From contig NJBI01000029.1 of the NCBI GenBank assembly GCA_005222975.1, positions 1 to 43,477 on the forward strand: a DNA stretch of 43,477 nt. The letters run 5' to 3'. The stretch comes from Promethearchaeota archaeon Loki_b31 (GTDB lineage Archaea > Asgardarchaeota > Lokiarchaeia > Sigyniarchaeales > SOKP01). This document shows positions 1-43,477 of this stretch, piece after piece (positions within the stretch are counted from its first letter, which is position 1; each line of letters begins with the position of its first letter). The notes below the pieces were generated by a model. That model worked only from the letters and a program-made list of their open reading frames with translations. It was not told where the DNA came from and did no database searches. The translations under genes and the position numbers were made by a program.

Positions 1-137
1 CTTTTTGATACACTCATGATAATATAATGGATCATTCTTGTATTTCAACTTTTCGTTCTTTTTGTCGCCGATTACGCCCTGTAACGAGCTAGAATAAAAA
101 AAATAAAGATTAGATTAAAAATATATGAAAAAAAAGG

Positions 138-2330
138 TTATTTACTTTTTATTTTTTTCATTAAAATTATTGCTACTAAGGAAATCACTCCAAATATCAA
201 AATTACATCGTATCCAGGAATAGGTGGTTCAGAAATAGGTGGTTCAGATGGAATGCTTTTTATTACAGTAACACTACTCGTTCCTATTTTGCCAGTATCA
301 TCTTCCGCAGAGAACGTGATTAATATATTTCCCTGAGAAGCGCTATCCCATGCGGTTTGGTTTACAGTTCCAATTAATCCTGAAAAGGTATAATTTGTTA
401 CTCCTCCATCTATAGTATACCATGTAGAATCTATTGGGGATTCATCAATAATAGTAATACTAAATGTAGGAGCATCAACTCCAAATTCTTGATCGGATAC
501 CGGTGAATGTATAGTAATATCTGGTGGTGTTAAATCGTCGGATTCGATATATACAGGATAAAACCATGCTCTATCCATAGGGTTAGGGACCCATCCATGG
601 ACATAAGTTTGCCAGGCATCATAATTTATACCTGTAATAAGTGTCATGCCAGGCATATATTCTTCAACCATTAACTTTTGTATCATCCAGTACATATTTT
701 CCCTTACTGCTGGGTCAGTTTCTGTTAGAGCATCATCCATTAATACTTGTACATCGGGTTCGTAGAAGTTGCCTCCGTTTATATCGGAAACATTACTCCA
801 AATAGGATTGATGTAATTTTCAGGGTCAAGATAATCAGGAGCCCAACCGAGCGCGTACATATCCATTTTTTCTCGGTCTTCTATTATCATATCTAGTAAT
901 TCACCCCAATTTACTCCGTTTACATCTAATTTGACACCAACGTATTTAAGATCAAAAGCTAATCTAAGTCCTATATTTTCCCTAAAATAATTTCCAATAT
1001 TCCACGTATAGTTGTAATGTGCGAGAGGACTACCACCGTTTGCAACGGCAATCCACTCGGCGTCTGTGCTTAATGCAGATAAACCTGCAGCAGTACATAA
1101 TGGTCCCCAAACAGAGTCAGTAAGGAGTTTATTTCTTGCCACAGATCTATCGAAGATAGCACAGTCTAAACTATAGTTTGCGTATGGAATACCTTGTGGA
1201 ATGTAAGTTGGCCATCTAAGAGCGACTTCATCGTAAACAACATCGATAATATACGAGTAATTAAGTGAATACGATACGGCATGCCTCATAGCTTTATCAA
1301 GGTGTAAATAATTGAATGTAATCCAAGCAACGGTTAGGGTATTTCCATATTCTTCACACGATATATCAGGATCGGCTTGGAATACAGGAATGAAGCTTGG
1401 GTCCACGCTATCTATAAGGTCAATAACACCGGATAATAAACCGTTACGCAAAGTAGTAGGATCTGGTACAATCGAATATATTAAAGTTTCAAGTTGAGTA
1501 GGACCTGTATTATCAGGAGTACCCCAATAGTCGGCAAACCCCTCGAAGCTTACCTCGTATAGAGGTATATATCCTATGTATTTGAATGGTCCAGTACCTA
1601 TCAATGTATCAGAGAGTTGATAATAATCAAGAGGTGGTGTTGATTCAGGTGATAATATACCAGAGCCACTAGAAGTCAAAAGAGATAGGAATGATGCTTT
1701 TGGCGCATTTAACGTAATTTTAAATTGGTAGGTGCTGAGAACTTCAGTTTTGTTAATAACTCGTTTTCCGTCGGGCTGTTTATATAAAATGCCTAATTGA
1801 GTTAGAGGTATTGTAACTGGAACTGGGACATTAAATGGTGCCGGCAGATCTGCATTGCCAGAATAATTCATGAAATAACATAGCCTATCGAAGCTCCATT
1901 TAACGGCTGCTGCGTTAAGATCAGATCCATCATGGAATTTAATTCCTTGTCTGAGTGTAATGGTATATTCTGTTCCATCAGGTGAGATTATAGGGAAGTC
2001 TGATGCTAACCACGGAATAATTGGAAGATCTAAATCCGAGATATTAAACTGATAGAGGTGTTCAACAACTTGTTTAATTACTTTATTTGAAGGAGTATCA
2101 TAGGCATAGTGAGGATCTAAGTCTGTAATACCATAATATGTGCCAAAAACAAGTGATTGTTCTATTGGTGGTGCTGATACTTCAAGAAAAGGATTTTCTT
2201 CATTAAAAAAATCCAATTCTTTATTAGGGTTCTCTTGATATTTACAAAATTCTCTACCTAATATACTGGATAATGCCAGAGTACATCCCAACAGTAATAA
2301 AACTATTATTGCTTTAACATTTTTGTGCAT
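138..2330 (-). CDS. ABC transporter substrate-binding protein, family 5 (DppA/OppA-like), with C-terminal Ig-like domain and Loki-CTERM-like membrane anchor
   Basis: N-terminal hydrophobic signal; motifs LDPH, LRQGIKFHDG, GTGPFK, GWAPDYLDP; Pro-rich linker followed by IPGY, a hydrophobic helix and a basic tail (KKIKSK). SD GGTGA upstream. No permease or ATPase genes in the window. Confidence 0.92.
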   Translation of the reverse strand: MHKNVKAIIVLLLLGCTLALSSILGREFCKYQENPNKELDFFNEENPFLEVSAPPIEQSLVFGTYYGITDLDPHYAYDTPSNKVIKQVVEHLYQFNISDLDLPIIPWLASDFPIISPDGTEYTITLRQGIKFHDGSDLNAAAVKWSFDRLCYFMNYSGNADLPAPFNVPVPVTIPLTQLGILYKQPDGKRVINKTEVLSTYQFKITLNAPKASFLSLLTSSGSGILSPESTPPLDYYQLSDTLIGTGPFKYIGYIPLYEVSFEGFADYWGTPDNTGPTQLETLIYSIVPDPTTLRNGLLSGVIDLIDSVDPSFIPVFQADPDISCEEYGNTLTVAWITFNYLHLDKAMRHAVSYSLNYSYIIDVVYDEVALRWPTYIPQGIPYANYSLDCAIFDRSVARNKLLTDSVWGPLCTAAGLSALSTDAEWIAVANGGSPLAHYNYTWNIGNYFRENIGLRLAFDLKYVGVKLDVNGVNWGELLDMIIEDREKMDMYALGWAPDYLDPENYINPIWSNVSDINGGNFYEPDVQVLMDDALTETDPAVRENMYWMIQKLMVEEYMPGMTLITGINYDAWQTYVHGWVPNPMDRAWFYPVYIESDDLTPPDITIHSPVSDQEFGVDAPTFSITIIDESPIDSTWYTIDGGVTNYTFSGLIGTVNQTAWDSASQGNILITFSAEDDTGKIGTSSVTVIKSIPSEPPISEPPIPGYDVILIFGVISLVAIILMKKIKSK

Positions 2331-2380
2331 TTATGTCACCATTAAATTTATGGATCAAAGAAGAATGATTATAATATTAT

Positions 2381-2404
2381 ATTTATATCTTTTGATACAT
2401 TCAT
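2381..2404 (-). promoter_or_regulatory. Putative BRE/TATA promoter of the SBP gene
   Basis: Minus strand reads ATGAATGTATCAAAAGATATAAAT, about 50 bp upstream of the ATG: a purine-rich BRE-like stretch then a TATA-like box. Confidence 0.5.
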
Positions 2405-2499
2405 TTATCCTCGAAAAAATACAAATAGCTTAGCCTTTAAATTAAAATGTGAAGTATAAATATTAAAAATTAAAAAAAAGAAAAAAGTAAGAGATTGGA

Positions 2500-2799
2500 T
2501 TAACTAATTAAACCAAAAAAAGCTGCTAAAAGTATTATAATTCCGCCGATTAAAACCGCAAAAACAATTAGAACCACGCCAATTGCCCCTAATATGAATG
2601 GAGTGTAATGTATCGGCTTTATACCCAGAAAAATTCCTACTAGTGCTAGAATTAGTCCGAAAACGCCGCTAAGTATTCCAAATCCATATGGCATTAACCC
2701 TAAACCTACAAGAATCATGATTGCCTCGACTAAACTAATGATACCTCCTACAACGGCCATAACCCTCATAGCTTTATCCGTTTCTTGATATTCGCTCAT
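2500..2799 (-). CDS. Small multi-pass membrane protein, unknown function
   Basis: 99 aa, almost entirely hydrophobic and Gly-rich, 3-4 TM segments; ATG start with GTGAT upstream. Confidence 0.75.
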   Translation of the reverse strand: MSEYQETDKAMRVMAVVGGIISLVEAIMILVGLGLMPYGFGILSGVFGLILALVGIFLGIKPIHYTPFILGAIGVVLIVFAVLIGGIIILLAAFFGLIS

Positions 2800-2969
2800 T
2801 TAATAATCACTTTAAAAATATTTTAGTTTTTAACTAGAAAATAGATTATTTCCACTTAAAAATTTATAGTGCAATATAATATTGTATTTTGAATTCAATT
2901 GATAGTATTAATCAGTATTATTAGACTCTGTATCTGTTTAAATATAGGTAATCCTATTTAAGTATTAAC

Positions 2970-4178
2970 TTGAGATTATCTGAAACAATATACATAAAGC
3001 ATTCTGACCAACTTTCTAAATTGTGTCATTTAGCTAAGAATTTATATAATTTAGCTAATTGGTATGTAAGACAAGATTTTCTTAAATTGAATAACTTTCT
3101 CAATTACTACGATCTGGATTATATATTAAAAGATAAACAAGTATTTAGAAAATTACCTTCTCAGACTTCTCAACAGATTCTAAAGCTAGTTAATAGAAAT
3201 TGGAGATCCTATTTTAGAGCATTGGAAGAATTTAGAGCAAATCCTAAAAAATTTAAGAACAAGCCAAGAATTCCACGCTATAAAAAGAAGAACGGAGAAT
3301 CTATCGTTATTTTTACAAACCAGCAATGCAGAATTAAGGAGGGGTATCTATTCTTTCCAAAAAGAGCTAATCTCAAACTAACGAAAACAAGAATAAAGGA
3401 AAAACTAAAAGAAGTAAGGATTATTCCATTAGGGATAAAATATAAGATAGAAATGATATACGAAAAATTAGAGCAGGATTTAGGATTAAATAAAAATAAT
3501 ATATTATCAATTGATTTAGGCTTGAATAACCTTATAACTGCTGTAAATAATATTGGGTTAGATCCAATTATTATTAAAGGTAAGGTGATAAAATCTATAA
3601 ATCAATATTACAACAAACAATTAGCTCATTATAGAAGTATCGAAAACAAGAAGAGTAATTTCCAAGACACTAAAAGGATTCAAAAATTACATCTAAAGAG
3701 AAATAATAAAATAAACACCATATTTCACAGAATTTCTAGACTTTTAATTGATTATTGCATCGAAAATAATCTTGGAACTATTATAATTGGATATAATGAT
3801 GGCTGGAAGCAGAATATAAATATTGGTAAGAAAAATAACCAGAAATTCGTTCAGATTCCGTTCTTAAGGTTGATTAATCAAGTTAAATATAAATCAGAAT
3901 TGATTGGAATTACAGTAATAACAATTAATGAGAACCACACGTCTAAGTGTAGTTTTCTCGACAACGAAGAGATTAGACACCATAACAAATATGTAGGTAA
4001 AAGAATTAGTCGGGGATTATTCAGAACTTCCAATGGTACGCTCATCAATGCCGATGTAAATGCAGGTTATAATATAATGAAAAAGGTATTCCCAAATTCC
4101 GTAAAGGTTGATGGGATAGAGGCATTCGGACTGATGCCACAAGTAATTTATCAAAATATATTTGATACTATTATTTGA
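2970..4178 (+). CDS. tnpB: RNA-guided endonuclease TnpB (IS200/IS605 superfamily), rearranged RuvC-II type
   Basis: KNLYN, LPSQTSQQIL and PRYKKK N-terminal motifs; RuvC-I SIDLGLNNL; IIIGYNDGWKQ; NENHTSKCS; RuvC-III NADVNAGYNI. Confidence 0.93.
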   Translation: MRLSETIYIKHSDQLSKLCHLAKNLYNLANWYVRQDFLKLNNFLNYYDLDYILKDKQVFRKLPSQTSQQILKLVNRNWRSYFRALEEFRANPKKFKNKPRIPRYKKKNGESIVIFTNQQCRIKEGYLFFPKRANLKLTKTRIKEKLKEVRIIPLGIKYKIEMIYEKLEQDLGLNKNNILSIDLGLNNLITAVNNIGLDPIIIKGKVIKSINQYYNKQLAHYRSIENKKSNFQDTKRIQKLHLKRNNKINTIFHRISRLLIDYCIENNLGTIIIGYNDGWKQNINIGKKNNQKFVQIPFLRLINQVKYKSELIGITVITINENHTSKCSFLDNEEIRHHNKYVGKRISRGLFRTSNGTLINADVNAGYNIMKKVFPNSVKVDGIEAFGLMPQVIYQNIFDTII

Positions 4179-4233
4179 AATAAAATGATATTCATTTTGA
4201 TGGTCTAGCCTATTGTTTCGAAAACAATTGATA
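4087..4233 (+). ncRNA. Putative omegaRNA/reRNA scaffold overlapping the tnpB 3' end
   Basis: Series of stems: GGCAT..ATGCC (4121-4138), TATCAAA-ATATA-TTTGATA (4149-4167), AAAATGA-TAT-TCATTTT (4182-4198), ATTGTTT-CGA-AAACAAT (4212-4228). Position matches the known origin of TnpB guide RNAs. Boundaries inferred. Confidence 0.55.
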
Positions 4234-4273
4234 AATAAAAAAAAAATGAAGGTTTATTAACTTAATCCAAAAT

Positions 4274-4315
4274 AAAAAAAGGTTCATTTAGAGATCGTAA
4301 TCGGCAAGCTCTAAA
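4274..4315 (-). terminator. Hairpin plus T-tract downstream of tRNA-Pro
   Basis: Minus strand: TTTAGAG-15nt-CTCTAAA followed by TGAACC and a T7 run, immediately after the tRNA 3' end. Confidence 0.45.
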
Positions 4316-4316
4316 A

Positions 4317-4420
4317 TGGGAGAGGAGGGATTCGAACCCTCGGCCACTTGGCCCCCAGCCAAGTTTTAAGCCGTAGAAGACATATTCCTACGGTATCATA
4401 CCAAGCTAGACCACCCTCCC
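4317..4420 (-). tRNA. tRNA-Pro(GGG) with a 30-nt intron (4365-4394) at position 25/26
   Basis: Acceptor GGGAGGG/CTCTCCC+A; D-arm GTCT-AGCTTGGTA-TGAT; anticodon arm CTTGG-CT-GGG-GG-CCAAG (anticodon 4354-4356); T-arm GAGGG-TTCGAAT-CCCTC. Removing 30 nt gives a 74-nt cloverleaf. CCA not encoded. Confidence 0.95.
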
Positions 4421-4608
4421 GTTTTTAAAAGGAGATTGTTACATAAAGATTTGGTTATTGGTTGGCGTTAACACAGTTTTGTATTATTAAAAATCTTAAA
4501 TTCTATTTATTTTTATTTATCCTATATTTTAAACCAATAATTTTTAAATTCTTTAGAGGTTTTTTAACCTTATAATTTTAATAAATTAAATTTAGCCTAG
4601 TTTAAAAA

Positions 4609-4905
4609 ATGCGTTCCAGAAAACCTTTTATTATTTTTTGGCCCCAATATTTCGACGCAAAAAGGAGTAGATCGGAGGGAAGACGCATTCCAAAGAAATT
4701 TGCTATTGATAAAATCAATACAAATGATATTGTAAAAGCAGCAAAACATCTAGGTTATAGCGCCCATTCCGAAAAAGGATATCAATATCCTAGAACGTGG
4801 TGGGACGATCCTGGTAGAGTATCAATTGATACGAAAGGTAAGGCAAAATCTAAAGTCTTAATAGAAGTTGCTAAAGAAATTAAAAAGTTACAACTAAAAA
4901 AATAA
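4609..4905 (+). CDS. srp19: Signal recognition particle protein SRP19
   Basis: IIFWPQYFDAKRSRSEGRRIPK and YPRTWW..GRV motifs. Confidence 0.95.
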   Translation: MRSRKPFIIFWPQYFDAKRSRSEGRRIPKKFAIDKINTNDIVKAAKHLGYSAHSEKGYQYPRTWWDDPGRVSIDTKGKAKSKVLIEVAKEIKKLQLKK

Positions 4906-4914
4906 TCAATTATT

Positions 4915-5286
4915 ATGCACGAATTTTCTTTTGCCTATGACATCTTCAAAATTGCCGAAGCTACCGCTTTAAAATATAACGCTAATAAAATTTCACAAGT
5001 ATATCTCGAGATTGGCGAGTTAACCTTAATAGTTCCTGAGCTACTCAAACGGTCGTTTGAAATGGCAACTAAAGGCTCGATTGCTGAGGGTGCCGAATTA
5101 AAAATAGAAATAGTACCGGGAAAAATTAAGTGTCGAGATTGCAGTAAAGTTTCAACCGTTACTTTAAGCGAAGAGTCGTATTTAACAGGGTTGCAATTAT
5201 TTCAATGCAGACATTGCCAAAGCAAGAATACTGAAATAATAGAAGGAAAGAAAGCTAACGTAAAAAACATTAAAATTCAAGAATAA
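4915..5286 (+). CDS. hypA: Hydrogenase maturation nickel metallochaperone HypA
   Basis: N-terminal MHE Ni motif, IGEL, two CxxC pairs (CRDC, CRHC). Confidence 0.93.
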   Translation: MHEFSFAYDIFKIAEATALKYNANKISQVYLEIGELTLIVPELLKRSFEMATKGSIAEGAELKIEIVPGKIKCRDCSKVSTVTLSEESYLTGLQLFQCRHCQSKNTEIIEGKKANVKNIKIQE

Positions 5287-5291
5287 TTTGT

Positions 5292-6029
5292 TTGAAATTA
5301 TATATGAATTTAACAGTTATTTGGGAAGGTAATTTACCATTAGAAAGAATAAAATGGGGCAAGAAGCATCTTTCTGAATATAAATTACCACACAAACTGG
5401 ATTTAAAAAGGAAAGAAAATTGGAAACGTCACTTGCAAGAAAATACTGCCGATTATGATGGTAAATTATTGTTCTTAAAGAATTTCCTTCAAAGAAATAA
5501 TAAAATAATTCTAGATATTGGATTGATTCGATTTTCAACAGTCATTTTCATGGTGAAAAATAAAATAAGCGTGAATCAAGGTATTGGAATGCTTGGGACT
5601 CAATGCTTAATTTTTTCTCCTTGTAAAAAGTATATCTTAGTAGGTGAACGTCCTTTATCTCAATCATATTATCCCGGAATAACTACAGTTCCAGGAGGAA
5701 TGCTTGAATTAGATGACTTAGAAGATAAACCAAAAGAATCCTTTATGAGGGAAATATATGAAGAAACACTGATACCTTTTCAATCTGATGCTTCTTTATA
5801 TGCCGTTTTAGCAGGATGGAATAATATTTCTGTTACCTTTCTTACTTCGATAACAATTACCGAAGACTATAATTTTGACCCAACGGAAGTCATAAGTGGG
5901 GACAAGAAAGAATGGAAGAACAACTTAAGGTGGCTTTCATTAGAAGATCTAAAAAATCTTCCCTCTAATAAATTACTTGATGGTCTTACTTATTTTCAAT
6001 TAAAAATATCTAATTTTATAGAAAATTAA
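5292..6029 (+). CDS. NUDIX-family hydrolase
   Basis: YDGK motif, PGGMLE...FMREIYEET Nudix-like box. Start may be ATG 5304. Confidence 0.75.
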   Translation: MKLYMNLTVIWEGNLPLERIKWGKKHLSEYKLPHKLDLKRKENWKRHLQENTADYDGKLLFLKNFLQRNNKIILDIGLIRFSTVIFMVKNKISVNQGIGMLGTQCLIFSPCKKYILVGERPLSQSYYPGITTVPGGMLELDDLEDKPKESFMREIYEETLIPFQSDASLYAVLAGWNNISVTFLTSITITEDYNFDPTEVISGDKKEWKNNLRWLSLEDLKNLPSNKLLDGLTYFQLKISNFIEN

Positions 6030-6084
6030 GAATGTTTAGATTAGATTAACTTAACTTAATAAACATTTAAAAAATAGAATGTAC

Positions 6085-6462
6085 CTAAATTAGTATGGCG
6101 TTAAGCACTCCGTGCTGTCCAGGTCTGCTAACTATTTTAGCCTTACCCAACTCTGTTTCGACAATAGCGCCTTTGGTGAGAATATGGCGTCTATTAAAAT
6201 CTTTAGAGGCTGGATTACTGTCAAATTTTAATATCTTAACTTTTGAGGTTTTATTTGTATTAAGGTCTGTGACATTTATAAACGTAGATGAGAACATTTT
6301 GAGCTTGGAATTTCCCCCCATAGTGCGCTGATGTTTTTTTTTTTCTTGAGCTATTTTAGTTTCAATAGGAGGCCGTTCTAGTTCTCTTTTCCTTTTTTTA
6401 TGAAAATGCTTATATTTTTTTCCTGTGTATTTTCTTTTACTTCTTGCTTGACTTCTTGCCAT
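6085..6462 (-). CDS. rps8e: 30S ribosomal protein S8e
   Basis: RSKRKYTG, RTMGGNSK, ILTKGAIVETELGKAKIVSRPGQHGVLNAIL. Confidence 0.97.
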   Translation of the reverse strand: MARSQARSKRKYTGKKYKHFHKKRKRELERPPIETKIAQEKKKHQRTMGGNSKLKMFSSTFINVTDLNTNKTSKVKILKFDSNPASKDFNRRHILTKGAIVETELGKAKIVSRPGQHGVLNAILI

Positions 6463-6615
6463 GATAAAAAGACACTCATCGACTCAAATATGTTATAATT
6501 GATAATATAATATATCTTTAAAATTTTTTGTTTAAGTGTTTATAAATTCTAAAAGAAAAATAAAAATAGGAGAAATTAATTTATTTATTATAATTATTAA
6601 ATTATTATAGAATAA

Positions 6616-7269
6616 TTGTTGAAGAGAATGATGGAAAACAAAAACAATATGCTCAACTTGGACGAGGATTCTTTAAACCGAATTATTAAATCAAGTACTA
6701 CTACCGTAGGGATAATTGTTAAAGATGCCGTTGTAGTTGGAACAGAATCTCAAGCCACCGCGGGATACACAGTAGCTACTAAAACTGCCCAGAAGCTCTT
6801 TCAGATTAACAATTACACTTGCGCTACAATCTCGGGTGGAGTGGCAGATTGCCAATATGTTGTTAACCAACTCAAAGCACTTTCCAGGTTGAAGCAAGTA
6901 GAAGAAGAAAAAGTGCCAGACCCGCAATATATCGGAAGTTTAACGAGAAACATATTATTTAGCGGAAGGTCTTACTTTGTCTGCATGATGATAATAGGTG
7001 GATATTCCCAAAAGTCTAAAAAAGGTATTCTTTATGGTGTTGATTTACTAGGAACTTTATACGAAGAAGATAAATACATTTCGTTTGGTTCCGGGGCTCC
7101 ATTCTCTTTAGGCGTTCTAGAGGCAGACTGGAAGCGAAATATGACTAAAACTGCTGGAATTGATCTAGTAAAAACCGCGATTACAAGTTCCCGAGAACGA
7201 GATGCTGCATCGGGATTCAAGATTCAAATCTGTACCATTGATAAAAGTGGTTTCAAACAAATTCAATAA
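6616..7269 (+). CDS. psmB: 20S proteasome beta subunit
   Basis: Propeptide followed by TTTVGI (catalytic Thr1), K33-equivalent in AQKLFQI, SGGVAD, GSGA, RDAASG. Real start likely ATG 6628/6631. Confidence 0.95.
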   Translation: MLKRMMENKNNMLNLDEDSLNRIIKSSTTTVGIIVKDAVVVGTESQATAGYTVATKTAQKLFQINNYTCATISGGVADCQYVVNQLKALSRLKQVEEEKVPDPQYIGSLTRNILFSGRSYFVCMMIIGGYSQKSKKGILYGVDLLGTLYEEDKYISFGSGAPFSLGVLEADWKRNMTKTAGIDLVKTAITSSRERDAASGFKIQICTIDKSGFKQIQ

Positions 7270-7437
7270 ATTGTGTGTTTGTAGATTAACAGTTTATTTA
7301 AGTACCAATTATCAGAATTATTATTCTTTATTTTTTTAAATAAATTTAAATGAAATTTATTGTATAAATTTTGTAAGTTTTAAAATTAAAAACATACTAG
7401 AGAATTTTTCTGGAAAATTCAAAGAGTTGAATTAAGA

Positions 7438-7713
7438 ATCGAGATTATTGGATATTTGGGAGATTTATTGGCTCAAAAAATCAATATAAGTCCACCTGCT
7501 GCCCGTGGATTAATAAAGCTATCGATAAAGGACGAGTTAGGTCCTTTTAAACCATATAATCAAATTGATTTTGAAGATTTGAAAAAAACTTTTGAAAATT
7601 CTCTAAAAAGAAGATTAATAAAATTAGAAGTTCAAGAATGTGAATCTATTCTTGATTATATAATAGATGAACTAACTTTAAACCAGTCGTTAATAACAAT
7701 TGGAGGAGTATAA
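7438..7713 (+). CDS. Small helical hypothetical protein, apparently co-transcribed with the downstream 7TM protein
   Basis: ORF track start TTG 7456; frame is open upstream and ATC 7438 follows SD-like GAGTTGA, so start is uncertain. Ends 3 bp before the next ATG. Confidence 0.65.
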   Translation: MEIIGYLGDLLAQKINISPPAARGLIKLSIKDELGPFKPYNQIDFEDLKKTFENSLKRRLIKLEVQECESILDYIIDELTLNQSLITIGGV

Positions 7714-7716
7714 AGG

Positions 7717-8502
7717 ATGGCCCTTATTATTTTATTCTGGATTTTCGCTATATTGTTGATATTATTTATTGTTTCACTCTTAGTTGTAGGTATTTTTTTC
7801 TTAATTAAAGGTAATCAAAATAAAATGAAGAACCTTATAGTTATAGGAATAGGTTTTATTGCAATGGTTATCGGTTTTATTGGTAGCTTTGTCTTTAATT
7901 TGGGATTTGCTTTTCAAGAAGTTTTTGTTTTTATTGGATTCGTTTTATTAGTAGTTTTTACAAATATGACGTTTTACAAAGGTAGAAAGTCAAAAGCAAA
8001 AGTAGTATTAATTGTTACGGTAATTTTAGGAGCCATACAGCTTATACTTATGACACTCCACACTCAATTTTCAATTAATACCTATTATTTCAGAGTTACT
8101 TTAGATGTACCCTATACTTTTTTAGTCTTTAATTGGATGGCGTGGTCATCCTATTCCGCTTATCAAAAAATAAAGAATAAAAATATTCAACCATGGATAA
8201 AAGTTCGATACAAATTAGTTGCTTTCGTTTCATTTATTCTCAGCTTTAATAATATATCCGAGTATTTTCAGCCTGTAGGTACTACATGGGGCGATCCTGA
8301 TAATTTAATAAGCCTAGCTGTTTTTGGTACAACTGCTGTAATATCAGTAATTTTTGCAATTGGGTTTAGTTTGGCATGGATGATGCCAAATTGCCTTAAA
8401 AAGTTTTTTAATAGGAATTATCAACTTTTAGATGAAAAAGAGTATACTGAAGAAGAATTAATGAATTTAATTAGAGAACAATTAGCGAACAGGAATAATT
8501 AA
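7717..8502 (+). CDS. Seven-TM membrane protein without an output domain
   Basis: Seven hydrophobic segments by eye; AWMMP followed by an amphipathic segment and an acidic tail (YTEEELM). SD GGAGG. Confidence 0.75.
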   Translation: MALIILFWIFAILLILFIVSLLVVGIFFLIKGNQNKMKNLIVIGIGFIAMVIGFIGSFVFNLGFAFQEVFVFIGFVLLVVFTNMTFYKGRKSKAKVVLIVTVILGAIQLILMTLHTQFSINTYYFRVTLDVPYTFLVFNWMAWSSYSAYQKIKNKNIQPWIKVRYKLVAFVSFILSFNNISEYFQPVGTTWGDPDNLISLAVFGTTAVISVIFAIGFSLAWMMPNCLKKFFNRNYQLLDEKEYTEEELMNLIREQLANRNN

Positions 8503-8527
8503 TTCTCGTAATTTTTATTCTTACAGA

Positions 8528-9022
8528 TTAATCCTTAACAAAGTTTATCGCTATTTGAAGCAATTTATTATTTAAATAAATAAAACCATTAATTTCCTTG
8601 CTTCTAGAATCCATTATTATCCATATTAAGTGTTTGAACTTTTTTATACCACAGTTATGATAAGATTTCATACATTTTTTATCAAAGCCACTCGGATTTG
8701 CTCCAGCGGGGTGAGAATGAAAAATTGCTATTAATTGTAAATTGTTATTTTTTGAAATAGTAGTTGAAAGTTTTATCAACATGTCGTCGTTATCTAACAA
8801 GAATGCAACAGGACTTTTATTGCTAGAGTCAATACATTGAAAATCCTTACTATAATACTTATAATTAAAATCACCATTATTATTAATTTCTTGAATTTCA
8901 CCGAAAATTAAACCGCACGCTTCATTCGGGGTGGCCTTTTCAATACATTTTTCTAATTCGTTAATTAGGATTTTGTCAAAAAAAAAAATAATATCGTTTT
9001 CAAATCTCATTTTATACTTCAT
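8528..9022 (-). CDS. JAB/MPN+ (M67 family) metalloprotease
   Basis: PNEACGLIFG and FHSHPAGANPSGFD form a complete JAMM motif (E..HxH..S..D). Confidence 0.9.
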   Translation of the reverse strand: MKYKMRFENDIIFFFDKILINELEKCIEKATPNEACGLIFGEIQEINNNGDFNYKYYSKDFQCIDSSNKSPVAFLLDNDDMLIKLSTTISKNNNLQLIAIFHSHPAGANPSGFDKKCMKSYHNCGIKKFKHLIWIIMDSRSKEINGFIYLNNKLLQIAINFVKD

Positions 9023-9029
9023 ACTCGAA

Positions 9030-9707
9030 TTAAAATAACGTTAAAGCCGCGTTTAAAGCGGCTAACCGCGATATTTGGGGATTTTCACCCAAACCTATTA
9101 TTATCACATCGTCTTTCTCAAATAATACCTTAGCTTTTTCAATTTTAGATGTAAAATACTTCAGAGTTTTTTGATTGATTTTCTTTTGTTCTTCGATGCT
9201 ATTATTTACAAATTTAGAGGGAAAGATAATATCTTTTCCATTGTAGACAAGACAAGTAGCTCCAGAACCATTAACCTTTATTGCCGCGTCTCTTTGCTCG
9301 ATTCCGTTCTTAATCTTCTTAGTAGCGTTCTTAACTAAACAAAAGTAAGGATTAATATTTTCAGGTTCAATAATAATATCTTTTAAAAAAGTAAGGTCCG
9401 CTTTTTCTAATAAAGGAATTTTTTTTTTTACTTTAGCAAAAAATTTATGCCCTTTCTCAGTTAACACATGCCCTTTCCTTTCTCCTTCGTCTGGAACTAC
9501 AATAAACTCACTTACATCTTTTAGTTTTTTAACCAAAGATTTTGCTGTTCCAGATCCAATTTGCAATTCATCTTTAAGGCGATATCTTCCAATGCCTCCT
9601 GGATTTTCTCCAAATATAAATAAAGATAATATTATATGAACATAATCGAAAGTAGGTCTAATAGTTAGACTTTCAAATAGTGGCTTCAATTCACTTAATT
9701 CTTTCAT
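9030..9707 (-). CDS. DUF4443-like winged-helix protein
   Basis: IGRYRLKDELQIGSGTAKSLVKKL wHTH, GHVLTEKG, GIEQRDAAIKVNGSGAT. Confidence 0.8.
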   Translation of the reverse strand: MKELSELKPLFESLTIRPTFDYVHIILSLFIFGENPGGIGRYRLKDELQIGSGTAKSLVKKLKDVSEFIVVPDEGERKGHVLTEKGHKFFAKVKKKIPLLEKADLTFLKDIIIEPENINPYFCLVKNATKKIKNGIEQRDAAIKVNGSGATCLVYNGKDIIFPSKFVNNSIEEQKKINQKTLKYFTSKIEKAKVLFEKDDVIIIGLGENPQISRLAALNAALTLF

Positions 9708-9816
9708 GCTCTTGTAAAAAAAATATTACATCAAATAAAATTATAAGTTAAAATAGTATTATTTCCTTTATATAATCGATATTAATTACTTTATCGGGAA
9801 GTCGGCGAATTTTTTA

Positions 9817-10815
9817 ATGGCTAAAAAAAAAAGAGATCAAGATCAAGAAGATATGCACGAATTAATATTATTTAGAGAGCCGACTGCTCAGGAAATAAAA
9901 AAATTCGAATCTGTTTCTCTTGAATATATTGATCAAGAAGACAAAATTAATTTAGTATGCAAATCAGAACCTTTTGGAGGAAATTATCTTTACTCCTTGG
10001 TAATATCAAATATTAGCGTTGATCCGATTACAGAAATTAAGATTAGAGTGAGAATTCCAAGATTCTTAAAGCTTTGTAGAAGTACACCTCCAACTATAAC
10101 CATAGAAACAATTAATTTTGAAGAAGATGAAGAAGAAACACAAGTAAAAATAGAATTTGAAGTAATAAAAGGAAAGGCTCAAAAACAAATTAATTTATAT
10201 TTTTGCCCGTTATCCTTAGAAGAAAAGGGTGAGATTAGATCATCCGTTACATTCGTTAATAATGTTGATTTTGTTAGGGCAATTGAGACGGATGCTATTA
10301 CTATTCAATTCGATCCATTTAGCATTGAAAGAAAAATATTACCAAGCGCTGAAGTTAAAAAATTCCTACAGAAACCCGGGATAAAAAAAGCGATTAAAAG
10401 TATTGGGATTGGTATAGAAAAATTCTTCGACGAAAACTATTATTTCAACCAAATTAATAAAATCATCCAAGACCAAAATTTCCAATTAATTATTAAAGAT
10501 AAAGATAATAAAATTGCTTGGTTTTTCGGAACAGAATTAGTATCGGGAATCGATGTCTTGGTAATTGGACAAATTATCTCGGGTAAAATAGAATGGTTAG
10601 CAGCGTCGCAAAACCATCCTTTACTCATCTCCATCTTAACAAACTTTATAAACTCTTTTAAAGAAGAAATGATGATTTTAAACCAAATAAATTCTGAAGA
10701 TCAAATTTTTCACTTAGAATGTAAATATTGCGGCAATATCTTATCTAGCTTTCCTGGAAAAGGTAAATCTATCGAATGTAATAAATGCAACTACGAACAA
10801 GTTATTTGGAACTAG
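9817..10815 (+). CDS. Hypothetical protein: Ig-like beta-sandwich, alpha/beta platform-like domain and C-terminal zinc ribbon
   Basis: Alternating beta pattern (YSLVISNISVDPITEIKIRV); C-terminal CKYC..CNKC. Fold call is inference. Confidence 0.6.
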   Translation: MAKKKRDQDQEDMHELILFREPTAQEIKKFESVSLEYIDQEDKINLVCKSEPFGGNYLYSLVISNISVDPITEIKIRVRIPRFLKLCRSTPPTITIETINFEEDEEETQVKIEFEVIKGKAQKQINLYFCPLSLEEKGEIRSSVTFVNNVDFVRAIETDAITIQFDPFSIERKILPSAEVKKFLQKPGIKKAIKSIGIGIEKFFDENYYFNQINKIIQDQNFQLIIKDKDNKIAWFFGTELVSGIDVLVIGQIISGKIEWLAASQNHPLLISILTNFINSFKEEMMILNQINSEDQIFHLECKYCGNILSSFPGKGKSIECNKCNYEQVIWN

Positions 10816-11248
10816 AAAATTTAATTACTCCTTCGTAAATGTATTCTTTCGATGATGTGTTTTAAAAATAGATTAAATTTTTTTATGTTTCATTTGATAT
10901 TAAATTTCGCTTTTCAGCATTTCACAATTTGATTAAATTTTTATTTTCTTCTAAAATTATTACCAATTGTTTCAGTATGTCAGGTTTAGAGCCCTTTTTA
11001 TTCATTTTAGCATTAAATATTCACAGATTTGAAAAATCAGTGCAAGATATTTATATTGTACGAAATGATTCGATTAGTATGATTTGAATTTTGTCGTGAA
11101 ATTTTTTTCGTTTTTTTCCTTAGAAAATCAAGTATCAATCAAAATCTTTAAATATATAAAAGAACATTCTTTATTTGATTAAGTAAATTTAATCAAAAAA
11201 ATTAAATTTAAAAATATTAACTAAAATATATAAAGTGGAGGAATTATC

Positions 11249-11461
11249 ATGTCTGAATACATTAGTTGGAGTCCTATTAGGCGCCTTATGAAACATAACG
11301 GTGCTGTTATTGTCGCAAGAGACGCTGTAAACGAGCTAGTCGATTGGATGGGCGCATCAGCAGAAAAAATAACCAAAAGTGCGTTAACCTTAACGAAACA
11401 TTCAAAACGTAAGAAAATAACTCGGGACGATATCTTATTAGCTATTAAATACTTCAAATAA
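11249..11461 (+). CDS. Archaeal histone (HMf-like, tail-less)
   Basis: PIRRLMK, VARDA, KHSKRKKITRDDI histone-fold motifs; SD GGAGG at 11237-11241. Confidence 0.93.
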   Translation: MSEYISWSPIRRLMKHNGAVIVARDAVNELVDWMGASAEKITKSALTLTKHSKRKKITRDDILLAIKYFK

Positions 11462-11482
11462 ATAGCAAATATAGTTTAAAAC

Positions 11483-11512
11483 TTATTTCTTTTTTTTTTC
11501 TTTTTATTTTAT
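11483..11512 (+). terminator. Oligo-T terminator of the histone gene
   Basis: TTATTTCTTTTTTTTTTCTTTTTATTTT about 20 bp after the stop. Confidence 0.6.
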
Positions 11513-12099
11513 TTATTAAATTAATCAGGAAAATTTCTATTAACTTTTATTAGCAGATGTTTCAAATATTGTTTCATATAGAACCTTTCGCTGTTGCAAT
11601 AGTTTAACTTTTCGTTATTTGATAATTCTTTACATTTTTTCAAGAGAGTATGGATATCTTCAACTATAATAAAATACTCTTTTTTAGCAACATCACATTC
11701 TTGAATTATTAGATCATTAACTAAATTTGAGTTAAAATCGTTGTCTCCAACTTGAGTTTTTCTACTATTTATTGAAGGGCTATCTATGTTTGGTTTAACT
11801 GTTTCAATGAAATATACTACTTCTTTACTATTGCTGAAACCTTTTGAAATGAATACTCATCTCGGAGAATTTTCGATTTAATGAAAGAAATCACAAAACA
11901 ATATTTAAAAGAGAAGATAGTAGCAATTTATTGTTAAATAAGAAAATTAGTAAAAAAGTCTATTAATCTAAGCAATAATTATTGTTGATGTATTTTTCTA
12001 ATCCTTCGAGAATACTTCTAGTTCCCTTAGAATTATAATTTCAATTAAATGTATCTCTTTTAATTCCTTTTATTTCATAAATTTTATTAAATTATATTG

Positions 12100-12191
12100 T
12101 CTAGCTCCTTCTTGATCGAATAGTTTTGCGGTTGTTTCTCCGATGCTTGCCTCCGCTCCTGTAATTATGCTACTTTTCTTTCTAATTTCAT
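12100..12191 (-). pseudogene. 5' remnant of an SDR-family oxidoreductase
   Basis: ATG AAA TTA GAA AGA AAA GTA GCA TAA; a one-base shift continues IITGAEASIGETTAKLFDQEGAR, a decayed Rossmann TGxxxGIG motif. Homology ends after about 30 codons. Confidence 0.8.
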
Positions 12192-12217
12192 GATTGTTAA
12201 ATCCCATTTAATTTAAT

Positions 12218-13015
12218 TCATAATCCCAAAATTTTTCGAGCTTCGGATGGATCTGCTGTTTCACGCCCCATTTCTTTACTGATATTTACCATCCGAAGTA
12301 CAATCTCAGCATTATCTTTTGCTGGAACATTCTCCTTCAAGAAAGGATAGTCTTCCGTTCCTATACGCACATTCCCTCCATTAGCAATTGACATTACAGC
12401 AATTTTAGTCTGTTCTTCCCCCATAACACTAATCGTATGAAGGCAATTTTCGGGCATGTATTTTATTCTATGCAAATATTCATCCGCTGTTGGTGGTGAC
12501 CATGTGCCCCCAGGCCAGTTAAAAAACAAGGTTAAAACATGGGGCGCATTCAATAAACCTTTTTCAATTAAATAGTTAAGATTCCAATATGAACCTATAT
12601 GCCACACTTCCCATTCAGGTTTTATACTAAACTTTTCGCAAGTAATGCAGTACTGTTCTAATTCGTCAAGATCGTGGATTTGGTTTACTGTCATTTCAGT
12701 AAAATGCTCATCGTGATGATTCAATATCACAGAAAGCATGTCGGGTTTCGCATGAAAGTCTGGAGCTCTTTCTTCTATTGGGTAGCTGGACATACCTGCT
12801 TGGATTATAATATCGCATCTTTCTCTAATTCTTTTAACAGTTTCGATCTCTTCTCCTCTGGGCAGGTGAACGTGAGCGATTGCAGCTCCAGCTTCATAGC
12901 ATTTAACAACATCCTCTATCAAAGCATCTGTTGTTTCCGCCCAATTTTTTAAATCAGGATACATCCAAGAATTTGCAGTTGTGGCTGTAATAATCATCTT
13001 CTCATATTCTATCAT
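12218..13015 (-). CDS. Beta-keto acid cleavage enzyme (BKACE/DUF849, Kce-like)
   Basis: CYEAGAAIAHVH Zn motif, KPEWEVW, GGNVRIGTED, DNAEIV. Confidence 0.88.
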   Translation of the reverse strand: MIEYEKMIITATTANSWMYPDLKNWAETTDALIEDVVKCYEAGAAIAHVHLPRGEEIETVKRIRERCDIIIQAGMSSYPIEERAPDFHAKPDMLSVILNHHDEHFTEMTVNQIHDLDELEQYCITCEKFSIKPEWEVWHIGSYWNLNYLIEKGLLNAPHVLTLFFNWPGGTWSPPTADEYLHRIKYMPENCLHTISVMGEEQTKIAVMSIANGGNVRIGTEDYPFLKENVPAKDNAEIVLRMVNISKEMGRETADPSEARKILGL

Positions 13016-13119
13016 TACATTCTTACAATTTAGCTTATGATTATAACTTTATATTTATTATTTAAGTAGTAAAAATTTTAAAAATTTGATTTTTTCTTCA
13101 GGTTATTTTAAAAAAGTAT

Positions 13120-13226
13120 TGTAAAGTTTATTTAACATATTACAAATTAGGAGGATAAACTACTTTACTATCTATTCTTGATCAGAATAGAAATATTTAA
13201 ATATGTATGTAAATATTTATTACATA
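13120..13226. promoter_or_regulatory. Putative XRE operator palindromes in the divergent promoter region
   Basis: TATGTAA-ATATTTA-TTACATA (13206-13226, perfect arms) and TGTAAA-GTTTAT-TTAACA (13120-13137); also inverted repeat TCTATTCT-TGATC-AGAATAGA (13171-13191). Confidence 0.5.
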
Positions 13227-13336
13227 GCAAAGAAATATTTTAAGCTTTCTTTTTTAAAGGCTTAAAATGTTAGAAAATTGAAGATAATTATAATTTACAT
13301 ATAATAAAATTAATAAAAAAATGGAGGAATTATAAT

Positions 13337-14164
13337 ATGAGTAAAAATGATTTAGACTTTCAAGGTAAAATTTCTCGCGATTATGCTAAAAAACAGATTC
13401 TTAAAGGCTCTATCGGTTATTTTCTATTTTATGCATCGTGGATGTTTTTGACATCTGGGCTTATATACTTTTTTGAAGCTAGTATACAATTAGAATGGTT
13501 CTTATTGATGATATTCTATGTAGTACTTATTCCCTACGTGTTTTATTTGATTTTTACTATATGGTACGAATTTAAGTACGTCAAAATGTTTTCGTTTGAA
13601 GTGCAAGAAAATACCCTTGTTATTCGTCATGGTGTTTTCAATAGGGTTAAAGCTACGATTCCTTATAGTAGGATACAAAACATTAATATGACGAATGGAG
13701 TTTTCGATAGAATGTACAAGACTTTTACTGTTAAGGTTGAAACGGCTGGGTCTAGCGCAGTCACAGCTAGTAGTCAATCAGGTCATCTAAAACCGGAAGG
13801 ATATATTCCTGGATTGAAAGACCCTACTCTCATTGAGAATAAAATAAAAGAACGCTTAATGAGATATTCTGCGATACCAAGTGGTTTAGAAGACAAGATT
13901 TTTAAGCCGGAGGAATTGGCATTTGACAACTTTATCAGCTATATTCTTTCAAAAATGCGCGAAGGAGAAAAGCTAAGAACTTCAATCAAAGAAAGACGTG
14001 AAGGTGTTAAGTTGACAGTCGCTAACTTAGCTGAAAAAGTTGGTGTGCCTATTAATACAATCAAATATTTAGAAGAAGGAAAATACAATCCAAGTCTCGC
14101 CGTAGCTTACAAAATCGCTGAAGTGTTAAATTGTAAAATCGAAGAGCTTTTTAAATTAGCTTAA
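13337..14164 (+). CDS. Membrane protein with bacterial PH domain (bPH_2/YdbS-like) fused to a C-terminal XRE HTH
   Basis: Two TM helices; IRHGVFNRVKATIPYSRIQNI..VETAG; C-terminal LAEKVGVPINTIKYLEEGKYNPSLAVAYKIAEVL. SD GGAGG. Confidence 0.85.
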   Translation: MSKNDLDFQGKISRDYAKKQILKGSIGYFLFYASWMFLTSGLIYFFEASIQLEWFLLMIFYVVLIPYVFYLIFTIWYEFKYVKMFSFEVQENTLVIRHGVFNRVKATIPYSRIQNINMTNGVFDRMYKTFTVKVETAGSSAVTASSQSGHLKPEGYIPGLKDPTLIENKIKERLMRYSAIPSGLEDKIFKPEELAFDNFISYILSKMREGEKLRTSIKERREGVKLTVANLAEKVGVPINTIKYLEEGKYNPSLAVAYKIAEVLNCKIEELFKLA

Positions 14165-14223
14165 TTTTTTTTTTTTCACATTTATTCTAAAATATATTTT
14201 AAAATTATATAGGTGAGAAGCAT

Positions 14224-14631
14224 CTGAAATTTAAGAAAAAAATAAAATCTAAAGTTAAAGATTTTAGAGAAAAGCTAGGTTTAACTCAACAGCAGTTAGC
14301 CGAAAAAATAGGTGTTTCTCGCCAGACAATCTATTATCTTGAGAAAGGAGATTACAATCCTTCTCTAACAATTTCATTTAAACTTTCAGAGATTTTTAAT
14401 AAACAGTTAGATATGATTTTTTATCAAGAACCTATCATGAAAGATTTGCTAGGTAATAAAACTCTGGACGAATTAGAAAGCATTTCTGAAACTATAGGTA
14501 TGAAAAAAATTAAGTTGATCGAGCTAAAAAACCTTAATGAGTCTCAATTGGCTTTAAATTATAAGAAAAATGAGATTGAGAAATTGTCTCATGCATTAGG
14601 TTATAAATTTGAAGATTTATTTGAAGAATAA
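14224..14631 (+). CDS. XRE-family HTH transcriptional regulator (probable CTG start)
   Basis: Frame is open from 14203 and encodes REKLGLTQQQLAEKIGVSRQTIYYLEKGDYNPSL upstream of the first ATG (14413); SD AGGTGA 7 nt before CTG 14224. C-terminal half looks like a degenerate second HTH. Confidence 0.85.
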   Translation: MKFKKKIKSKVKDFREKLGLTQQQLAEKIGVSRQTIYYLEKGDYNPSLTISFKLSEIFNKQLDMIFYQEPIMKDLLGNKTLDELESISETIGMKKIKLIELKNLNESQLALNYKKNEIEKLSHALGYKFEDLFEE

Positions 14632-14645
14632 CAATTCTTTTCAGA

Positions 14646-16268
14646 TTAGAATATATCGAAAGCTTTTCCCATCCAATAAATGACCAGATACGAGTTTGGT
14701 ATCACCTGTGTTAATCCATTTCCACTAGGATTTCCGCCTGTACCAAAAAATTTGCCATGTTCCCAGAGGAAGTGATGAACACCCATTTCTGAGATGGTTA
14801 ACGGGAATAGGTATCGAACATTATCAATATCAATTAACTCCCCCATCCAAGAAAAGAGAGTGCCATACACATTATTTTCAAAGAAATCCAGCCATTTAGC
14901 GTTTAAAGGACTAATTTCCATAGCGGCAATATCAGGGTTAAGGCTTGTTGCTCTTGTTGAATTAGGCCTCATAGTTAAATTGTAATTCCTTATTCCATTA
15001 CCCCATCCACTAGTGTTGAATCTCCATAATTGATCTAAAATATCCCATTTTATTGTCTCATCATTATATTGTGGATCCTCAAATACAGAAGAATCCTGTA
15101 CCAGAGTCATAAAGGCAAGATGAATAATATTGAAAAAGGCATTCCGATGGTATCTTAAGAAACTATAAAAACCTTCTTCAAATCTTTTTATGTAATGATA
15201 TTGTAATAAGGGATTGTCTTCCAGCATTATTAAAGCGAATTCTACATCCATACTAAAAGCTAAAGCGTAAGTATCCATTGCAGTATTGCTAACTGACCCC
15301 ATATGTCCGTTATTCATTGACATAATCTTTGCTGCCACATAGTTGTAAAGAGAATCGTATTTTTCGGGAAACGCTGTAGCACCTATTCGTAATAAGGTTA
15401 ATTGCCACATATTTTCTCCTAATATTGGATTTAGGTCTGAACCTACAGGTTCTCCGTCTCCACCTAATAATAACCAGTTAGTTTTGCGAAAACCTTCGAT
15501 CATTTGCGCCGCTAATAAGCCAATTCTTTCTACGCACCATCTACTATCATCATTTGCTTCAGGATCAACAAATTTTAATACGCTGGCAAAGCCAAGATAA
15601 TATCCTGCTAACTCGTCGCGGGAAGTATGTACTCTAACTCTCCAATTTTTATAAGGACCCGTTCCATTAAAATGTCGTGGGTGATCATCGAATAGCCATT
15701 CGTGATATTTTCGATTCTCTGGAGCAGAGACAAACCTTGCTGGCATTCCAGGATAATCAGGACCAATACCCCCGTTGGGAGCAGCAAGCATATTAGTAAA
15801 TCCTGAAACGCATTTCTTTATCATACGGGTAGCATTATTCAATTCGTCTGACATTCCAGGTAAATCGATATTATCTAATGCGTATTTATAACGCAAACAT
15901 TGTGAGGCAAGCGTATACCCTAGATGGAGATTTCCGTTATCGGTTCCGTGCCAATTTCCAACCTCGCTATAATTATCGTTAGTAAATGTAACATCAATAC
16001 TAATGTTAGTAGGAACATGCCATTTCTCCAACTGATAATTATATGTATCTGCCATTTGTTTCAAATAAGTTTGATTTCCTTCAATTTGATTTAAAGGTGT
16101 GAAGTAATCTGTATTTGGAGGGTCAAGATTTAAAGTAAGTGAAGCGAGATCGTTAAGGATGTAAAGGCCAAAACCTAAAAAGATAGAAAAACTAATTACC
16201 GGAATTAAAAATAAAAAAGTTATCGCGATATTTTTTTTAAAAAGATTTTTTCTCGTTCTTATTCGCAT
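14646..16268 (-). CDS. Membrane-anchored extracellular protein, possibly alpha/alpha-toroid (glycosidase-like)
   Basis: Basic N-terminus plus one TM helix; DNGNLHLGYTLASQCLRY and TSRDELAGYYLG motifs; many N-x-S/T sequons. Function is inference. Confidence 0.6.
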   Translation of the reverse strand: MRIRTRKNLFKKNIAITFLFLIPVISFSIFLGFGLYILNDLASLTLNLDPPNTDYFTPLNQIEGNQTYLKQMADTYNYQLEKWHVPTNISIDVTFTNDNYSEVGNWHGTDNGNLHLGYTLASQCLRYKYALDNIDLPGMSDELNNATRMIKKCVSGFTNMLAAPNGGIGPDYPGMPARFVSAPENRKYHEWLFDDHPRHFNGTGPYKNWRVRVHTSRDELAGYYLGFASVLKFVDPEANDDSRWCVERIGLLAAQMIEGFRKTNWLLLGGDGEPVGSDLNPILGENMWQLTLLRIGATAFPEKYDSLYNYVAAKIMSMNNGHMGSVSNTAMDTYALAFSMDVEFALIMLEDNPLLQYHYIKRFEEGFYSFLRYHRNAFFNIIHLAFMTLVQDSSVFEDPQYNDETIKWDILDQLWRFNTSGWGNGIRNYNLTMRPNSTRATSLNPDIAAMEISPLNAKWLDFFENNVYGTLFSWMGELIDIDNVRYLFPLTISEMGVHHFLWEHGKFFGTGGNPSGNGLTQVIPNSYLVIYWMGKAFDIF

Positions 16269-16346
16269 TTAAACCACATTTTTTAAAAGAGTAATAAAAA
16301 ATATCTCATTTGTTTTGCTATGTATTTATTTTCACTTTTCTACTAT

Positions 16347-17090
16347 TTAAATTTTTAAAAACTGAAGCCACGACGAATCATCTTTTAATTGTTCATATTT
16401 TTCTTTATCTCCAAAATCTCCTCTAAATTGATTTTTCTCCATCTTTACTACTCTTACTTTCCAGTTTCGCTCGTTCATACCTTTTAAGAGAGCCTTTGGT
16501 ATTTCTATCTCACCTCTTTCAGAAGGCTTGAGGTTTTTTAAAACTTCGAAAATTTCCTTAGAAAAAATAAACACGCCACAATTATTTAGATTCGATCCGG
16601 GCGTTCCCTTTGGTGGCTTCTCAACTATATTTTTGCAGATAATATCGTCACAAAAAACAGCAGCTCCTAAATGAGGGTCTTTAGTGTAATTTGCTACTAA
16701 AATAAAATCGTACTTTTCTTTTCGATGAGTATCATACACTTTTTTATAAACTTCATAAGGTACTAGAATATCCCCCCATGTTAGAAAAAAATTATTATTA
16801 GAAATTGAATCTTTACAGAGTAATAACGCGCCTCCTGTGCCATTTAACTCTTTTTGCTCGATATATTCAATATTTACCCCCCACTTTTTACCATTTTGAA
16901 AATAGTCTATAATTTGTTCTTTTCGATATCCTACTACTATTATAATATCTTGAAATCCAGCATAAATTAGCCCATTTAAAATATACTCTAACATGGGCTT
17001 TCCATGAAGAGGTATCATTGTTTTTTGGTATTTTTTAGTATAGGGATACAATCGTTTTCCATAACCGGCACATAACACAATCGCTTTCAG
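16347..17090 (-). CDS. Sugar-1-phosphate nucleotidyltransferase (probable CTG start)
   Basis: (M)KAIVLCAGYGKRLYPYT..K signature, EQKELNGTGGA, WGD, VEKP, SERGEIEI; CTG 17090 overlaps the upstream stop (CTGA). Confidence 0.92.
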   Translation of the reverse strand: MKAIVLCAGYGKRLYPYTKKYQKTMIPLHGKPMLEYILNGLIYAGFQDIIIVVGYRKEQIIDYFQNGKKWGVNIEYIEQKELNGTGGALLLCKDSISNNNFFLTWGDILVPYEVYKKVYDTHRKEKYDFILVANYTKDPHLGAAVFCDDIICKNIVEKPPKGTPGSNLNNCGVFIFSKEIFEVLKNLKPSERGEIEIPKALLKGMNERNWKVRVVKMEKNQFRGDFGDKEKYEQLKDDSSWLQFLKI

Positions 17091-18190
17091 TACATCTCAA
17101 CTCCTTTACTAGTTTCTATAATAAAAGCTTCCCCGCCAGCATCTTCTATAACATTCTTAAGAAGATGTACATTATTTGGCATTAAAGCAAACATCGTCCC
17201 ACCGAACCCAGAACCATTAATTTTTCCACCTAAAGCCCCAGAGCTTAAACTATTAGAGATAATTTTATTAATTTTATTAGTTGAAATCTGTATATTGTCT
17301 CTTAATTGTTCTTGATGCAAATTTAATAGAGATCCTAGTCTTCGATAAAATTTAACCATATTATTCGAGCTCTCTCCTTGTTTTAATAAAGAAAGTTGTT
17401 TATCGATTAATTCCTTTGCTTTATAAGTAATGTCTCTATTAATAATATTTCCTACAATCTTTTCCTGATGCTCTTTTTTTAAACTAGGTAAATACGGCTG
17501 TATATCTTCTAATTTTGTATAAAATTGATTGAATCCGGGCATTATATTGGAAATTTTCTCAAAAGCATCTAATGTTAGATTTTTTGTTCTAACCAAGTCA
17601 TCTACCGTCTCTTTTTTTTCCATTGAATTTCCTAAAACAAACCCTTTTAGCTTGAGGTCATAAACAATTAAATTAGGTTTTGGGAGTACAGGTTTTAAAA
17701 AGATTAAGTTTCCAAAAACCGAGCTAAAGTGATCCATCATACCCCCTCCTTCTTTAAACTCCTTTACTTCCGTATTATACCCCTCTACTGCTAACTGAAA
17801 GAGATCTAATTTTGTATCACTTATTATGTTTAAAAAATATAACCAAGCAATCACTAAAGCTGAAGAACTGGCAACACCTGCGTTAATTGGGATATCCCCG
17901 GTAATTTTAATCCTATATCCTTTTTCAAACCTGCTTCTTTTCCTGAGAAATTGATTGTAACCACTAATTAGATAATCTCGATTTGATTCGTAATCGAGCT
18001 CTTTATTATTTAGCGATATCTCTACGAATGAATTTAAATTAGGCATATTTATTAAAAATTTTGGCTCAGAAATTCTTTCTGCTTCTAAATAAATATACTT
18101 TGATATCGCCATACAGATTATAGGATAATCCAAATAATCTTGATGCTCGCCAAAGAGACATATTCTTCCGGGAGATTTAATTCGAATCAT
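17087..18190 (-). CDS. GHMP kinase, galactokinase-like
   Basis: PGRICLFGEHQDY, IPINAGVASSSA, GGMMD, GGKINGSGFGG. Confidence 0.9.
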   Translation of the reverse strand: MIRIKSPGRICLFGEHQDYLDYPIICMAISKYIYLEAERISEPKFLINMPNLNSFVEISLNNKELDYESNRDYLISGYNQFLRKRSRFEKGYRIKITGDIPINAGVASSSALVIAWLYFLNIISDTKLDLFQLAVEGYNTEVKEFKEGGGMMDHFSSVFGNLIFLKPVLPKPNLIVYDLKLKGFVLGNSMEKKETVDDLVRTKNLTLDAFEKISNIMPGFNQFYTKLEDIQPYLPSLKKEHQEKIVGNIINRDITYKAKELIDKQLSLLKQGESSNNMVKFYRRLGSLLNLHQEQLRDNIQISTNKINKIISNSLSSGALGGKINGSGFGGTMFALMPNNVHLLKNVIEDAGGEAFIIETSKGVEMY

Positions 18191-18407
18191 TTTCTTGTAT
18201 TTACTTTTATTAAGAAATTACTAACTAAATTCAATTTTTTTTTTTTTGGGTATCTTTATAATTTAAAAGATTTTAGTGTATGATATTATATTACTAGGAT
18301 ATTACTTTTTTTTTTCTTTTTTGGATATTAAATTTTATTGATGTCTTAATGATGATTTTTCTTTAAGTTATTATAGCGACCTAGATAAAAAATAACGAGT
18401 TTAATTT

Positions 18408-19157
18408 ATGATACACGATTTTTTAATAATCAAAGACGGTTTACCATTATTATTCAAGAACTTTTCCAGTAATAAAAACATTTTTTCGCAAGGTGATTCA
18501 TTATTATTGGTATCGGGATTCTTTTCAGCATTAAACTCATTTTCTGACTCGTTTGAGGATTTAGGAACGATAAGTGAATTAAAATTATCTAATAACGATT
18601 TAAAATTATCTTTTTTAAAAGATTCAAGCATCCCAAATTTACTATATATCGCTACTTATGACGAAAAATCTAAAGCCATAAATGTACTAAGAATCCTACG
18701 AAAAGTGTCTCGTACATTTTTACAAAAATTCAACATCAATGAAATATTAAATTGGAGAGGAAGAACAAATGCATTTGAGACGTTTGAATGCATATTAGAA
18801 CGCTTTAAAAAAGAAGAATTAGAAGATAGTGAATCTGGGTTCAAGGAAAGAATCGTTGAATTATTCAAAAGTGTAGAAGAAAAACTTAATGAAGAATCCA
18901 ATTTATATGCATTAAAAGGTAAATTAGAGCCTTCGCCGGACTTACCGCATTATTGCAATCAAATTCCCCGTTTCACTATTACTAAAAAAATTAATCCAAA
19001 ATATTTTTTAACTGGCGAAACTTCATGTAAAGTTTTTTATCAAATTAATGGAAAGAAATCAATTGAACAAATTGCGAAAAGTTTGGATTTAGAATATTCA
19101 CAAGTATATAATATTTCGAAAAATCTTATCAAACTTGGTTTTATTAGTTTATCTTAA
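18408..19157 (+). CDS. Longin-like domain plus C-terminal winged helix (NPRL2-like architecture)
   Basis: LIIKDGLPLL and LVSGFFSALNSF typical of Asgard longin domains; C-terminal QINGKKSIEQIA..NLIKLGFI wHTH. Confidence 0.75.
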   Translation: MIHDFLIIKDGLPLLFKNFSSNKNIFSQGDSLLLVSGFFSALNSFSDSFEDLGTISELKLSNNDLKLSFLKDSSIPNLLYIATYDEKSKAINVLRILRKVSRTFLQKFNINEILNWRGRTNAFETFECILERFKKEELEDSESGFKERIVELFKSVEEKLNEESNLYALKGKLEPSPDLPHYCNQIPRFTITKKINPKYFLTGETSCKVFYQINGKKSIEQIAKSLDLEYSQVYNISKNLIKLGFISLS

Positions 19158-20104
19158 TACTCGTATTTAAAAATTTCAAAAACCCACGCTCGCCCGCCCG
19201 CTTTTTCAATAGCTCGAGCAACTTCCTCTTGCTTTCCAGGAGCGATCGCGAGCATACAACCTCCCCCCCCAGCACCCATTTGTTTTGCTCCATAAGCACC
19301 AGCATTTTTAGCTGCTTTACATAATTTCAATATCTTTTCTGTTGCTGTCTCTAGGATAATTTCTTGTTCTTGCTGAATATCCATGTACATTCCAAACTTT
19401 TTAAAATCGCTTTTCAATAATGCTTGTTTGCCTTGATTTACACAATCCTCAATTATCTTAAAGGCATTTAATGTTAGGGAATCTCCTTCTCTGATTTGTC
19501 TTTTAATTCTATTTAATACTAAAACCGCTTTTCTTTCTTCAATCGAATCCCCTACTACGATTGGTAGATAACTAATATCTAGTTGTTCAACTCTAGGATT
19601 TTCATTAGTATGAATAAAAGTTATACCACCATGAGCTATACTATATTGATCCATTCTTCCACATTGAATGCCTAAATCGTGATTTTCTCCCAAATATGCA
19701 AGTTCAGCGATTTCGTTGTTAGAAAGGTTAAAAGAAAAAGCTTTACTCATTGTTCGTAAAAATCCTACGGATATTGCTGCCGATGTAGATAATCCTACGC
19801 CTATAGGAATATCAGATTTAACTTCTAAAACAAACCCATGGGTAATTTTTTCTTTCAACCGTTCATACAAAACACTCCAATAACCTAAATCATTATCTCT
19901 TGGAGGTGAATCACCCAAATTAAATTTAATTTTTTCTTTCGTATCATGACTATAAAGTTCAATTATGTCGTCAGACCTAGCTGTGTAATTAAGCCTCATC
20001 ATTAAGTTTATTGCCATAGCTATAACAGGTTTTCCCAATAGATCAACCTTATCGCCCATCAAGCAAATTCTTCCTGGAATTTCTAGACTTTTTATGTCTT
20101 CCAT
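19154..20104 (-). CDS. GHMP kinase (second paralog)
   Basis: PGRICLMGDKVD, IPIGVGLSTSAA, CGRMDQ, GAKQMGAGGGG. Confidence 0.88.
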   Translation of the reverse strand: MEDIKSLEIPGRICLMGDKVDLLGKPVIAMAINLMMRLNYTARSDDIIELYSHDTKEKIKFNLGDSPPRDNDLGYWSVLYERLKEKITHGFVLEVKSDIPIGVGLSTSAAISVGFLRTMSKAFSFNLSNNEIAELAYLGENHDLGIQCGRMDQYSIAHGGITFIHTNENPRVEQLDISYLPIVVGDSIEERKAVLVLNRIKRQIREGDSLTLNAFKIIEDCVNQGKQALLKSDFKKFGMYMDIQQEQEIILETATEKILKLCKAAKNAGAYGAKQMGAGGGGCMLAIAPGKQEEVARAIEKAGGRAWVFEIFKYEY

Positions 20105-20191
20105 TTTTAAAATAAACTTATATTAATTTAGAAAAAATAAATGTTAACAAAAGGATGTTAAATTAAATACTGTAATAATAAAATAAAAGAA

Positions 20192-20497
20192 TTATTTTTG
20201 AACTCTTTTCTGGTGTTGCTTTTTCCTTTTTTTTTCTTTATCTTCGATTTCTTCTTCGAGTTGTTTTAATCCAGGATCATCCTTCCCTTCAAATTTGAAT
20301 GTTCCAACAATTTTACTTTCTTGTTTTTCTCCTGATTTGCTTATTTTTTCGAATGTAATTATAACTGGTTTATTTTGGTTTAGAGCCATATTGATAAAAT
20401 TTATGAAACCAGAATGTTTACTTGGAGCTATATTGAATTTAATGGATATTTCTTTGTCTTTTTTAGTTGTAGTCTTCAGTATAAGTCGTAATTTCAA
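20192..20497 (-). CDS. Small basic hypothetical protein
   Basis: 101-aa ORF, TTG start with GTGA upstream, Lys-rich C-terminus; fills an intergenic gap. Confidence 0.7.
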   Translation of the reverse strand: MKLRLILKTTTKKDKEISIKFNIAPSKHSGFINFINMALNQNKPVIITFEKISKSGEKQESKIVGTFKFEGKDDPGLKQLEEEIEDKEKKRKKQHQKRVQK

Positions 20498-20630
20498 TTA
20501 TTGTCACGTAATTTTTTTTATAGTATAATTGTATAATTGTTTTAAATTCTTTAAGATTATTAGATTAAAAAAATTATAAATATTAAAATTAAGTATTATA
20601 TATAAATAAAAAGAATTTCAAGAGGTCATA

Positions 20631-21416
20631 ATGTCTACTAATCTTTTTCCTTACAAATATCTAAAGGGGCAGTGGTATCAAGCAGACGAAATTAATGACA
20701 GCGATGTTGTTGTTATTGTAGATACTTCACAAGAAACGATTTGGTTTCAGGGGGGGAATAAAAGTACGGCTAGAAATCGTAGTGATGCTCGAGCATTATT
20801 AGGCGATTTAATGGAGAAATATACGTCTTACGAATTTAAAAGAGTATCGAATGAAACCCCAGACGAGATTTTAGTAAAATTGGAAGATTTAAAAGAACTA
20901 TATTATGTTAGAAGTGTTGCAAGTTTAAATTATGATTTGAGAAAAGCATCTAGTATTTATTTCTATTTAAATAGCATTGGTTGTCTACTATTAATCATTT
21001 CTATATCTTTCTTAGGATTATTAATATTTGGTTCTGGAACATCATTTATCGATTCACATCTTCACTATTCAATACTTTTTGAGAATTTCATATTTCAAAT
21101 TTCTTTTATTTCTACGTTATTGATAGTTTCTTTTTCATTATTTGTAACCAGTACCATAATGGGAATTTTTTTAAAGAAAAAACAGTTATTCACCAAAACG
21201 CTAATATCTGGAATTATAATATTTATTACTTTCTTTATAATAAAAATATGGGATATATCGCTGTATTACGAAATTATTGGACAGTTTATATATTTTAGGA
21301 TTGATGCATTAATTTGGTTTGCGTTTTGTATTGAAATCCTTCAGGCACTCGCGATGATAATAGGTTTCTATACGGGAATAATTAGTTTTAAAAAAATATA
21401 TGAGAAGAATGATTAA
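20631..21416 (+). CDS. Membrane protein with N-terminal gelsolin-like domain and four TM helices
   Basis: INDSDVVVIVDTSQETIWFQGGNKST..A..ETPDEI resembles a gelsolin repeat; four hydrophobic helices follow. SD GAGGT. Confidence 0.6.
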   Translation: MSTNLFPYKYLKGQWYQADEINDSDVVVIVDTSQETIWFQGGNKSTARNRSDARALLGDLMEKYTSYEFKRVSNETPDEILVKLEDLKELYYVRSVASLNYDLRKASSIYFYLNSIGCLLLIISISFLGLLIFGSGTSFIDSHLHYSILFENFIFQISFISTLLIVSFSLFVTSTIMGIFLKKKQLFTKTLISGIIIFITFFIIKIWDISLYYEIIGQFIYFRIDALIWFAFCIEILQALAMIIGFYTGIISFKKIYEKND

Positions 21417-21434
21417 AATTAGCGAAAAAATAAA

Positions 21435-22073
21435 GTGGATCTAAGAGTTATGGCTTCAAAATTTCGTCTTCGTAGAATATTTCGACCCTTTATTAATTTA
21501 TTAGCGAAGGGATTAGGCAAAATTGGCGTGAATCCTAATTTAGCAACGATCATAATGCTTTGTTTTTCTATTTTTAGTTTTTTTACTCTTGTTTTTTTTT
21601 TTAATTTATTTTTTTTCTCTATATTTGTATTTTTAGTGGGTATTTTTGATGGCGTTGATGGGGCAATCGCTAGGATAAAGAATAGAGCAACAACTTTTGG
21701 AGGCTTCTTTGACTCAGTTATGGATAGAACGAGCGAATTTGTAATTTTTTTTGCTCTTTTGTTTTATTGCTGGAATTCTATATTATGGGGATTTTTTGAT
21801 ATGAAAATAATAATTTTTATTTCTTTTTTAAGTTCGATAATGATAAGTTATTTGAGAGCGAGAGCTGAGACCTTTTACAAAGGAGATTTTGATTATGGGT
21901 TAATGGCTAGATCAGAGCGGCTATTTTATTTGTTTATTACTATGTTAATCGCGAATTTTTATGGATTCGTTAACGAATTTTTATTTCTTTTTATGATTTT
22001 AGTAATAGCTACGGCTTACTTTAGATATTTTAAAATTAAGAAGCTTATAAGAAATTTCGAAAAAGGAAATTAA
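21435..22073 (+). CDS. CDP-alcohol phosphatidyltransferase (archaetidylinositol-phosphate synthase-like)
   Basis: PN motif, DGVDGAIAR..GGFFDSVMDR signature, SYLRARAE, GLMARSER. Start may be ATG 21450. Confidence 0.92.
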   Translation: MDLRVMASKFRLRRIFRPFINLLAKGLGKIGVNPNLATIIMLCFSIFSFFTLVFFFNLFFFSIFVFLVGIFDGVDGAIARIKNRATTFGGFFDSVMDRTSEFVIFFALLFYCWNSILWGFFDMKIIIFISFLSSIMISYLRARAETFYKGDFDYGLMARSERLFYLFITMLIANFYGFVNEFLFLFMILVIATAYFRYFKIKKLIRNFEKGN

Positions 22074-22116
22074 AATTTAACCTTATTTTACAATTTAAAT
22101 AGATTCTATCGTATTT

Positions 22117-22821
22117 CTATCTATTTTTAAGTAATTCAATTATTAACTTATCTCCATCTTTCAAATTATAATAATCTCTTAAATAAGGCTTCGCTAAGAT
22201 CTCTATTATGTTTTTTTCGTGATGAGTTCTTTTAATATCTAATATAGCAGCTTTTCGGCGATTATTTTTATCATCCATTCGGGAGATGTACACATCATAG
22301 CATTTAACAGCCCCGTATTCTCTACTTTGATCTTTAAACCCCTCAATTATAACTGGTGATATATTTTGTAGTTTTTCACGTAAAATTGTGTTTGTAGCAT
22401 CAGTTAATAATAAATTTAACGTACCTATATAAGGTTCGAAGCCTAATTTTTTTTTAAATTGATCATAATAACCTCTAATGGCAACATAATATCCACCTTC
22501 GTGTATACCCTCTACTACTTCGCCAACGATCAAAATTGACTCAAGGAGAGATTTCAAATTTTTATAAACTGTAAGCATAACATTAGTTCCTTCTTTAGTT
22601 ATTGATATCGTTTGTGTTTTACCATCAGTTTTTCTTTTGATCCAATTTAATTCAATTAACGCGTTAATTCTCCGACTCCCTGATTGTTGACTTAATCCTA
22701 ATATTTCACCAAATTTAATAGTGCTTATAGTAATATTACGCTTATTCTTTGTTAATCGACAAAGTTGATAAAGAGCAAACCAATTAACATAATTTTCCTG
22801 TGAGATTTCTTCTTCAGCCAA
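22117..22821 (-). CDS. ribK: CTP-dependent riboflavin kinase with N-terminal wHTH (RibK/RbkR-type)
   Basis: LGLSQQSGSRRI HTH; GEVVEGIHEGGYYV, LGFEPYIGTLN, RTHH..IIEILA..YLR. Confidence 0.9.
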   Translation of the reverse strand: MAEEEISQENYVNWFALYQLCRLTKNKRNITISTIKFGEILGLSQQSGSRRINALIELNWIKRKTDGKTQTISITKEGTNVMLTVYKNLKSLLESILIVGEVVEGIHEGGYYVAIRGYYDQFKKKLGFEPYIGTLNLLLTDATNTILREKLQNISPVIIEGFKDQSREYGAVKCYDVYISRMDDKNNRRKAAILDIKRTHHEKNIIEILAKPYLRDYYNLKDGDKLIIELLKNR

Positions 22822-22837
22822 TAGTCCACCAATAAGT

Positions 22838-23275
22838 TTATTTTTTTAATTGTTCTACAATTTTCTTTTTAATAAGACTAGAAGAGTGTAGTTTATATTT
22901 ATCATAATAAGTATCTAACCTTTTAACTGTTATGTGGGTCAGCCCTTTTTTTATTAATTCTCGTTTTAGTACTTCTATATCGTATTTTTGATCTGGTCCC
23001 AAGAGAATTATGTCTGGATTTATTTCTTCAACAGTTTTAAGCGTATCGTTATCAGATCTTCCTAATCTAGCTTCTTTTACATTTTTTATATTTTTTATTA
23101 CTTCTAATCTCTGATCTTCAGGTACTATTATTTGATAATTTTTAAATTTCTCTGCGTTTTTATCTGTAGATACTATGACATAGACATCACCCATTTTAGC
23201 AGCTTCTTGGATTAAGTATAAATGTCCTGGATGGAGCAGATCAAAAGTTCCAGCAATAAGTACTTTTTTAACGAT
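22838..23275 (-). CDS. ribL: FAD synthase / FMN adenylyltransferase (cytidylyltransferase family)
   Basis: Frame upstream of the track ATG (23194) encodes KKVLIAGTFDLLHPGHLYLIQEA with the HxGH motif; PDIILLGPDQ, SSSLIK. Start is ATC 23275, or ATG 23285 with a one-base error in an A8 run. Confidence 0.85.
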   Translation of the reverse strand: MVKKVLIAGTFDLLHPGHLYLIQEAAKMGDVYVIVSTDKNAEKFKNYQIIVPEDQRLEVIKNIKNVKEARLGRSDNDTLKTVEEINPDIILLGPDQKYDIEVLKRELIKKGLTHITVKRLDTYYDKYKLHSSSLIKKKIVEQLKK

Positions 23276-23319
23276 TTTTTTTCATCTCGTTTTAATGTAT
23301 TCAATTAAATTTTTAAAAA

Positions 23320-23940
23320 TTATTGAGATTTAAGACTTTTTTCCATACATCTTTTTAAATCATTCATTTGAAGGGAGATTGAAACGTCTCCTCTAGTTTT
23401 CTCTATTATACTTCTCGCTACATCTGTTTTGTGCCTTAAATCTTGAGTTAATCCAGAGGGGTAGTCAATCGAAAACAATTGCGTGTAGATATCATCCATA
23501 CTTTCTAAGATATAGTTTAGATCGTCTATAATAGAATTTCTAATATTATCTAACGCGTATCTTCGCAATTCTCCGATTACATCAGCAAGCCCTAAAGCAT
23601 AATTTAAAGGCGTTATGTTTAATTCACTAGGCAATGGAAGAGCCTCTTTTGAAATAATCGAATAAAACGCGACAGCTTCTGCGTATTCTTGTTCTGCAGT
23701 TTTTAAATACTTGGATAAAACGCCTGGATTATCTTTTACCAATAATAATAATTCTTTATGGTTTTGTTTTATAATTGAAACTTTTTCGCGATATTGATTA
23801 AATTCTTTTCGATGTATGTTCTTAATTGCAATACTACATTCCCGAATTATCCTTCTGGACATTTTGAGTATTTCTTCTCTATCTTGATCTAATTTATCCA
23901 GAACTTTTGTTAATTCAGAGAAAATATTTTTAAGCCTCAT
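23320..23940 (-). CDS. Translin/TRAX (C3PO)-family protein
   Basis: REEILKMSRRI, QEYAEA, YALGLADVIGELRR and LRHKTD motifs; acidic catalytic positions appear intact. Confidence 0.92.
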   Translation of the reverse strand: MRLKNIFSELTKVLDKLDQDREEILKMSRRIIRECSIAIKNIHRKEFNQYREKVSIIKQNHKELLLLVKDNPGVLSKYLKTAEQEYAEAVAFYSIISKEALPLPSELNITPLNYALGLADVIGELRRYALDNIRNSIIDDLNYILESMDDIYTQLFSIDYPSGLTQDLRHKTDVARSIIEKTRGDVSISLQMNDLKRCMEKSLKSQ

Positions 23941-24033
23941 TCTTATAAATAAATATTTTAGTAATAATTAATTTCAATTTTAAATTGTTAATTATCAAAA
24001 GGAAGAAAAATATTTAGGATTTTTGATATAATC

Positions 24034-26094
24034 ATGAAAATTTTATTAATTCACTCCGATGGGGTAGAAGTTATAAAAAATAAAGTAGCCACAAGCAATC
24101 CACAAGATTTTCCCGAAGATGTAATTAAAATGGAGGGCTTAATTTTAGTGGCTTATGTATCTGTAGAAGATCAAGATACATACGATACAGATTTGATTTC
24201 CAAACAAGGTGCTCAAGTGATAGAAGACGCAATAATTCAAATAACGAATTTTCCCGAAAAAATTAGACGTAAAAACGAAGAGATAAGAGAATATAATAAA
24301 AAGATTGAAAGTGGCCAAACTAAAGGGAAACCAAGAAAAATTCTTGAGTTAATAAAGGAAAGGGGTACTTATAGGGTTGATCAAGTATTAGTTTACCCTT
24401 GGGCGCATTTAAGCAAATTTCTTAGTAATGAATCAAACGCTATGGATGTTTGTCCCAAAATAGCAGAATTCTTAAAAGAAAAAGGTATAAAAGCGAAATT
24501 TTCTCCATTTGGTTGGTACAAATCTTTTAAAATAAACTGTATTGGTCACGAAGTAGCTGAGATGTACCGAGATGTAAAGTTATTTATTCAACCCGGAGAA
24601 CACATAGAAAACGCTGTGTTTAAAGTAATTACTCCCCAAGGAACTGAATTAGATTTAGAATTTGACGAAGACAAAAATGTCTTGCCCTTAAAAGAGGTTA
24701 AAGACGAAGATTTCCAGCTTTTCTTAGAATCTGAATTAGGAACGAAAAGAATAGACGAAGGAATCGAACCAGCTCATATCAAAGTAATGAAAGAATTTGA
24801 GCTTGTAGATTTCGATCCAAATACAGATGCGGGGAACCTCCGTTGGTACAGTAAAGGAATGATCATGAAAAACTTGATCAAAAGTTTTGTGGAAGATAGG
24901 ATAATTGATTATGGCGCTATTCTTATTGACACTCCTCTTATGTATACGACTAAAAACAAAAAGTTAACCGCCCAAACTGCACGTTTTCCAGCGAGGAGTT
25001 ATTGGGTTGAATCGGGAAATGATAGGTATATATTAAGATATGCTTCTGATTTCTTACTTTTTGATTTATTAAGCTCTATGAATTTAAAACCTCATTATTT
25101 TCCATTAAGAATATATGAATGGGAACAATATTCCTTTAGACGGGAAATGAAAGGAGAACTTACAGGTTTGAGAAGGTTAAGAAGTTTTGTAATGCCTGAT
25201 ATGCACACATTATGCAAAGATGTAAAGTCCTCCGTAGAAGAATTTAAAAGTCAATACTTCTTAATAAAAAATCTTTTAGAAGACCTGGGAATAAAATCTT
25301 ATATAATTTTCAGAGCAACTCAAGATTTTTATAGAGAAAACAAGAAATGGATTAAAGAATTGATAAAGAAAGAAGGACAACCAGCTTTATTAGAATTATG
25401 GGAAGAACGGTACTTTTACTTTGTTTTAAAATTCGAAAGACCAGTCCTCTCAGCTCAAAATAGAAGCGCTACACTCTCAACTAACCAAATTGACCTAGAA
25501 AGCTCGCTTGAATATATGTTCGATAACAAAGGAATAAAGAGACTAAAATATGACATTCATTTTACAGATATTGATGGTATAAAGAAGTATCCTGTAATTC
25601 TTCACAATTCTCCAACGGGGGGGCTAGAAAGAATTTTATGGGGGTTGATTGAAACAGCTGTTAGGGATAAGGACAAAATTATTCCCGGATTTAAGACGTG
25701 GATATCCCCTATACAAGTAAGAATTATCACAGTTAGTGAAGATCAGAAAGAATACGCTGAAAAAGTTTTGGAGATTCTCAGCAGAGAATTTTACAGAGTA
25801 GATTTTGATGATAGAGATGAGAAATTAGGAAAAAAAATTCGACAATCCGAAATAGAATGGATACCATATACAATAATATTAGGTAAAAAAGAGCAAGAAG
25901 CTCAAACCATTTCGGTACGAAAAAGATTAATCGGTCAACCTATTGGCCCAAAAAAAGGCACTTCAAAAAATATAAACGATATAAAATTAAGCGAACTACT
26001 GGAAATGCTCGACGACGACACGAAAGGGTTCCCTAAACACAAATTACCAAAACCTTTTAGACGATTTTCAACCAAAGTGTATTTTAGAAAGTAA
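24034..26094 (+). CDS. thrS: Threonyl-tRNA synthetase, archaeal type with N-terminal editing domain
   Basis: MKILLIHSD, YPWAHLS, PFGWYK editing domain; FRREMKGELTGLRRLRSFVMPDMH motif 2; ILHNSPTGGLER motif 3; anticodon-binding domain. Confidence 0.96.
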   Translation: MKILLIHSDGVEVIKNKVATSNPQDFPEDVIKMEGLILVAYVSVEDQDTYDTDLISKQGAQVIEDAIIQITNFPEKIRRKNEEIREYNKKIESGQTKGKPRKILELIKERGTYRVDQVLVYPWAHLSKFLSNESNAMDVCPKIAEFLKEKGIKAKFSPFGWYKSFKINCIGHEVAEMYRDVKLFIQPGEHIENAVFKVITPQGTELDLEFDEDKNVLPLKEVKDEDFQLFLESELGTKRIDEGIEPAHIKVMKEFELVDFDPNTDAGNLRWYSKGMIMKNLIKSFVEDRIIDYGAILIDTPLMYTTKNKKLTAQTARFPARSYWVESGNDRYILRYASDFLLFDLLSSMNLKPHYFPLRIYEWEQYSFRREMKGELTGLRRLRSFVMPDMHTLCKDVKSSVEEFKSQYFLIKNLLEDLGIKSYIIFRATQDFYRENKKWIKELIKKEGQPALLELWEERYFYFVLKFERPVLSAQNRSATLSTNQIDLESSLEYMFDNKGIKRLKYDIHFTDIDGIKKYPVILHNSPTGGLERILWGLIETAVRDKDKIIPGFKTWISPIQVRIITVSEDQKEYAEKVLEILSREFYRVDFDDRDEKLGKKIRQSEIEWIPYTIILGKKEQEAQTISVRKRLIGQPIGPKKGTSKNINDIKLSELLEMLDDDTKGFPKHKLPKPFRRFSTKVYFRK

Positions 26095-26122
26095 CGCGCG
26101 AATTGCGTATATATGGTGATGT

Positions 26123-26752
26123 ATGATTACAAAAATAAAGTGTGTTATTATCGATTTAGGAGATGTAATTATTGATTTAGATTTTAGTAGGTTCTTTAAT
26201 GAGGTAATAACTCCATCTCCTTTGAATAAACCTAAAACTCCAATAATGTTAGAATTTTTTCGTCAATCAGATACTTATCACCAAGGTAGAATAACAGATA
26301 AAGAGTTCTACCAACAAGCTTGCGAATTGCTTGAAGTATGTGCTCTTAATCAAACTGAGTTTTATAACGCGTTTAATAGTATTATTGCAGACCTCAATCT
26401 AGATATGGTTGATTTAATTAGAAATATTAAGACTTTAAATAATTTAAAGATAATATGCATGTCAAATATTAATTCTAGTCATTGGACTTATTTGAAAAAA
26501 CAAAAATGGAATATTTGGGAGCTTTTTGACGAATTTATTCTCTCGCATGAAATACACATGACAAAACCGGACCCGAAAGTTTTCGAGTATGCTTTAAAAA
26601 TAGCAGGGTGTAAACCAGAAGAAATTATATTTATTGACGATGGTTTTAATAACGTTCGATCAGCTCGGGTATTAGGAATAAATTCAATAAGATTTATCGG
26701 ATTGGATAATTTGGTTGAAGAGATCCAAAAGTTCGACATAAAGGTAGGCTAG
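26123..26752 (+). CDS. HAD-family phosphatase (YihX-like)
   Basis: IIDLGDVI, MSN, KPDP, FIDD motifs I-IV. Confidence 0.9.
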   Translation: MITKIKCVIIDLGDVIIDLDFSRFFNEVITPSPLNKPKTPIMLEFFRQSDTYHQGRITDKEFYQQACELLEVCALNQTEFYNAFNSIIADLNLDMVDLIRNIKTLNNLKIICMSNINSSHWTYLKKQKWNIWELFDEFILSHEIHMTKPDPKVFEYALKIAGCKPEEIIFIDDGFNNVRSARVLGINSIRFIGLDNLVEEIQKFDIKVG

Positions 26753-26797
26753 AAGGGTTGAATGATTAAATAGGGTATTGAATTTTATCTTACGCTG

Positions 26798-27322
26798 TTA
26801 TTTCCCAATATTAATGTTATCTAAACATGCTCGAGCTAATTTCTCAAAAGCTAGTTCAACATTATCTCCCGTTTTAGCAGAAGTTTCTAAATACTCGCAA
26901 TTTAATCGTTTTGCCAAGTCTTCTGCCTCACTCCTCTCAATTTGGCGTTCTAAATCGTTCTTATTTCCGACTATAAGTATAGGTATTGACTTTTTAACTG
27001 TTTTCTTTATACTGCTAATCCATCCAGGGAGTTTTAAAAGAGATTGAGGCGAAGTTAAATCGAATACTCCAAATGCCGCATTACTCCCCTTAAAATAGAT
27101 CGTACGTAGTTTTGCAAACTGATCTTGTCCGCCTATGTCCCAGAGTAGTAGCCTAATGTTCTGTTCGTTAATCAGAACATCCTTTATCAAGAAATTCGAA
27201 CCAATGGTTTGTTTTAAATCGGAACTAAAATAATCTTTTATATATCTGACGAGTAGGGATGTTTTACCTACACTCCCAGGTCCAAACAAACAAACTTTAA
27301 ATTTTAACGACGATTCTCCCAA
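26798..27322 (-). CDS. Rab-like small GTPase
   Basis: G1 GPGSVGKTS, G2 TIG, G3 WDIGGQ, G4 NKND, G5 ETSAK; no C-terminal prenylation motif. TTG 27322 follows SD GGTGA (track start 27334). Confidence 0.93.
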   Translation of the reverse strand: MGESSLKFKVCLFGPGSVGKTSLLVRYIKDYFSSDLKQTIGSNFLIKDVLINEQNIRLLLWDIGGQDQFAKLRTIYFKGSNAAFGVFDLTSPQSLLKLPGWISSIKKTVKKSIPILIVGNKNDLERQIERSEAEDLAKRLNCEYLETSAKTGDNVELAFEKLARACLDNINIGK

Positions 27323-27546
27323 TGATTTCACCAACGGGTTGCGATTATTTCTCTTAGGTTGAGGATGTTCAAAAATTCATCCTTACTAAGGAGAACATTT
27401 ACTATTTTTATTTTATTACTTTTACTATATTCAATATTATCTTAAAGATATTTATATGTTTAGGATTGTAAATTAATACTGGCTGGTACTTCAAAAGAAA
27501 AAAGTAGTAAGGAAAAAATATTTTTGAGTTTGTGTAAATTTTTAAT

Positions 27547-28818
27547 CTATTTTTTTCGTTTCTTCTTCCCAATTCCCCCCATAGCAGCCATTAGCCATTC
27601 GGGACTACCGACTCCATTTGCATATTCCATCCAAATATACATTAAGAAGCCCATAAAACCGACATAAGTTATGTTTATAATGAGGAAAAGTATAACATCG
27701 AATTGTCCAATAAATAAACCAAGAAATAGCTGGTGCACAAAAAATAGACTTAACGAGACTTTACCGTAATATACTAGCATTTTAACGAAAATACCATATT
27801 TCTTCTTGATATCAATAAAATAAAAGCAGATGGCTATTATTAAAAGCGCAGCACCTAAATTATAAAACATGTTTGGGCCTCTACCTCTGATTAAAAACTC
27901 AGGCATTCCGGGAATTACAAAATATTTTTGGTCATTTGCTACACTTAATAAGATCATGTGAGGATATTCTCGGAGTCCACCTGGTATTGAAGATTCAGTG
28001 TACAATTGAGAACCTAAACCAATACCTACCGCTACCAAGATAATACCCCAGACCATAAAAATTCGAAATAAACCAACATACGCATCGTCAGTCCCCTTAT
28101 TCATTGCTTCGTAGAGATATTCTCCAAATATAGTAGAAATAAAACAGATAGCAAGACCTGGAAGGAGGGGTACCATGGGGTTTGGTCCGATTACTATAAA
28201 ATGAATTACGATTACGATTAAATTATCCGCTTCCAATCCTGGAACAAAAATTAGGTCTCTAATCACATTTGAAAATACTACGATTAAAATAGCAATAATG
28301 CCACGATAAAACTTAGTTAATTTTAAAGCGTAAAATGAAAAGATCTGTGAAGCGCCTATAAACATTAGGATGTTCCAACCCCAAAGGCTTAAAGGGAATG
28401 GTACGCCAAATCCATCCAAAGTTAGGGATACAACATTATAAATCATCGCTATTAGGATAATCATCGCGCCTCTCGAGAAAATTCGCATGCGAATTACTTT
28501 AGGAGGGAGTATGTTTTGCTTATTTTTTATGCTGAAAATTACGCTTAGAGACGAAAGAAAAACAAATAGCGATGGGCCAAGGAAATCCATTAATAAAAAT
28601 AATATTCCGTAAACATATTGGTTTTCACTGTTTAACCAAGCGCTACCCGAATGCGCTAATATAATAAAAACAATTGCGAAACCTTTTACAAAATCAATGC
28701 TTCCAATTCGTTTTGGCGAAGCAAAATCCCTGATATCTTCTAATGGGATTAATTCTTGCAAATAATTGAACAGTGGAGGAGATTCAGTTGCCCTTCCTAA
28801 TTCATTTTCAATCGATAT
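27547..28818 (-). CDS. Multi-pass membrane acyltransferase (HGSNAT/DUF1624-like), paralog 1 (probable ATA start)
   Basis: RIGSIDFVKGFAIVFIILAH, WNILMFIG, YYGKVSLSLF, SPEW; similarity to the paralog extends upstream of TTG 28761. Confidence 0.82.
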   Translation of the reverse strand: MSIENELGRATESPPLFNYLQELIPLEDIRDFASPKRIGSIDFVKGFAIVFIILAHSGSAWLNSENQYVYGILFLLMDFLGPSLFVFLSSLSVIFSIKNKQNILPPKVIRMRIFSRGAMIILIAMIYNVVSLTLDGFGVPFPLSLWGWNILMFIGASQIFSFYALKLTKFYRGIIAILIVVFSNVIRDLIFVPGLEADNLIVIVIHFIVIGPNPMVPLLPGLAICFISTIFGEYLYEAMNKGTDDAYVGLFRIFMVWGIILVAVGIGLGSQLYTESSIPGGLREYPHMILLSVANDQKYFVIPGMPEFLIRGRGPNMFYNLGAALLIIAICFYFIDIKKKYGIFVKMLVYYGKVSLSLFFVHQLFLGLFIGQFDVILFLIINITYVGFMGFLMYIWMEYANGVGSPEWLMAAMGGIGKKKRKK

Positions 28819-28956
28819 TTTTCACCAATTAAAATTATTACTTGAAAATTATAGAATATTCTTGTCTTATGAAAATTTAAACTTTATCATAAAAGAAAAA
28901 TTGAGATAAGAAATTAAAAATTGTTGAAAATTTTATTAGAAATTATTTGTATCGAC

Positions 28957-30330
28957 TTATTCTTCTGAACCTTTATCGCGTTCGTGTTTTATTTTATGAA
29001 CTGTTTCCTTTATTTCTTCTTCTATTATGCGTATTTCCTTCTTAAAAGTATCCCCTGTCTTCTGTCCAATTCTCCCAATTTGGACCATAATCCATTCTGG
29101 AGAACCCGCGCCGCCATAAAACTCGTTCCATACATACATTAAAAAACCCCAAAATCCCAAATAACCAAAAACAACGAATACTAAAGCAACCAAATTGAGA
29201 GAACTTAAAAAGAGTGTAATAAATATAAAATGTAGCAAAAACAAACTCAACGACACTTTTCCATAGTAATTCACCATGGATATAAAAACATTCATTTTCC
29301 TTTTTATGTCGATAAAATAAAAACTAATGGCAATGAGTAAAAGCGCAGCTCCTAAATTATATATCATGTTAGGCGCTCGTCCTCGAATTAAGAACTCCCA
29401 CATCCCAGGATATGTAATCTCGGGGAAGATACTTTGTGTTTGCATTATATTTAAGAGATCTATATGAGGATACTCATTTAAAGGAAGTTCACTGGTTGTA
29501 AAACCTCCGGGAACATATGCATTGCTACCTAAAAAAATGCCAGTAAGAACAAGGAAAATCCCCCAATATAAAAAGGTTCGAAATAACTTTTTATAATCTT
29601 TTTTCGTTCCTCCAACCATGGCTTCATACAAATATTCTCCAAAAATCGAAGAAAGAAAACATATCGAAAGCCAGGGTAATAATGGGGTCATAGGCGAAGG
29701 TGAAACTATTATATAGTGAAAAATAGAGATTATTACATCTCCTGCTTCTTTTCCTTGAAAAAGCCAAAATCGAATATTATCAGAAGTAAAAATAATAAAT
29801 AGACCTATTACTGCTCGAGCGATTTTACTAAGTTTTAAAGCGTAATAAGAAAATATCTGTGAAGCGCCTATAAACATTAGGATGTTCCAACCCCAAAGTG
29901 TGGCGGGAAAGGAATACCCTTCAATTGTGAACTCAATAGAAATTAAATTGAATATAACTGCTATTACAATAATCATTATTCCTCGAGAAAAAATTCTATT
30001 TCTTATGACCTTTTCTGGTAAAGTTCCCTTTTTTCGCCGAATACTAAAAACCACACTTAAAGCGGATAAAAAAACAAATAAAGATGGACCGAGAATGTCA
30101 AGAAAAGAAAGCGCTATCCCATAGAGAAATATCCAAGTAGAATCAAGCCACGCACCTGCTGTATGAGCTATTATTATAAAGACGATCGCGAATCCTTTGA
30201 CGAAATCTATGCTCCCAATACGCCTTACAGACGAGAAATCCCTCAGTTCCTCGACCGGGATCGCTTGCTTTAAATAATCTAAAAGGTGTATCGAGTCCAG
30301 ATCAATTTCTTTTTCTTTTTCCGATGACAT
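28957..30330 (-). CDS. Multi-pass membrane acyltransferase (HGSNAT/DUF1624-like), paralog 2
   Basis: Same motifs as paralog 1, plus a charged C-terminal extension. Confidence 0.82.
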   Translation of the reverse strand: MSSEKEKEIDLDSIHLLDYLKQAIPVEELRDFSSVRRIGSIDFVKGFAIVFIIIAHTAGAWLDSTWIFLYGIALSFLDILGPSLFVFLSALSVVFSIRRKKGTLPEKVIRNRIFSRGIMIIVIAVIFNLISIEFTIEGYSFPATLWGWNILMFIGASQIFSYYALKLSKIARAVIGLFIIFTSDNIRFWLFQGKEAGDVIISIFHYIIVSPSPMTPLLPWLSICFLSSIFGEYLYEAMVGGTKKDYKKLFRTFLYWGIFLVLTGIFLGSNAYVPGGFTTSELPLNEYPHIDLLNIMQTQSIFPEITYPGMWEFLIRGRAPNMIYNLGAALLLIAISFYFIDIKRKMNVFISMVNYYGKVSLSLFLLHFIFITLFLSSLNLVALVFVVFGYLGFWGFLMYVWNEFYGGAGSPEWIMVQIGRIGQKTGDTFKKEIRIIEEEIKETVHKIKHERDKGSEE

Positions 30331-30446
30331 TTCAGTTCAATATTTTTTTTGTAGTTCTATTTTAAGACTTAAATTAATATTACTATTTTAGTTTATACTA
30401 TTTGAATGTTTTTTTAAATATAAAAACCGTATAAACATAAAAAATT

Positions 30447-30854
30447 ATGAATATCAAAAAATATTTAGATTTTCGTTTGTTAGGATTAACTGGCTCGATA
30501 TTATTGATAATATCACAATTTTTATCTTGGTTCTCTAACCAATCTTTATTATGCATATATATTATTACAACGAGTGTAGCAATTGAAGATTCTTTTTTAT
30601 ATCTATTTCCTTTAATTAGCGGAATAATCTGTTTAGTTGGAACGGGTTTAATCGTTTATAAAATAGATTATAGAATTAATTCTGTAATAATTAATTTCGT
30701 TGGGTTGGGTTTTTTTTTGATATTTATTTTTGAAATCGTCACAAAAGAATTCATTTATCTTCCTACCGCCCAAATAGGTTTTTACTTTTCAATTATAGGC
30801 TCGATATTAATATTCTTCGATATTTTAAACGTCCTTATAATAAAGGAAAGCTAA
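30447..30854 (+). CDS. Four-TM hypothetical membrane protein
   Basis: FLSWF motif after TM1, four hydrophobic segments, IGFY motif. Confidence 0.75.
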   Translation: MNIKKYLDFRLLGLTGSILLIISQFLSWFSNQSLLCIYIITTSVAIEDSFLYLFPLISGIICLVGTGLIVYKIDYRINSVIINFVGLGFFLIFIFEIVTKEFIYLPTAQIGFYFSIIGSILIFFDILNVLIIKES

Positions 30855-30873
30855 GTGAGAAGGGGATCAAGCA

Positions 30874-31770
30874 ATTAGTGAAAAAGAAGAAACACATACG
30901 GAAAACGCTAAAAATTACGATGCTGAGGCTAATTTTTACTATGCCTTGGGCCATGGACTTAGGAGAAAGATTATAAACATTATTGGAGAGAATAAATTTA
31001 CTTCGTTCACATATCTTAAAAAAGAATTAAAGGTAAGTACAGGTACGATTTACCACCATTTAGATACTCTGTCTCATTTAATTGAACAACGTGATGATAA
31101 GAAATATTACTTAACTGAATTGGGACTCCATGCTTACAATTCGTTAAAGGATAACATAAATACAATCATTACTCCTGATTTTAGCAAAAAAGAATTTAGT
31201 TCGCCAATTTTGAAAGGATTAATGCGCTTGACTCCAAAAAAATATATTAATTACGAAAGCAACCAAATGATTTATACGATAATAATCTCAATTACGACTG
31301 CTTTAATAGGGGCAATATTTTGCGGTCTGAACGGTTTATTTCCTTTATTTCTCTTTTTTGGGCAATCTATAATAGAATTCGAATTTATTGAACCAATTCT
31401 TCAAATAATATTTGCAATTATATTTATAGGCAATATTGTTTTCTTTTTTCTAATTAACGAAGGCATAAGTCGCATAATTTATAAAAAAAAAGAAAATACC
31501 TTGAAATTTTTAATTTCTTTTCCCATTATTTTTTTTCCTTTAGATATTTACTTAGTATTGCATTTTATCTTATTCTCTACAGGTTCTTTAAATTTACCAG
31601 CAGTTAGAATATTAGATAATGTGCTCGTAATTTTATTCCAAGTATTGTCTTTATGGTTGTTAACATATAATTTAAGTGTGAATAAAAAGTTAAAAATTGA
31701 AAAATCGTTAATTATTTCGCTGTTGATCCACTACGGAGGTTTTTCTATTATCCTTCTACTTTCTATTTAA
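30874..31770 (+). CDS. ArsR-like wHTH fused to a multi-pass membrane domain (probable ATT start)
   Basis: FYYALGHGLRRKII..SFTYLKKEL..STGTIYHHLDTL..YYLTELG; first helix lies upstream of TTG 30946; about 5 TM helices follow. Confidence 0.82.
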   Translation: MSEKEETHTENAKNYDAEANFYYALGHGLRRKIINIIGENKFTSFTYLKKELKVSTGTIYHHLDTLSHLIEQRDDKKYYLTELGLHAYNSLKDNINTIITPDFSKKEFSSPILKGLMRLTPKKYINYESNQMIYTIIISITTALIGAIFCGLNGLFPLFLFFGQSIIEFEFIEPILQIIFAIIFIGNIVFFFLINEGISRIIYKKKENTLKFLISFPIIFFPLDIYLVLHFILFSTGSLNLPAVRILDNVLVILFQVLSLWLLTYNLSVNKKLKIEKSLIISLLIHYGGFSIILLLSI

Positions 31771-33082
31771 TCGTTTTAAAATTGTAGTCGTCAAAAATCT
31801 TAATAATTTTAGAAATTCTTTTCTCTGAAGAATCTAAATCCTTTGTTTTCGTTGCTATAAAACAATAATACAATAAATCTCGATCCACAACCGATTTACT
31901 TAAAGCAATTGGGGGTGTTACTATTTCTGGAATCACGCTCATTAATTTTGGGATAATGGTATTCATTATATTTTTGAACGATTTATTTCCAGAGTATTTC
32001 AATTCTAATCGAGTGAAATGTGAAAACTTATTTGGCTCTAATTTTGTTAATTCAAATTTAGATTTATATTGATTAAATAGGAATTCTAGAGGATTATAAT
32101 CCAATATGTTCCTAATACCGATATATGATGTAGTTAATCTTGGGTTAATCTCTATAAAATAGATAGAATTATCCTCTTTTTTTATGAAATCTATTCCAAA
32201 ATATCCCTGGAAACTTTTTAAGTCCATGGATTTTAAAATCTTTTCGAATTTATTTCTTAAAACTTTATAATTTTCTACTGGAGTAAAGCCTCCTAAGTAG
32301 AGAGAATCTTTATTGGGATCTAGATTTTGTACATTTTGAGCATTTAAACTCAGAATTATTTGATCCATGGCGTCAGTCTTTTCAGGGTTAGTTCTGTTAA
32401 TTATAGAAATACTTAAATCATCGCCATCAATATATTCTTGAACTATATAGCTTCTAGCTGTATCAAGTTTTGCTTTAGGCCTTTCAAATAACTGTAAAAT
32501 CTGATCTTTAGTTGTAAAGTGAAATAGTAATTCCGATCCTGCACCATCTTCGGGTTTCATTATTATGGAACTACCGAACTGATCAAATTTTTGAAGTATG
32601 AAATCTACATCCATCTCTCCTCCTTTTAAAGGGACTTTATAGGTTTTTGGAGTGTTGACTTTATTAGCTAAAAAATATTTGTAAGTCTCTAGCTTAGATG
32701 TTCCCAACCAAACACCGTTTAAATCTATACTTAGAATTTTCTTTTTAAGATCTTTTGCTATTTGAGTAAGTTTATAGAGGTGCTTTGAAAATTCTGGGGC
32801 AATAATAAAACAATAAATACATTCATTTAAGCAATCTGTATAAACTTTTATATAGTCATCATTCTTTCTAACTAGTTTTATTTTATCTGCTTTTAAATAT
32901 TGAGATAAAAAATCAATCCTAATATCTAATAATGTAGTAACTTGAAAACCTAAAAAAAAAAAATCTTCTATAATAGTCCTTAGCATTGCATAACCTTCAT
33001 TAAATAAAGATGGCGGAATATCGACCTGATTAAAACCTCCTCCAGAGGCAAATTCAAAGACAAATATTTTTTGATTAATCAT
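31763..33082 (-). CDS. ATP-grasp ligase, tyramine--L-glutamate ligase (MfnD)-like
   Basis: FEFASGGG, EGYAML, IIAPE, KPEDGAGS, VQEYIDG, YLGG, GYFGID, IEINPRLTTSYIG. Confidence 0.8.
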   Translation of the reverse strand: MINQKIFVFEFASGGGFNQVDIPPSLFNEGYAMLRTIIEDFFFLGFQVTTLLDIRIDFLSQYLKADKIKLVRKNDDYIKVYTDCLNECIYCFIIAPEFSKHLYKLTQIAKDLKKKILSIDLNGVWLGTSKLETYKYFLANKVNTPKTYKVPLKGGEMDVDFILQKFDQFGSSIIMKPEDGAGSELLFHFTTKDQILQLFERPKAKLDTARSYIVQEYIDGDDLSISIINRTNPEKTDAMDQIILSLNAQNVQNLDPNKDSLYLGGFTPVENYKVLRNKFEKILKSMDLKSFQGYFGIDFIKKEDNSIYFIEINPRLTTSYIGIRNILDYNPLEFLFNQYKSKFELTKLEPNKFSHFTRLELKYSGNKSFKNIMNTIIPKLMSVIPEIVTPPIALSKSVVDRDLLYYCFIATKTKDLDSSEKRISKIIKIFDDYNFKTIK

Positions 33083-33175
33083 TTTTAATGTATATTAATT
33101 TTCATAATTTTAATATGGTTTTAAAATGATGATTAAATTATTTTAATTAACTGAAATTTAAACAAAAAACTATAA

Positions 33176-34423
33176 GTGTGGAATATGACTTTTTTTACAA
33201 ACGAGATAATGCAGCGTATTCGATATCTGCATTATAAAATAAAGAAAATTGAAGAAGCTTTAGAAAAAGAAGAAGAAAGTGTTAGTTTAGACGATTTAAA
33301 CCTTGTTTTAGAGTACACTAAAATTTTAAACATTAACTATCAAAATGAAGACCAAATTAAAATTTTAAAAGATTTAGACATCACACCGAATTTTTTAGAA
33401 CCTTTAGACAACAACAAGGAAATTCAAATAAGAGATTTAATGTTTGAGTGTGCACGTACTTTATGGGTGATGGCAAGAGCCTATTCTCATATCTCAGAAA
33501 AATTTGAAGATAAGGAAGATTGGGAGGATGCGATAATAGCGATGGTAGAATGCAGCAAAATGTATAAAACTGCTGCGTATTTTAGTGCCGCATCTATTAA
33601 TCAGACTGAATTAGGAGTAACTCTTTCATCTGAAAATCTCGAATTGAATTCAGAGGAGGCTCGAATTTTAGCACAAAGTATTGCGGCATTAAAGGAAGAA
33701 AATTCTTATAATATTTATTTCGCTTCAAAATTATACTCGGGATTAAGCTCTTTATCAAAAAGATTATTTTATTTGAAAAAACACGACGAGAAGAAAAAAC
33801 AACAATTAAGAGCTCAATTTCACTTTGATATGGGTAAAGCTTGCAATCTTAAAGCTCAAGCTTCGTTAGAATCTTCGATTACAAATATTAATAAAGACAA
33901 AGTTAGAAAGTTACAACAAAAAGCAAATTTCTACTACGAAAAATCTAAAGAAATCTGGAAGGAAATGCTCCAAGAGTTATCTGATTTATCAAGCGAAGAA
34001 AAAAGCAATATTGACGGCAATTTGGCTATTGTTACGGATATATTGAAAGAAAACCAAATGGATGTTTTAAATTACGACGAGATTAAAAGAATTCAGGATC
34101 CTGAACCAATTATTATTATCCCAGAAAATTTAGCACCGTTCGTTCCAAAAAGCACCATATATTTAACCAAATTTGTACCTAAGGATTTAAACATTAAGAG
34201 GTTTAAAACGTTCCAAAAAAGGAAACTGGAACAAAAAATACCGTATAGTAAACGAGAGCGATTGATAGACAAAAAAGCTGGTATCGTAAGAACTATTAGT
34301 GAATTGAAAGTGCTAAAAGAGAATAAGGAAATTGAAGTGGAAAAATTTGCAGAACTTATGGAAAAATATTCTACTAAACTTAAAATGTGCGACACCGCAT
34401 TAGAAAAATTAGCTAAATTGTAA
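33176..34423 (+). CDS. Alpha-helical protein, Bro1/ALIX-like domain plus C-terminal helical hairpin
   Basis: Colinear by-eye similarity to Bro1 blocks (see findings). Start likely ATG 33185. Confidence 0.6.
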   Translation: MWNMTFFTNEIMQRIRYLHYKIKKIEEALEKEEESVSLDDLNLVLEYTKILNINYQNEDQIKILKDLDITPNFLEPLDNNKEIQIRDLMFECARTLWVMARAYSHISEKFEDKEDWEDAIIAMVECSKMYKTAAYFSAASINQTELGVTLSSENLELNSEEARILAQSIAALKEENSYNIYFASKLYSGLSSLSKRLFYLKKHDEKKKQQLRAQFHFDMGKACNLKAQASLESSITNINKDKVRKLQQKANFYYEKSKEIWKEMLQELSDLSSEEKSNIDGNLAIVTDILKENQMDVLNYDEIKRIQDPEPIIIIPENLAPFVPKSTIYLTKFVPKDLNIKRFKTFQKRKLEQKIPYSKRERLIDKKAGIVRTISELKVLKENKEIEVEKFAELMEKYSTKLKMCDTALEKLAKL

Positions 34424-34480
34424 TTCAAGAAAATTTATTTTTATTTAAAATTTTTAATTATACTGATTTAGCTAATCTTC

Positions 34481-34972
34481 TTAAGGTTCTAAGTATAATT
34501 TACGATTTTTTTCTAATTCGAACTTTCTTTCAGCTTCAGTTATAAAGAGAAGATCGTAAACTTCTTTAAATATAACCCCAAGTAACAATGTTTCTATAAT
34601 GAGATTTAAGTAAACCATCATTACTTGCAACTCGTGCAAATTAAGAAATAAAAGTGATAAAAATGTAAAATATAAGGGTAAATAGACTAAAGATACAATT
34701 CCAATCCTTTTTCCAAATTTAATAATGTGCTTGTCTTCCAATTTAAAAACTTTTTCTAATTTTAACGCTTCTATTATGTAATAGATGCTAAAACTCATAT
34801 TTAATACTGTCAATAAAACGATAAAATCTCTTTCTTTAGGTTCCAAGGCAATATAGGGTTTTAAAATAATCGAACTTATTAAAAAAGTAAGTGATATAAT
34901 AAATTGAATTAAGGATATTGATAACAAACCGTCGTGAAAGTTTTTATAATCCATTTTTTTATTTAAATCCAA
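34481..34972 (-). CDS. Four-TM hypothetical membrane protein
   Basis: 163-aa ORF with four hydrophobic segments and a charged C-terminus. Confidence 0.75.
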   Translation of the reverse strand: MDLNKKMDYKNFHDGLLSISLIQFIISLTFLISSIILKPYIALEPKERDFIVLLTVLNMSFSIYYIIEALKLEKVFKLEDKHIIKFGKRIGIVSLVYLPLYFTFLSLLFLNLHELQVMMVYLNLIIETLLLGVIFKEVYDLLFITEAERKFELEKNRKLYLEP

Positions 34973-35071
34973 ATTTATTAATATTTTAAATCAATTATTT
35001 TTAAATTTTTAAAATTGAAATTTTATTAAAGATAAAAACAAAAGATATATTAATAGTTTTGATAGATTAAA

Positions 35072-36775
35072 GTGCATCTGATGAGTTATTTAAACAACGA
35101 AGAAATTGAAAAATTAAAATTAACACACCCTAAAAAGCGAATCTTGCGCTTTATTTTTCTATTTACCGGACTTTTTATAATGTTTTTAGGATTTTTATTC
35201 TTATTTACGGGATTTGATTTTGAAATAACCCTCGAAGGTTTTAATCTCTCGTTATTTGTTGATATCCTAATAATTATTTTTGGAGGGATAATAACCTCAA
35301 AATTTTTCATTACGCCCTATTACATCCGGGAAAATTCTTTGACAATAAAAAGAATGCGCGATTTAAGAGAACCAATAGAAAAATTCGTTAAATTCAATTC
35401 AATTACGTTAACAAGAGGTATAGCTGCATTACTTTTAATCAGTGTTGGCATATTTTCTTTTCTTATATTCGGAGATGATATTGGGCATGAAGTAAAATAT
35501 GGGAGCGCTGTATTCCTTGGCGGACCATCTTGGTTTTATGTTACTGGCCTTCCAATGCTAGGAATTGGGCTGGGTTTACTAATTTATTTTCTATTGAGTC
35601 CCTTTCGGGGAGTGTTCTCGAGATCAAAGAATTTTCTTTTCTTTTACGAAATAAGACCTGCGTTTCCGTGGTTAACGGAAATTCCTAGGAAAGACATTGA
35701 AGTACTTCGATATCAAAATAATCACGCGGGCCCAAAATTAGCTTGGATTATAATAATGATTCCTTTTATCGTTTTACAACTTATGACAGCAATCCCCTTA
35801 TTTGCTGCTGAAAGAGCAGGACCTGAATTTGTACTATCTTGGACTTTTGTCGTTATTTCTATTTTAGACATCCTTGCCTTAATTATTTTGGTAATGTTTC
35901 AGCAAAACTATTTTGAAATCGCTACAAAGGAGAGACTTTATGAAATGTGGTTTTCTCCAGTGAAATTAAGAAAACAATCTCAGTTCAAGGAGGATTTTAG
36001 CATTTATTTAGATTGCAACCCAAATTTACGAGATGGAGAGGAATTAAATAATAGTGTATTATTTTCAGATGTAAGTACTACTAATTTTCAATTATTCAAC
36101 TTAGTCTTTGGGTTGTTTTTAATAATATTTGCAATAGTTATGCTAACGCAGATGGTATTTTTTGGTCCTTTAGTTTGGTGGGTCTCCTTAATGTATGGCT
36201 TAATGCTATTTGTAAAATCTCTATTTTACGATTTTGGTAGTAAAGATGGAGATATACTACAGTTTGACGAAGAATTAAAGAAATTTAGGTTCAAACGATT
36301 ATTTTACTATAAATTCCACTATGTTGCCGCAAATAATGTAGAGTCGATCAATGTGAGAAAGTGGTATAGAAAATTAGATTTCTTTGATATATTTGGAATA
36401 AGCGGATTACTTGTATTTATGACGATTCAACAAGTAGAAGGGTGGGTAATTGCTGATACAATGGGTTTAATAATTGATAACCTTCTAAGCACTTCGTTAT
36501 TGTGTGTGGTGATAGTTTTTATAATAATTTATGTATGCCTTCCAATCGATGTTGTCGAATTTAAAACCGCATCTATAACCTATAGAATTCCAATTACTTT
36601 AGATTTAAAAGAAGACCATCTTATCAATAAATATCTAAAGAATCTGAAAGTTTTCCCTAAGGAAGTTCTAAAGCCCGACATGAAAAAAACTTTTTTAGTA
36701 AGAATGGGGTTTATAGGTGCCTTTATTATTGGAGCTTTAATATATATAGCAATTTATTTTGCTTTTTCATTTTAA
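35072..36775 (+). CDS. Large multi-pass membrane protein, unknown function
   Basis: Repeated pairs of TM helices separated by short beta-rich soluble segments. Start likely ATG 35081. Confidence 0.75.
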   Translation: MHLMSYLNNEEIEKLKLTHPKKRILRFIFLFTGLFIMFLGFLFLFTGFDFEITLEGFNLSLFVDILIIIFGGIITSKFFITPYYIRENSLTIKRMRDLREPIEKFVKFNSITLTRGIAALLLISVGIFSFLIFGDDIGHEVKYGSAVFLGGPSWFYVTGLPMLGIGLGLLIYFLLSPFRGVFSRSKNFLFFYEIRPAFPWLTEIPRKDIEVLRYQNNHAGPKLAWIIIMIPFIVLQLMTAIPLFAAERAGPEFVLSWTFVVISILDILALIILVMFQQNYFEIATKERLYEMWFSPVKLRKQSQFKEDFSIYLDCNPNLRDGEELNNSVLFSDVSTTNFQLFNLVFGLFLIIFAIVMLTQMVFFGPLVWWVSLMYGLMLFVKSLFYDFGSKDGDILQFDEELKKFRFKRLFYYKFHYVAANNVESINVRKWYRKLDFFDIFGISGLLVFMTIQQVEGWVIADTMGLIIDNLLSTSLLCVVIVFIIIYVCLPIDVVEFKTASITYRIPITLDLKEDHLINKYLKNLKVFPKEVLKPDMKKTFLVRMGFIGAFIIGALIYIAIYFAFSF

Positions 36776-36807
36776 AATTACTTTTATATCTTAATAAAGA
36801 TATATTA

Positions 36808-37098
36808 GTGCATATGTCTGACCAATTAAAATTAGGCTTATACATGAAAAATATGTTTTCAGACTTAATTTATATTAACAGTATTATTGCTACTGAATTA
36901 ATAAAAATTACTGAAAACTTAGCCGCATTAAGGCATGGAGAGGAATTTTTGAAAAAAAGTAGTTGTTTGCGCGAACACAACGCCTTAAATCGGGAAATTT
37001 TAGGCATTTTAGATAAATATAATAAAGCTCCAAACGAAATTACAAGAAAAAAATGTTTAGAGAAACATGTTTTAAACCATTTAGAGGATAGCAAATAA
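36808..37098 (+). CDS. Small helical hypothetical protein upstream of IscU
   Basis: 96-aa ORF ending 1 bp before the IscU ATG; IATELIKITENL motif. Start likely ATG 36814. Confidence 0.7.
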   Translation: MHMSDQLKLGLYMKNMFSDLIYINSIIATELIKITENLAALRHGEEFLKKSSCLREHNALNREILGILDKYNKAPNEITRKKCLEKHVLNHLEDSK

Positions 37099-37099
37099 C

Positions 37100-37540
37100 A
37101 TGCCTGAAGATGAGGATGATTTTGATAAGTTTGTTGAAAGACTCCAACAAGAGATAATAGATGAAGAGATTGAAGTTTTTAACAAATATGTTGTTAATTT
37201 ATATCATAATCCAAAAAATTGGGGAATACCGTCTAATTTCACAGTTTCACATTCATATAAAGGACCATGTAACGACACCATGGAATTTTTTTTAACAATT
37301 AAAGATGGAATAATTGAAAGCGCAAATTTCTATACCGATGGTTGTGGCGCGACTGTAGCAACAGGAAGTCAAACTACATTATTAATTGAAGGAAAACCTA
37401 TTGAATTTGCAGAGAATTTGAAACCAGAAGATATTGATCGCGAGTTACACGGTTTACCGGACGATCATAAACATTGCTTAGAATTAACTGTTATAACTTT
37501 AAGGAGTCTAATTGAAAAATATAAAAACAATAAGGTTTAA
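37100..37540 (+). CDS. iscU: Fe-S cluster scaffold IscU/NifU-N family
   Basis: NPKNWG, GPCNDTM, DGCG and HKHC give the three conserved Cys. Confidence 0.9.
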   Translation: MPEDEDDFDKFVERLQQEIIDEEIEVFNKYVVNLYHNPKNWGIPSNFTVSHSYKGPCNDTMEFFLTIKDGIIESANFYTDGCGATVATGSQTTLLIEGKPIEFAENLKPEDIDRELHGLPDDHKHCLELTVITLRSLIEKYKNNKV

Positions 37541-37551
37541 TTAATCTTAAC

Positions 37552-38271
37552 ATGACTACTGTAGAAATAGAAAATATAGAAATTCCGATAGAATCTGATA
37601 ATATAGAGCTCAAAGGTTCAATTTATTATTCGTTGAATACGCCTCCAAAAGCCCCTTTTATAATAAACCTTGCGGGATTATTAGATCATCGAGAAAGTTA
37701 TTTTGTAAAGTTGTTTACAGAAAAGTTTGCGAGTGTTGGATTTTACGTCTTATCGTATGATTACCGCGCACATGGAGAGACTAAAAAGCAAACAGGTTCA
37801 AGATGGGATAAAATGGTTGCTAAAATATTTTCAGATATTAAAGAAGTAATTAGTTGGGTTGTAAATGAGCAATCAGAAAGATTATTAGACGATAAGATAG
37901 TATTGTTTGGCAGAAGTTTGGGAGGAGCAATTATTTTAACTCACGGGTTTCTTGATATGAGGGTAAAAAAGTTAATAGCACTGTGCACTCGTTATGATTA
38001 TATAACAACAAGGATAAGATTCCCCGATGAGATTATAAAACTTATAAGCCCTAAATATTATTTAAATAAAGATCCGAAAAATAATGAGAGAATCTTGATT
38101 GCCCATTGTAAAGATGATAACCGCATTCCTTTTGAGTATTTAGACCAGATAAAAAAACATCTTGGACTAAAGAAGGAAAATGTAATACAATTCGAAACAG
38201 GGGGTCATTCATTCAAGGGGCATAGAGAAGAAATTTTCAAAATTTCTCTTGAATTTTTAAAAAAAATATAA
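37552..38271 (+). CDS. Alpha/beta hydrolase
   Basis: YDYRAHGE, nucleophile elbow GRSLGG, HCKDD, GGH catalytic His. Confidence 0.9.
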   Translation: MTTVEIENIEIPIESDNIELKGSIYYSLNTPPKAPFIINLAGLLDHRESYFVKLFTEKFASVGFYVLSYDYRAHGETKKQTGSRWDKMVAKIFSDIKEVISWVVNEQSERLLDDKIVLFGRSLGGAIILTHGFLDMRVKKLIALCTRYDYITTRIRFPDEIIKLISPKYYLNKDPKNNERILIAHCKDDNRIPFEYLDQIKKHLGLKKENVIQFETGGHSFKGHREEIFKISLEFLKKI

Positions 38272-38324
38272 GAAAGAATTCATTAATTAAAATGTTAAAA
38301 TCCCAATAGATAAAGTGGTATTTT

Positions 38325-39233
38325 ATGGAAAAAATTCTTATTGTAGGTCCAGCTTCTCAAATACTGGGAGTAAAGATTGCAAAAGAATTAAATATTGAAT
38401 CGATAAATACCGAATTTAAAACGTTTCCTGACGGAGAGAATTATCTGAGAATTAACATTGAAGATGAAACTATAATAGAAGGAAAAGCAGTCATCATCGT
38501 TCAATCAACAGGACCAAATTTTTGCGGCAACCAAAATTCAAGACTAATTGAACTAATAATGATGGTAGATTCCGTCAAACGAATGGGGGCAAGCAAAATA
38601 ACTATCGTAGTACCTTATCTTGCTTATGCTAGGCAAGATAAAGTATTTAGACCCGGTGAATGTCCTTTTGCTCATGTGATTTTACGTATGATTAATTCTT
38701 TAGGTATAGATGAATTTTATACTGTTGATGTTCATACTCCTGAAATTTTAGAAAATTTATCGTGTAAAACAATTAATATTGATTCAATGAAGATATTAGC
38801 AGATTACATTAAGTCTTTAAGTGAAAAAGACATTGTTGTTGTTTCACCTGACAAAGGCGCAGTTGAAAGATCTAAAGCTTTTGCAAAACATTTTGGAGAA
38901 CATGTACTTGTTGATTATTTTGAGAAAACTCGCAACGTTAAAACCGGAGAAATAACTATGACGGGCAATTTAAGTTTGAAAAATAAAGATGTAGTCATTG
39001 CAGATGATATTATCGCAACAGGAGGAACGATGGCAACAGCAATCAGATTATCTAAAGATAGTGGGGCTAAAAAAGTATTTGTTGTGGCAACACACGCTTT
39101 AATGTTGCAGCATGCGAAATATCGCATCTTAAAAGCTGGAGCAGATTATATCATAGGTACTGATTCTATTGATAACGAAGTAGCTAAAGTGTCTTTAGCT
39201 AAAACTATAGCAGATTATTTAAAATTCGATTAA
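38325..39233 (+). CDS. prs: Ribose-phosphate pyrophosphokinase
   Basis: FPDGE, PYLAYARQDK, SPDKGA, DDIIATGGT. Confidence 0.96.
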   Translation: MEKILIVGPASQILGVKIAKELNIESINTEFKTFPDGENYLRINIEDETIIEGKAVIIVQSTGPNFCGNQNSRLIELIMMVDSVKRMGASKITIVVPYLAYARQDKVFRPGECPFAHVILRMINSLGIDEFYTVDVHTPEILENLSCKTINIDSMKILADYIKSLSEKDIVVVSPDKGAVERSKAFAKHFGEHVLVDYFEKTRNVKTGEITMTGNLSLKNKDVVIADDIIATGGTMATAIRLSKDSGAKKVFVVATHALMLQHAKYRILKAGADYIIGTDSIDNEVAKVSLAKTIADYLKFD

Positions 39234-39239
39234 ATGCTT

Positions 39240-39782
39240 CTAATAATTCTGAATTATTTCTAAAACTATCTCTCTTGTTATTTTTTTTAATTCTTCTTTA
39301 GAAGAATCGTTCATAATTTTGTAGTTGGCTTTATTTATTACATCTTTAAGGCCAAATCCTAACTCTCGTTTATCCCGTTTCATAATTTCTATAAGAGTTT
39401 TTGAATCATCACTACGAGCACGCTTTTTTATTCTTTTATATCGCAGATATTCACTAGTTTCAATAGCAATAACCGGAAATTTCCAATACCTACGAAATAC
39501 TTCTATTTCAGATAGAGATCTTATTCCATCCACGAAAACTACTTTATTTGTTTGGTTTTTAATCATCTCAACCGATTTTTCCGCCACAATCGCATCACCC
39601 CCTCGTTCTCTTAATTCTTTGGCTATTTTACCCAAATTTTCGTTATTAGGTTCAATATTTTTATTTATAGCCTCTTTCCTAATCACATCGCCCATCGTTA
39701 TAGTTATACCTAAATCTTCAATCGCAATTAAAGCAGTTGATTTACCAGAACCAGGAAGTCCGCAAAATCCAATAACTTTCAT
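39240..39782 (-). CDS. UPF0200-family P-loop kinase (often annotated dephospho-CoA kinase-like)
   Basis: GLPGSGKS, MGDVIR, DGIRS, RARSDD, RDKRELGFG. Confidence 0.85.
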   Translation of the reverse strand: MKVIGFCGLPGSGKSTALIAIEDLGITITMGDVIRKEAINKNIEPNNENLGKIAKELRERGGDAIVAEKSVEMIKNQTNKVVFVDGIRSLSEIEVFRRYWKFPVIAIETSEYLRYKRIKKRARSDDSKTLIEIMKRDKRELGFGLKDVINKANYKIMNDSSKEELKKITREIVLEIIQNY

Positions 39783-39883
39783 AACTTTTAAGAATGTTTT
39801 TCGAATTAATTTAAAAAGACTATAAAAGAATAAAAACCATTAATTTATAATTAATTTGTCAAAATACTATATAAATTGATTAT

Positions 39884-41140
39884 TTGATGAGCGGAAGAGA
39901 CACTAGTAATAATGATGTAGATGACAATATCGCTGAACAAAACGAAAACGAGAAAGAAGATAATGAAACATTGACTACTAAATCAGATGATATTATTGAA
40001 TTATCAACAAAAGAACATCATATTCAAAAATATGGTTTTGATCCAGCGGAAACTCCTACATTTATTTCATACAACGCATATAGGCGAATTATTGGCTACG
40101 CAATGCGATATGGAAATAAAGATTTACCTCAAAAAACTTGGCGTGAAGTTTATGGAATTCTAATAGGCTCGATAAAAGATAACAAAGAAGTTATCATTAA
40201 AGATGCAATCCCCGTGATGGTTGGTGATAGAGCCTATGTTGAATATAAAAGCAAACATTATGTAGATACAGCACAATTTAACACGGCAGTCTATGAAAGA
40301 TCTATCCAAGATAATAAAGAAGAGTTCTTTGTAGGGTGGTGGCATACACACCCAGGTATTGGCTTTATATTTTCGCCTAGAGATATTGAAACGCAACTGT
40401 TTTATCAAGGTGTAAATCCTTTTGCTATAGCTTTAGTGTTTGATCATTGTGAAATAGGTTCTAGTACTTATTACTTAGGAATTGCGGGAATAAGGCTAAA
40501 GAACCCAGATCGCGGCATGTTTGCTACTTATTCTAATACTATAGAACTAAAATTTGAATTAAGTAAAGAAAAAATGGTAAAAAACGCTGAAAAAGAAGTT
40601 AAAAAAATTTTTAAAAACATGAAAAATGTTTTAAAGGAAGTTAAGTATATTGATGATATTTTACGACGAAGGTATTTGGCTCAACTCCAGAGAAACTTTG
40701 GTCTCATTACGGTCTTGAAAAAAGAGATTAAATTAACTGATGAAGAAAAAGAAGCTGAAGAGGATGACTATTACTTATACGAATGGGATCCTGATATTGA
40801 CAAAAAAATTTATAGAATCCCTAAATTTAGAGAAAAAATAGAAAAAGAACTTAAAAAATGCGAAGATAATCTAATTCAGATAAAGAAAACTAATCAAATG
40901 AAAGATTTTGAACAAAAGAAAGATAAATTTAAAAAAAAAATTAAAGCAATGCTAGCCAAGCCGAATGAATGGCATAAAAAACTAATGAACGAGTTTACTA
41001 AGCGTATTGAAATTATTTCTCCTCTTTTTGATTATTTAGATACAGATGAAAGGAAAATAATTGAACACTTTGAGGAAAGAAGTTCTGATTATAAAAAGAT
41101 ATTAGACGATCTTAATTCTCGTTCAGAATTTAATATTTGA
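39884..41140 (+). CDS. Rpn11/CSN5-like JAMM isopeptidase with long C-terminal coiled-coil region
   Basis: REVYGILIG, VGWWHTHPGIGFIFSPRDIETQ, ALVFD; acidic N-terminal extension; K/E-rich helical C-terminal half. Confidence 0.88.
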   Translation: MMSGRDTSNNDVDDNIAEQNENEKEDNETLTTKSDDIIELSTKEHHIQKYGFDPAETPTFISYNAYRRIIGYAMRYGNKDLPQKTWREVYGILIGSIKDNKEVIIKDAIPVMVGDRAYVEYKSKHYVDTAQFNTAVYERSIQDNKEEFFVGWWHTHPGIGFIFSPRDIETQLFYQGVNPFAIALVFDHCEIGSSTYYLGIAGIRLKNPDRGMFATYSNTIELKFELSKEKMVKNAEKEVKKIFKNMKNVLKEVKYIDDILRRRYLAQLQRNFGLITVLKKEIKLTDEEKEAEEDDYYLYEWDPDIDKKIYRIPKFREKIEKELKKCEDNLIQIKKTNQMKDFEQKKDKFKKKIKAMLAKPNEWHKKLMNEFTKRIEIISPLFDYLDTDERKIIEHFEERSSDYKKILDDLNSRSEFNI

Positions 41141-41237
41141 ACTTCTAATTCTCACAAATTTTTTAAATAACTTTTATATTACTTGGAGTAATATTAATCT
41201 TAATCTGCTTTTAAATCAAACTTAACAAATTACTTTC

Positions 41238-41582
41238 ATGCCTAGTAATACAACACTTATAATAATAAGAAATCGCGCAGATAAAGAAAAAACAATAAAA
41301 GAAGCCATTTTTGCTTTTTCAGGGGGTACTAAATCGCTTTTAATAAAAGGAGAAGGCGAAGAGATTTCTACCGCAGTTGAAGTAGCAGAAATTGTAAGAA
41401 ATCGCATGTATCCTGGTGTAGAAATAGAGAATATTTCACTGGGAAGTCGTCCTTATTTCGAAAAAAGACAGCAAGGTAATTATAGAAGAAATAACAATTA
41501 TAGAAAAAATAACTCAGATAATCGAAATAAAAAGGATTTAATTAGTAAAATTGAAATTACAATTTCAAAATCAAAAATCTAA
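41238..41582 (+). CDS. Divergent Alba-family protein
   Basis: LLIKGEGEEISTAVEVAEIVRNR, IENISLGS, ISKIEITISK match the Alba pattern. Confidence 0.82.
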   Translation: MPSNTTLIIIRNRADKEKTIKEAIFAFSGGTKSLLIKGEGEEISTAVEVAEIVRNRMYPGVEIENISLGSRPYFEKRQQGNYRRNNNYRKNNSDNRNKKDLISKIEITISKSKI

Positions 41583-41631
41583 ACTTTATAATCAACATTA
41601 AATTAACTTATATTGATGTAGATAACCATTT

Positions 41632-41805
41632 ATGACATTTGACAAGTTAGGTCCCGTCTTAAACGAAACGCGAACCACAACTTTGTGTATGGTATGCGGA
41701 GATTATATATACAAAAGAATTTACCAAGACGAAAATTCGAAAAATAAAGAGAAGACAATTTTCGTTTGTAAAAACTGCTTGAGAAACGAAGAGAAGAAGA
41801 AGTAA
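41632..41805 (+). CDS. Small zinc-finger protein (57 aa), absent from the ORF track
   Basis: MTFDKLGPVLNETRTTTLCMVCGDYIYKRIYQDENSKNKEKTIFVCKNCLRNEEKKK: ATG start, two CxxC pairs, TAA at 41803-41805. Confidence 0.8.
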   Translation: MTFDKLGPVLNETRTTTLCMVCGDYIYKRIYQDENSKNKEKTIFVCKNCLRNEEKKK

Positions 41806-41818
41806 AGTTCAATTTTAT

Positions 41819-42640
41819 TTATTTGAGCTCAGAATTTTTCTTATTTCCTTTATCAAGATATTTTTCCCAATTAAATTGAAAAATGAATTGCATAATTGCT
41901 AGAGTAAGTAATAACATTATAGATTCGGTTATCACGCTCGAGATATCATTAAATTCGATTCCCGTAGCATTAAATCCAAGTAAAATTAATAAAGGGAAAA
42001 TTACATAGAATAGAGTGGTGATATTCTTCCCTGCCCAAGCCCATATAATACACCTAGAGAAATTTATTTTTTTATCTGACATTCCTAAAGCGATCCATAG
42101 AGGATCGTCGGGAATTGGCAGAGCTGCGGCAATAAATATGTATAAATGCATGGATTTTGGGTGATCTAATACCAGCTTGCCGAATCCTTGTATGTTTTCA
42201 AGTGTTTTTGAGTGAGTTCTATTAGCAATCTTTTTTGCGCCAAGCCCTATTAAGAAGCCTACAAGTTCGCCTATTGCGCTCCCCAACCCGCCAACAACAG
42301 CGATTCCTAATATTTCTAACCAAAACGGACCATTTATCAATACTTCACTCAAGGTCAATCCTGCAATTGAATATTTAAGATAAATAGAATTAGAATAAGA
42401 AAAAAGAATAAAGGGATATGGTATAGGAAACCCTATGCTAGCGTTTCCTATAAGACAAATAAAAAAAGAGATTAAGAGTGCTATGATATAATTGGAACCG
42501 TCTGTAAGTCCAGTAATATCATGCCTTGACAGAATAATTGCTTGTTGAATCTCTGGAACTGTTAAGAATAAGATCAAATAGATAATAACCCCTAAGTAGA
42601 AAAAAGTGAAAACAATAGTTAATTTTTTCGAAGTAGCCAT
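41819..42640 (-). CDS. VTT/DedA (SNARE-associated)-like membrane protein
   Basis: GNASIGFPIPY, GGLGSAIGELVGFLIG, AALPIPDD, WAGK. Confidence 0.82.
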   Translation of the reverse strand: MATSKKLTIVFTFFYLGVIIYLILFLTVPEIQQAIILSRHDITGLTDGSNYIIALLISFFICLIGNASIGFPIPYPFILFSYSNSIYLKYSIAGLTLSEVLINGPFWLEILGIAVVGGLGSAIGELVGFLIGLGAKKIANRTHSKTLENIQGFGKLVLDHPKSMHLYIFIAAALPIPDDPLWIALGMSDKKINFSRCIIWAWAGKNITTLFYVIFPLLILLGFNATGIEFNDISSVITESIMLLLTLAIMQFIFQFNWEKYLDKGNKKNSELK

Positions 42641-42668
42641 TTAGTTCTCCTTGATTTCTCTTTTAAAC

Positions 42669-43058
42669 CTATTTCACTCTGGAGAGTTTTGTTCCTAAGC
42701 CATTTCTAGCTTGCAGAAAAAATTCTATATTTTCCGTTACTTTTCCAATCTTATTTACTTTGTTTGGCATTTCTGTACTTTCTATAAGGATTATCAATTC
42801 ATCAGTTTTTGGATTATATATAATATCTCCTTTTTCAACGATTTTAATTGATTTCGAATTATGGCCTTTATATAATTCCAAACCTGGAAGCGTCCAATAA
42901 GTTTTTGCTCCAAAATCAAATCGACCTTTTAGAACAAAAGGCATCTTATTTAGAATAGCATCGGCAGAGAAGGGGGCATAATGTCGAATTATATTAGCAA
43001 ATACGCTCCCAATCCCGAAGAGATCAATTTTTATGGAAATTACTCCGCTATCAGACAT
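42669..43058 (-). CDS. Cyclophilin-like fold protein (DUF369-like)
   Basis: RHYAP..ADAILNKMPF, VEKGDIIY, VNKIGKV. Confidence 0.75.
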   Translation of the reverse strand: MSDSGVISIKIDLFGIGSVFANIIRHYAPFSADAILNKMPFVLKGRFDFGAKTYWTLPGLELYKGHNSKSIKIVEKGDIIYNPKTDELIILIESTEMPNKVNKIGKVTENIEFFLQARNGLGTKLSRVK

Positions 43059-43477
43059 AATCGCTCAATAATTTGTATACTGTAATTAATAGAAACGGAA
43101 CAAAAGATTTAAATAGTCGTTTTGTAATATATATTGTTGGACAATAGTAATAATATATGCATTGGTTTAGAATTCATCAATACAATTGAAACAACCAGCT
43201 TGTTGTTGCAAAATTGATAATAGGTTCTGGATTTTTTTAGTACACCCAGAGTTAATACTTATGCCTTGATTTCCACGCGGATTTATTTTATCACGTTCCT
43301 TTAGTGCGCTATACTAAAACACAGGAAAATTAATTTACACTAAGTATATCCCATTCCTAATAAATTAGCACTTTGGAGCAATAATGTAATAATAGAGATA
43401 TAGCAATCAGTTTAGAATTGATATTAGTTATGGTGCAAATTGACACTCTTGCCTGATCTCTTGTCGAATTAAACAAT

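Follow-up and report, generated by a model that had tools for sequence, protein, structure and literature searches.

In the window analysed here, a 43,477-nucleotide stretch of an uncultured Loki-type Asgard archaeon (Promethearchaeota archaeon Loki_b31, contig NJBI01000029.1), five intact genes most likely start at CTG, ATC or ATT codons behind strong Shine-Dalgarno (SD) motifs, and such near-cognate starts are probably used by a few percent of the genes of this genome, including those for the ribosomal protein uS4 and the initiation factor aIF1. From sequence comparisons, it appears very likely that the genes are intact and that strong SD/anti-SD pairing sets the 30S subunit on the near-cognate codon.

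Conserved gene starts in the window

The original prediction had named six genes of the window with CTG, ATC, ATT or ATA in place of the usual start codon, and all of its coordinates and motifs were reproduced (Table 1). Its view of these genes as intact was borne out by alignments with orthologues from approximately 25 genomes of the same genus. The tabulation of orthologous starts that it had proposed was carried out and placed the near-cognate codons against canonical starts in relatives, five of the six odd codons aligning exactly with ATG, TTG or GTG of other species. All six codons are one base off AUG and occupy the canonical start position of the orthologues. In each of the six frames the bounding stop is found 1–16 codons 5' of the proposed start, with no ATG, GTG or TTG between, and in the relatives, too, the interval from the upstream stop to the conserved N-terminus is free of in-frame canonical starts. 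Stop-codon recoding (Sec/Pyl) as the source of the upstream extensions was set aside, since orthologues have ATG, TTG or GTG at exactly these codons.

At five sites (XRE CTG 14224, nucleotidyltransferase CTG 17090, RibL ATC 23275, ArsR-TM ATT 30874 and the small ORF ATC 7438) the start is conserved, and so is a GGTGA-type SD 6–7 nt upstream. These five combine the 6–7-nt spacer with SD scores of 6.5 or higher, a value reached by just 11–14% of confident ATG starts as against five of the six near-cognate sites; the acyltransferase has a spacer of 3 nt, the same as in its ATG-starting orthologues. Placement by the SD or by translational coupling, as originally proposed, agrees with the finding that the sites share either the 6–7-nt spacer of ATG starts or an NTGA stop/start overlap. 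Assembly error is excluded for the five sites, because genomes of different species, each assembled separately, agree letter for letter in the start regions, and contigs from at least eight studies contain the stretch.

Table 1. Genes with proposed near-cognate starts and their SD motifs (positions in the window)
Feature	Positions	Strand	Details
SD-like GAGTTGA	7424..7430	+	7 nt before ATC 7438; SD score 7.5
Small conserved ORF, 91 aa	7438..7713	+	proposed start ATC 7438
SD AGGTGA	14211..14216	+	7 nt before CTG 14224; SD score 9.0
XRE-family HTH regulator, 135 aa	14224..14631	+	proposed start CTG 14224
Sugar-phosphate nucleotidyltransferase, 247 aa	16347..17090	-	proposed start CTG 17090
SD-like GGAGTTGA	17097..17104	-	6 nt before CTG 17090, inside 3' end of the GHMP-kinase-like gene upstream; SD score 7.5
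RibL-type FAD synthetase, cytidylyltransferase-like, 145 aa	22838..23275	-	proposed start ATC 23275; predicted N-terminus M-VKKVLIAGTFDLLHPGH
SD-like GAGATGA	23282..23288	-	6 nt before ATC 23275; SD score 7.5
HGSNAT-like membrane acyltransferase 1	27547..28818	-	codon 28818 is ATA here
SD GGTGA	28822..28826	-	3 nt before ATA 28818
SD-like AAGGGGATC	30860..30868	+	5–7 nt before ATT 30874, by choice of motif end; SD score 6.5
ArsR-like winged-helix protein with membrane domain (ArsR-TM), 298 aa	30874..31770	+	proposed start ATT 30874; predicted N-terminus M-SEKEETHTENAK

Another reading would make the first downstream canonical codon the start, or the genes decaying pseudogenes, and leave the conserved-looking upstream sequence untranslated. 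Most public gene callers do choose the downstream canonical starts, TTG 28761 of the acyltransferase keeps the Pfam domain whole, and the acyltransferase copy of one relative (L132) is broken. Canonical starts would, however, cost the XRE regulator its whole HTH and RibL its HxGH motif, and the upstream segments are conserved as protein, with synonymous changes, in species down to approximately 50% identity. The alternative canonical codons are not kept either, GTG 17078 of the nucleotidyltransferase being GTA, ATA or ATT in orthologues and TTG 30946 of ArsR-TM being TTA in most congeners, and internal stops are absent from the five frames with conserved starts in up to approximately 25 species. 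Decay was rejected on account of these full-length open frames and of the conserved HTH, HxGH and KAxxLCAG segments, and we regard the whole reading as highly unlikely. The combination that the original prediction had set against itself, ATG in relatives together with decaying copies here, was not found for the five sites, with their open frames and conserved segments; the relatives of the acyltransferase do have ATG.

Evidence from individual genes

The HTH_3 domain assigned to the XRE regulator by Pfam spans residues 18–70 of the stop-to-stop frame and lies entirely 5' of the first ATG (14413). Its homologous start codon is CTG in six species, TTG in two, GTG in two and ATG in four, preceded by GGTGAG, GGTGGG or GGTGAA in 13 of 14 orthologues and by AGTGAA in the remaining one (L031). 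A similar mixture was observed for the nucleotidyltransferase (CTG in nine species, TTG in 12 and ATG in four), where the first position of the Pfam NTP_transferase profile is the K right after CTG 17090, the CTG and the stop of the preceding kinase-like gene overlap as CTGA, and GGAGTTGA is conserved in the 13 closest orthologues.

The small ORF at 7438 had been ranked as the weakest case, a place that belongs instead to the acyltransferase ATA 28818. ATC 7438 turned out to be well supported. It is shared with five orthologues at 93% identity, in which the SD is kept as (G)GAGTTGA, and it aligns with the ATG of approximately 15 paralogues and orthologues (MEIIKYLG...); the same position is ATA in L101 and TTG or GTG in L106, L118 and L119, and an in-frame TGA lies upstream in the orthologue of L100. 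A Pfam search with this ORF matched no family.

RibL matches CTP_transf_like (PF01467) over residues 9–139 of the stop-to-stop frame. Its HxGH motif (HPGH) is located 5' of the first ATG (23194, residue 30) and would enter the product only with translation from ATC 23275; given that start, the N-terminal (T/H)xGH nucleotide-binding motif of RibL-type enzymes is present. The SD is conserved in 11 species as GAG-N-TGA (N being A, C or T), and the TGA of GAGATGA doubles as the bounding in-frame stop. The start position carries ATC or ATA in 11 species, aligned to ATG or TTG in nine congeners, and ATG in the out-of-genus orthologues that were read. In ArsR-TM, GGGGAT is followed after 6 nt by ATT 30874, and the SD is conserved genus-wide as GAAGGGGAT or GAAGGGAGT. 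ATT (ATC in L093) is found at the same position in approximately 22 congeners, each with a stop 2–6 codons upstream, and ATG only in L091 and in all eight out-of-genus orthologues. As the out-of-genus orthologues of both genes have ATG, the near-cognate start of RibL and ArsR-TM is, on these alignments, derived within the genus.

A start-proximal frameshift was also considered, in which a canonical +1-frame codon over the bounding stop (ATGA in RibL, GTGA in the acyltransferase and ArsR-TM) would be the start and the frame would be restored by a homopolymer sequencing error, transcriptional slippage on the A-run or ribosomal frameshifting. The local sequence offers some material for it: ATG 23285 is followed by A8, removal of one A giving MKKIVKKVLIAGTFD, while GTG 28825 is followed by A5 and GTG 30855 by AGAAGGGG. 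In the RibL orthologues, however, the out-of-frame ATG is changed to CTG or TTG and the A-run is broken (TTGACGAAAAATA, CTGACAAAAAATA), with the in-frame ATC or ATA retained; relatives of ArsR-TM have GTA in place of the preceding GTG, and those of the acyltransferase have an in-frame ATG at that very codon. The NTGA is an automatic by-product of an SD that reads GAG-N-TGA or GGTGA, and identical sequence in at least four independently assembled species rules out a random indel error. Programmed frameshifting or slippage, for which a conserved out-of-frame start and a slippery run were sought, was rejected, as the NTG varies and relatives have a broken A-run. All this makes a frameshift exceedingly improbable, and initiation at the in-frame near-cognate codon is the preferred reading. 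It should be noted that the exact starts are predicted ones and that not every gene has a single candidate, an example being ATA 14242, used in the NCBI record, beside CTG 14224 of the XRE regulator.

The ATA of the acyltransferase is a different matter. ATG is present in all ten orthologues (one of them 96% identical) and on all eight metagenome contigs, and the closest relatives share the same GGTGA-AAA, followed by ATG, which is the normal start of this family. ATA 28818 is thus private to the assembly, a G-to-A difference from ATG, and on this evidence probably arose separately and recently through a change of one base. For this gene only, a serious contender is that an ordinary ATG is masked by a minority variant or by an error in assembly or consensus, and we give this somewhat less than an even chance: a second private substitution 25 nt away (AGG versus ACG) suggests real strain divergence, and ATA starts appear to be tolerated elsewhere in the genome. 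The start candidates are ATA 28818 and TTG 28761, and the Pfam domain begins 3' of both. Because the first TTG of either the acyltransferase or ArsR-TM would sacrifice little or none of the Pfam domain, these two cases rest on the orthologue alignments.

The expectation that standard gene callers truncate such genes held for Prodigal-type public calls, those of RibL being 118 aa long without HxGH (a 51-member cluster) and those of XRE mostly 72 aa. It did not hold throughout, as two of the six genes are given rare starts in the NCBI record of the contig: the XRE regulator from ATA 14242 (129 aa) and the 247-aa nucleotidyltransferase, also in nr, already from CTG 17090.

Genome-wide occurrence

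The 982 confident ATG starts of the genome have an SD profile of GGTGA with a 6-nt spacer. We counted orphan motifs (exact GGTGA, with positions at least three codons upstream of the first canonical start and ATA, ATT, ATC, ACG and CTG taken as near-cognate) and found near-cognate codons at 26 of 39 in-frame positions (67%) for spacers of 6–7 nt, as opposed to 30 of 244 for other spacers (Fisher p = 3e-12); the near-cognate codons peak at spacers 6–7 only. A census by SD score, which is to be read as a lower bound, gave an excess of approximately 45–55 sites over background among 3430 ORFs. By homology with 2 Mb of the genome of another family, 23 of 408 pairs (5.6%) had ten or more residues conserved ahead of the first canonical start, a figure to which some chance extensions and possible shadow ORFs contribute. 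Of 20 genes predicted by SD in the rest of the genome, 11 have a Pfam domain or homology that begins 5' of the first canonical start, and none contradict the prediction. Taken as a crude estimate, approximately 2–6% of the genes probably use near-cognate starts.

Two further numbers were not used. The raw count of ORFs in which 60 or more codons precede the first canonical start, 100 of 3430, was put aside because many short ones resemble shadow ORFs and because 16 of 141 directly adjoin a coding ORF upstream and may be frameshifts. Division of the SD-score excess by SD sensitivity (110–550 genes) was discarded because near-cognate SDs are stronger than average. In the MAG, ARAGORN identified 12–14 tRNAs and no tRNA-Met, and the 3' end of the 16S rRNA was not found.

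The predicted recurrence of the habit was seen across both genome and genus. Its description as a trait of the lineage stands only in part: the signal, weaker but real, extends to a control genome that belongs to a different family of the same order, which makes the trait a quantitative one and not unique to the lineage. The ratio of near-cognate to canonical codons behind GGTGA is 7:30 there and 26:32 here (p = 0.014) and the homology figure 2.7% versus 5.6%, an excess over the control genome that is marginally significant only (p ~0.05).

Start of aIF1 and initiation fidelity

Outside the window, the aIF1 gene itself probably starts with ATT, invariant in the 18 congeners examined; nine further genomes have ATA, TTG or GTG, and ATG is found in three of 30 genomes of the order. 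Read from ATT, residue 5 of the product aligns with residue 3 of Methanocaldococcus jannaschii aIF1 (4mo0). The ATC start of uS4 similarly aligns with Met1 of a solved archaeal S4P. In S. solfataricus, aIF1 is reported to discriminate against non-canonical starts (PMC6237735), and the gene of this fidelity factor here has a start of the kind that the factor disfavours.

These data bear on the possibility of a lineage-specific loss of fidelity, through altered aIF1, aIF1A, aIF2 or initiator tRNA, with near-cognate starts accumulating unselected by drift. The excess over the control genome, the apparent ATG-to-ATH changes of RibL and ArsR-TM within the genus and the ATT of aIF1 in all congeners examined would fit it. 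However, the stronger-than-average SDs at near-cognate sites and the long retention of the same codon (ATT of ArsR-TM and aIF1 genus-wide) look like selection and not drift, and the near-cognate signal is also found outside the genus; we consider such a loss unlikely, if worth keeping in view. Given the unusually strong SDs, compensation by the SD under ordinary fidelity fits just as well as fidelity relaxed via aIF1/aIF1A/aIF2 would.

For the preferred reading, in which the SD places the 30S subunit, a GGTGA-type SD with its 3' end 6–7 nt upstream would position the subunit on CUG, AUC, AUU or AUA, and in the nucleotidyltransferase the NTGA stop/start overlap may also contribute. The initiator Met-tRNA would pair with one mismatch, so that initiation would take place at the near-cognate codon with Met, the strong SD presumably compensating for the weak codon, and the weak starts may hold expression low or factor-sensitive. 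A tentative extension, suggested by gene structure, is that near-cognate or weak starts of aIF1 in Lokiarchaeales (ATT in this genus, ATA, TTG or GTG in most of the other genera) might form a negative feedback similar to that of infC and eIF1, with aIF1 held at a level at which a dedicated set of genes with SD-led AUH/CUG starts, including uS4, an IF-2B-family protein, regulators and cofactor enzymes, stays translatable.

Discussion

In bacteria, infC and pcnB of Escherichia coli have AUU starts, and CTG, ATT, ATC and ATA are alternative initiators in NCBI table 11. The starts described here resemble bacterial SD-led near-cognate starts in being one base off AUG, at canonical SD spacing, conserved at the orthologous start and typically weak, but they would operate in an archaeon with eukaryote-type aIF1, aIF1A and aIF2 and no IF3, and apparently at the percent level, including a ribosomal protein gene, instead of in a handful of genes. 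In eukaryotic non-AUG initiation CUG is the strongest near-cognate codon (PMC4705826). There, as probably here, near-cognate pairing of Met-tRNAi is policed by a factor of the eIF1/aIF1 type, whereas the codon here would be chosen by SD position and not by scanning and Kozak context, and AUH is commoner than CUG. A 'rare ATT start codon' was proposed, in a methods section, for atubA, a tubulin gene in a Kariarchaeaceae MAG (PMC13394414); in a comparable manner, that ATT lies upstream of the called start with an RBS at a plausible distance and restores a missing N-terminal beta strand. The atubA case concerns one gene, in contrast to the comparative, spacer-resolved and genome-wide data given here, and our literature search for systematic reports of such starts in Asgard archaea returned a single-gene remark only.

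The AUU of bacterial infC is an example of a fidelity factor autoregulated via its own weak start. Eukaryotic eIF1 is autoregulated through an AUG in poor context (Ivanov et al. 2010, as cited in PMC6237735). The aIF1 gene of the order, with ATT, ATA, TTG or GTG and rarely ATG, is alike in this respect, the difference being that feedback is here suggested by gene structure alone. We know of no archaeal aIF1 for which such feedback has been shown.

Eukaryote-like proteins of Asgard archaea are mined almost entirely from MAG gene calls. If our reading is true, Prodigal-type annotation would systematically lose the N-terminal motifs of a few percent of genes, those with ATT, ATC, ATA, CTG or ACG starts; here such calls would remove the HxGH of RibL, the whole HTH of the XRE regulator, the start of a RagA-like GTPase domain and the zinc knuckle of aIF1. 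Losses of this kind would distort domain inventories, structure predictions and expression constructs. The organism would join eukaryote-type initiation factors to bacterial-style SD placement, and with conserved and frequent near-cognate starts, one of them on aIF1, control of start-codon stringency by aIF1 would become directly testable. Autoregulation of a fidelity factor may then hint at a convergent or ancestral principle across all three domains.

Predicted start codons in the window and their effect on gene products

The window, contig C74 of a metagenome-assembled genome (3.5 Mb in 99 contigs, 92% complete), spans 43.5 kb with a G+C content of ~30%. Stop-to-stop reading and the raw sequence bore out all the coordinates of the original prediction, which had five or six genes begin at codons other than ATG, GTG or TTG (Table). 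According to Pfam, the HTH_3 domain of the XRE regulator lies entirely upstream of the first ATG, the CTP_transf_like domain of RibL, with its HPGH motif, begins 21 codons ahead of it, and the Lys residue immediately 3' of the nucleotidyltransferase CTG is position 1 of the NTP_transferase profile. For the acyltransferase and ArsR-TM, starting at the first TTG would cost little or no Pfam domain, so that their starts could not be decided from the sequence alone.

Table. Start sites and genes discussed (G000, Loki_b31 genome; C-numbers, its contigs; L-numbers, extracted loci)
Gene	Predicted start	Coordinates	Strand	Loci	Remark
ORF	ATC 7438	window
Membrane protein		window 13337-14164	+		directly 5' of XRE
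XRE regulator	CTG 14224	window 14224-14631	+
Nucleotidyltransferase	CTG 17090	window
RibL	ATC 23275	window
Acyltransferase 1	ATA 28818	window 27547-28818			tandem with paralogue
Acyltransferase paralogue		window 28957-30330
ArsR-TM	ATT 30874	window
IF-2B-family protein	ATA	G000:C44:1516-2457	-	L312	Pfam domain at or near predicted start
Gtr1/RagA-like GTPase	ATA	G000:C58:3795-4745	+	L327	Pfam domain from residue 2
Aldehyde:ferredoxin oxidoreductase	ACG	G000:C17:78502-79851	-	L325	Pfam domain at or near predicted start
Aconitase X	ATT	G000:C18:50576-51769	+	L326	Pfam domain from residue 1
Ribosomal protein uS4	ATC	G000:C17:20004-20504	-	L323	AAGGTGA-N6 upstream
aIF1 (SUI1)	ATT	G000:C88:29424-29774	-	L272-L301	outside the window

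Conservation of the predicted start sites

Alignment with orthologues from 24 congeneric genomes and 16 genomes of the order's other families showed near-cognate codons (ATA, ATT, ATC, ACG or CTG) to recur at the homologous start position for five of the six sites, the acyltransferase being the exception. In RibL, 11 species (with amino-acid identities of 75-100%) carry ATC or ATA, in every one after GAG-N-TGA and 6 nt; the remaining congeners have ATG (8 species) or TTG (1) at the aligned position. Of the 12 out-of-genus orthologues, ten place ATG at the homologous N-terminus or closely ahead of it, and in the other two the first ATG is immediately 5' of the IAGTFD motif. ArsR-TM has ATT (once ATC) in ~22 congeners, after GAAGGGGAT or GAAGGGAGT and with a stop 2-6 codons upstream; TTG 30946 of this genome is TTA in most of them, and ATG is found in a single divergent congener and in all eight out-of-genus orthologues. 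By parsimony from the out-of-genus ATG, the near-cognate state of both genes appears to be derived within the genus.

The XRE start follows GGTGA(G/A/G), 6-7 nt and NTG, the homologous codon being CTG in 6 species, ATG in 4, and TTG and GTG in 2 each. That of the nucleotidyltransferase is TTG (12), CTG (9) or ATG (4) and in most close relatives overlaps the stop of the preceding GHMP-kinase-like gene as NTGA; the neighbouring GTG 17078 is not conserved. Five orthologues have the ATC of ORF 7438; the codon aligned with it is ATG in ~15 paralogues and orthologues (MEIIKYLG...), ATA in one and either TTG or GTG in three.

The Shine-Dalgarno (SD) motifs at 7424-7430, 17097-17104 and 23282-23288 read GAG-N-TGA, with A, T or C but never G as N, in place of GAGGTGA; in several near-cognate genes this mismatch abolishes the GTG contained in a perfect SD. 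The membrane protein encoded next to XRE carries a paralogous XRE-type HTH at its C-terminus; a T13 run (14165-14177) lies between the two genes, which are syntenic in most congeners.

A frameshift close to the start was considered, in which a normal gene would be restored by slippage or by a homopolymer error of one base. At three sites a +1-frame canonical start does overlap the bounding TGA (ATGA and A7 before RibL, GTGA and A4 before the acyltransferase, GTGA before ArsR-TM), but NTGA is simply part of any SD that reads GAG-N-TGA or GGTGA. Moreover, other species have CTG or TTG for the out-of-frame ATG of RibL and a broken A-run while retaining the in-frame ATC or ATA, and the GTG preceding ArsR-TM is GTA in relatives; we therefore rejected this explanation. 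Sequencing error and pseudogenisation were likewise ruled out for the five conserved sites, because these recur in separately assembled genomes of different species and the region is present in contigs of at least eight metagenome studies.

The acyltransferase stands apart. Codon 28818 is ATG in all ten orthologues, one of them 96% identical, and in all eight metagenome contigs matching the flanks, so the ATA is private to this assembly and the gene is a candidate for a private ATG-to-ATA change. In G017, the genome of a close relative, the acyltransferase 1 orthologue (L132, G017:C49:145411-146421) is frameshifted and broken by two TGA and two TAG codons; this paralogue may therefore be dispensable.

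Genome-wide census

The 982 confident ATG starts of the genome show a GGTGA signal spaced 6 nt from the codon. In ORFs of at least 150 codons, we examined the in-frame codons that precede the first ATG, GTG or TTG by 3 codons or more: near-cognates made up 26 of 39 at 6-7 nt after an exact GGTGA versus 30 of 244 at all other spacers (p = 3e-12), with out-of-frame and interior controls at background level. At this spacing they are about as frequent after GGTGA as first canonical starts (26:32). Scoring SDs across 3430 coding-like ORFs gave an excess of ~45-55 sites. Near-cognate starts accompany unusually strong SDs, since scores of 6.5 or more, attained at only 11-14% of the confident ATG starts, occur at five of the six window sites.

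Independently of SDs, ORFs were aligned to 2 Mb of the complete genome of a member of another family; in 23 of 408 pairs (5.6%), 10 or more aligned residues preceded this genome's first canonical start, the reciprocal count being 11 (2.7%). Of 20 genes outside the window that were predicted from their SDs and examined with Pfam, 11 have a domain or clear homology that starts upstream of the first canonical start, the five from the IF-2B-family protein to uS4 in the Table among them, and none contradicts the prediction. The ATC of uS4, 22 codons ahead of the first canonical start, aligns to Met1 of S4P from solved archaeal ribosome structures (IGDPRR versus MGDPKR). We provisionally put the share of genes with near-cognate starts at 2-6%, and the window, with 6 of ~47 genes, lies at the high end.

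RNA genes are sparsely represented in the assembly: ARAGORN found no tRNA-Met among 12-14 tRNA genes, which include a tRNA-SeC(TCA) and a tRNA-Ile(AAT) call with an intron, and the 3' end of the 16S rRNA was not found.

The proposal of a lineage trait was upheld in that such starts recur throughout the genome, but they are specific to the lineage only in degree. In a control genome of another family (31% G+C), near-cognates occupy 7 of 19 GGTGA sites upstream of the first canonical start at spacer 6-7 versus 8% at other spacers, with a near-cognate to canonical ratio of 7:30; the differences between the two genomes are marginal (p = 0.01-0.05). For the five genes, SD-led initiation at near-cognate codons is very probably the best explanation. 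Compensation by the SD is at least as likely as the relaxed fidelity through divergent aIF1, aIF1A or aIF2 that had been proposed.

The probable start of aIF1

The first canonical codon of the aIF1 gene, GTG at codon 44, comes only after the zinc knuckle and the SUI1 domain. The gene was found in 18 congeners, all of which have AAAGGTTGTGA, 9 nt and ATT AAA GA., with free variation in the three triplets 5' of ATT. Other genera of the order begin the gene at ATA (3 genomes, after GGTGA-N5, GAGTTGA-N6 or GAGATGA-N6), TTG (5), GTG (1) or ATG (3); only 3 of 30 genomes thus use ATG. Translated from ATT, residue 5 onward aligns with residue 3 onward of M. jannaschii aIF1.

Bacterial infC is autoregulated through an AUU start. 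It is reported that aIF1 discriminates against non-canonical starts and that eIF1 is autoregulated via a poor start context (PMC6237735). By analogy, a comparable feedback loop may act on aIF1 in this lineage, which is a testable hypothesis.

Implications for annotation

The expectation that gene callers would truncate such genes proved correct for RibL and XRE, whose public Prodigal-type calls are shortened to 118 aa (RibL, from a cluster of 51 members labelled 'FAD synthetase') and 72 aa (XRE), but not for the nucleotidyltransferase, for which the NCBI record uses CTG 17090. In NCBI nr, the 129-aa XRE protein of this contig starts at a rare ATA, 14242, rather than CTG 14224. Orthologues have Ile or Val at this position, inside the protein and six codons 3' of their ATG, TTG or GTG start, and the alignment does not favour 14242 as the start.

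Our literature search found no systematic study of such starts in Asgard archaea, the sole remark being of a 'rare ATT start codon' in one Asgard tubulin gene (PMC13394414). Near-cognate starts are a known kind of feature, here unusual in frequency and place. They have a practical consequence for the annotation of Asgard genomes, and that of aIF1 is of mechanistic interest.

What the first reader, a model, noticed from the sequence alone, without database searches (positions are those of the whole stretch)
20631..22073. Membrane-anchored gelsolin-like protein in an apparent operon with a phospholipid head-group synthase
Seen: the first about 85 aa (EINDSDVVVIVDTSQETIWFQGGNKSTARNRSDARALL..KRVSNETPDEIL) follow the gelsolin-repeat pattern L-x-x-x-D-hhh-D...h-W-x-G..S...A...E-P/T, followed by four TM helices. 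The next gene, 18 bp away on the same strand, is a CDP-alcohol phosphotransferase of the archaetidylinositol-phosphate synthase type. Established: Asgard gelsolin-like proteins regulate actin, eukaryotic gelsolins are controlled by phosphoinositides, and the characterised gelsolins I know of are soluble. Inference: a possible integral membrane tether or regulator for Lokiactin, co-expressed with inositol-lipid synthesis.
Basis: partly seen in the sequence, partly recalled or inferred. Interest (0 to 1): 0.72.

Follow-up and report, generated by a model that had tools for sequence, protein, structure and literature searches.

The report
Membrane-anchored gelsolin beside inositol-lipid synthase
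An Asgard (Lokiarchaeia-type) archaeon encodes a protein whose cytoplasmic head is a gelsolin-type actin-regulator domain joined to a four-helix membrane anchor and very probably co-transcribed with the cell's inositol-lipid synthase; whether it binds the archaeal actin is untested, but if it does it would be a direct actin-to-membrane link that I did not find described.

Summary
ORF 20631-21416 (261 aa) has an N-terminal domain of about 77 aa that is a true gelsolin-homology domain. The family profile hits villin (E 7.8e-12) and Thorarchaeota ProGel (E 3.9e-8). The AlphaFold2 model's best structural matches are ProGel (Foldseek TM 0.73; Z 10.4), then Asgard 2DGel, gelsolin, adseverin and villin.

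One continuous helix joins this domain to a four-helix membrane bundle. Charge distribution across 45 relatives places the gelsolin domain in the cytoplasm.

The next gene has an intact CDP-alcohol phosphotransferase motif and is closest to archaetidylinositol-phosphate and phosphatidylinositol-phosphate synthases. It is the only such gene in the genome.

This paralogue ("type A") occurs in 25 of 154 genomes of the order. In all 25 it lies directly upstream of that synthase; the gaps measured across 27 co-directional loci are 8-37 bp. A small unknown protein on the other side completes a three-gene set seen in other arrangements in sister families. Many relatives keep only the synthase and the small gene. 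A second paralogue ("type B"), never next to the synthase, is far more widespread.

The best reading is a membrane-anchored Lokiactin tether or regulator. The link to inositol lipid is plausible but unproven.

The parts
20631..21416 (+). Gene for the membrane-anchored gelsolin-homology protein (261 aa; 'type A' Gel-4TM)
   Evidence: ORF; homologues; model
20631..20861 (+). Gelsolin-homology domain, aa 1-77 (four strands, long helix 47-63, strand 68-71)
   Evidence: Family profile against PDB sequences: villin 7.8e-12, ProGel 7c2f_B 3.9e-8. Type-A-only profile: ProGel 0.0025. Foldseek 7c2f_B TM 0.73. VIA-align Z 10.4, rmsd 2.4, 82 of 88 residues. ESM Atlas gelsolin clusters. Most conserved part of the protein.
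20862..20951 (+). Stalk, aa 78-107: the helix that closes the gelsolin fold runs on unbroken into TM1 (model helix 78-133)
   Evidence: AlphaFold2 secondary structure
20952..21401 (+). Four-helix transmembrane bundle, aa 108-257, with two short outward-facing beta-hairpins (136-149, 213-223) and a basic cytoplasmic loop (KKK at 182-184) and tail
   Evidence: Hydropathy and K+R counts in 45 relatives: loops 1 and 3 carry 0.6 each, loop 2 carries 1.9, the C-tail 9.8. Model. Only generic helical-bundle matches.
21417..21449 (+). 33-bp spacer to the conserved ATG of the synthase gene; I see no run of T that would suggest a terminator
   Evidence: Sequence read. Orthologous spacers are 8-37 bp in 27 co-directional loci.
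21450..22073 (+). CDP-alcohol phosphotransferase of the (archaetidyl/phosphatidyl)inositol-phosphate synthase type; the ORF as listed begins at GTG 21435
   Evidence: PF01066 at 46.6 bits. NF040950 at 136.5 bits, below the 180 cut-off. PDB PIP synthases 6h53 at 2e-21 and 5d91/5d92. Motif D72-x2-D75-G-x2-A-R80-x8-G89-x3-D93-x3-D97 read. Only strong copy in the genome.
20192..20497 (-). Small conserved protein (101 aa; two strands, a helix, two strands, then a basic C-terminal helix), transcribed divergently; third member of the conserved gene set
   Evidence: Homologues beside the synthase in families f1, f3 and f4. Found in 14 of 14 sampled genomes of the order and 0 of 87 outside it. Model pLDDT 88.5. 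No fold match.
20498..20630 (.). AT-rich divergent intergenic region with TATA-like runs and an AGAGGT ribosome-binding-like site 5 nt before ATG 20631
   Evidence: Sequence read; promoter function is inferred, not tested

Best explanation
The gene encodes an integral membrane protein found, in the 400 Asgard genomes searched, only in one Lokiarchaeia-type order. It has a single ProGel-like gelsolin-homology domain on the cytoplasmic side. That domain is held on a helical stalk of about 30 residues that continues into the first helix of a four-helix transmembrane bundle. The most likely role is to bind Lokiactin (monomer, filament side or filament end) at the inner face of the membrane, and so tether or locally regulate the actin cytoskeleton there. 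It is very probably co-transcribed with the genome's only inositol-phosphate-type lipid head-group synthase. Shown here: homology and predicted fold of the head, the TM architecture, the charge-based topology, and the conserved tight gene pair. Inferred: actin binding, co-transcription, and any functional tie to inositol lipid.
For: Gelsolin homology: the type-A profile hits Thor ProGel 7c2f_B at E 0.0025. The 49-sequence family profile hits villin at 7.8e-12 with all six repeats aligned, ProGel at 3.9e-8, Loki 2DGel at 0.0019 and gelsolin at 0.006. The Foldseek list is led by ProGel (TM 0.73 by target, 86 columns) and continues with 2DGel, gelsolin G4-G6, adseverin, villin and CapG at probability 1.0. 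VIA-align gives Z 10.4, rmsd 2.4, 82 of 88 residues. ESM Atlas returns archaeal and eukaryotic gelsolin/villin clusters. Every Asgard gelsolin tested so far (ProGel, 1DGelX, 2DGel) acts on actin (PMC7444086, PMC9433394). Topology: there is no N-terminal hydrophobic signal, and K+R is enriched in loop 2 and the tail but not in loops 1 and 3 across 45 members. The gelsolin head is the most constrained part: 48% mean pairwise identity against 34% for the TM part, and 8 of 11 invariant columns lie in it. That fits a conserved partner such as Lokiactin, which is 97-99% identical within the family. A Lokiactin gene is present in the same genome. Pairing: the synthase is directly downstream on the same strand in 25 of 30 best loci. 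These are the same 25 genomes that carry type A. Spacers are 8-37 bp.
Against: The gelsolin fold also occurs in proteins not shown to bind actin; Sec23a is noted as such in PMC7444086. The canonical Trp of the D-W-G motif is replaced here (Q40), with a Trp two residues earlier, so the core is slightly atypical. Pfam's Gelsolin model does not reach its threshold on this protein. Only two of the five AlphaFold2 models were confident (pLDDT 82, 80, 61, 56, 45), and that alignment had only 8 sequences. Type A is absent from 129 of 154 genomes of the order, so its role is not essential.
Confidence: 0.5

Rival explanations
1. The gelsolin-fold head no longer deals with actin. Together with the small basic-tailed protein, it is an accessory or regulatory partner of the inositol-phosphate lipid synthase, for example a cytoplasmic lipid-head-group-binding or scaffolding module acting in the membrane next to the enzyme.
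For: A gelsolin-domain gene, the small gene and the synthase stay together in four different gene orders across three families of the order. Spacers to the synthase are very tight. The canonical Trp is displaced and a conserved basic stretch (K44, R48, R50) sits at the start of the long helix. Eukaryotic gelsolin binds phosphoinositides (general knowledge). Sec23a has the fold without known actin binding (PMC7444086).
Against: Six relatives that were checked keep the small gene and the synthase side by side with no gelsolin gene between them, and 129 of 154 genomes lack type A. The enzyme therefore does not need it. The tree shows the synthase-adjacent genes are mostly one lineage, so shared ancestry alone can explain much of the adjacency. 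No direct evidence of contact between the two membrane proteins.
Confidence: 0.25
2. It is a transmembrane coupler: the two conserved outward-facing hairpins bind something outside the cell (surface layer, partner cell or substrate) and the gelsolin head connects that site to actin inside. This would be an adhesion or sensing link rather than a passive anchor.
For: The model has two extracellular beta-hairpins. Loop 3 is the best-conserved part of the membrane region, with W207, D208, G217, R223 and D225 invariant in the 8-sequence alignment and D225 invariant in 26 sequences. Cultured relatives crawl and form actin-filled protrusions (bioRxiv 10.1101/2025.11.30.690169).
Against: The hairpins are very short (about 14 and 11 residues). 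No known extracellular domain or fold match was found. The resemblance to claudin/TARP four-helix proteins was not significant (E about 0.3; Foldseek probability 0.3-0.5).
Confidence: 0.1
3. The likeness to gelsolin is a chance resemblance of a small alpha/beta domain, and the protein is an unrelated membrane protein.
For: Pfam and NCBIfam give no hit for this protein. Identity to ProGel is only about 17%.
Against: Independent lines agree: profile E-values of 1e-8 to 1e-12 to solved gelsolins; structural searches in which gelsolins fill the Foldseek list and ProGel is the only N-domain match shown by VIA-align; Atlas clusters that carry PF00626; and sub-threshold PF00626 hits in relatives and in the paralogue.
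Confidence: 0.03

Closest known systems
Thorarchaeota ProGel (PDB 7C2F chains B/D; Akil et al. 2020, PMC7444086)
   Same: A single prototypical gelsolin/cofilin domain of about 90 aa. It is the best sequence-profile and structural match. Soluble ProGel-like genes of 92 and 146 aa occupy the equivalent locus beside the synthase in two complete genomes of a sister family.
   Different: ProGel is a free soluble protein. Here the helix that closes the fold continues into a 4-TM bundle. The canonical Trp is shifted by two residues. ProGel's actin binding is shown by a crystal structure; this protein's is not.
Asgard 1DGelX (one gelsolin domain plus unknown domain X)
   Same: One N-terminal gelsolin domain followed by a non-gelsolin C-terminal part. 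The papers count two '1DGelX' in the MK-D1 genome and three in the GC14_75 MAG, both Lokiarchaeota (PMC9433394). I could not check whether these include Gel-4TM proteins.
   Different: Domain X of the characterised Thor protein is described as a predicted coiled coil or disordered region, and the protein is soluble. Here the C-terminal part is four hydrophobic membrane helices.
Eukaryotic gelsolin, villin, adseverin and CapG
   Same: Homologous repeat: all six villin repeats align to the family profile. Eukaryotic members are regulated by phosphoinositides (general knowledge), which makes the neighbouring inositol-lipid synthase notable.
   Different: They have three to six repeats and are soluble or peripheral. 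As far as I know, no integral-membrane member is described. Ca2+ sites were not examined here.
Gelsolin-like domain of Sec23/Sec24
   Same: The same fold used as a module in a membrane-traffic protein without known actin binding. This is the precedent for the non-actin rival.
   Different: It is part of a large soluble coat protein. No sequence-level match to it was seen here.
Archaetidylinositol-phosphate synthase and bacterial PIP synthase (NF040950; PgsA1 6H53; Renibacterium PIPS 5D91/5D92)
   Same: The downstream gene has the full CDP-alcohol phosphotransferase motif and scores best against these. The genome also has a myo-inositol-1-phosphate synthase.
   Different: It falls below NCBIfam's equivalog cut-off (136.5 against 180 bits), so substrate specificity is inferred, not established.

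Membership tests
Gelsolin/cofilin-homology domain (gelsolin superfamily) | Statistically supported sequence homology to known gelsolin repeats | tested here: met
   Family profile against PDB sequences: villin 7.8e-12, ProGel 3.9e-8, Loki 2DGel 0.0019. The type-A-only profile hits ProGel at 0.0025.
Gelsolin/cofilin-homology domain (gelsolin superfamily) | Pfam PF00626 match above the gathering threshold | tested here: not met
   No hit for this protein. 4 of 49 relatives hit at E 1e-3 or weaker. The paralogue scores 16-18 bits against a cut-off of 21. This is a curated cut-off, not a defining property of the fold.
Gelsolin/cofilin-homology domain (gelsolin superfamily) | Gelsolin fold: mixed sheet packed against one long helix, closed by a second helix | tested here: met
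   Predicted model only (pLDDT 74-86 over aa 1-90). Foldseek TM 0.73 to 7c2f_B. Z 10.4, rmsd 2.4. Atlas gelsolin clusters.
Gelsolin/cofilin-homology domain (gelsolin superfamily) | D-W-G core motif (Asp hydrogen-bonded to Trp, then Gly) | tested here: inconclusive
   D31 and G42 are present. The canonical Trp position is Q40, and W38 is invariant two residues earlier. Type B and distant members have the canonical I-Y-x-W-x-G.
Gelsolin/cofilin-homology domain (gelsolin superfamily) | Binds actin | not testable with these tools
No biochemical data.
Gelsolin/cofilin-homology domain (gelsolin superfamily) | Ca2+-binding sites (type 1 or type 2) | not tested
CDP-alcohol phosphotransferase (PF01066) | Signature D-x2-D-G-x2-A-R-x8-G-x3-D-x3-D and a Pfam match above cut-off | tested here: met
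   D72, D75, G76, A79, R80, G89, D93 and D97 read. PF01066 scores 46.6 bits against a cut-off of 22.
Archaetidylinositol phosphate synthase (NF040950 equivalog) | Score above the equivalog cut-off | tested here: not met
   136.5 bits against 180. It is still the best-scoring family, ahead of PIP synthase (90.7) and DIPP synthase (65.5). The nearest solved structures are PIP synthases.
Claudin/TARP-like four-helix membrane proteins | Significant sequence or structure match of the TM part | tested here: inconclusive
   TARP gamma-2 at E about 0.3. Foldseek probability 0.3-0.5 with rmsd about 29. VIA-align shows only generic helical bundles.

The most novel reading that the evidence does not exclude
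A primitive phosphoinositide-actin module. An integral-membrane gelsolin tethers or caps Lokiactin at the membrane, and its activity or placement is set by the inositol phospholipid made by the co-transcribed synthase, with the small basic-tailed protein as a third component. That would place lipid-controlled actin-membrane coupling, a hallmark of eukaryotic cell cortex biology, in Asgard archaea in a form (a transmembrane gelsolin) that eukaryotes are not known to use.
Probability: 0.15. Interest if true: 0.85.

Novelty: new variant of a known kind. Interest (0 to 1): 0.6.

Why it matters
How Asgard archaea connect their actin filaments to the membrane is unknown. Cultured relatives form and move actin-filled protrusions. 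The actin partners found so far (profilins and soluble gelsolins) came from soluble-protein assays and from a co-immunoprecipitation that its authors say under-samples membrane proteins. A family of transmembrane gelsolin-domain proteins gives a concrete, testable candidate for that missing link. The family was found in most of the 154 searched genomes of this order. The widespread type B is also present in complete genomes of the sister family, which may include cultured strains. Its position next to the inositol-lipid synthase also allows a direct test of whether lipid control of actin regulators predates eukaryotes.

Tried and rejected
The job was counted and there is no result. I did not try another route.
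Co-transcription therefore rests on spacing alone.
- Pfam and NCBIfam give nothing for the 261-aa protein.
- The TM part matches only generic or designed four-helix bundles (Z up to 16.8, within the range the tool warns about for helical bundles). I rejected a claudin/TARP relationship as unsupported.
- The small neighbour protein has no Pfam hit, no usable Atlas hit, no Foldseek match at E 0.001 or better, and VIA-align Z of 4.3 or less. Its fold remains unassigned.
- The supplement of PMC7444086, which lists Lokiarchaeal 1DGelX sequences, is not held. I could not check whether some published '1DGelX' entries are Gel-4TM proteins.
- I first read the conserved adjacency as strong evidence of functional coupling. 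I lowered this after finding that six checked relatives have the small gene and the synthase side by side without the gelsolin gene, and that adjacency largely follows one gene lineage.

Full report
**What is there.** The window has two co-directional ORFs at 20631-21416 (261 aa) and 21435-22073 (212 aa from GTG). Neither Pfam nor NCBIfam recognises the first. The second matches PF01066 (CDP-alcohol phosphatidyltransferase) at 46.6 bits. Its best NCBIfam model is archaetidylinositol phosphate synthase at 136.5 bits, below the 180-bit equivalog cut-off, followed by PIP synthase at 90.7 and DIPP synthase at 65.5. The catalytic signature D72-x2-D75-G-x2-A-R80-x8-G89-x3-D93-x3-D97 is intact (read). 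The nearest solved structures are mycobacterial and Renibacterium PIP synthases (2e-21 to 5e-18). In orthologues Met6 is invariant and the consensus starts there. The true start is therefore probably ATG 21450, and the spacer is 33 bp.

**The N-terminal domain is a gelsolin-homology domain.**
- A profile of eight close and mid-distance homologues (A1) already finds Thorarchaeota ProGel (7c2f_B) as its best PDB sequence hit (E 0.0025, residues 16-76), and villin next.
- An exhaustive profile search of 1.8 billion representatives found 55 relatives at E 1e-3 or better. Most are 250-390 aa and match end to end. A few are 92-107 aa and match the N-domain only. These have the canonical I-Y-x-W-x-G gelsolin core.
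- The 49-sequence family profile (A2) hits villin at 7.8e-12 with all six repeats aligned, ProGel at 3.9e-8, Lokiarchaeota 2DGel at 0.0019 and gelsolin at 0.006.
- PF00626 itself reaches only sub-threshold scores on a few members.
- The AlphaFold2 model has mean pLDDT 82, but only two of five models were confident and the alignment had 8 sequences. It gives four strands, a long helix 47-63 and strand 68-71.
- Foldseek against the PDB is led by ProGel (E 7.5e-4, TM 0.73 by target, 86 columns). Asgard 2DGels, gelsolin G4-G6, adseverin, villin and CapG follow at probability 1.0.
- VIA-align gives ProGel Z 10.4, rmsd 2.4, 82 of 88 residues. The ESM Atlas shape search returns archaeal and eukaryotic gelsolin/villin clusters.
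- In the window's own clade the canonical Trp is Q40, and an invariant Trp sits at position 38.

**Membrane part and topology.** The helix that closes the gelsolin fold (from residue 78) runs unbroken into TM1, to residue 133. Then come a beta-hairpin (136-149), TM2 (150-181), TM3 (184-206), a second hairpin (213-223) and TM4 (224-257). Hydropathy agrees. Across 45 full-length relatives, loops 1 and 3 carry 0.6 Lys+Arg each, against 1.9 in the short loop 2 and 9.8 in the C-tail. The N-terminus has no hydrophobic signal. By the positive-inside rule, the gelsolin head and the tail are cytoplasmic. The bundle matches only generic helical bundles. Hints of TARP/claudin likeness were not significant.

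**Distribution and paralogy.** The organism is an Asgard archaeon. Homologues carry Promethearchaeota and Thorarchaeota labels, and the genome encodes a Lokiactin.
- With the broad profile, strong full-length matches were found only in the window's order, in families f1-f4. Elsewhere among the 400 genomes of the phylum that were searched there were only weak hits of about 1e-6 to 5e-10, probably to the N-domain alone.
- There are two old paralogue lineages (tree).
- The window's "type A" is in only 25 of 154 genomes of the order: own genus 15 of 41 plus the window's genome, g2 5 of 5, g3 1 of 1, g5 2 of 6, g10 1 of 1, g12 0 of 54.
- "Type B" has the canonical gelsolin core and is far more widespread.
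- The window's genome has a type B copy at C75:111152-111904, followed by a RIO2-type kinase.

**Gene neighbourhood.**
- In 25 of the 30 best loci the synthase lies directly downstream on the same strand. These are the same 25 type-A genomes. Spacers are 8-37 bp in 27 co-directional loci.
- On the other side, divergently transcribed, is a 101-aa protein (20192-20497). Its family was found in 14 of 14 sampled genomes of the order and 0 of 87 outside it.
- The three genes recur in other orders:
  - Family f3, genus g20: a roughly 233-250-aa gelsolin-TM gene (minus strand), then the small gene (plus), then the synthase (plus).
  - Family f3, genera g18 and g19, including two complete genomes: the same layout, but the gelsolin gene is a soluble ProGel-like protein of 92-146 aa.
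  - Family f4, one genome: the synthase (plus) faces the small gene (minus) and a Gel-4TM gene (minus).
  - Family f4, another genome: a Gel-4TM gene (minus), then two small genes (plus), facing the synthase (minus).
- The f1 and f3 layouts differ by one inversion of the gelsolin/small pair.
- Six f1 genomes that I checked (genera g1 and g12) have the small gene and the synthase back to back, with no gelsolin gene between them.
- Type B is never near the synthase.
- The synthase is the only strong copy in each of five genomes examined. The window's genome also has a myo-inositol-1-phosphate synthase.
- Taken together, the association of a gelsolin-domain gene with the small-gene/synthase pair is ancient and survived rearrangements. 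It is dispensable, and part of it may be plain inherited synteny.

**Function.** The head is the most constrained part of type A: 48% mean pairwise identity against 34% for the TM part, and 8 of 11 invariant columns lie in it. This fits a conserved partner. Lokiactin is 97-99% identical within the family. All Asgard gelsolins assayed so far regulate actin (PMC7444086, PMC9433394). The published architectures are ProGel, 1DGelX (X coiled-coil or disordered) and 2DGel. None of the papers I could read mentions a transmembrane form. The L. ossiferum co-immunoprecipitation study notes a bias against membrane proteins. I therefore favour a membrane-anchored Lokiactin tether or regulator (confidence about 0.5). 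The main rival is a non-actin role with the synthase and the small protein (about 0.25). A transmembrane coupler through the conserved outer hairpins is a minor variant.

**Verdict.** This is a new domain architecture of a known family, of real interest for Asgard cell biology, but the key property, actin binding, is still untested.

Noticed in passing
window 20192-20497 (-): Small protein family (about 75-aa core with the motif K-F-x-I-x-P-S-K-H-x-G-F-I-N-F, often with a Lys/Arg-rich C-terminal helix). Found only in this order in the sample searched (14 of 14 against 0 of 87). It is almost always next to the inositol-phosphate-type synthase and is tandemly duplicated in several genomes (for example L017, L020-L022, L024, L027, L029, L054). 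The confident model (pLDDT 88.5) has no fold match.
   Followed up: partly
G000:C75:111152-111904 (locus L037 5995-6780, +): Second gelsolin-4TM paralogue ('type B', 261 aa, canonical I-Y-L-W-N-G core) in the same genome. It is followed by a RIO2-type kinase and preceded by 2-oxoacid:ferredoxin oxidoreductase-like genes. This paralogue is the widespread one in the order.
   Followed up: partly
L050 4388-4666 (-) and L051 4142-4582 (-): In two complete genomes of a sister family, the gelsolin gene beside the small-gene/synthase pair is a soluble ProGel-like protein (92 and 146 aa) with no membrane part. Membrane anchoring at this locus was therefore gained or lost during evolution.
   Followed up: partly
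window 18408-19157 (+): A 249-aa protein with a longin/roadblock-like N-terminus and a weak C-terminal winged-helix hit (TrmB, E 0.0015). It is part of the conserved block upstream of the small gene in distant orthologous contigs. A 292-295-aa protein with a similar N-terminus flanks the ProGel-like gene in L050 and L051.
   Followed up: no
window 16347-20104 (-): An NTP-transferase (sugar-1-phosphate nucleotidylyltransferase-like) and two GHMP kinases, one mevalonate-kinase-like and one galactokinase-like, all below equivalog cut-offs. The NTP-transferase and the 367-aa galactokinase-like kinase also lie upstream in orthologous contigs. They could feed head-group or isoprenoid lipid synthesis.
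   Followed up: no
window 22117-23194 (-): A winged-helix plus CTP-dependent riboflavin kinase and a small cytidylyltransferase-like protein, convergent with the synthase gene and conserved in synteny.
   Followed up: no
G000:C46:51492-52052 (-): A 191-aa open frame 84% identical to the C-terminal half of Lokiactin: either a partial second actin copy or a fragment. I did not check its position on the contig.
   Followed up: no

Follow-up and report, generated by a model that had tools for sequence, protein, structure and literature searches.

A very divergent Bro1-like domain followed by a steadiness-box-type hairpin is predicted in a conserved Lokiarchaeial protein

Models and homolog searches support the view that residues ~4–325 form a true, though highly diverged, Bro1 domain in a protein encoded by the Lokiarchaeial genome of Promethearchaeota archaeon Loki_b31, and profile comparisons indicate that the C-terminal helical hairpin of the same protein resembles the steadiness boxes of Asgard archaea. 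The gene lies in a stretch of 43,477 nucleotides (GCA_005222975.1, contig NJBI01000029.1), here called the window. The Bro1-like gene is real and shows strong conservation within a single family of Lokiarchaeia, and we found no publication describing this protein family.

The gene and the parts of its product

The features discussed below are as follows, with residues in the numbering of the 415-codon reading frame.

31763..33082, minus strand: divergently transcribed neighbour, ATP-grasp gene (Pfam ATP-grasp_3 and preATP-grasp_3); context, not a demonstrated partner
33176..34423, plus strand: open reading frame opened by GTG, 415 codons
33185..34423, plus strand: probable coding sequence of the Bro1-like/steadiness-box protein, ATG at 33185, stop at 34421-34423, 412 aa
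33185..34150, plus strand: predicted Bro1-fold domain, residues ~4-325 (AF2 model, Foldseek, VIA-align, ESM Atlas)
33389..33427, plus strand: predicted small beta-hairpin, residues 72-84 (NFLE ... KEIQ; strands E72-75 and E81-84 by DSSP on the model)
33437..33775, plus strand: four-helix core with the highest conservation, residues 88-200 (alignment A1 and per-helix conservation)
34097..34150, plus strand: extended Pro-rich segment QDPEPIIIIPENLAPFVPK, residues 308-325 (alignment A1 and model)
34166..34243, plus strand: basic, poorly conserved linker, residues 331-356 (low-confidence model)
34244..34417, plus strand: steadiness-box-type helical hairpin at the C-terminus, residues 357-414 (helices H357-382 and H388-414 of the model)

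The reading frame that the first-pass annotation had placed at 33176-34423 was confirmed in its position and length, and the match of the family profile to the genome spans 33179-34417. The true start is probably the ATG at 33185, since close homologs, which are 412–414 aa long, begin at MTFF. That annotation had also described the product as all-helical and of no obvious family. The latter holds in that direct searches of Pfam and NCBIfam by hmmscan and of PDB sequences by phmmer returned no match to the window protein, while the former stands for almost the whole of the AF2 model and fails for one small beta-hairpin formed by residues 72-75 and 81-84. Short contigs at 95–99% identity from three libraries recorded as metatranscriptomes fall inside the reading frame and, as DNA carry-over is possible in such libraries, give a weak hint of its expression in close relatives.

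Structural evidence for a Bro1 fold

The AF2 model of the window protein (pLDDT 85.5, pTM 0.75) was compared with known structures in two independent searches, both headed by Bro1 domains only. All of the first 21 matches in Foldseek were to Bro1, BROX, HD-PTP or ALIX (E 1e-6 to 1e-3), after which the ranking fell to designed repeat proteins at E about 1e-2. A VIA-align search of 48,161 representative chains gave Z-scores of 22.3, 22.2, 22.0, 21.3 and 20.9 for all five Bro1 representatives (HD-PTP, yeast Bro1, ALIX twice, and BROX), with 275–301 residues aligned at an rmsd of 3.5–4.4 Å within model residues 1..325, and the next fold scored 11.7. In the ESM Atlas, BRO1 clusters came first in the fold search (TM 0.55–0.58 to ALIX, BRO1-like and rhophilin clusters) and headed the language-model feature search, whose score of 0.84 we treat as a lead only. 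Sequence identity to the solved Bro1 domains is 10–16%. These results support the hidden Bro1/ALIX-type fold proposed in the first-pass annotation, which had named a generic TPR/SNAP solenoid lacking the small beta-sheet as the outcome that would speak against it; the model instead has the beta-hairpin and scores Z 20.9–22.3 against Bro1 domains vs 11.7 for the next fold. The annotation had further aligned blocks with ALIX by eye, and these blocks are consistent in order and extent with the structure-based pairing of model residues 4-323 with ALIX 19-345, and likewise with the way an ortholog described below maps onto the Pfam profile.

A model of a 511-aa homolog from a third Asgard lineage matched the same five Bro1 chains at Z 23.9–26.3, with the next fold at 12.1; this model is not fully independent, because its alignment included the family of the window protein.

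Sequence evidence through homologs

Profile signal for BRO1 is significant but below threshold, and reaches the window protein only by way of its homologs. The protein itself had no match to Pfam BRO1 even at E ≤ 10, a search of the whole genome with PF03097 found no Bro1, and neither the family profile nor the ortholog P0150 (the latter by phmmer) retrieved a Bro1 chain from PDB sequences. P0150, a syntenic ortholog with 30% identity, matches Pfam BRO1 at E 3.2e-8 (33.3 bits; cut-off 35.1), its residues 9-182 corresponding to profile positions 33-208, and carries a PF03097 flag in precomputed tables. The 511-aa homologs score 19.5 and 17.7 bits (E 5e-4 and 2e-3) on a different but colinear stretch of the BRO1 profile. 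No family member reached the 35.1-bit cut-off in the scans run here. Profile searching, which had been proposed as a check on the Bro1 assignment, therefore yielded matches for two divergent sets of homologs, though none for the window protein. We consider the fold assignment supported because the model matches, the BRO1 match of P0150 and the 511-aa homolog all point to Bro1.

Conserved elements of the Bro1-like domain

The small beta-hairpin at residues 72-84 falls inside the region aligned to known Bro1 domains and is the counterpart of their small sheet. It is followed by the best conserved part of the protein, the four helices at 88-200, in which conservation is 0.63–0.68 per helix compared with 0.38–0.58 elsewhere. 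Invariant or near-invariant residues in this core (alignment A1) are D87/E91, K131/A133/F136, E156/E160/R163/A166/Q167 and G189/L190/R196, and R163, Q167 and G189 are also retained in the 511-aa homologs of the third lineage. The conservation marks the four-helix core as a candidate ligand-binding face; the matching helices in ALIX are presumably those that bind its ligands, the CHMP4 site included. The residues invariant throughout the family (E91, F136, Q167 within LAQ, and G189/L190 within ASxLYxGLS) also stand in the right order for what we take to be the Bro1 signature blocks, namely a Glu after the hairpin, AAxxF, LAQ and an AKL-type helix.

At the other end, the Pro-rich segment at 308-325 has invariant P311, P316, E317 and P324 and no regular secondary structure in the model. 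It lies within the range aligned to Bro1 domains and closes the Bro1-like domain. Beyond it, the linker has the lowest conservation of the protein (0.38), with pLDDT < 50 at 334-344 and 351-356.

The C-terminal hairpin

The two helices of the hairpin, which form an antiparallel pair of ~60 residues, were modelled with a pLDDT of ~90. In hhalign, the hairpin matched a set of five Asgard steadiness-box hairpins, one of which belongs to a protein matching UQ_con/UEV and Vps23_core, with a probability of 96.8% and an E-value of 2.2e-10. A re-run scored 45.2, whereas the controls gave 9.2 ± 2.2 (shuffled columns), 13.2 (reversed) and 10.9 (an ESCRT-III hairpin); an effect of composition can be ruled out because the controls, which overall scored 9–16, lie so far lower. 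Searched with the family profile, another lineage also yielded hairpins of this type, with E-values from 3e-7 to 5e-5; a match at 5e-5 was to the steadiness box of a protein of Vps23 type (UEV/Vps23_core) that is encoded beside Vps28 and Vps22 genes. Direct comparison with Vps23_core (PF09454) gave no match, PF09454 run across the genome did not match the hairpin either, and the hairpin profile run against the genome found only itself and no other steadiness-box protein at E ≤ 0.1.

The hairpin superposes on yeast Vps23 (2caz_D) with an rmsd of 0.9 Å over 59 residues, on TSG101 (6vme_B) with 1.9 Å and, in VIA-align, on 2p22_A; its shape is not distinctive, since equal Z-scores of 9–10 are reached by CdvA, by integrase coiled coils and by numerous other hairpins. 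A few family members have weak Pfam CdvA or SHOCT matches, CdvA in two of them. The first-pass suggestion that the C-terminus is a steadiness-box or CdvA-like hairpin thus gains support from the hhalign result and, in those few members, from the weak Pfam matches.

Distribution and genomic neighbourhood

Within its own Lokiarchaeial family, profile searches found the Bro1-like gene in 127 of 134 genomes, with best E-values mostly of ~1e-170 to 1e-188, and 747 homologs of the window protein had E ≤ 0.001 among the candidates scored. The models and homologs indicate that the Bro1 fold occurs in Lokiarchaeia and that at least two other lineages of Asgard archaea have it too. Many genomes also have paralogs bearing an N-terminal helix-hairpin-helix (HhH) module and a Lys-rich linker. 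The distribution of the family is patchy. No Bro1-like region is present in the sister family, which nevertheless has ESCRT-IIIB, and the Bro1-like protein is therefore not an obligatory part of the ESCRT machinery.

The neighbours of the gene in the window are the ATP-grasp enzyme, membrane proteins and NifU. The divergent ATP-grasp/Bro1-like pair recurs at the orthologs P0150 and P0153, and gene order, including the ATP-grasp gene and a winged helix-turn-helix (wHTH) membrane protein, is kept around these orthologs, which are only 27–30% identical. The two genes co-occur: three lineages have both, and two genomes of the sister family yielded neither. In a lineage where it is unlinked from the Bro1-like gene, the ATP-grasp gene adjoins HisA-like and epimerase genes, so its product probably acts in metabolism and the linkage probably reflects no more than gene order; we accordingly do not read it as a functional partnership. 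No similarity was found between the 274-aa wHTH membrane protein of the window and a 323-aa neighbour of a long paralog.

ESCRT genes adjoin the Bro1-like gene neither in the window nor beside any ortholog examined. The first-pass annotation, too, had noted that no ESCRT genes were adjacent. The genome does encode ESCRT-IIIA (208 aa, contig C14), ESCRT-IIIB (216 aa, contig C77), Vps4, Vps22, Vps28-like and PH-CC-SB proteins, all on other contigs. A Vps25-like reading frame was assigned by position and sequence only.

A possible link between ESCRT-I-type proteins and ESCRT-III

The reading that we favour, and hold to be fairly probable, is that of a two-module adaptor in which a Bro1 domain and a steadiness-box-type hairpin would couple ESCRT-I-type recognition to ESCRT-III, both binding steps being inferred. 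The Bro1 module (~4-325) would consist of a TPR-like helical solenoid, the small beta-hairpin and the Pro-rich closing strand, and the flexible basic linker would join it to the hairpin (~357-414). Steadiness-box hairpins keep the headpiece of ESCRT-I assembled, and the one in the window protein may plug into a bundle of such hairpins from the Vps23-, Vps28- and Vps22-type proteins of the archaeon, while the conserved Bro1 face would hold the C-terminal helix of an ESCRT-III subunit. Recognition of cargo or site by ESCRT-I-type proteins would then be coupled directly to ESCRT-III, much as ALIX/Bro1 couples cargo or site recognition to ESCRT-III in eukaryotes. The binding to ESCRT-III tails and the route parallel to ESCRT-II that the first-pass annotation suggested are likewise proposals.

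The ESCRT-IIIB tail in this genus contains DDLQY[IL]SEFD, with an LxxLxxF pattern that we take to be akin to the [MLI]xxLxxW motif of CHMP4. We dropped this CHMP4-type motif as a sign of co-evolution because an acidic-hydrophobic tail segment, in other forms, also occurs in lineages without the Bro1-like gene, and because in a related genus, which does carry the gene, the ESCRT-IIIB tail has a different sequence. A complex prediction for the Bro1-like domain (1-332) and the ESCRT-IIIB tail (160-216), both given with alignments and run without controls, gave a score of 0.00 (mark 0.32) and counts neither way.

It is rather unlikely, but deserves serious weight, that the protein has a true Bro1 fold and binds a ligand other than ESCRT-III, acting as a scaffold tied to its neighbours (the wHTH membrane protein, the ATP-grasp enzyme or a Ras-type GTPase) or in a DNA-linked role of the kind suggested by the HhH paralogs. 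The gene never has an ESCRT neighbour, its association with the ATP-grasp and wHTH membrane protein genes has been kept over deep divergence, paralogs with HhH modules and Lys-rich linkers occur in many genomes, and the sister family has ESCRT genes without the Bro1-like protein, all of which would fit such a role. The unlinked ATP-grasp copy, however, probably reduces that part of the neighbourhood to gene order, and the C-terminal hairpin specifically resembles the steadiness boxes found in ESCRT-I-type proteins of Asgard archaea. In addition, to our knowledge every characterised Bro1 domain (ALIX, Bro1, HD-PTP and BROX; cf. the PDB titles 3c3o, 3um3, 3um1 and 5mk2) binds ESCRT-III tails. 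Far less probable is a convergent TPR-like solenoid with a generic coiled-coil hairpin, homologous to neither Bro1 nor steadiness boxes, for although the low identity to solved Bro1 domains, the want of a Pfam or PDB sequence match for the window protein, the frequency of middling Z-scores among helical repeats and the shared alignment behind the third-lineage model would allow the likeness to be an artefact of helical repeats or of the predictor, the Z-scores of 21–26 are about twice those of the best unrelated helical repeats (11.7 and 12.1) and extend over the whole domain, hairpin and closing strand included, two divergent groups of homologs match different, colinear parts of the BRO1 profile, the language-model search independently ranks BRO1 clusters first (as a lead), and the hhalign controls exclude a composition effect for the hairpin.

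Comparison with known systems

On the evidence of the model, the two-module protein shares with eukaryotic Bro1 domains (PF03097) a fold of ~280–300 residues that includes the beta-hairpin, the TPR-like core and the Pro-rich closing segment; the structures compared were yeast Bro1 (1zb1), human ALIX/PDCD6IP (2oew, 2xs1 and 3c3o), HD-PTP/PTPN23 (3rau) and BROX (3um3 and 3zxp). The first ~15–35 residues of the eukaryotic domains have no counterpart in the window protein, in which the alignment begins at ALIX 19 and yeast Bro1 35, whereas the 511-aa lineage does have one, its alignment beginning at ALIX 13. The V domain, Pro-rich region, PTP domain and CaaX box of eukaryotic Bro1 proteins are likewise absent, and a steadiness-box hairpin stands in their place. 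We know of no eukaryotic protein that combines a Bro1 domain with such a hairpin.

With the ESCRT-I steadiness box (Vps23/TSG101 core, PF09454) the protein shares an antiparallel hairpin of ~60 residues, for which profile–profile comparison also indicates a likeness to the Asgard examples; it differs in giving no direct PF09454 match, and known steadiness-box proteins have a UEV, Vps28-C or winged-helix module where the window protein has a Bro1 domain. CdvA of Thermoproteota, an ESCRT-III recruiter, differs in its PRC-barrel and winged-helix-binding tail, in contrast to the Bro1 domain found here. Its likeness to the window protein is confined to a helical hairpin of the same type (PF18822; 9s9g; Z 9.7, rmsd 1.0 Å). 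Steadiness-box hairpins have been described in Asgard Vps23, Vps28, Vps22 and Znr_PH_CC_SB proteins (PMC10936438; PMC9192718). ESCRT proteins of MK-D1 are reported to have been expressed heterologously, in yeast or human cells (bioRxiv 10.1101/2025.11.01.685982).

Eme et al. 2023 (PMC10307638) list 'Bro1' matches for Asgard archaea, and their text names Hodarchaeales, Njordarchaeales and Thorarchaeia; their proteins and the present family are alike in being claimed as Bro1-related ESCRT accessory proteins of Asgard archaea. Rows of their supplement place Heimdallarchaeaceae and Njordarchaeales proteins of 75–85 aa under PF18097, which is Vta1_C in the Pfam copy used here, and the proteins in those rows do not belong to the present family because they are too short for a Bro1 fold of ~320 residues. 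The most thorough survey to date, published in 2024, stated that Bro1 was not identifiable in Asgard archaea (PMC10936438).

Significance

Bro1/ALIX is among the few core ESCRT parts without an accepted archaeal counterpart. A real Bro1 fold in Lokiarchaeia and at least two other Asgard lineages would place the origin of the module before the last eukaryotic common ancestor, or would point to an old transfer. As a broader reading, which we put forward tentatively and would not presume, Asgard archaea may already have linked ESCRT-I to ESCRT-III by a short cut resembling that of ALIX but built differently, with Bro1 wired into the ESCRT-I headpiece through its own hairpin and paralogs carrying an HhH head of DNA-binding type; the Bro1 branch would then predate eukaryotes, in which it would later have been re-wired, the hairpin giving way to the V domain and to motifs of PSAP/PTAP type. 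A single genome supplies the set of proteins for binding assays, comprising the Bro1-like protein, ESCRT-IIIA and ESCRT-IIIB, and the hairpins of the Vps23-, Vps28- and Vps22-type proteins, and the fusion of Bro1 with a steadiness box offers a testable wiring by which early ESCRT-I and ESCRT-III may have been coupled without ESCRT-II.

The Bro1-like gene and its relatives

The first-pass annotation had described a 415-aa protein of no obvious family at 33176..34423 (+), and an open reading frame of 415 codons from a GTG is present there. An ATG lies at 33185, nine bases 3' of the GTG, and because the closest homologs are 412–414 aa long with an MTFF N-terminus, the coding sequence of the gene is most likely 33185–34423 (residues below are numbered in the 415-aa ORF). 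Searches of Pfam, NCBIfam and PDB chain sequences with the protein by itself found nothing significant, so the earlier description of its family status was right. The window is AT-rich, with a G+C content of ~28–30% around the gene, and a 111-codon antisense ORF fully nested in the gene, 34093..34428 (-), is probably a chance frame in such DNA.

Judged from its sequence relatives, the ORF is a real, conserved gene. Among the candidates scored in a word-seeded search, 747 proteins matched at E <= 0.001; the best 120 of these are 81–97% identical across 97–99% of the length, derive, where named, from Lokiarchaeota or Promethearchaeota MAGs and are always annotated as "hypothetical protein". Run exhaustively over 1.84 billion cluster representatives, phmmer matched 55 clusters. 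When the family profile was run over 400 genomes of the phylum, matches were found in 127 of the 134 genomes of the window's own Lokiarchaeial family (best E mostly ~1e-170 to 1e-188), in none of 14 from the sister family that belongs to the same order, and in all five genomes of one distant family (E 1e-17 to 1e-23). The remaining genomes had scattered matches near 1e-6, and the matches of that strength that were inspected, in the distant and sister families, covered the C-terminal hairpin only.

Many genomes of the window's family combine a short form with long forms of 600–790 aa, giving two or three paralogs each; the window's genome (92% complete) has the short form only. The long paralogs, one or two per genome in most genomes of that family and often in tandem, have an N-terminal HHH_5 helix-hairpin-helix, a long Lys-rich low-complexity linker, the Bro1-like domain and the hairpin, in that order (e.g., proteins P0122, P0124, P0125 and P0126; loci L007–L009, L011–L013 and L045 in other genomes). 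Contigs of 152–369 nt that are 95–99% alike to parts of the ORF (window 33248–34254) occur in three libraries recorded as metatranscriptomes (marine sediment, other metagenomes). The best DNA holders carried only ~40% of the sampled words, and therefore the exact strain is absent from the indexed runs.

Predicted fold of the N-terminal domain

An AlphaFold2 model, for which an alignment (A1) of 19 diverse family members was the input, had a mean pLDDT of 85.5 and a pTM of 0.75.

Features of the AlphaFold2 model of the Bro1-like protein
Long helices: eleven
Residues 72–75 and 81–84: one beta-hairpin
Pro-rich segment: extended
Residues 334–356: linker, low confidence
Residues 357–382 and 388–414: C-terminal helical hairpin

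In this model, residues 1–325 adopt the Bro1 fold. Foldseek comparison with the PDB returned Bro1 domains at all of ranks 1–21, the best being yeast Bro1 (1zb1, E 1e-6, TM 0.52/0.58) followed by BROX, HD-PTP and ALIX, and then designed repeat proteins at ~1e-2. In a comparison with 48,161 representative chains by VIA-align, which works independently of Foldseek, all five Bro1 representatives took the top places, with matches covering model residues 1–325.

Top VIA-align matches of the model
3rau_A (HD-PTP): Z 22.3, 283 residues aligned, rmsd 4.1 A
1zb1_B (yeast Bro1): Z 22.2, 275 residues aligned, rmsd 3.5 A
2xs1_A (ALIX): Z 22.0, 286 residues aligned, rmsd 4.2 A
2oew_A (ALIX): Z 21.3, 283 residues aligned, rmsd 3.5 A
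3um3_A (BROX): Z 20.9, 301 residues aligned, rmsd 4.4 A

The first non-Bro1 entry was NatC at Z 11.7, and since chance Z scores for helical repeats reach ~13, the gap between it and the Bro1 chains (20.9–22.3) is decisive. The first-pass suggestion of a hidden Bro1/ALIX fold is thus supported by both structural searches. A fold search of the ESM Atlas found the protein's own archaeal cluster (TM 0.73), automatically named "putative BRO1 domain-containing protein", then ALIX, BRO1-like and rhophilin clusters (TM 0.55–0.58), with TPR proteins below 0.4; BRO1 clusters also headed a language-model feature search at 0.84, a score that provides a lead only.

Sequence matches to the Pfam BRO1 profile were obtained with homologs. 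P0150, a 405-aa protein with 30% identity to the window protein (phmmer E 6.6e-29) and a precomputed PF03097 flag, aligned through residues 9–182 to BRO1 positions 33–208 at E 3.2e-8 and 33.3 bits, below the 35.1 cut-off. The ~511-aa homologs of the distant family, whose family-profile match (E 1e-17 to 1e-23) is confined to positions 9–315, matched BRO1 positions 189–287 (E 4.9e-4 and 1.8e-3), which is colinear with, but other than, the part matched by P0150. A model of a ~511-aa homolog, confident across residues 50–350, aligned with the same five Bro1 chains at Z 23.9–26.3 over 309–317 residues (ALIX 13–347), the next fold being at Z 12.1; this model is supportive and not fully independent because its alignment included the window's protein family. 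Compared with the window protein, the ~511-aa proteins (L019:1345–2877, L020:1342–2871 and L021:1342–2874) have a Bro1 fold that is more complete, with the alignment starting at ALIX residue 13, and are without the steadiness-box hairpin. Their Bro1 fold is followed by an acidic EDAVEV repeat and a small low-confidence region with beta strands and a final helix.

The C-terminal hairpin

The hairpin superposed on the Vps23 steadiness box 2caz_D with an rmsd of 0.9 A over 59 residues, and 2p22_A and 6vme_B (Vps23/TSG101) also fitted; CdvA, phage integrase coiled coils and many others fitted equally well (Z 9–10), and shape in the model does not by itself decide whether this is a steadiness box. 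Pfam Vps23_core did not match the hairpin, and weak matches to Pfam SHOCT or CdvA were found for a few family members. In the distant genome family, the Bro1-like family profile matched hairpins of several ESCRT-type proteins.

Hairpins of the distant family matched by the Bro1-like family profile
Hairpin 1: protein with UQ_con/UEV and Vps23_core matches, adjoining VPS28 and EAP30 genes
Hairpin 2: Zn-ribbon...steadiness-box protein, adjoining an ESCRT-III gene
Hairpin 3: CDC48-N...steadiness-box protein

When the family hairpins (alignment A3) were compared profile to profile with five Asgard hairpins of this kind (A4), the probability over 58 columns was 96.8% (E 2.2e-10). In the control runs this comparison scored 45.2, against 9.2 +/- 2.2 (maximum 15.9) for 60 column-shuffled versions, 13.2 for the reversed alignment and 10.9 for the helical hairpin of ESCRT-IIIB. 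These comparisons support the proposed steadiness-box resemblance, and with moderate confidence the C-terminal tail can be assigned from its sequence as a steadiness-box-type hairpin.

Gene neighbourhood and ESCRT genes

By synteny, P0150 and P0153 are orthologs of the window's gene: upstream on their contigs are Translin, riboflavin kinase, a Ras/Arf GTPase, a ~139-aa gene, a ~302–316-aa gene and a divergent ATP-grasp gene, and the window shares these genes and their order. The order of this block (window 22117–33082) is kept beside 27–30% identical orthologs in other Asgard lineages.

Conserved block upstream of the Bro1-like gene
22117–22821: riboflavin kinase
23320–23940: Translin
26798–27334: Ras-family GTPase
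30447–30854: 135-aa ORF
30946–31770: wHTH membrane protein
31763–33082 (-): ATP-grasp gene (preATP-grasp_3 and ATP-grasp_3)

In the window, some of the block genes are separated by two acyltransferase-type membrane genes (27547–30330), ThrRS and a HAD hydrolase. With the window query, the ATP-grasp gene was not found in two sister-family genomes, neither of which has the Bro1-like gene. The distant family, in which a Bro1-like gene occurs, does have the ATP-grasp gene, adjoining HisA-like and epimerase genes; this co-occurrence is drawn from very few, related genomes. A 418-aa protein with a JAB/MPN (JAMM deubiquitinase-type) domain is encoded at 39884–41140 (+), 5.5 kb downstream of the Bro1-like gene and separated from it by unrelated genes. 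JAMM enzymes act with ESCRT in eukaryotes.

The genome's ESCRT genes are on other contigs, as the first-pass remark that none is adjacent had it. Contig C14 carries ESCRT-IIIA (best PDB sequence matches CHMP2A, CdvB and CHMP1B) adjoining Vps4, on whose far side are Vps22 (EAP30) and a Vps25-like gene, the latter assigned from position and sequence only. C77 carries ESCRT-IIIB (L002:1396–2043 (-); alignment A2), whose match to 9fn1_U, a "Vps20/32/60-like" chain, has E 3e-93 and which adjoins a gene for a PH-like...coiled-coil...steadiness-box protein; a Vps28-like gene is on C59. In the tail of ESCRT-IIIB, a P-x-DDLQY[IL]SEFD segment (LxxLxxF) is conserved and precedes a MIM1-like final helix, KL.DEI.KLRKELE; in other lineages the place of the conserved segment is taken by different acidic-hydrophobic segments.

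Relation to previous reports and proposed role

According to an earlier survey of these archaea (PMC10936438), Bro1 could not be identified in Asgard genomes. Many multidomain proteins containing steadiness boxes were described by Makarova et al. Eme et al. 2023 (PMC10307638) report "Bro1" as the best domain in Hod-, Njord- and Thorarchaeia, and in the part of that source covered here, the "Bro1" rows of supplementary file 5 are 75–85-aa proteins under accession PF18097, which is Vta1_C in the Pfam copy used. Label and accession are thus mismatched in those rows, and the proteins listed there are a different thing from the window's family. In full-text literature searches that paired Bro1/ALIX with Asgard, Lokiarchaeia or steadiness box, the Bro1-like family was nowhere described.

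Overall, the earlier interpretation is supported for fold and domain composition: a conserved gene encodes a Bro1 fold that a flexible basic linker connects to a steadiness-box-like hairpin. From model and sequence, we interpret the gene as encoding an archaeal Bro1 domain in a Bro1 plus steadiness box architecture. This architecture is not known from eukaryotes.

The main rival explanation is that the Bro1 scaffold has been put to another use, in favour of which are the missing ESCRT linkage at the locus, the sister family being without the gene although it has ESCRT-IIIB, and the existence of HhH-bearing paralogs. A function as an ESCRT-I/ESCRT-III linker is a well-motivated inference by analogy. 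Conservation in the Bro1 domain peaks on the face formed by helices 88–200 (invariant E91, F136, E160, R163, Q167, G189, L190 and R196 in A1), and this face would hold the C-terminal helix of ESCRT-III. This is because all characterised Bro1 domains, to our knowledge, bind ESCRT-III tails, and the equivalent helices in ALIX presumably form the CHMP4 site. Potentially, the hairpin inserts among the bundled steadiness-box hairpins of ESCRT-I-type proteins, and the protein would then couple ESCRT-I-type recognition directly to ESCRT-III in the fashion of ALIX/Bro1.
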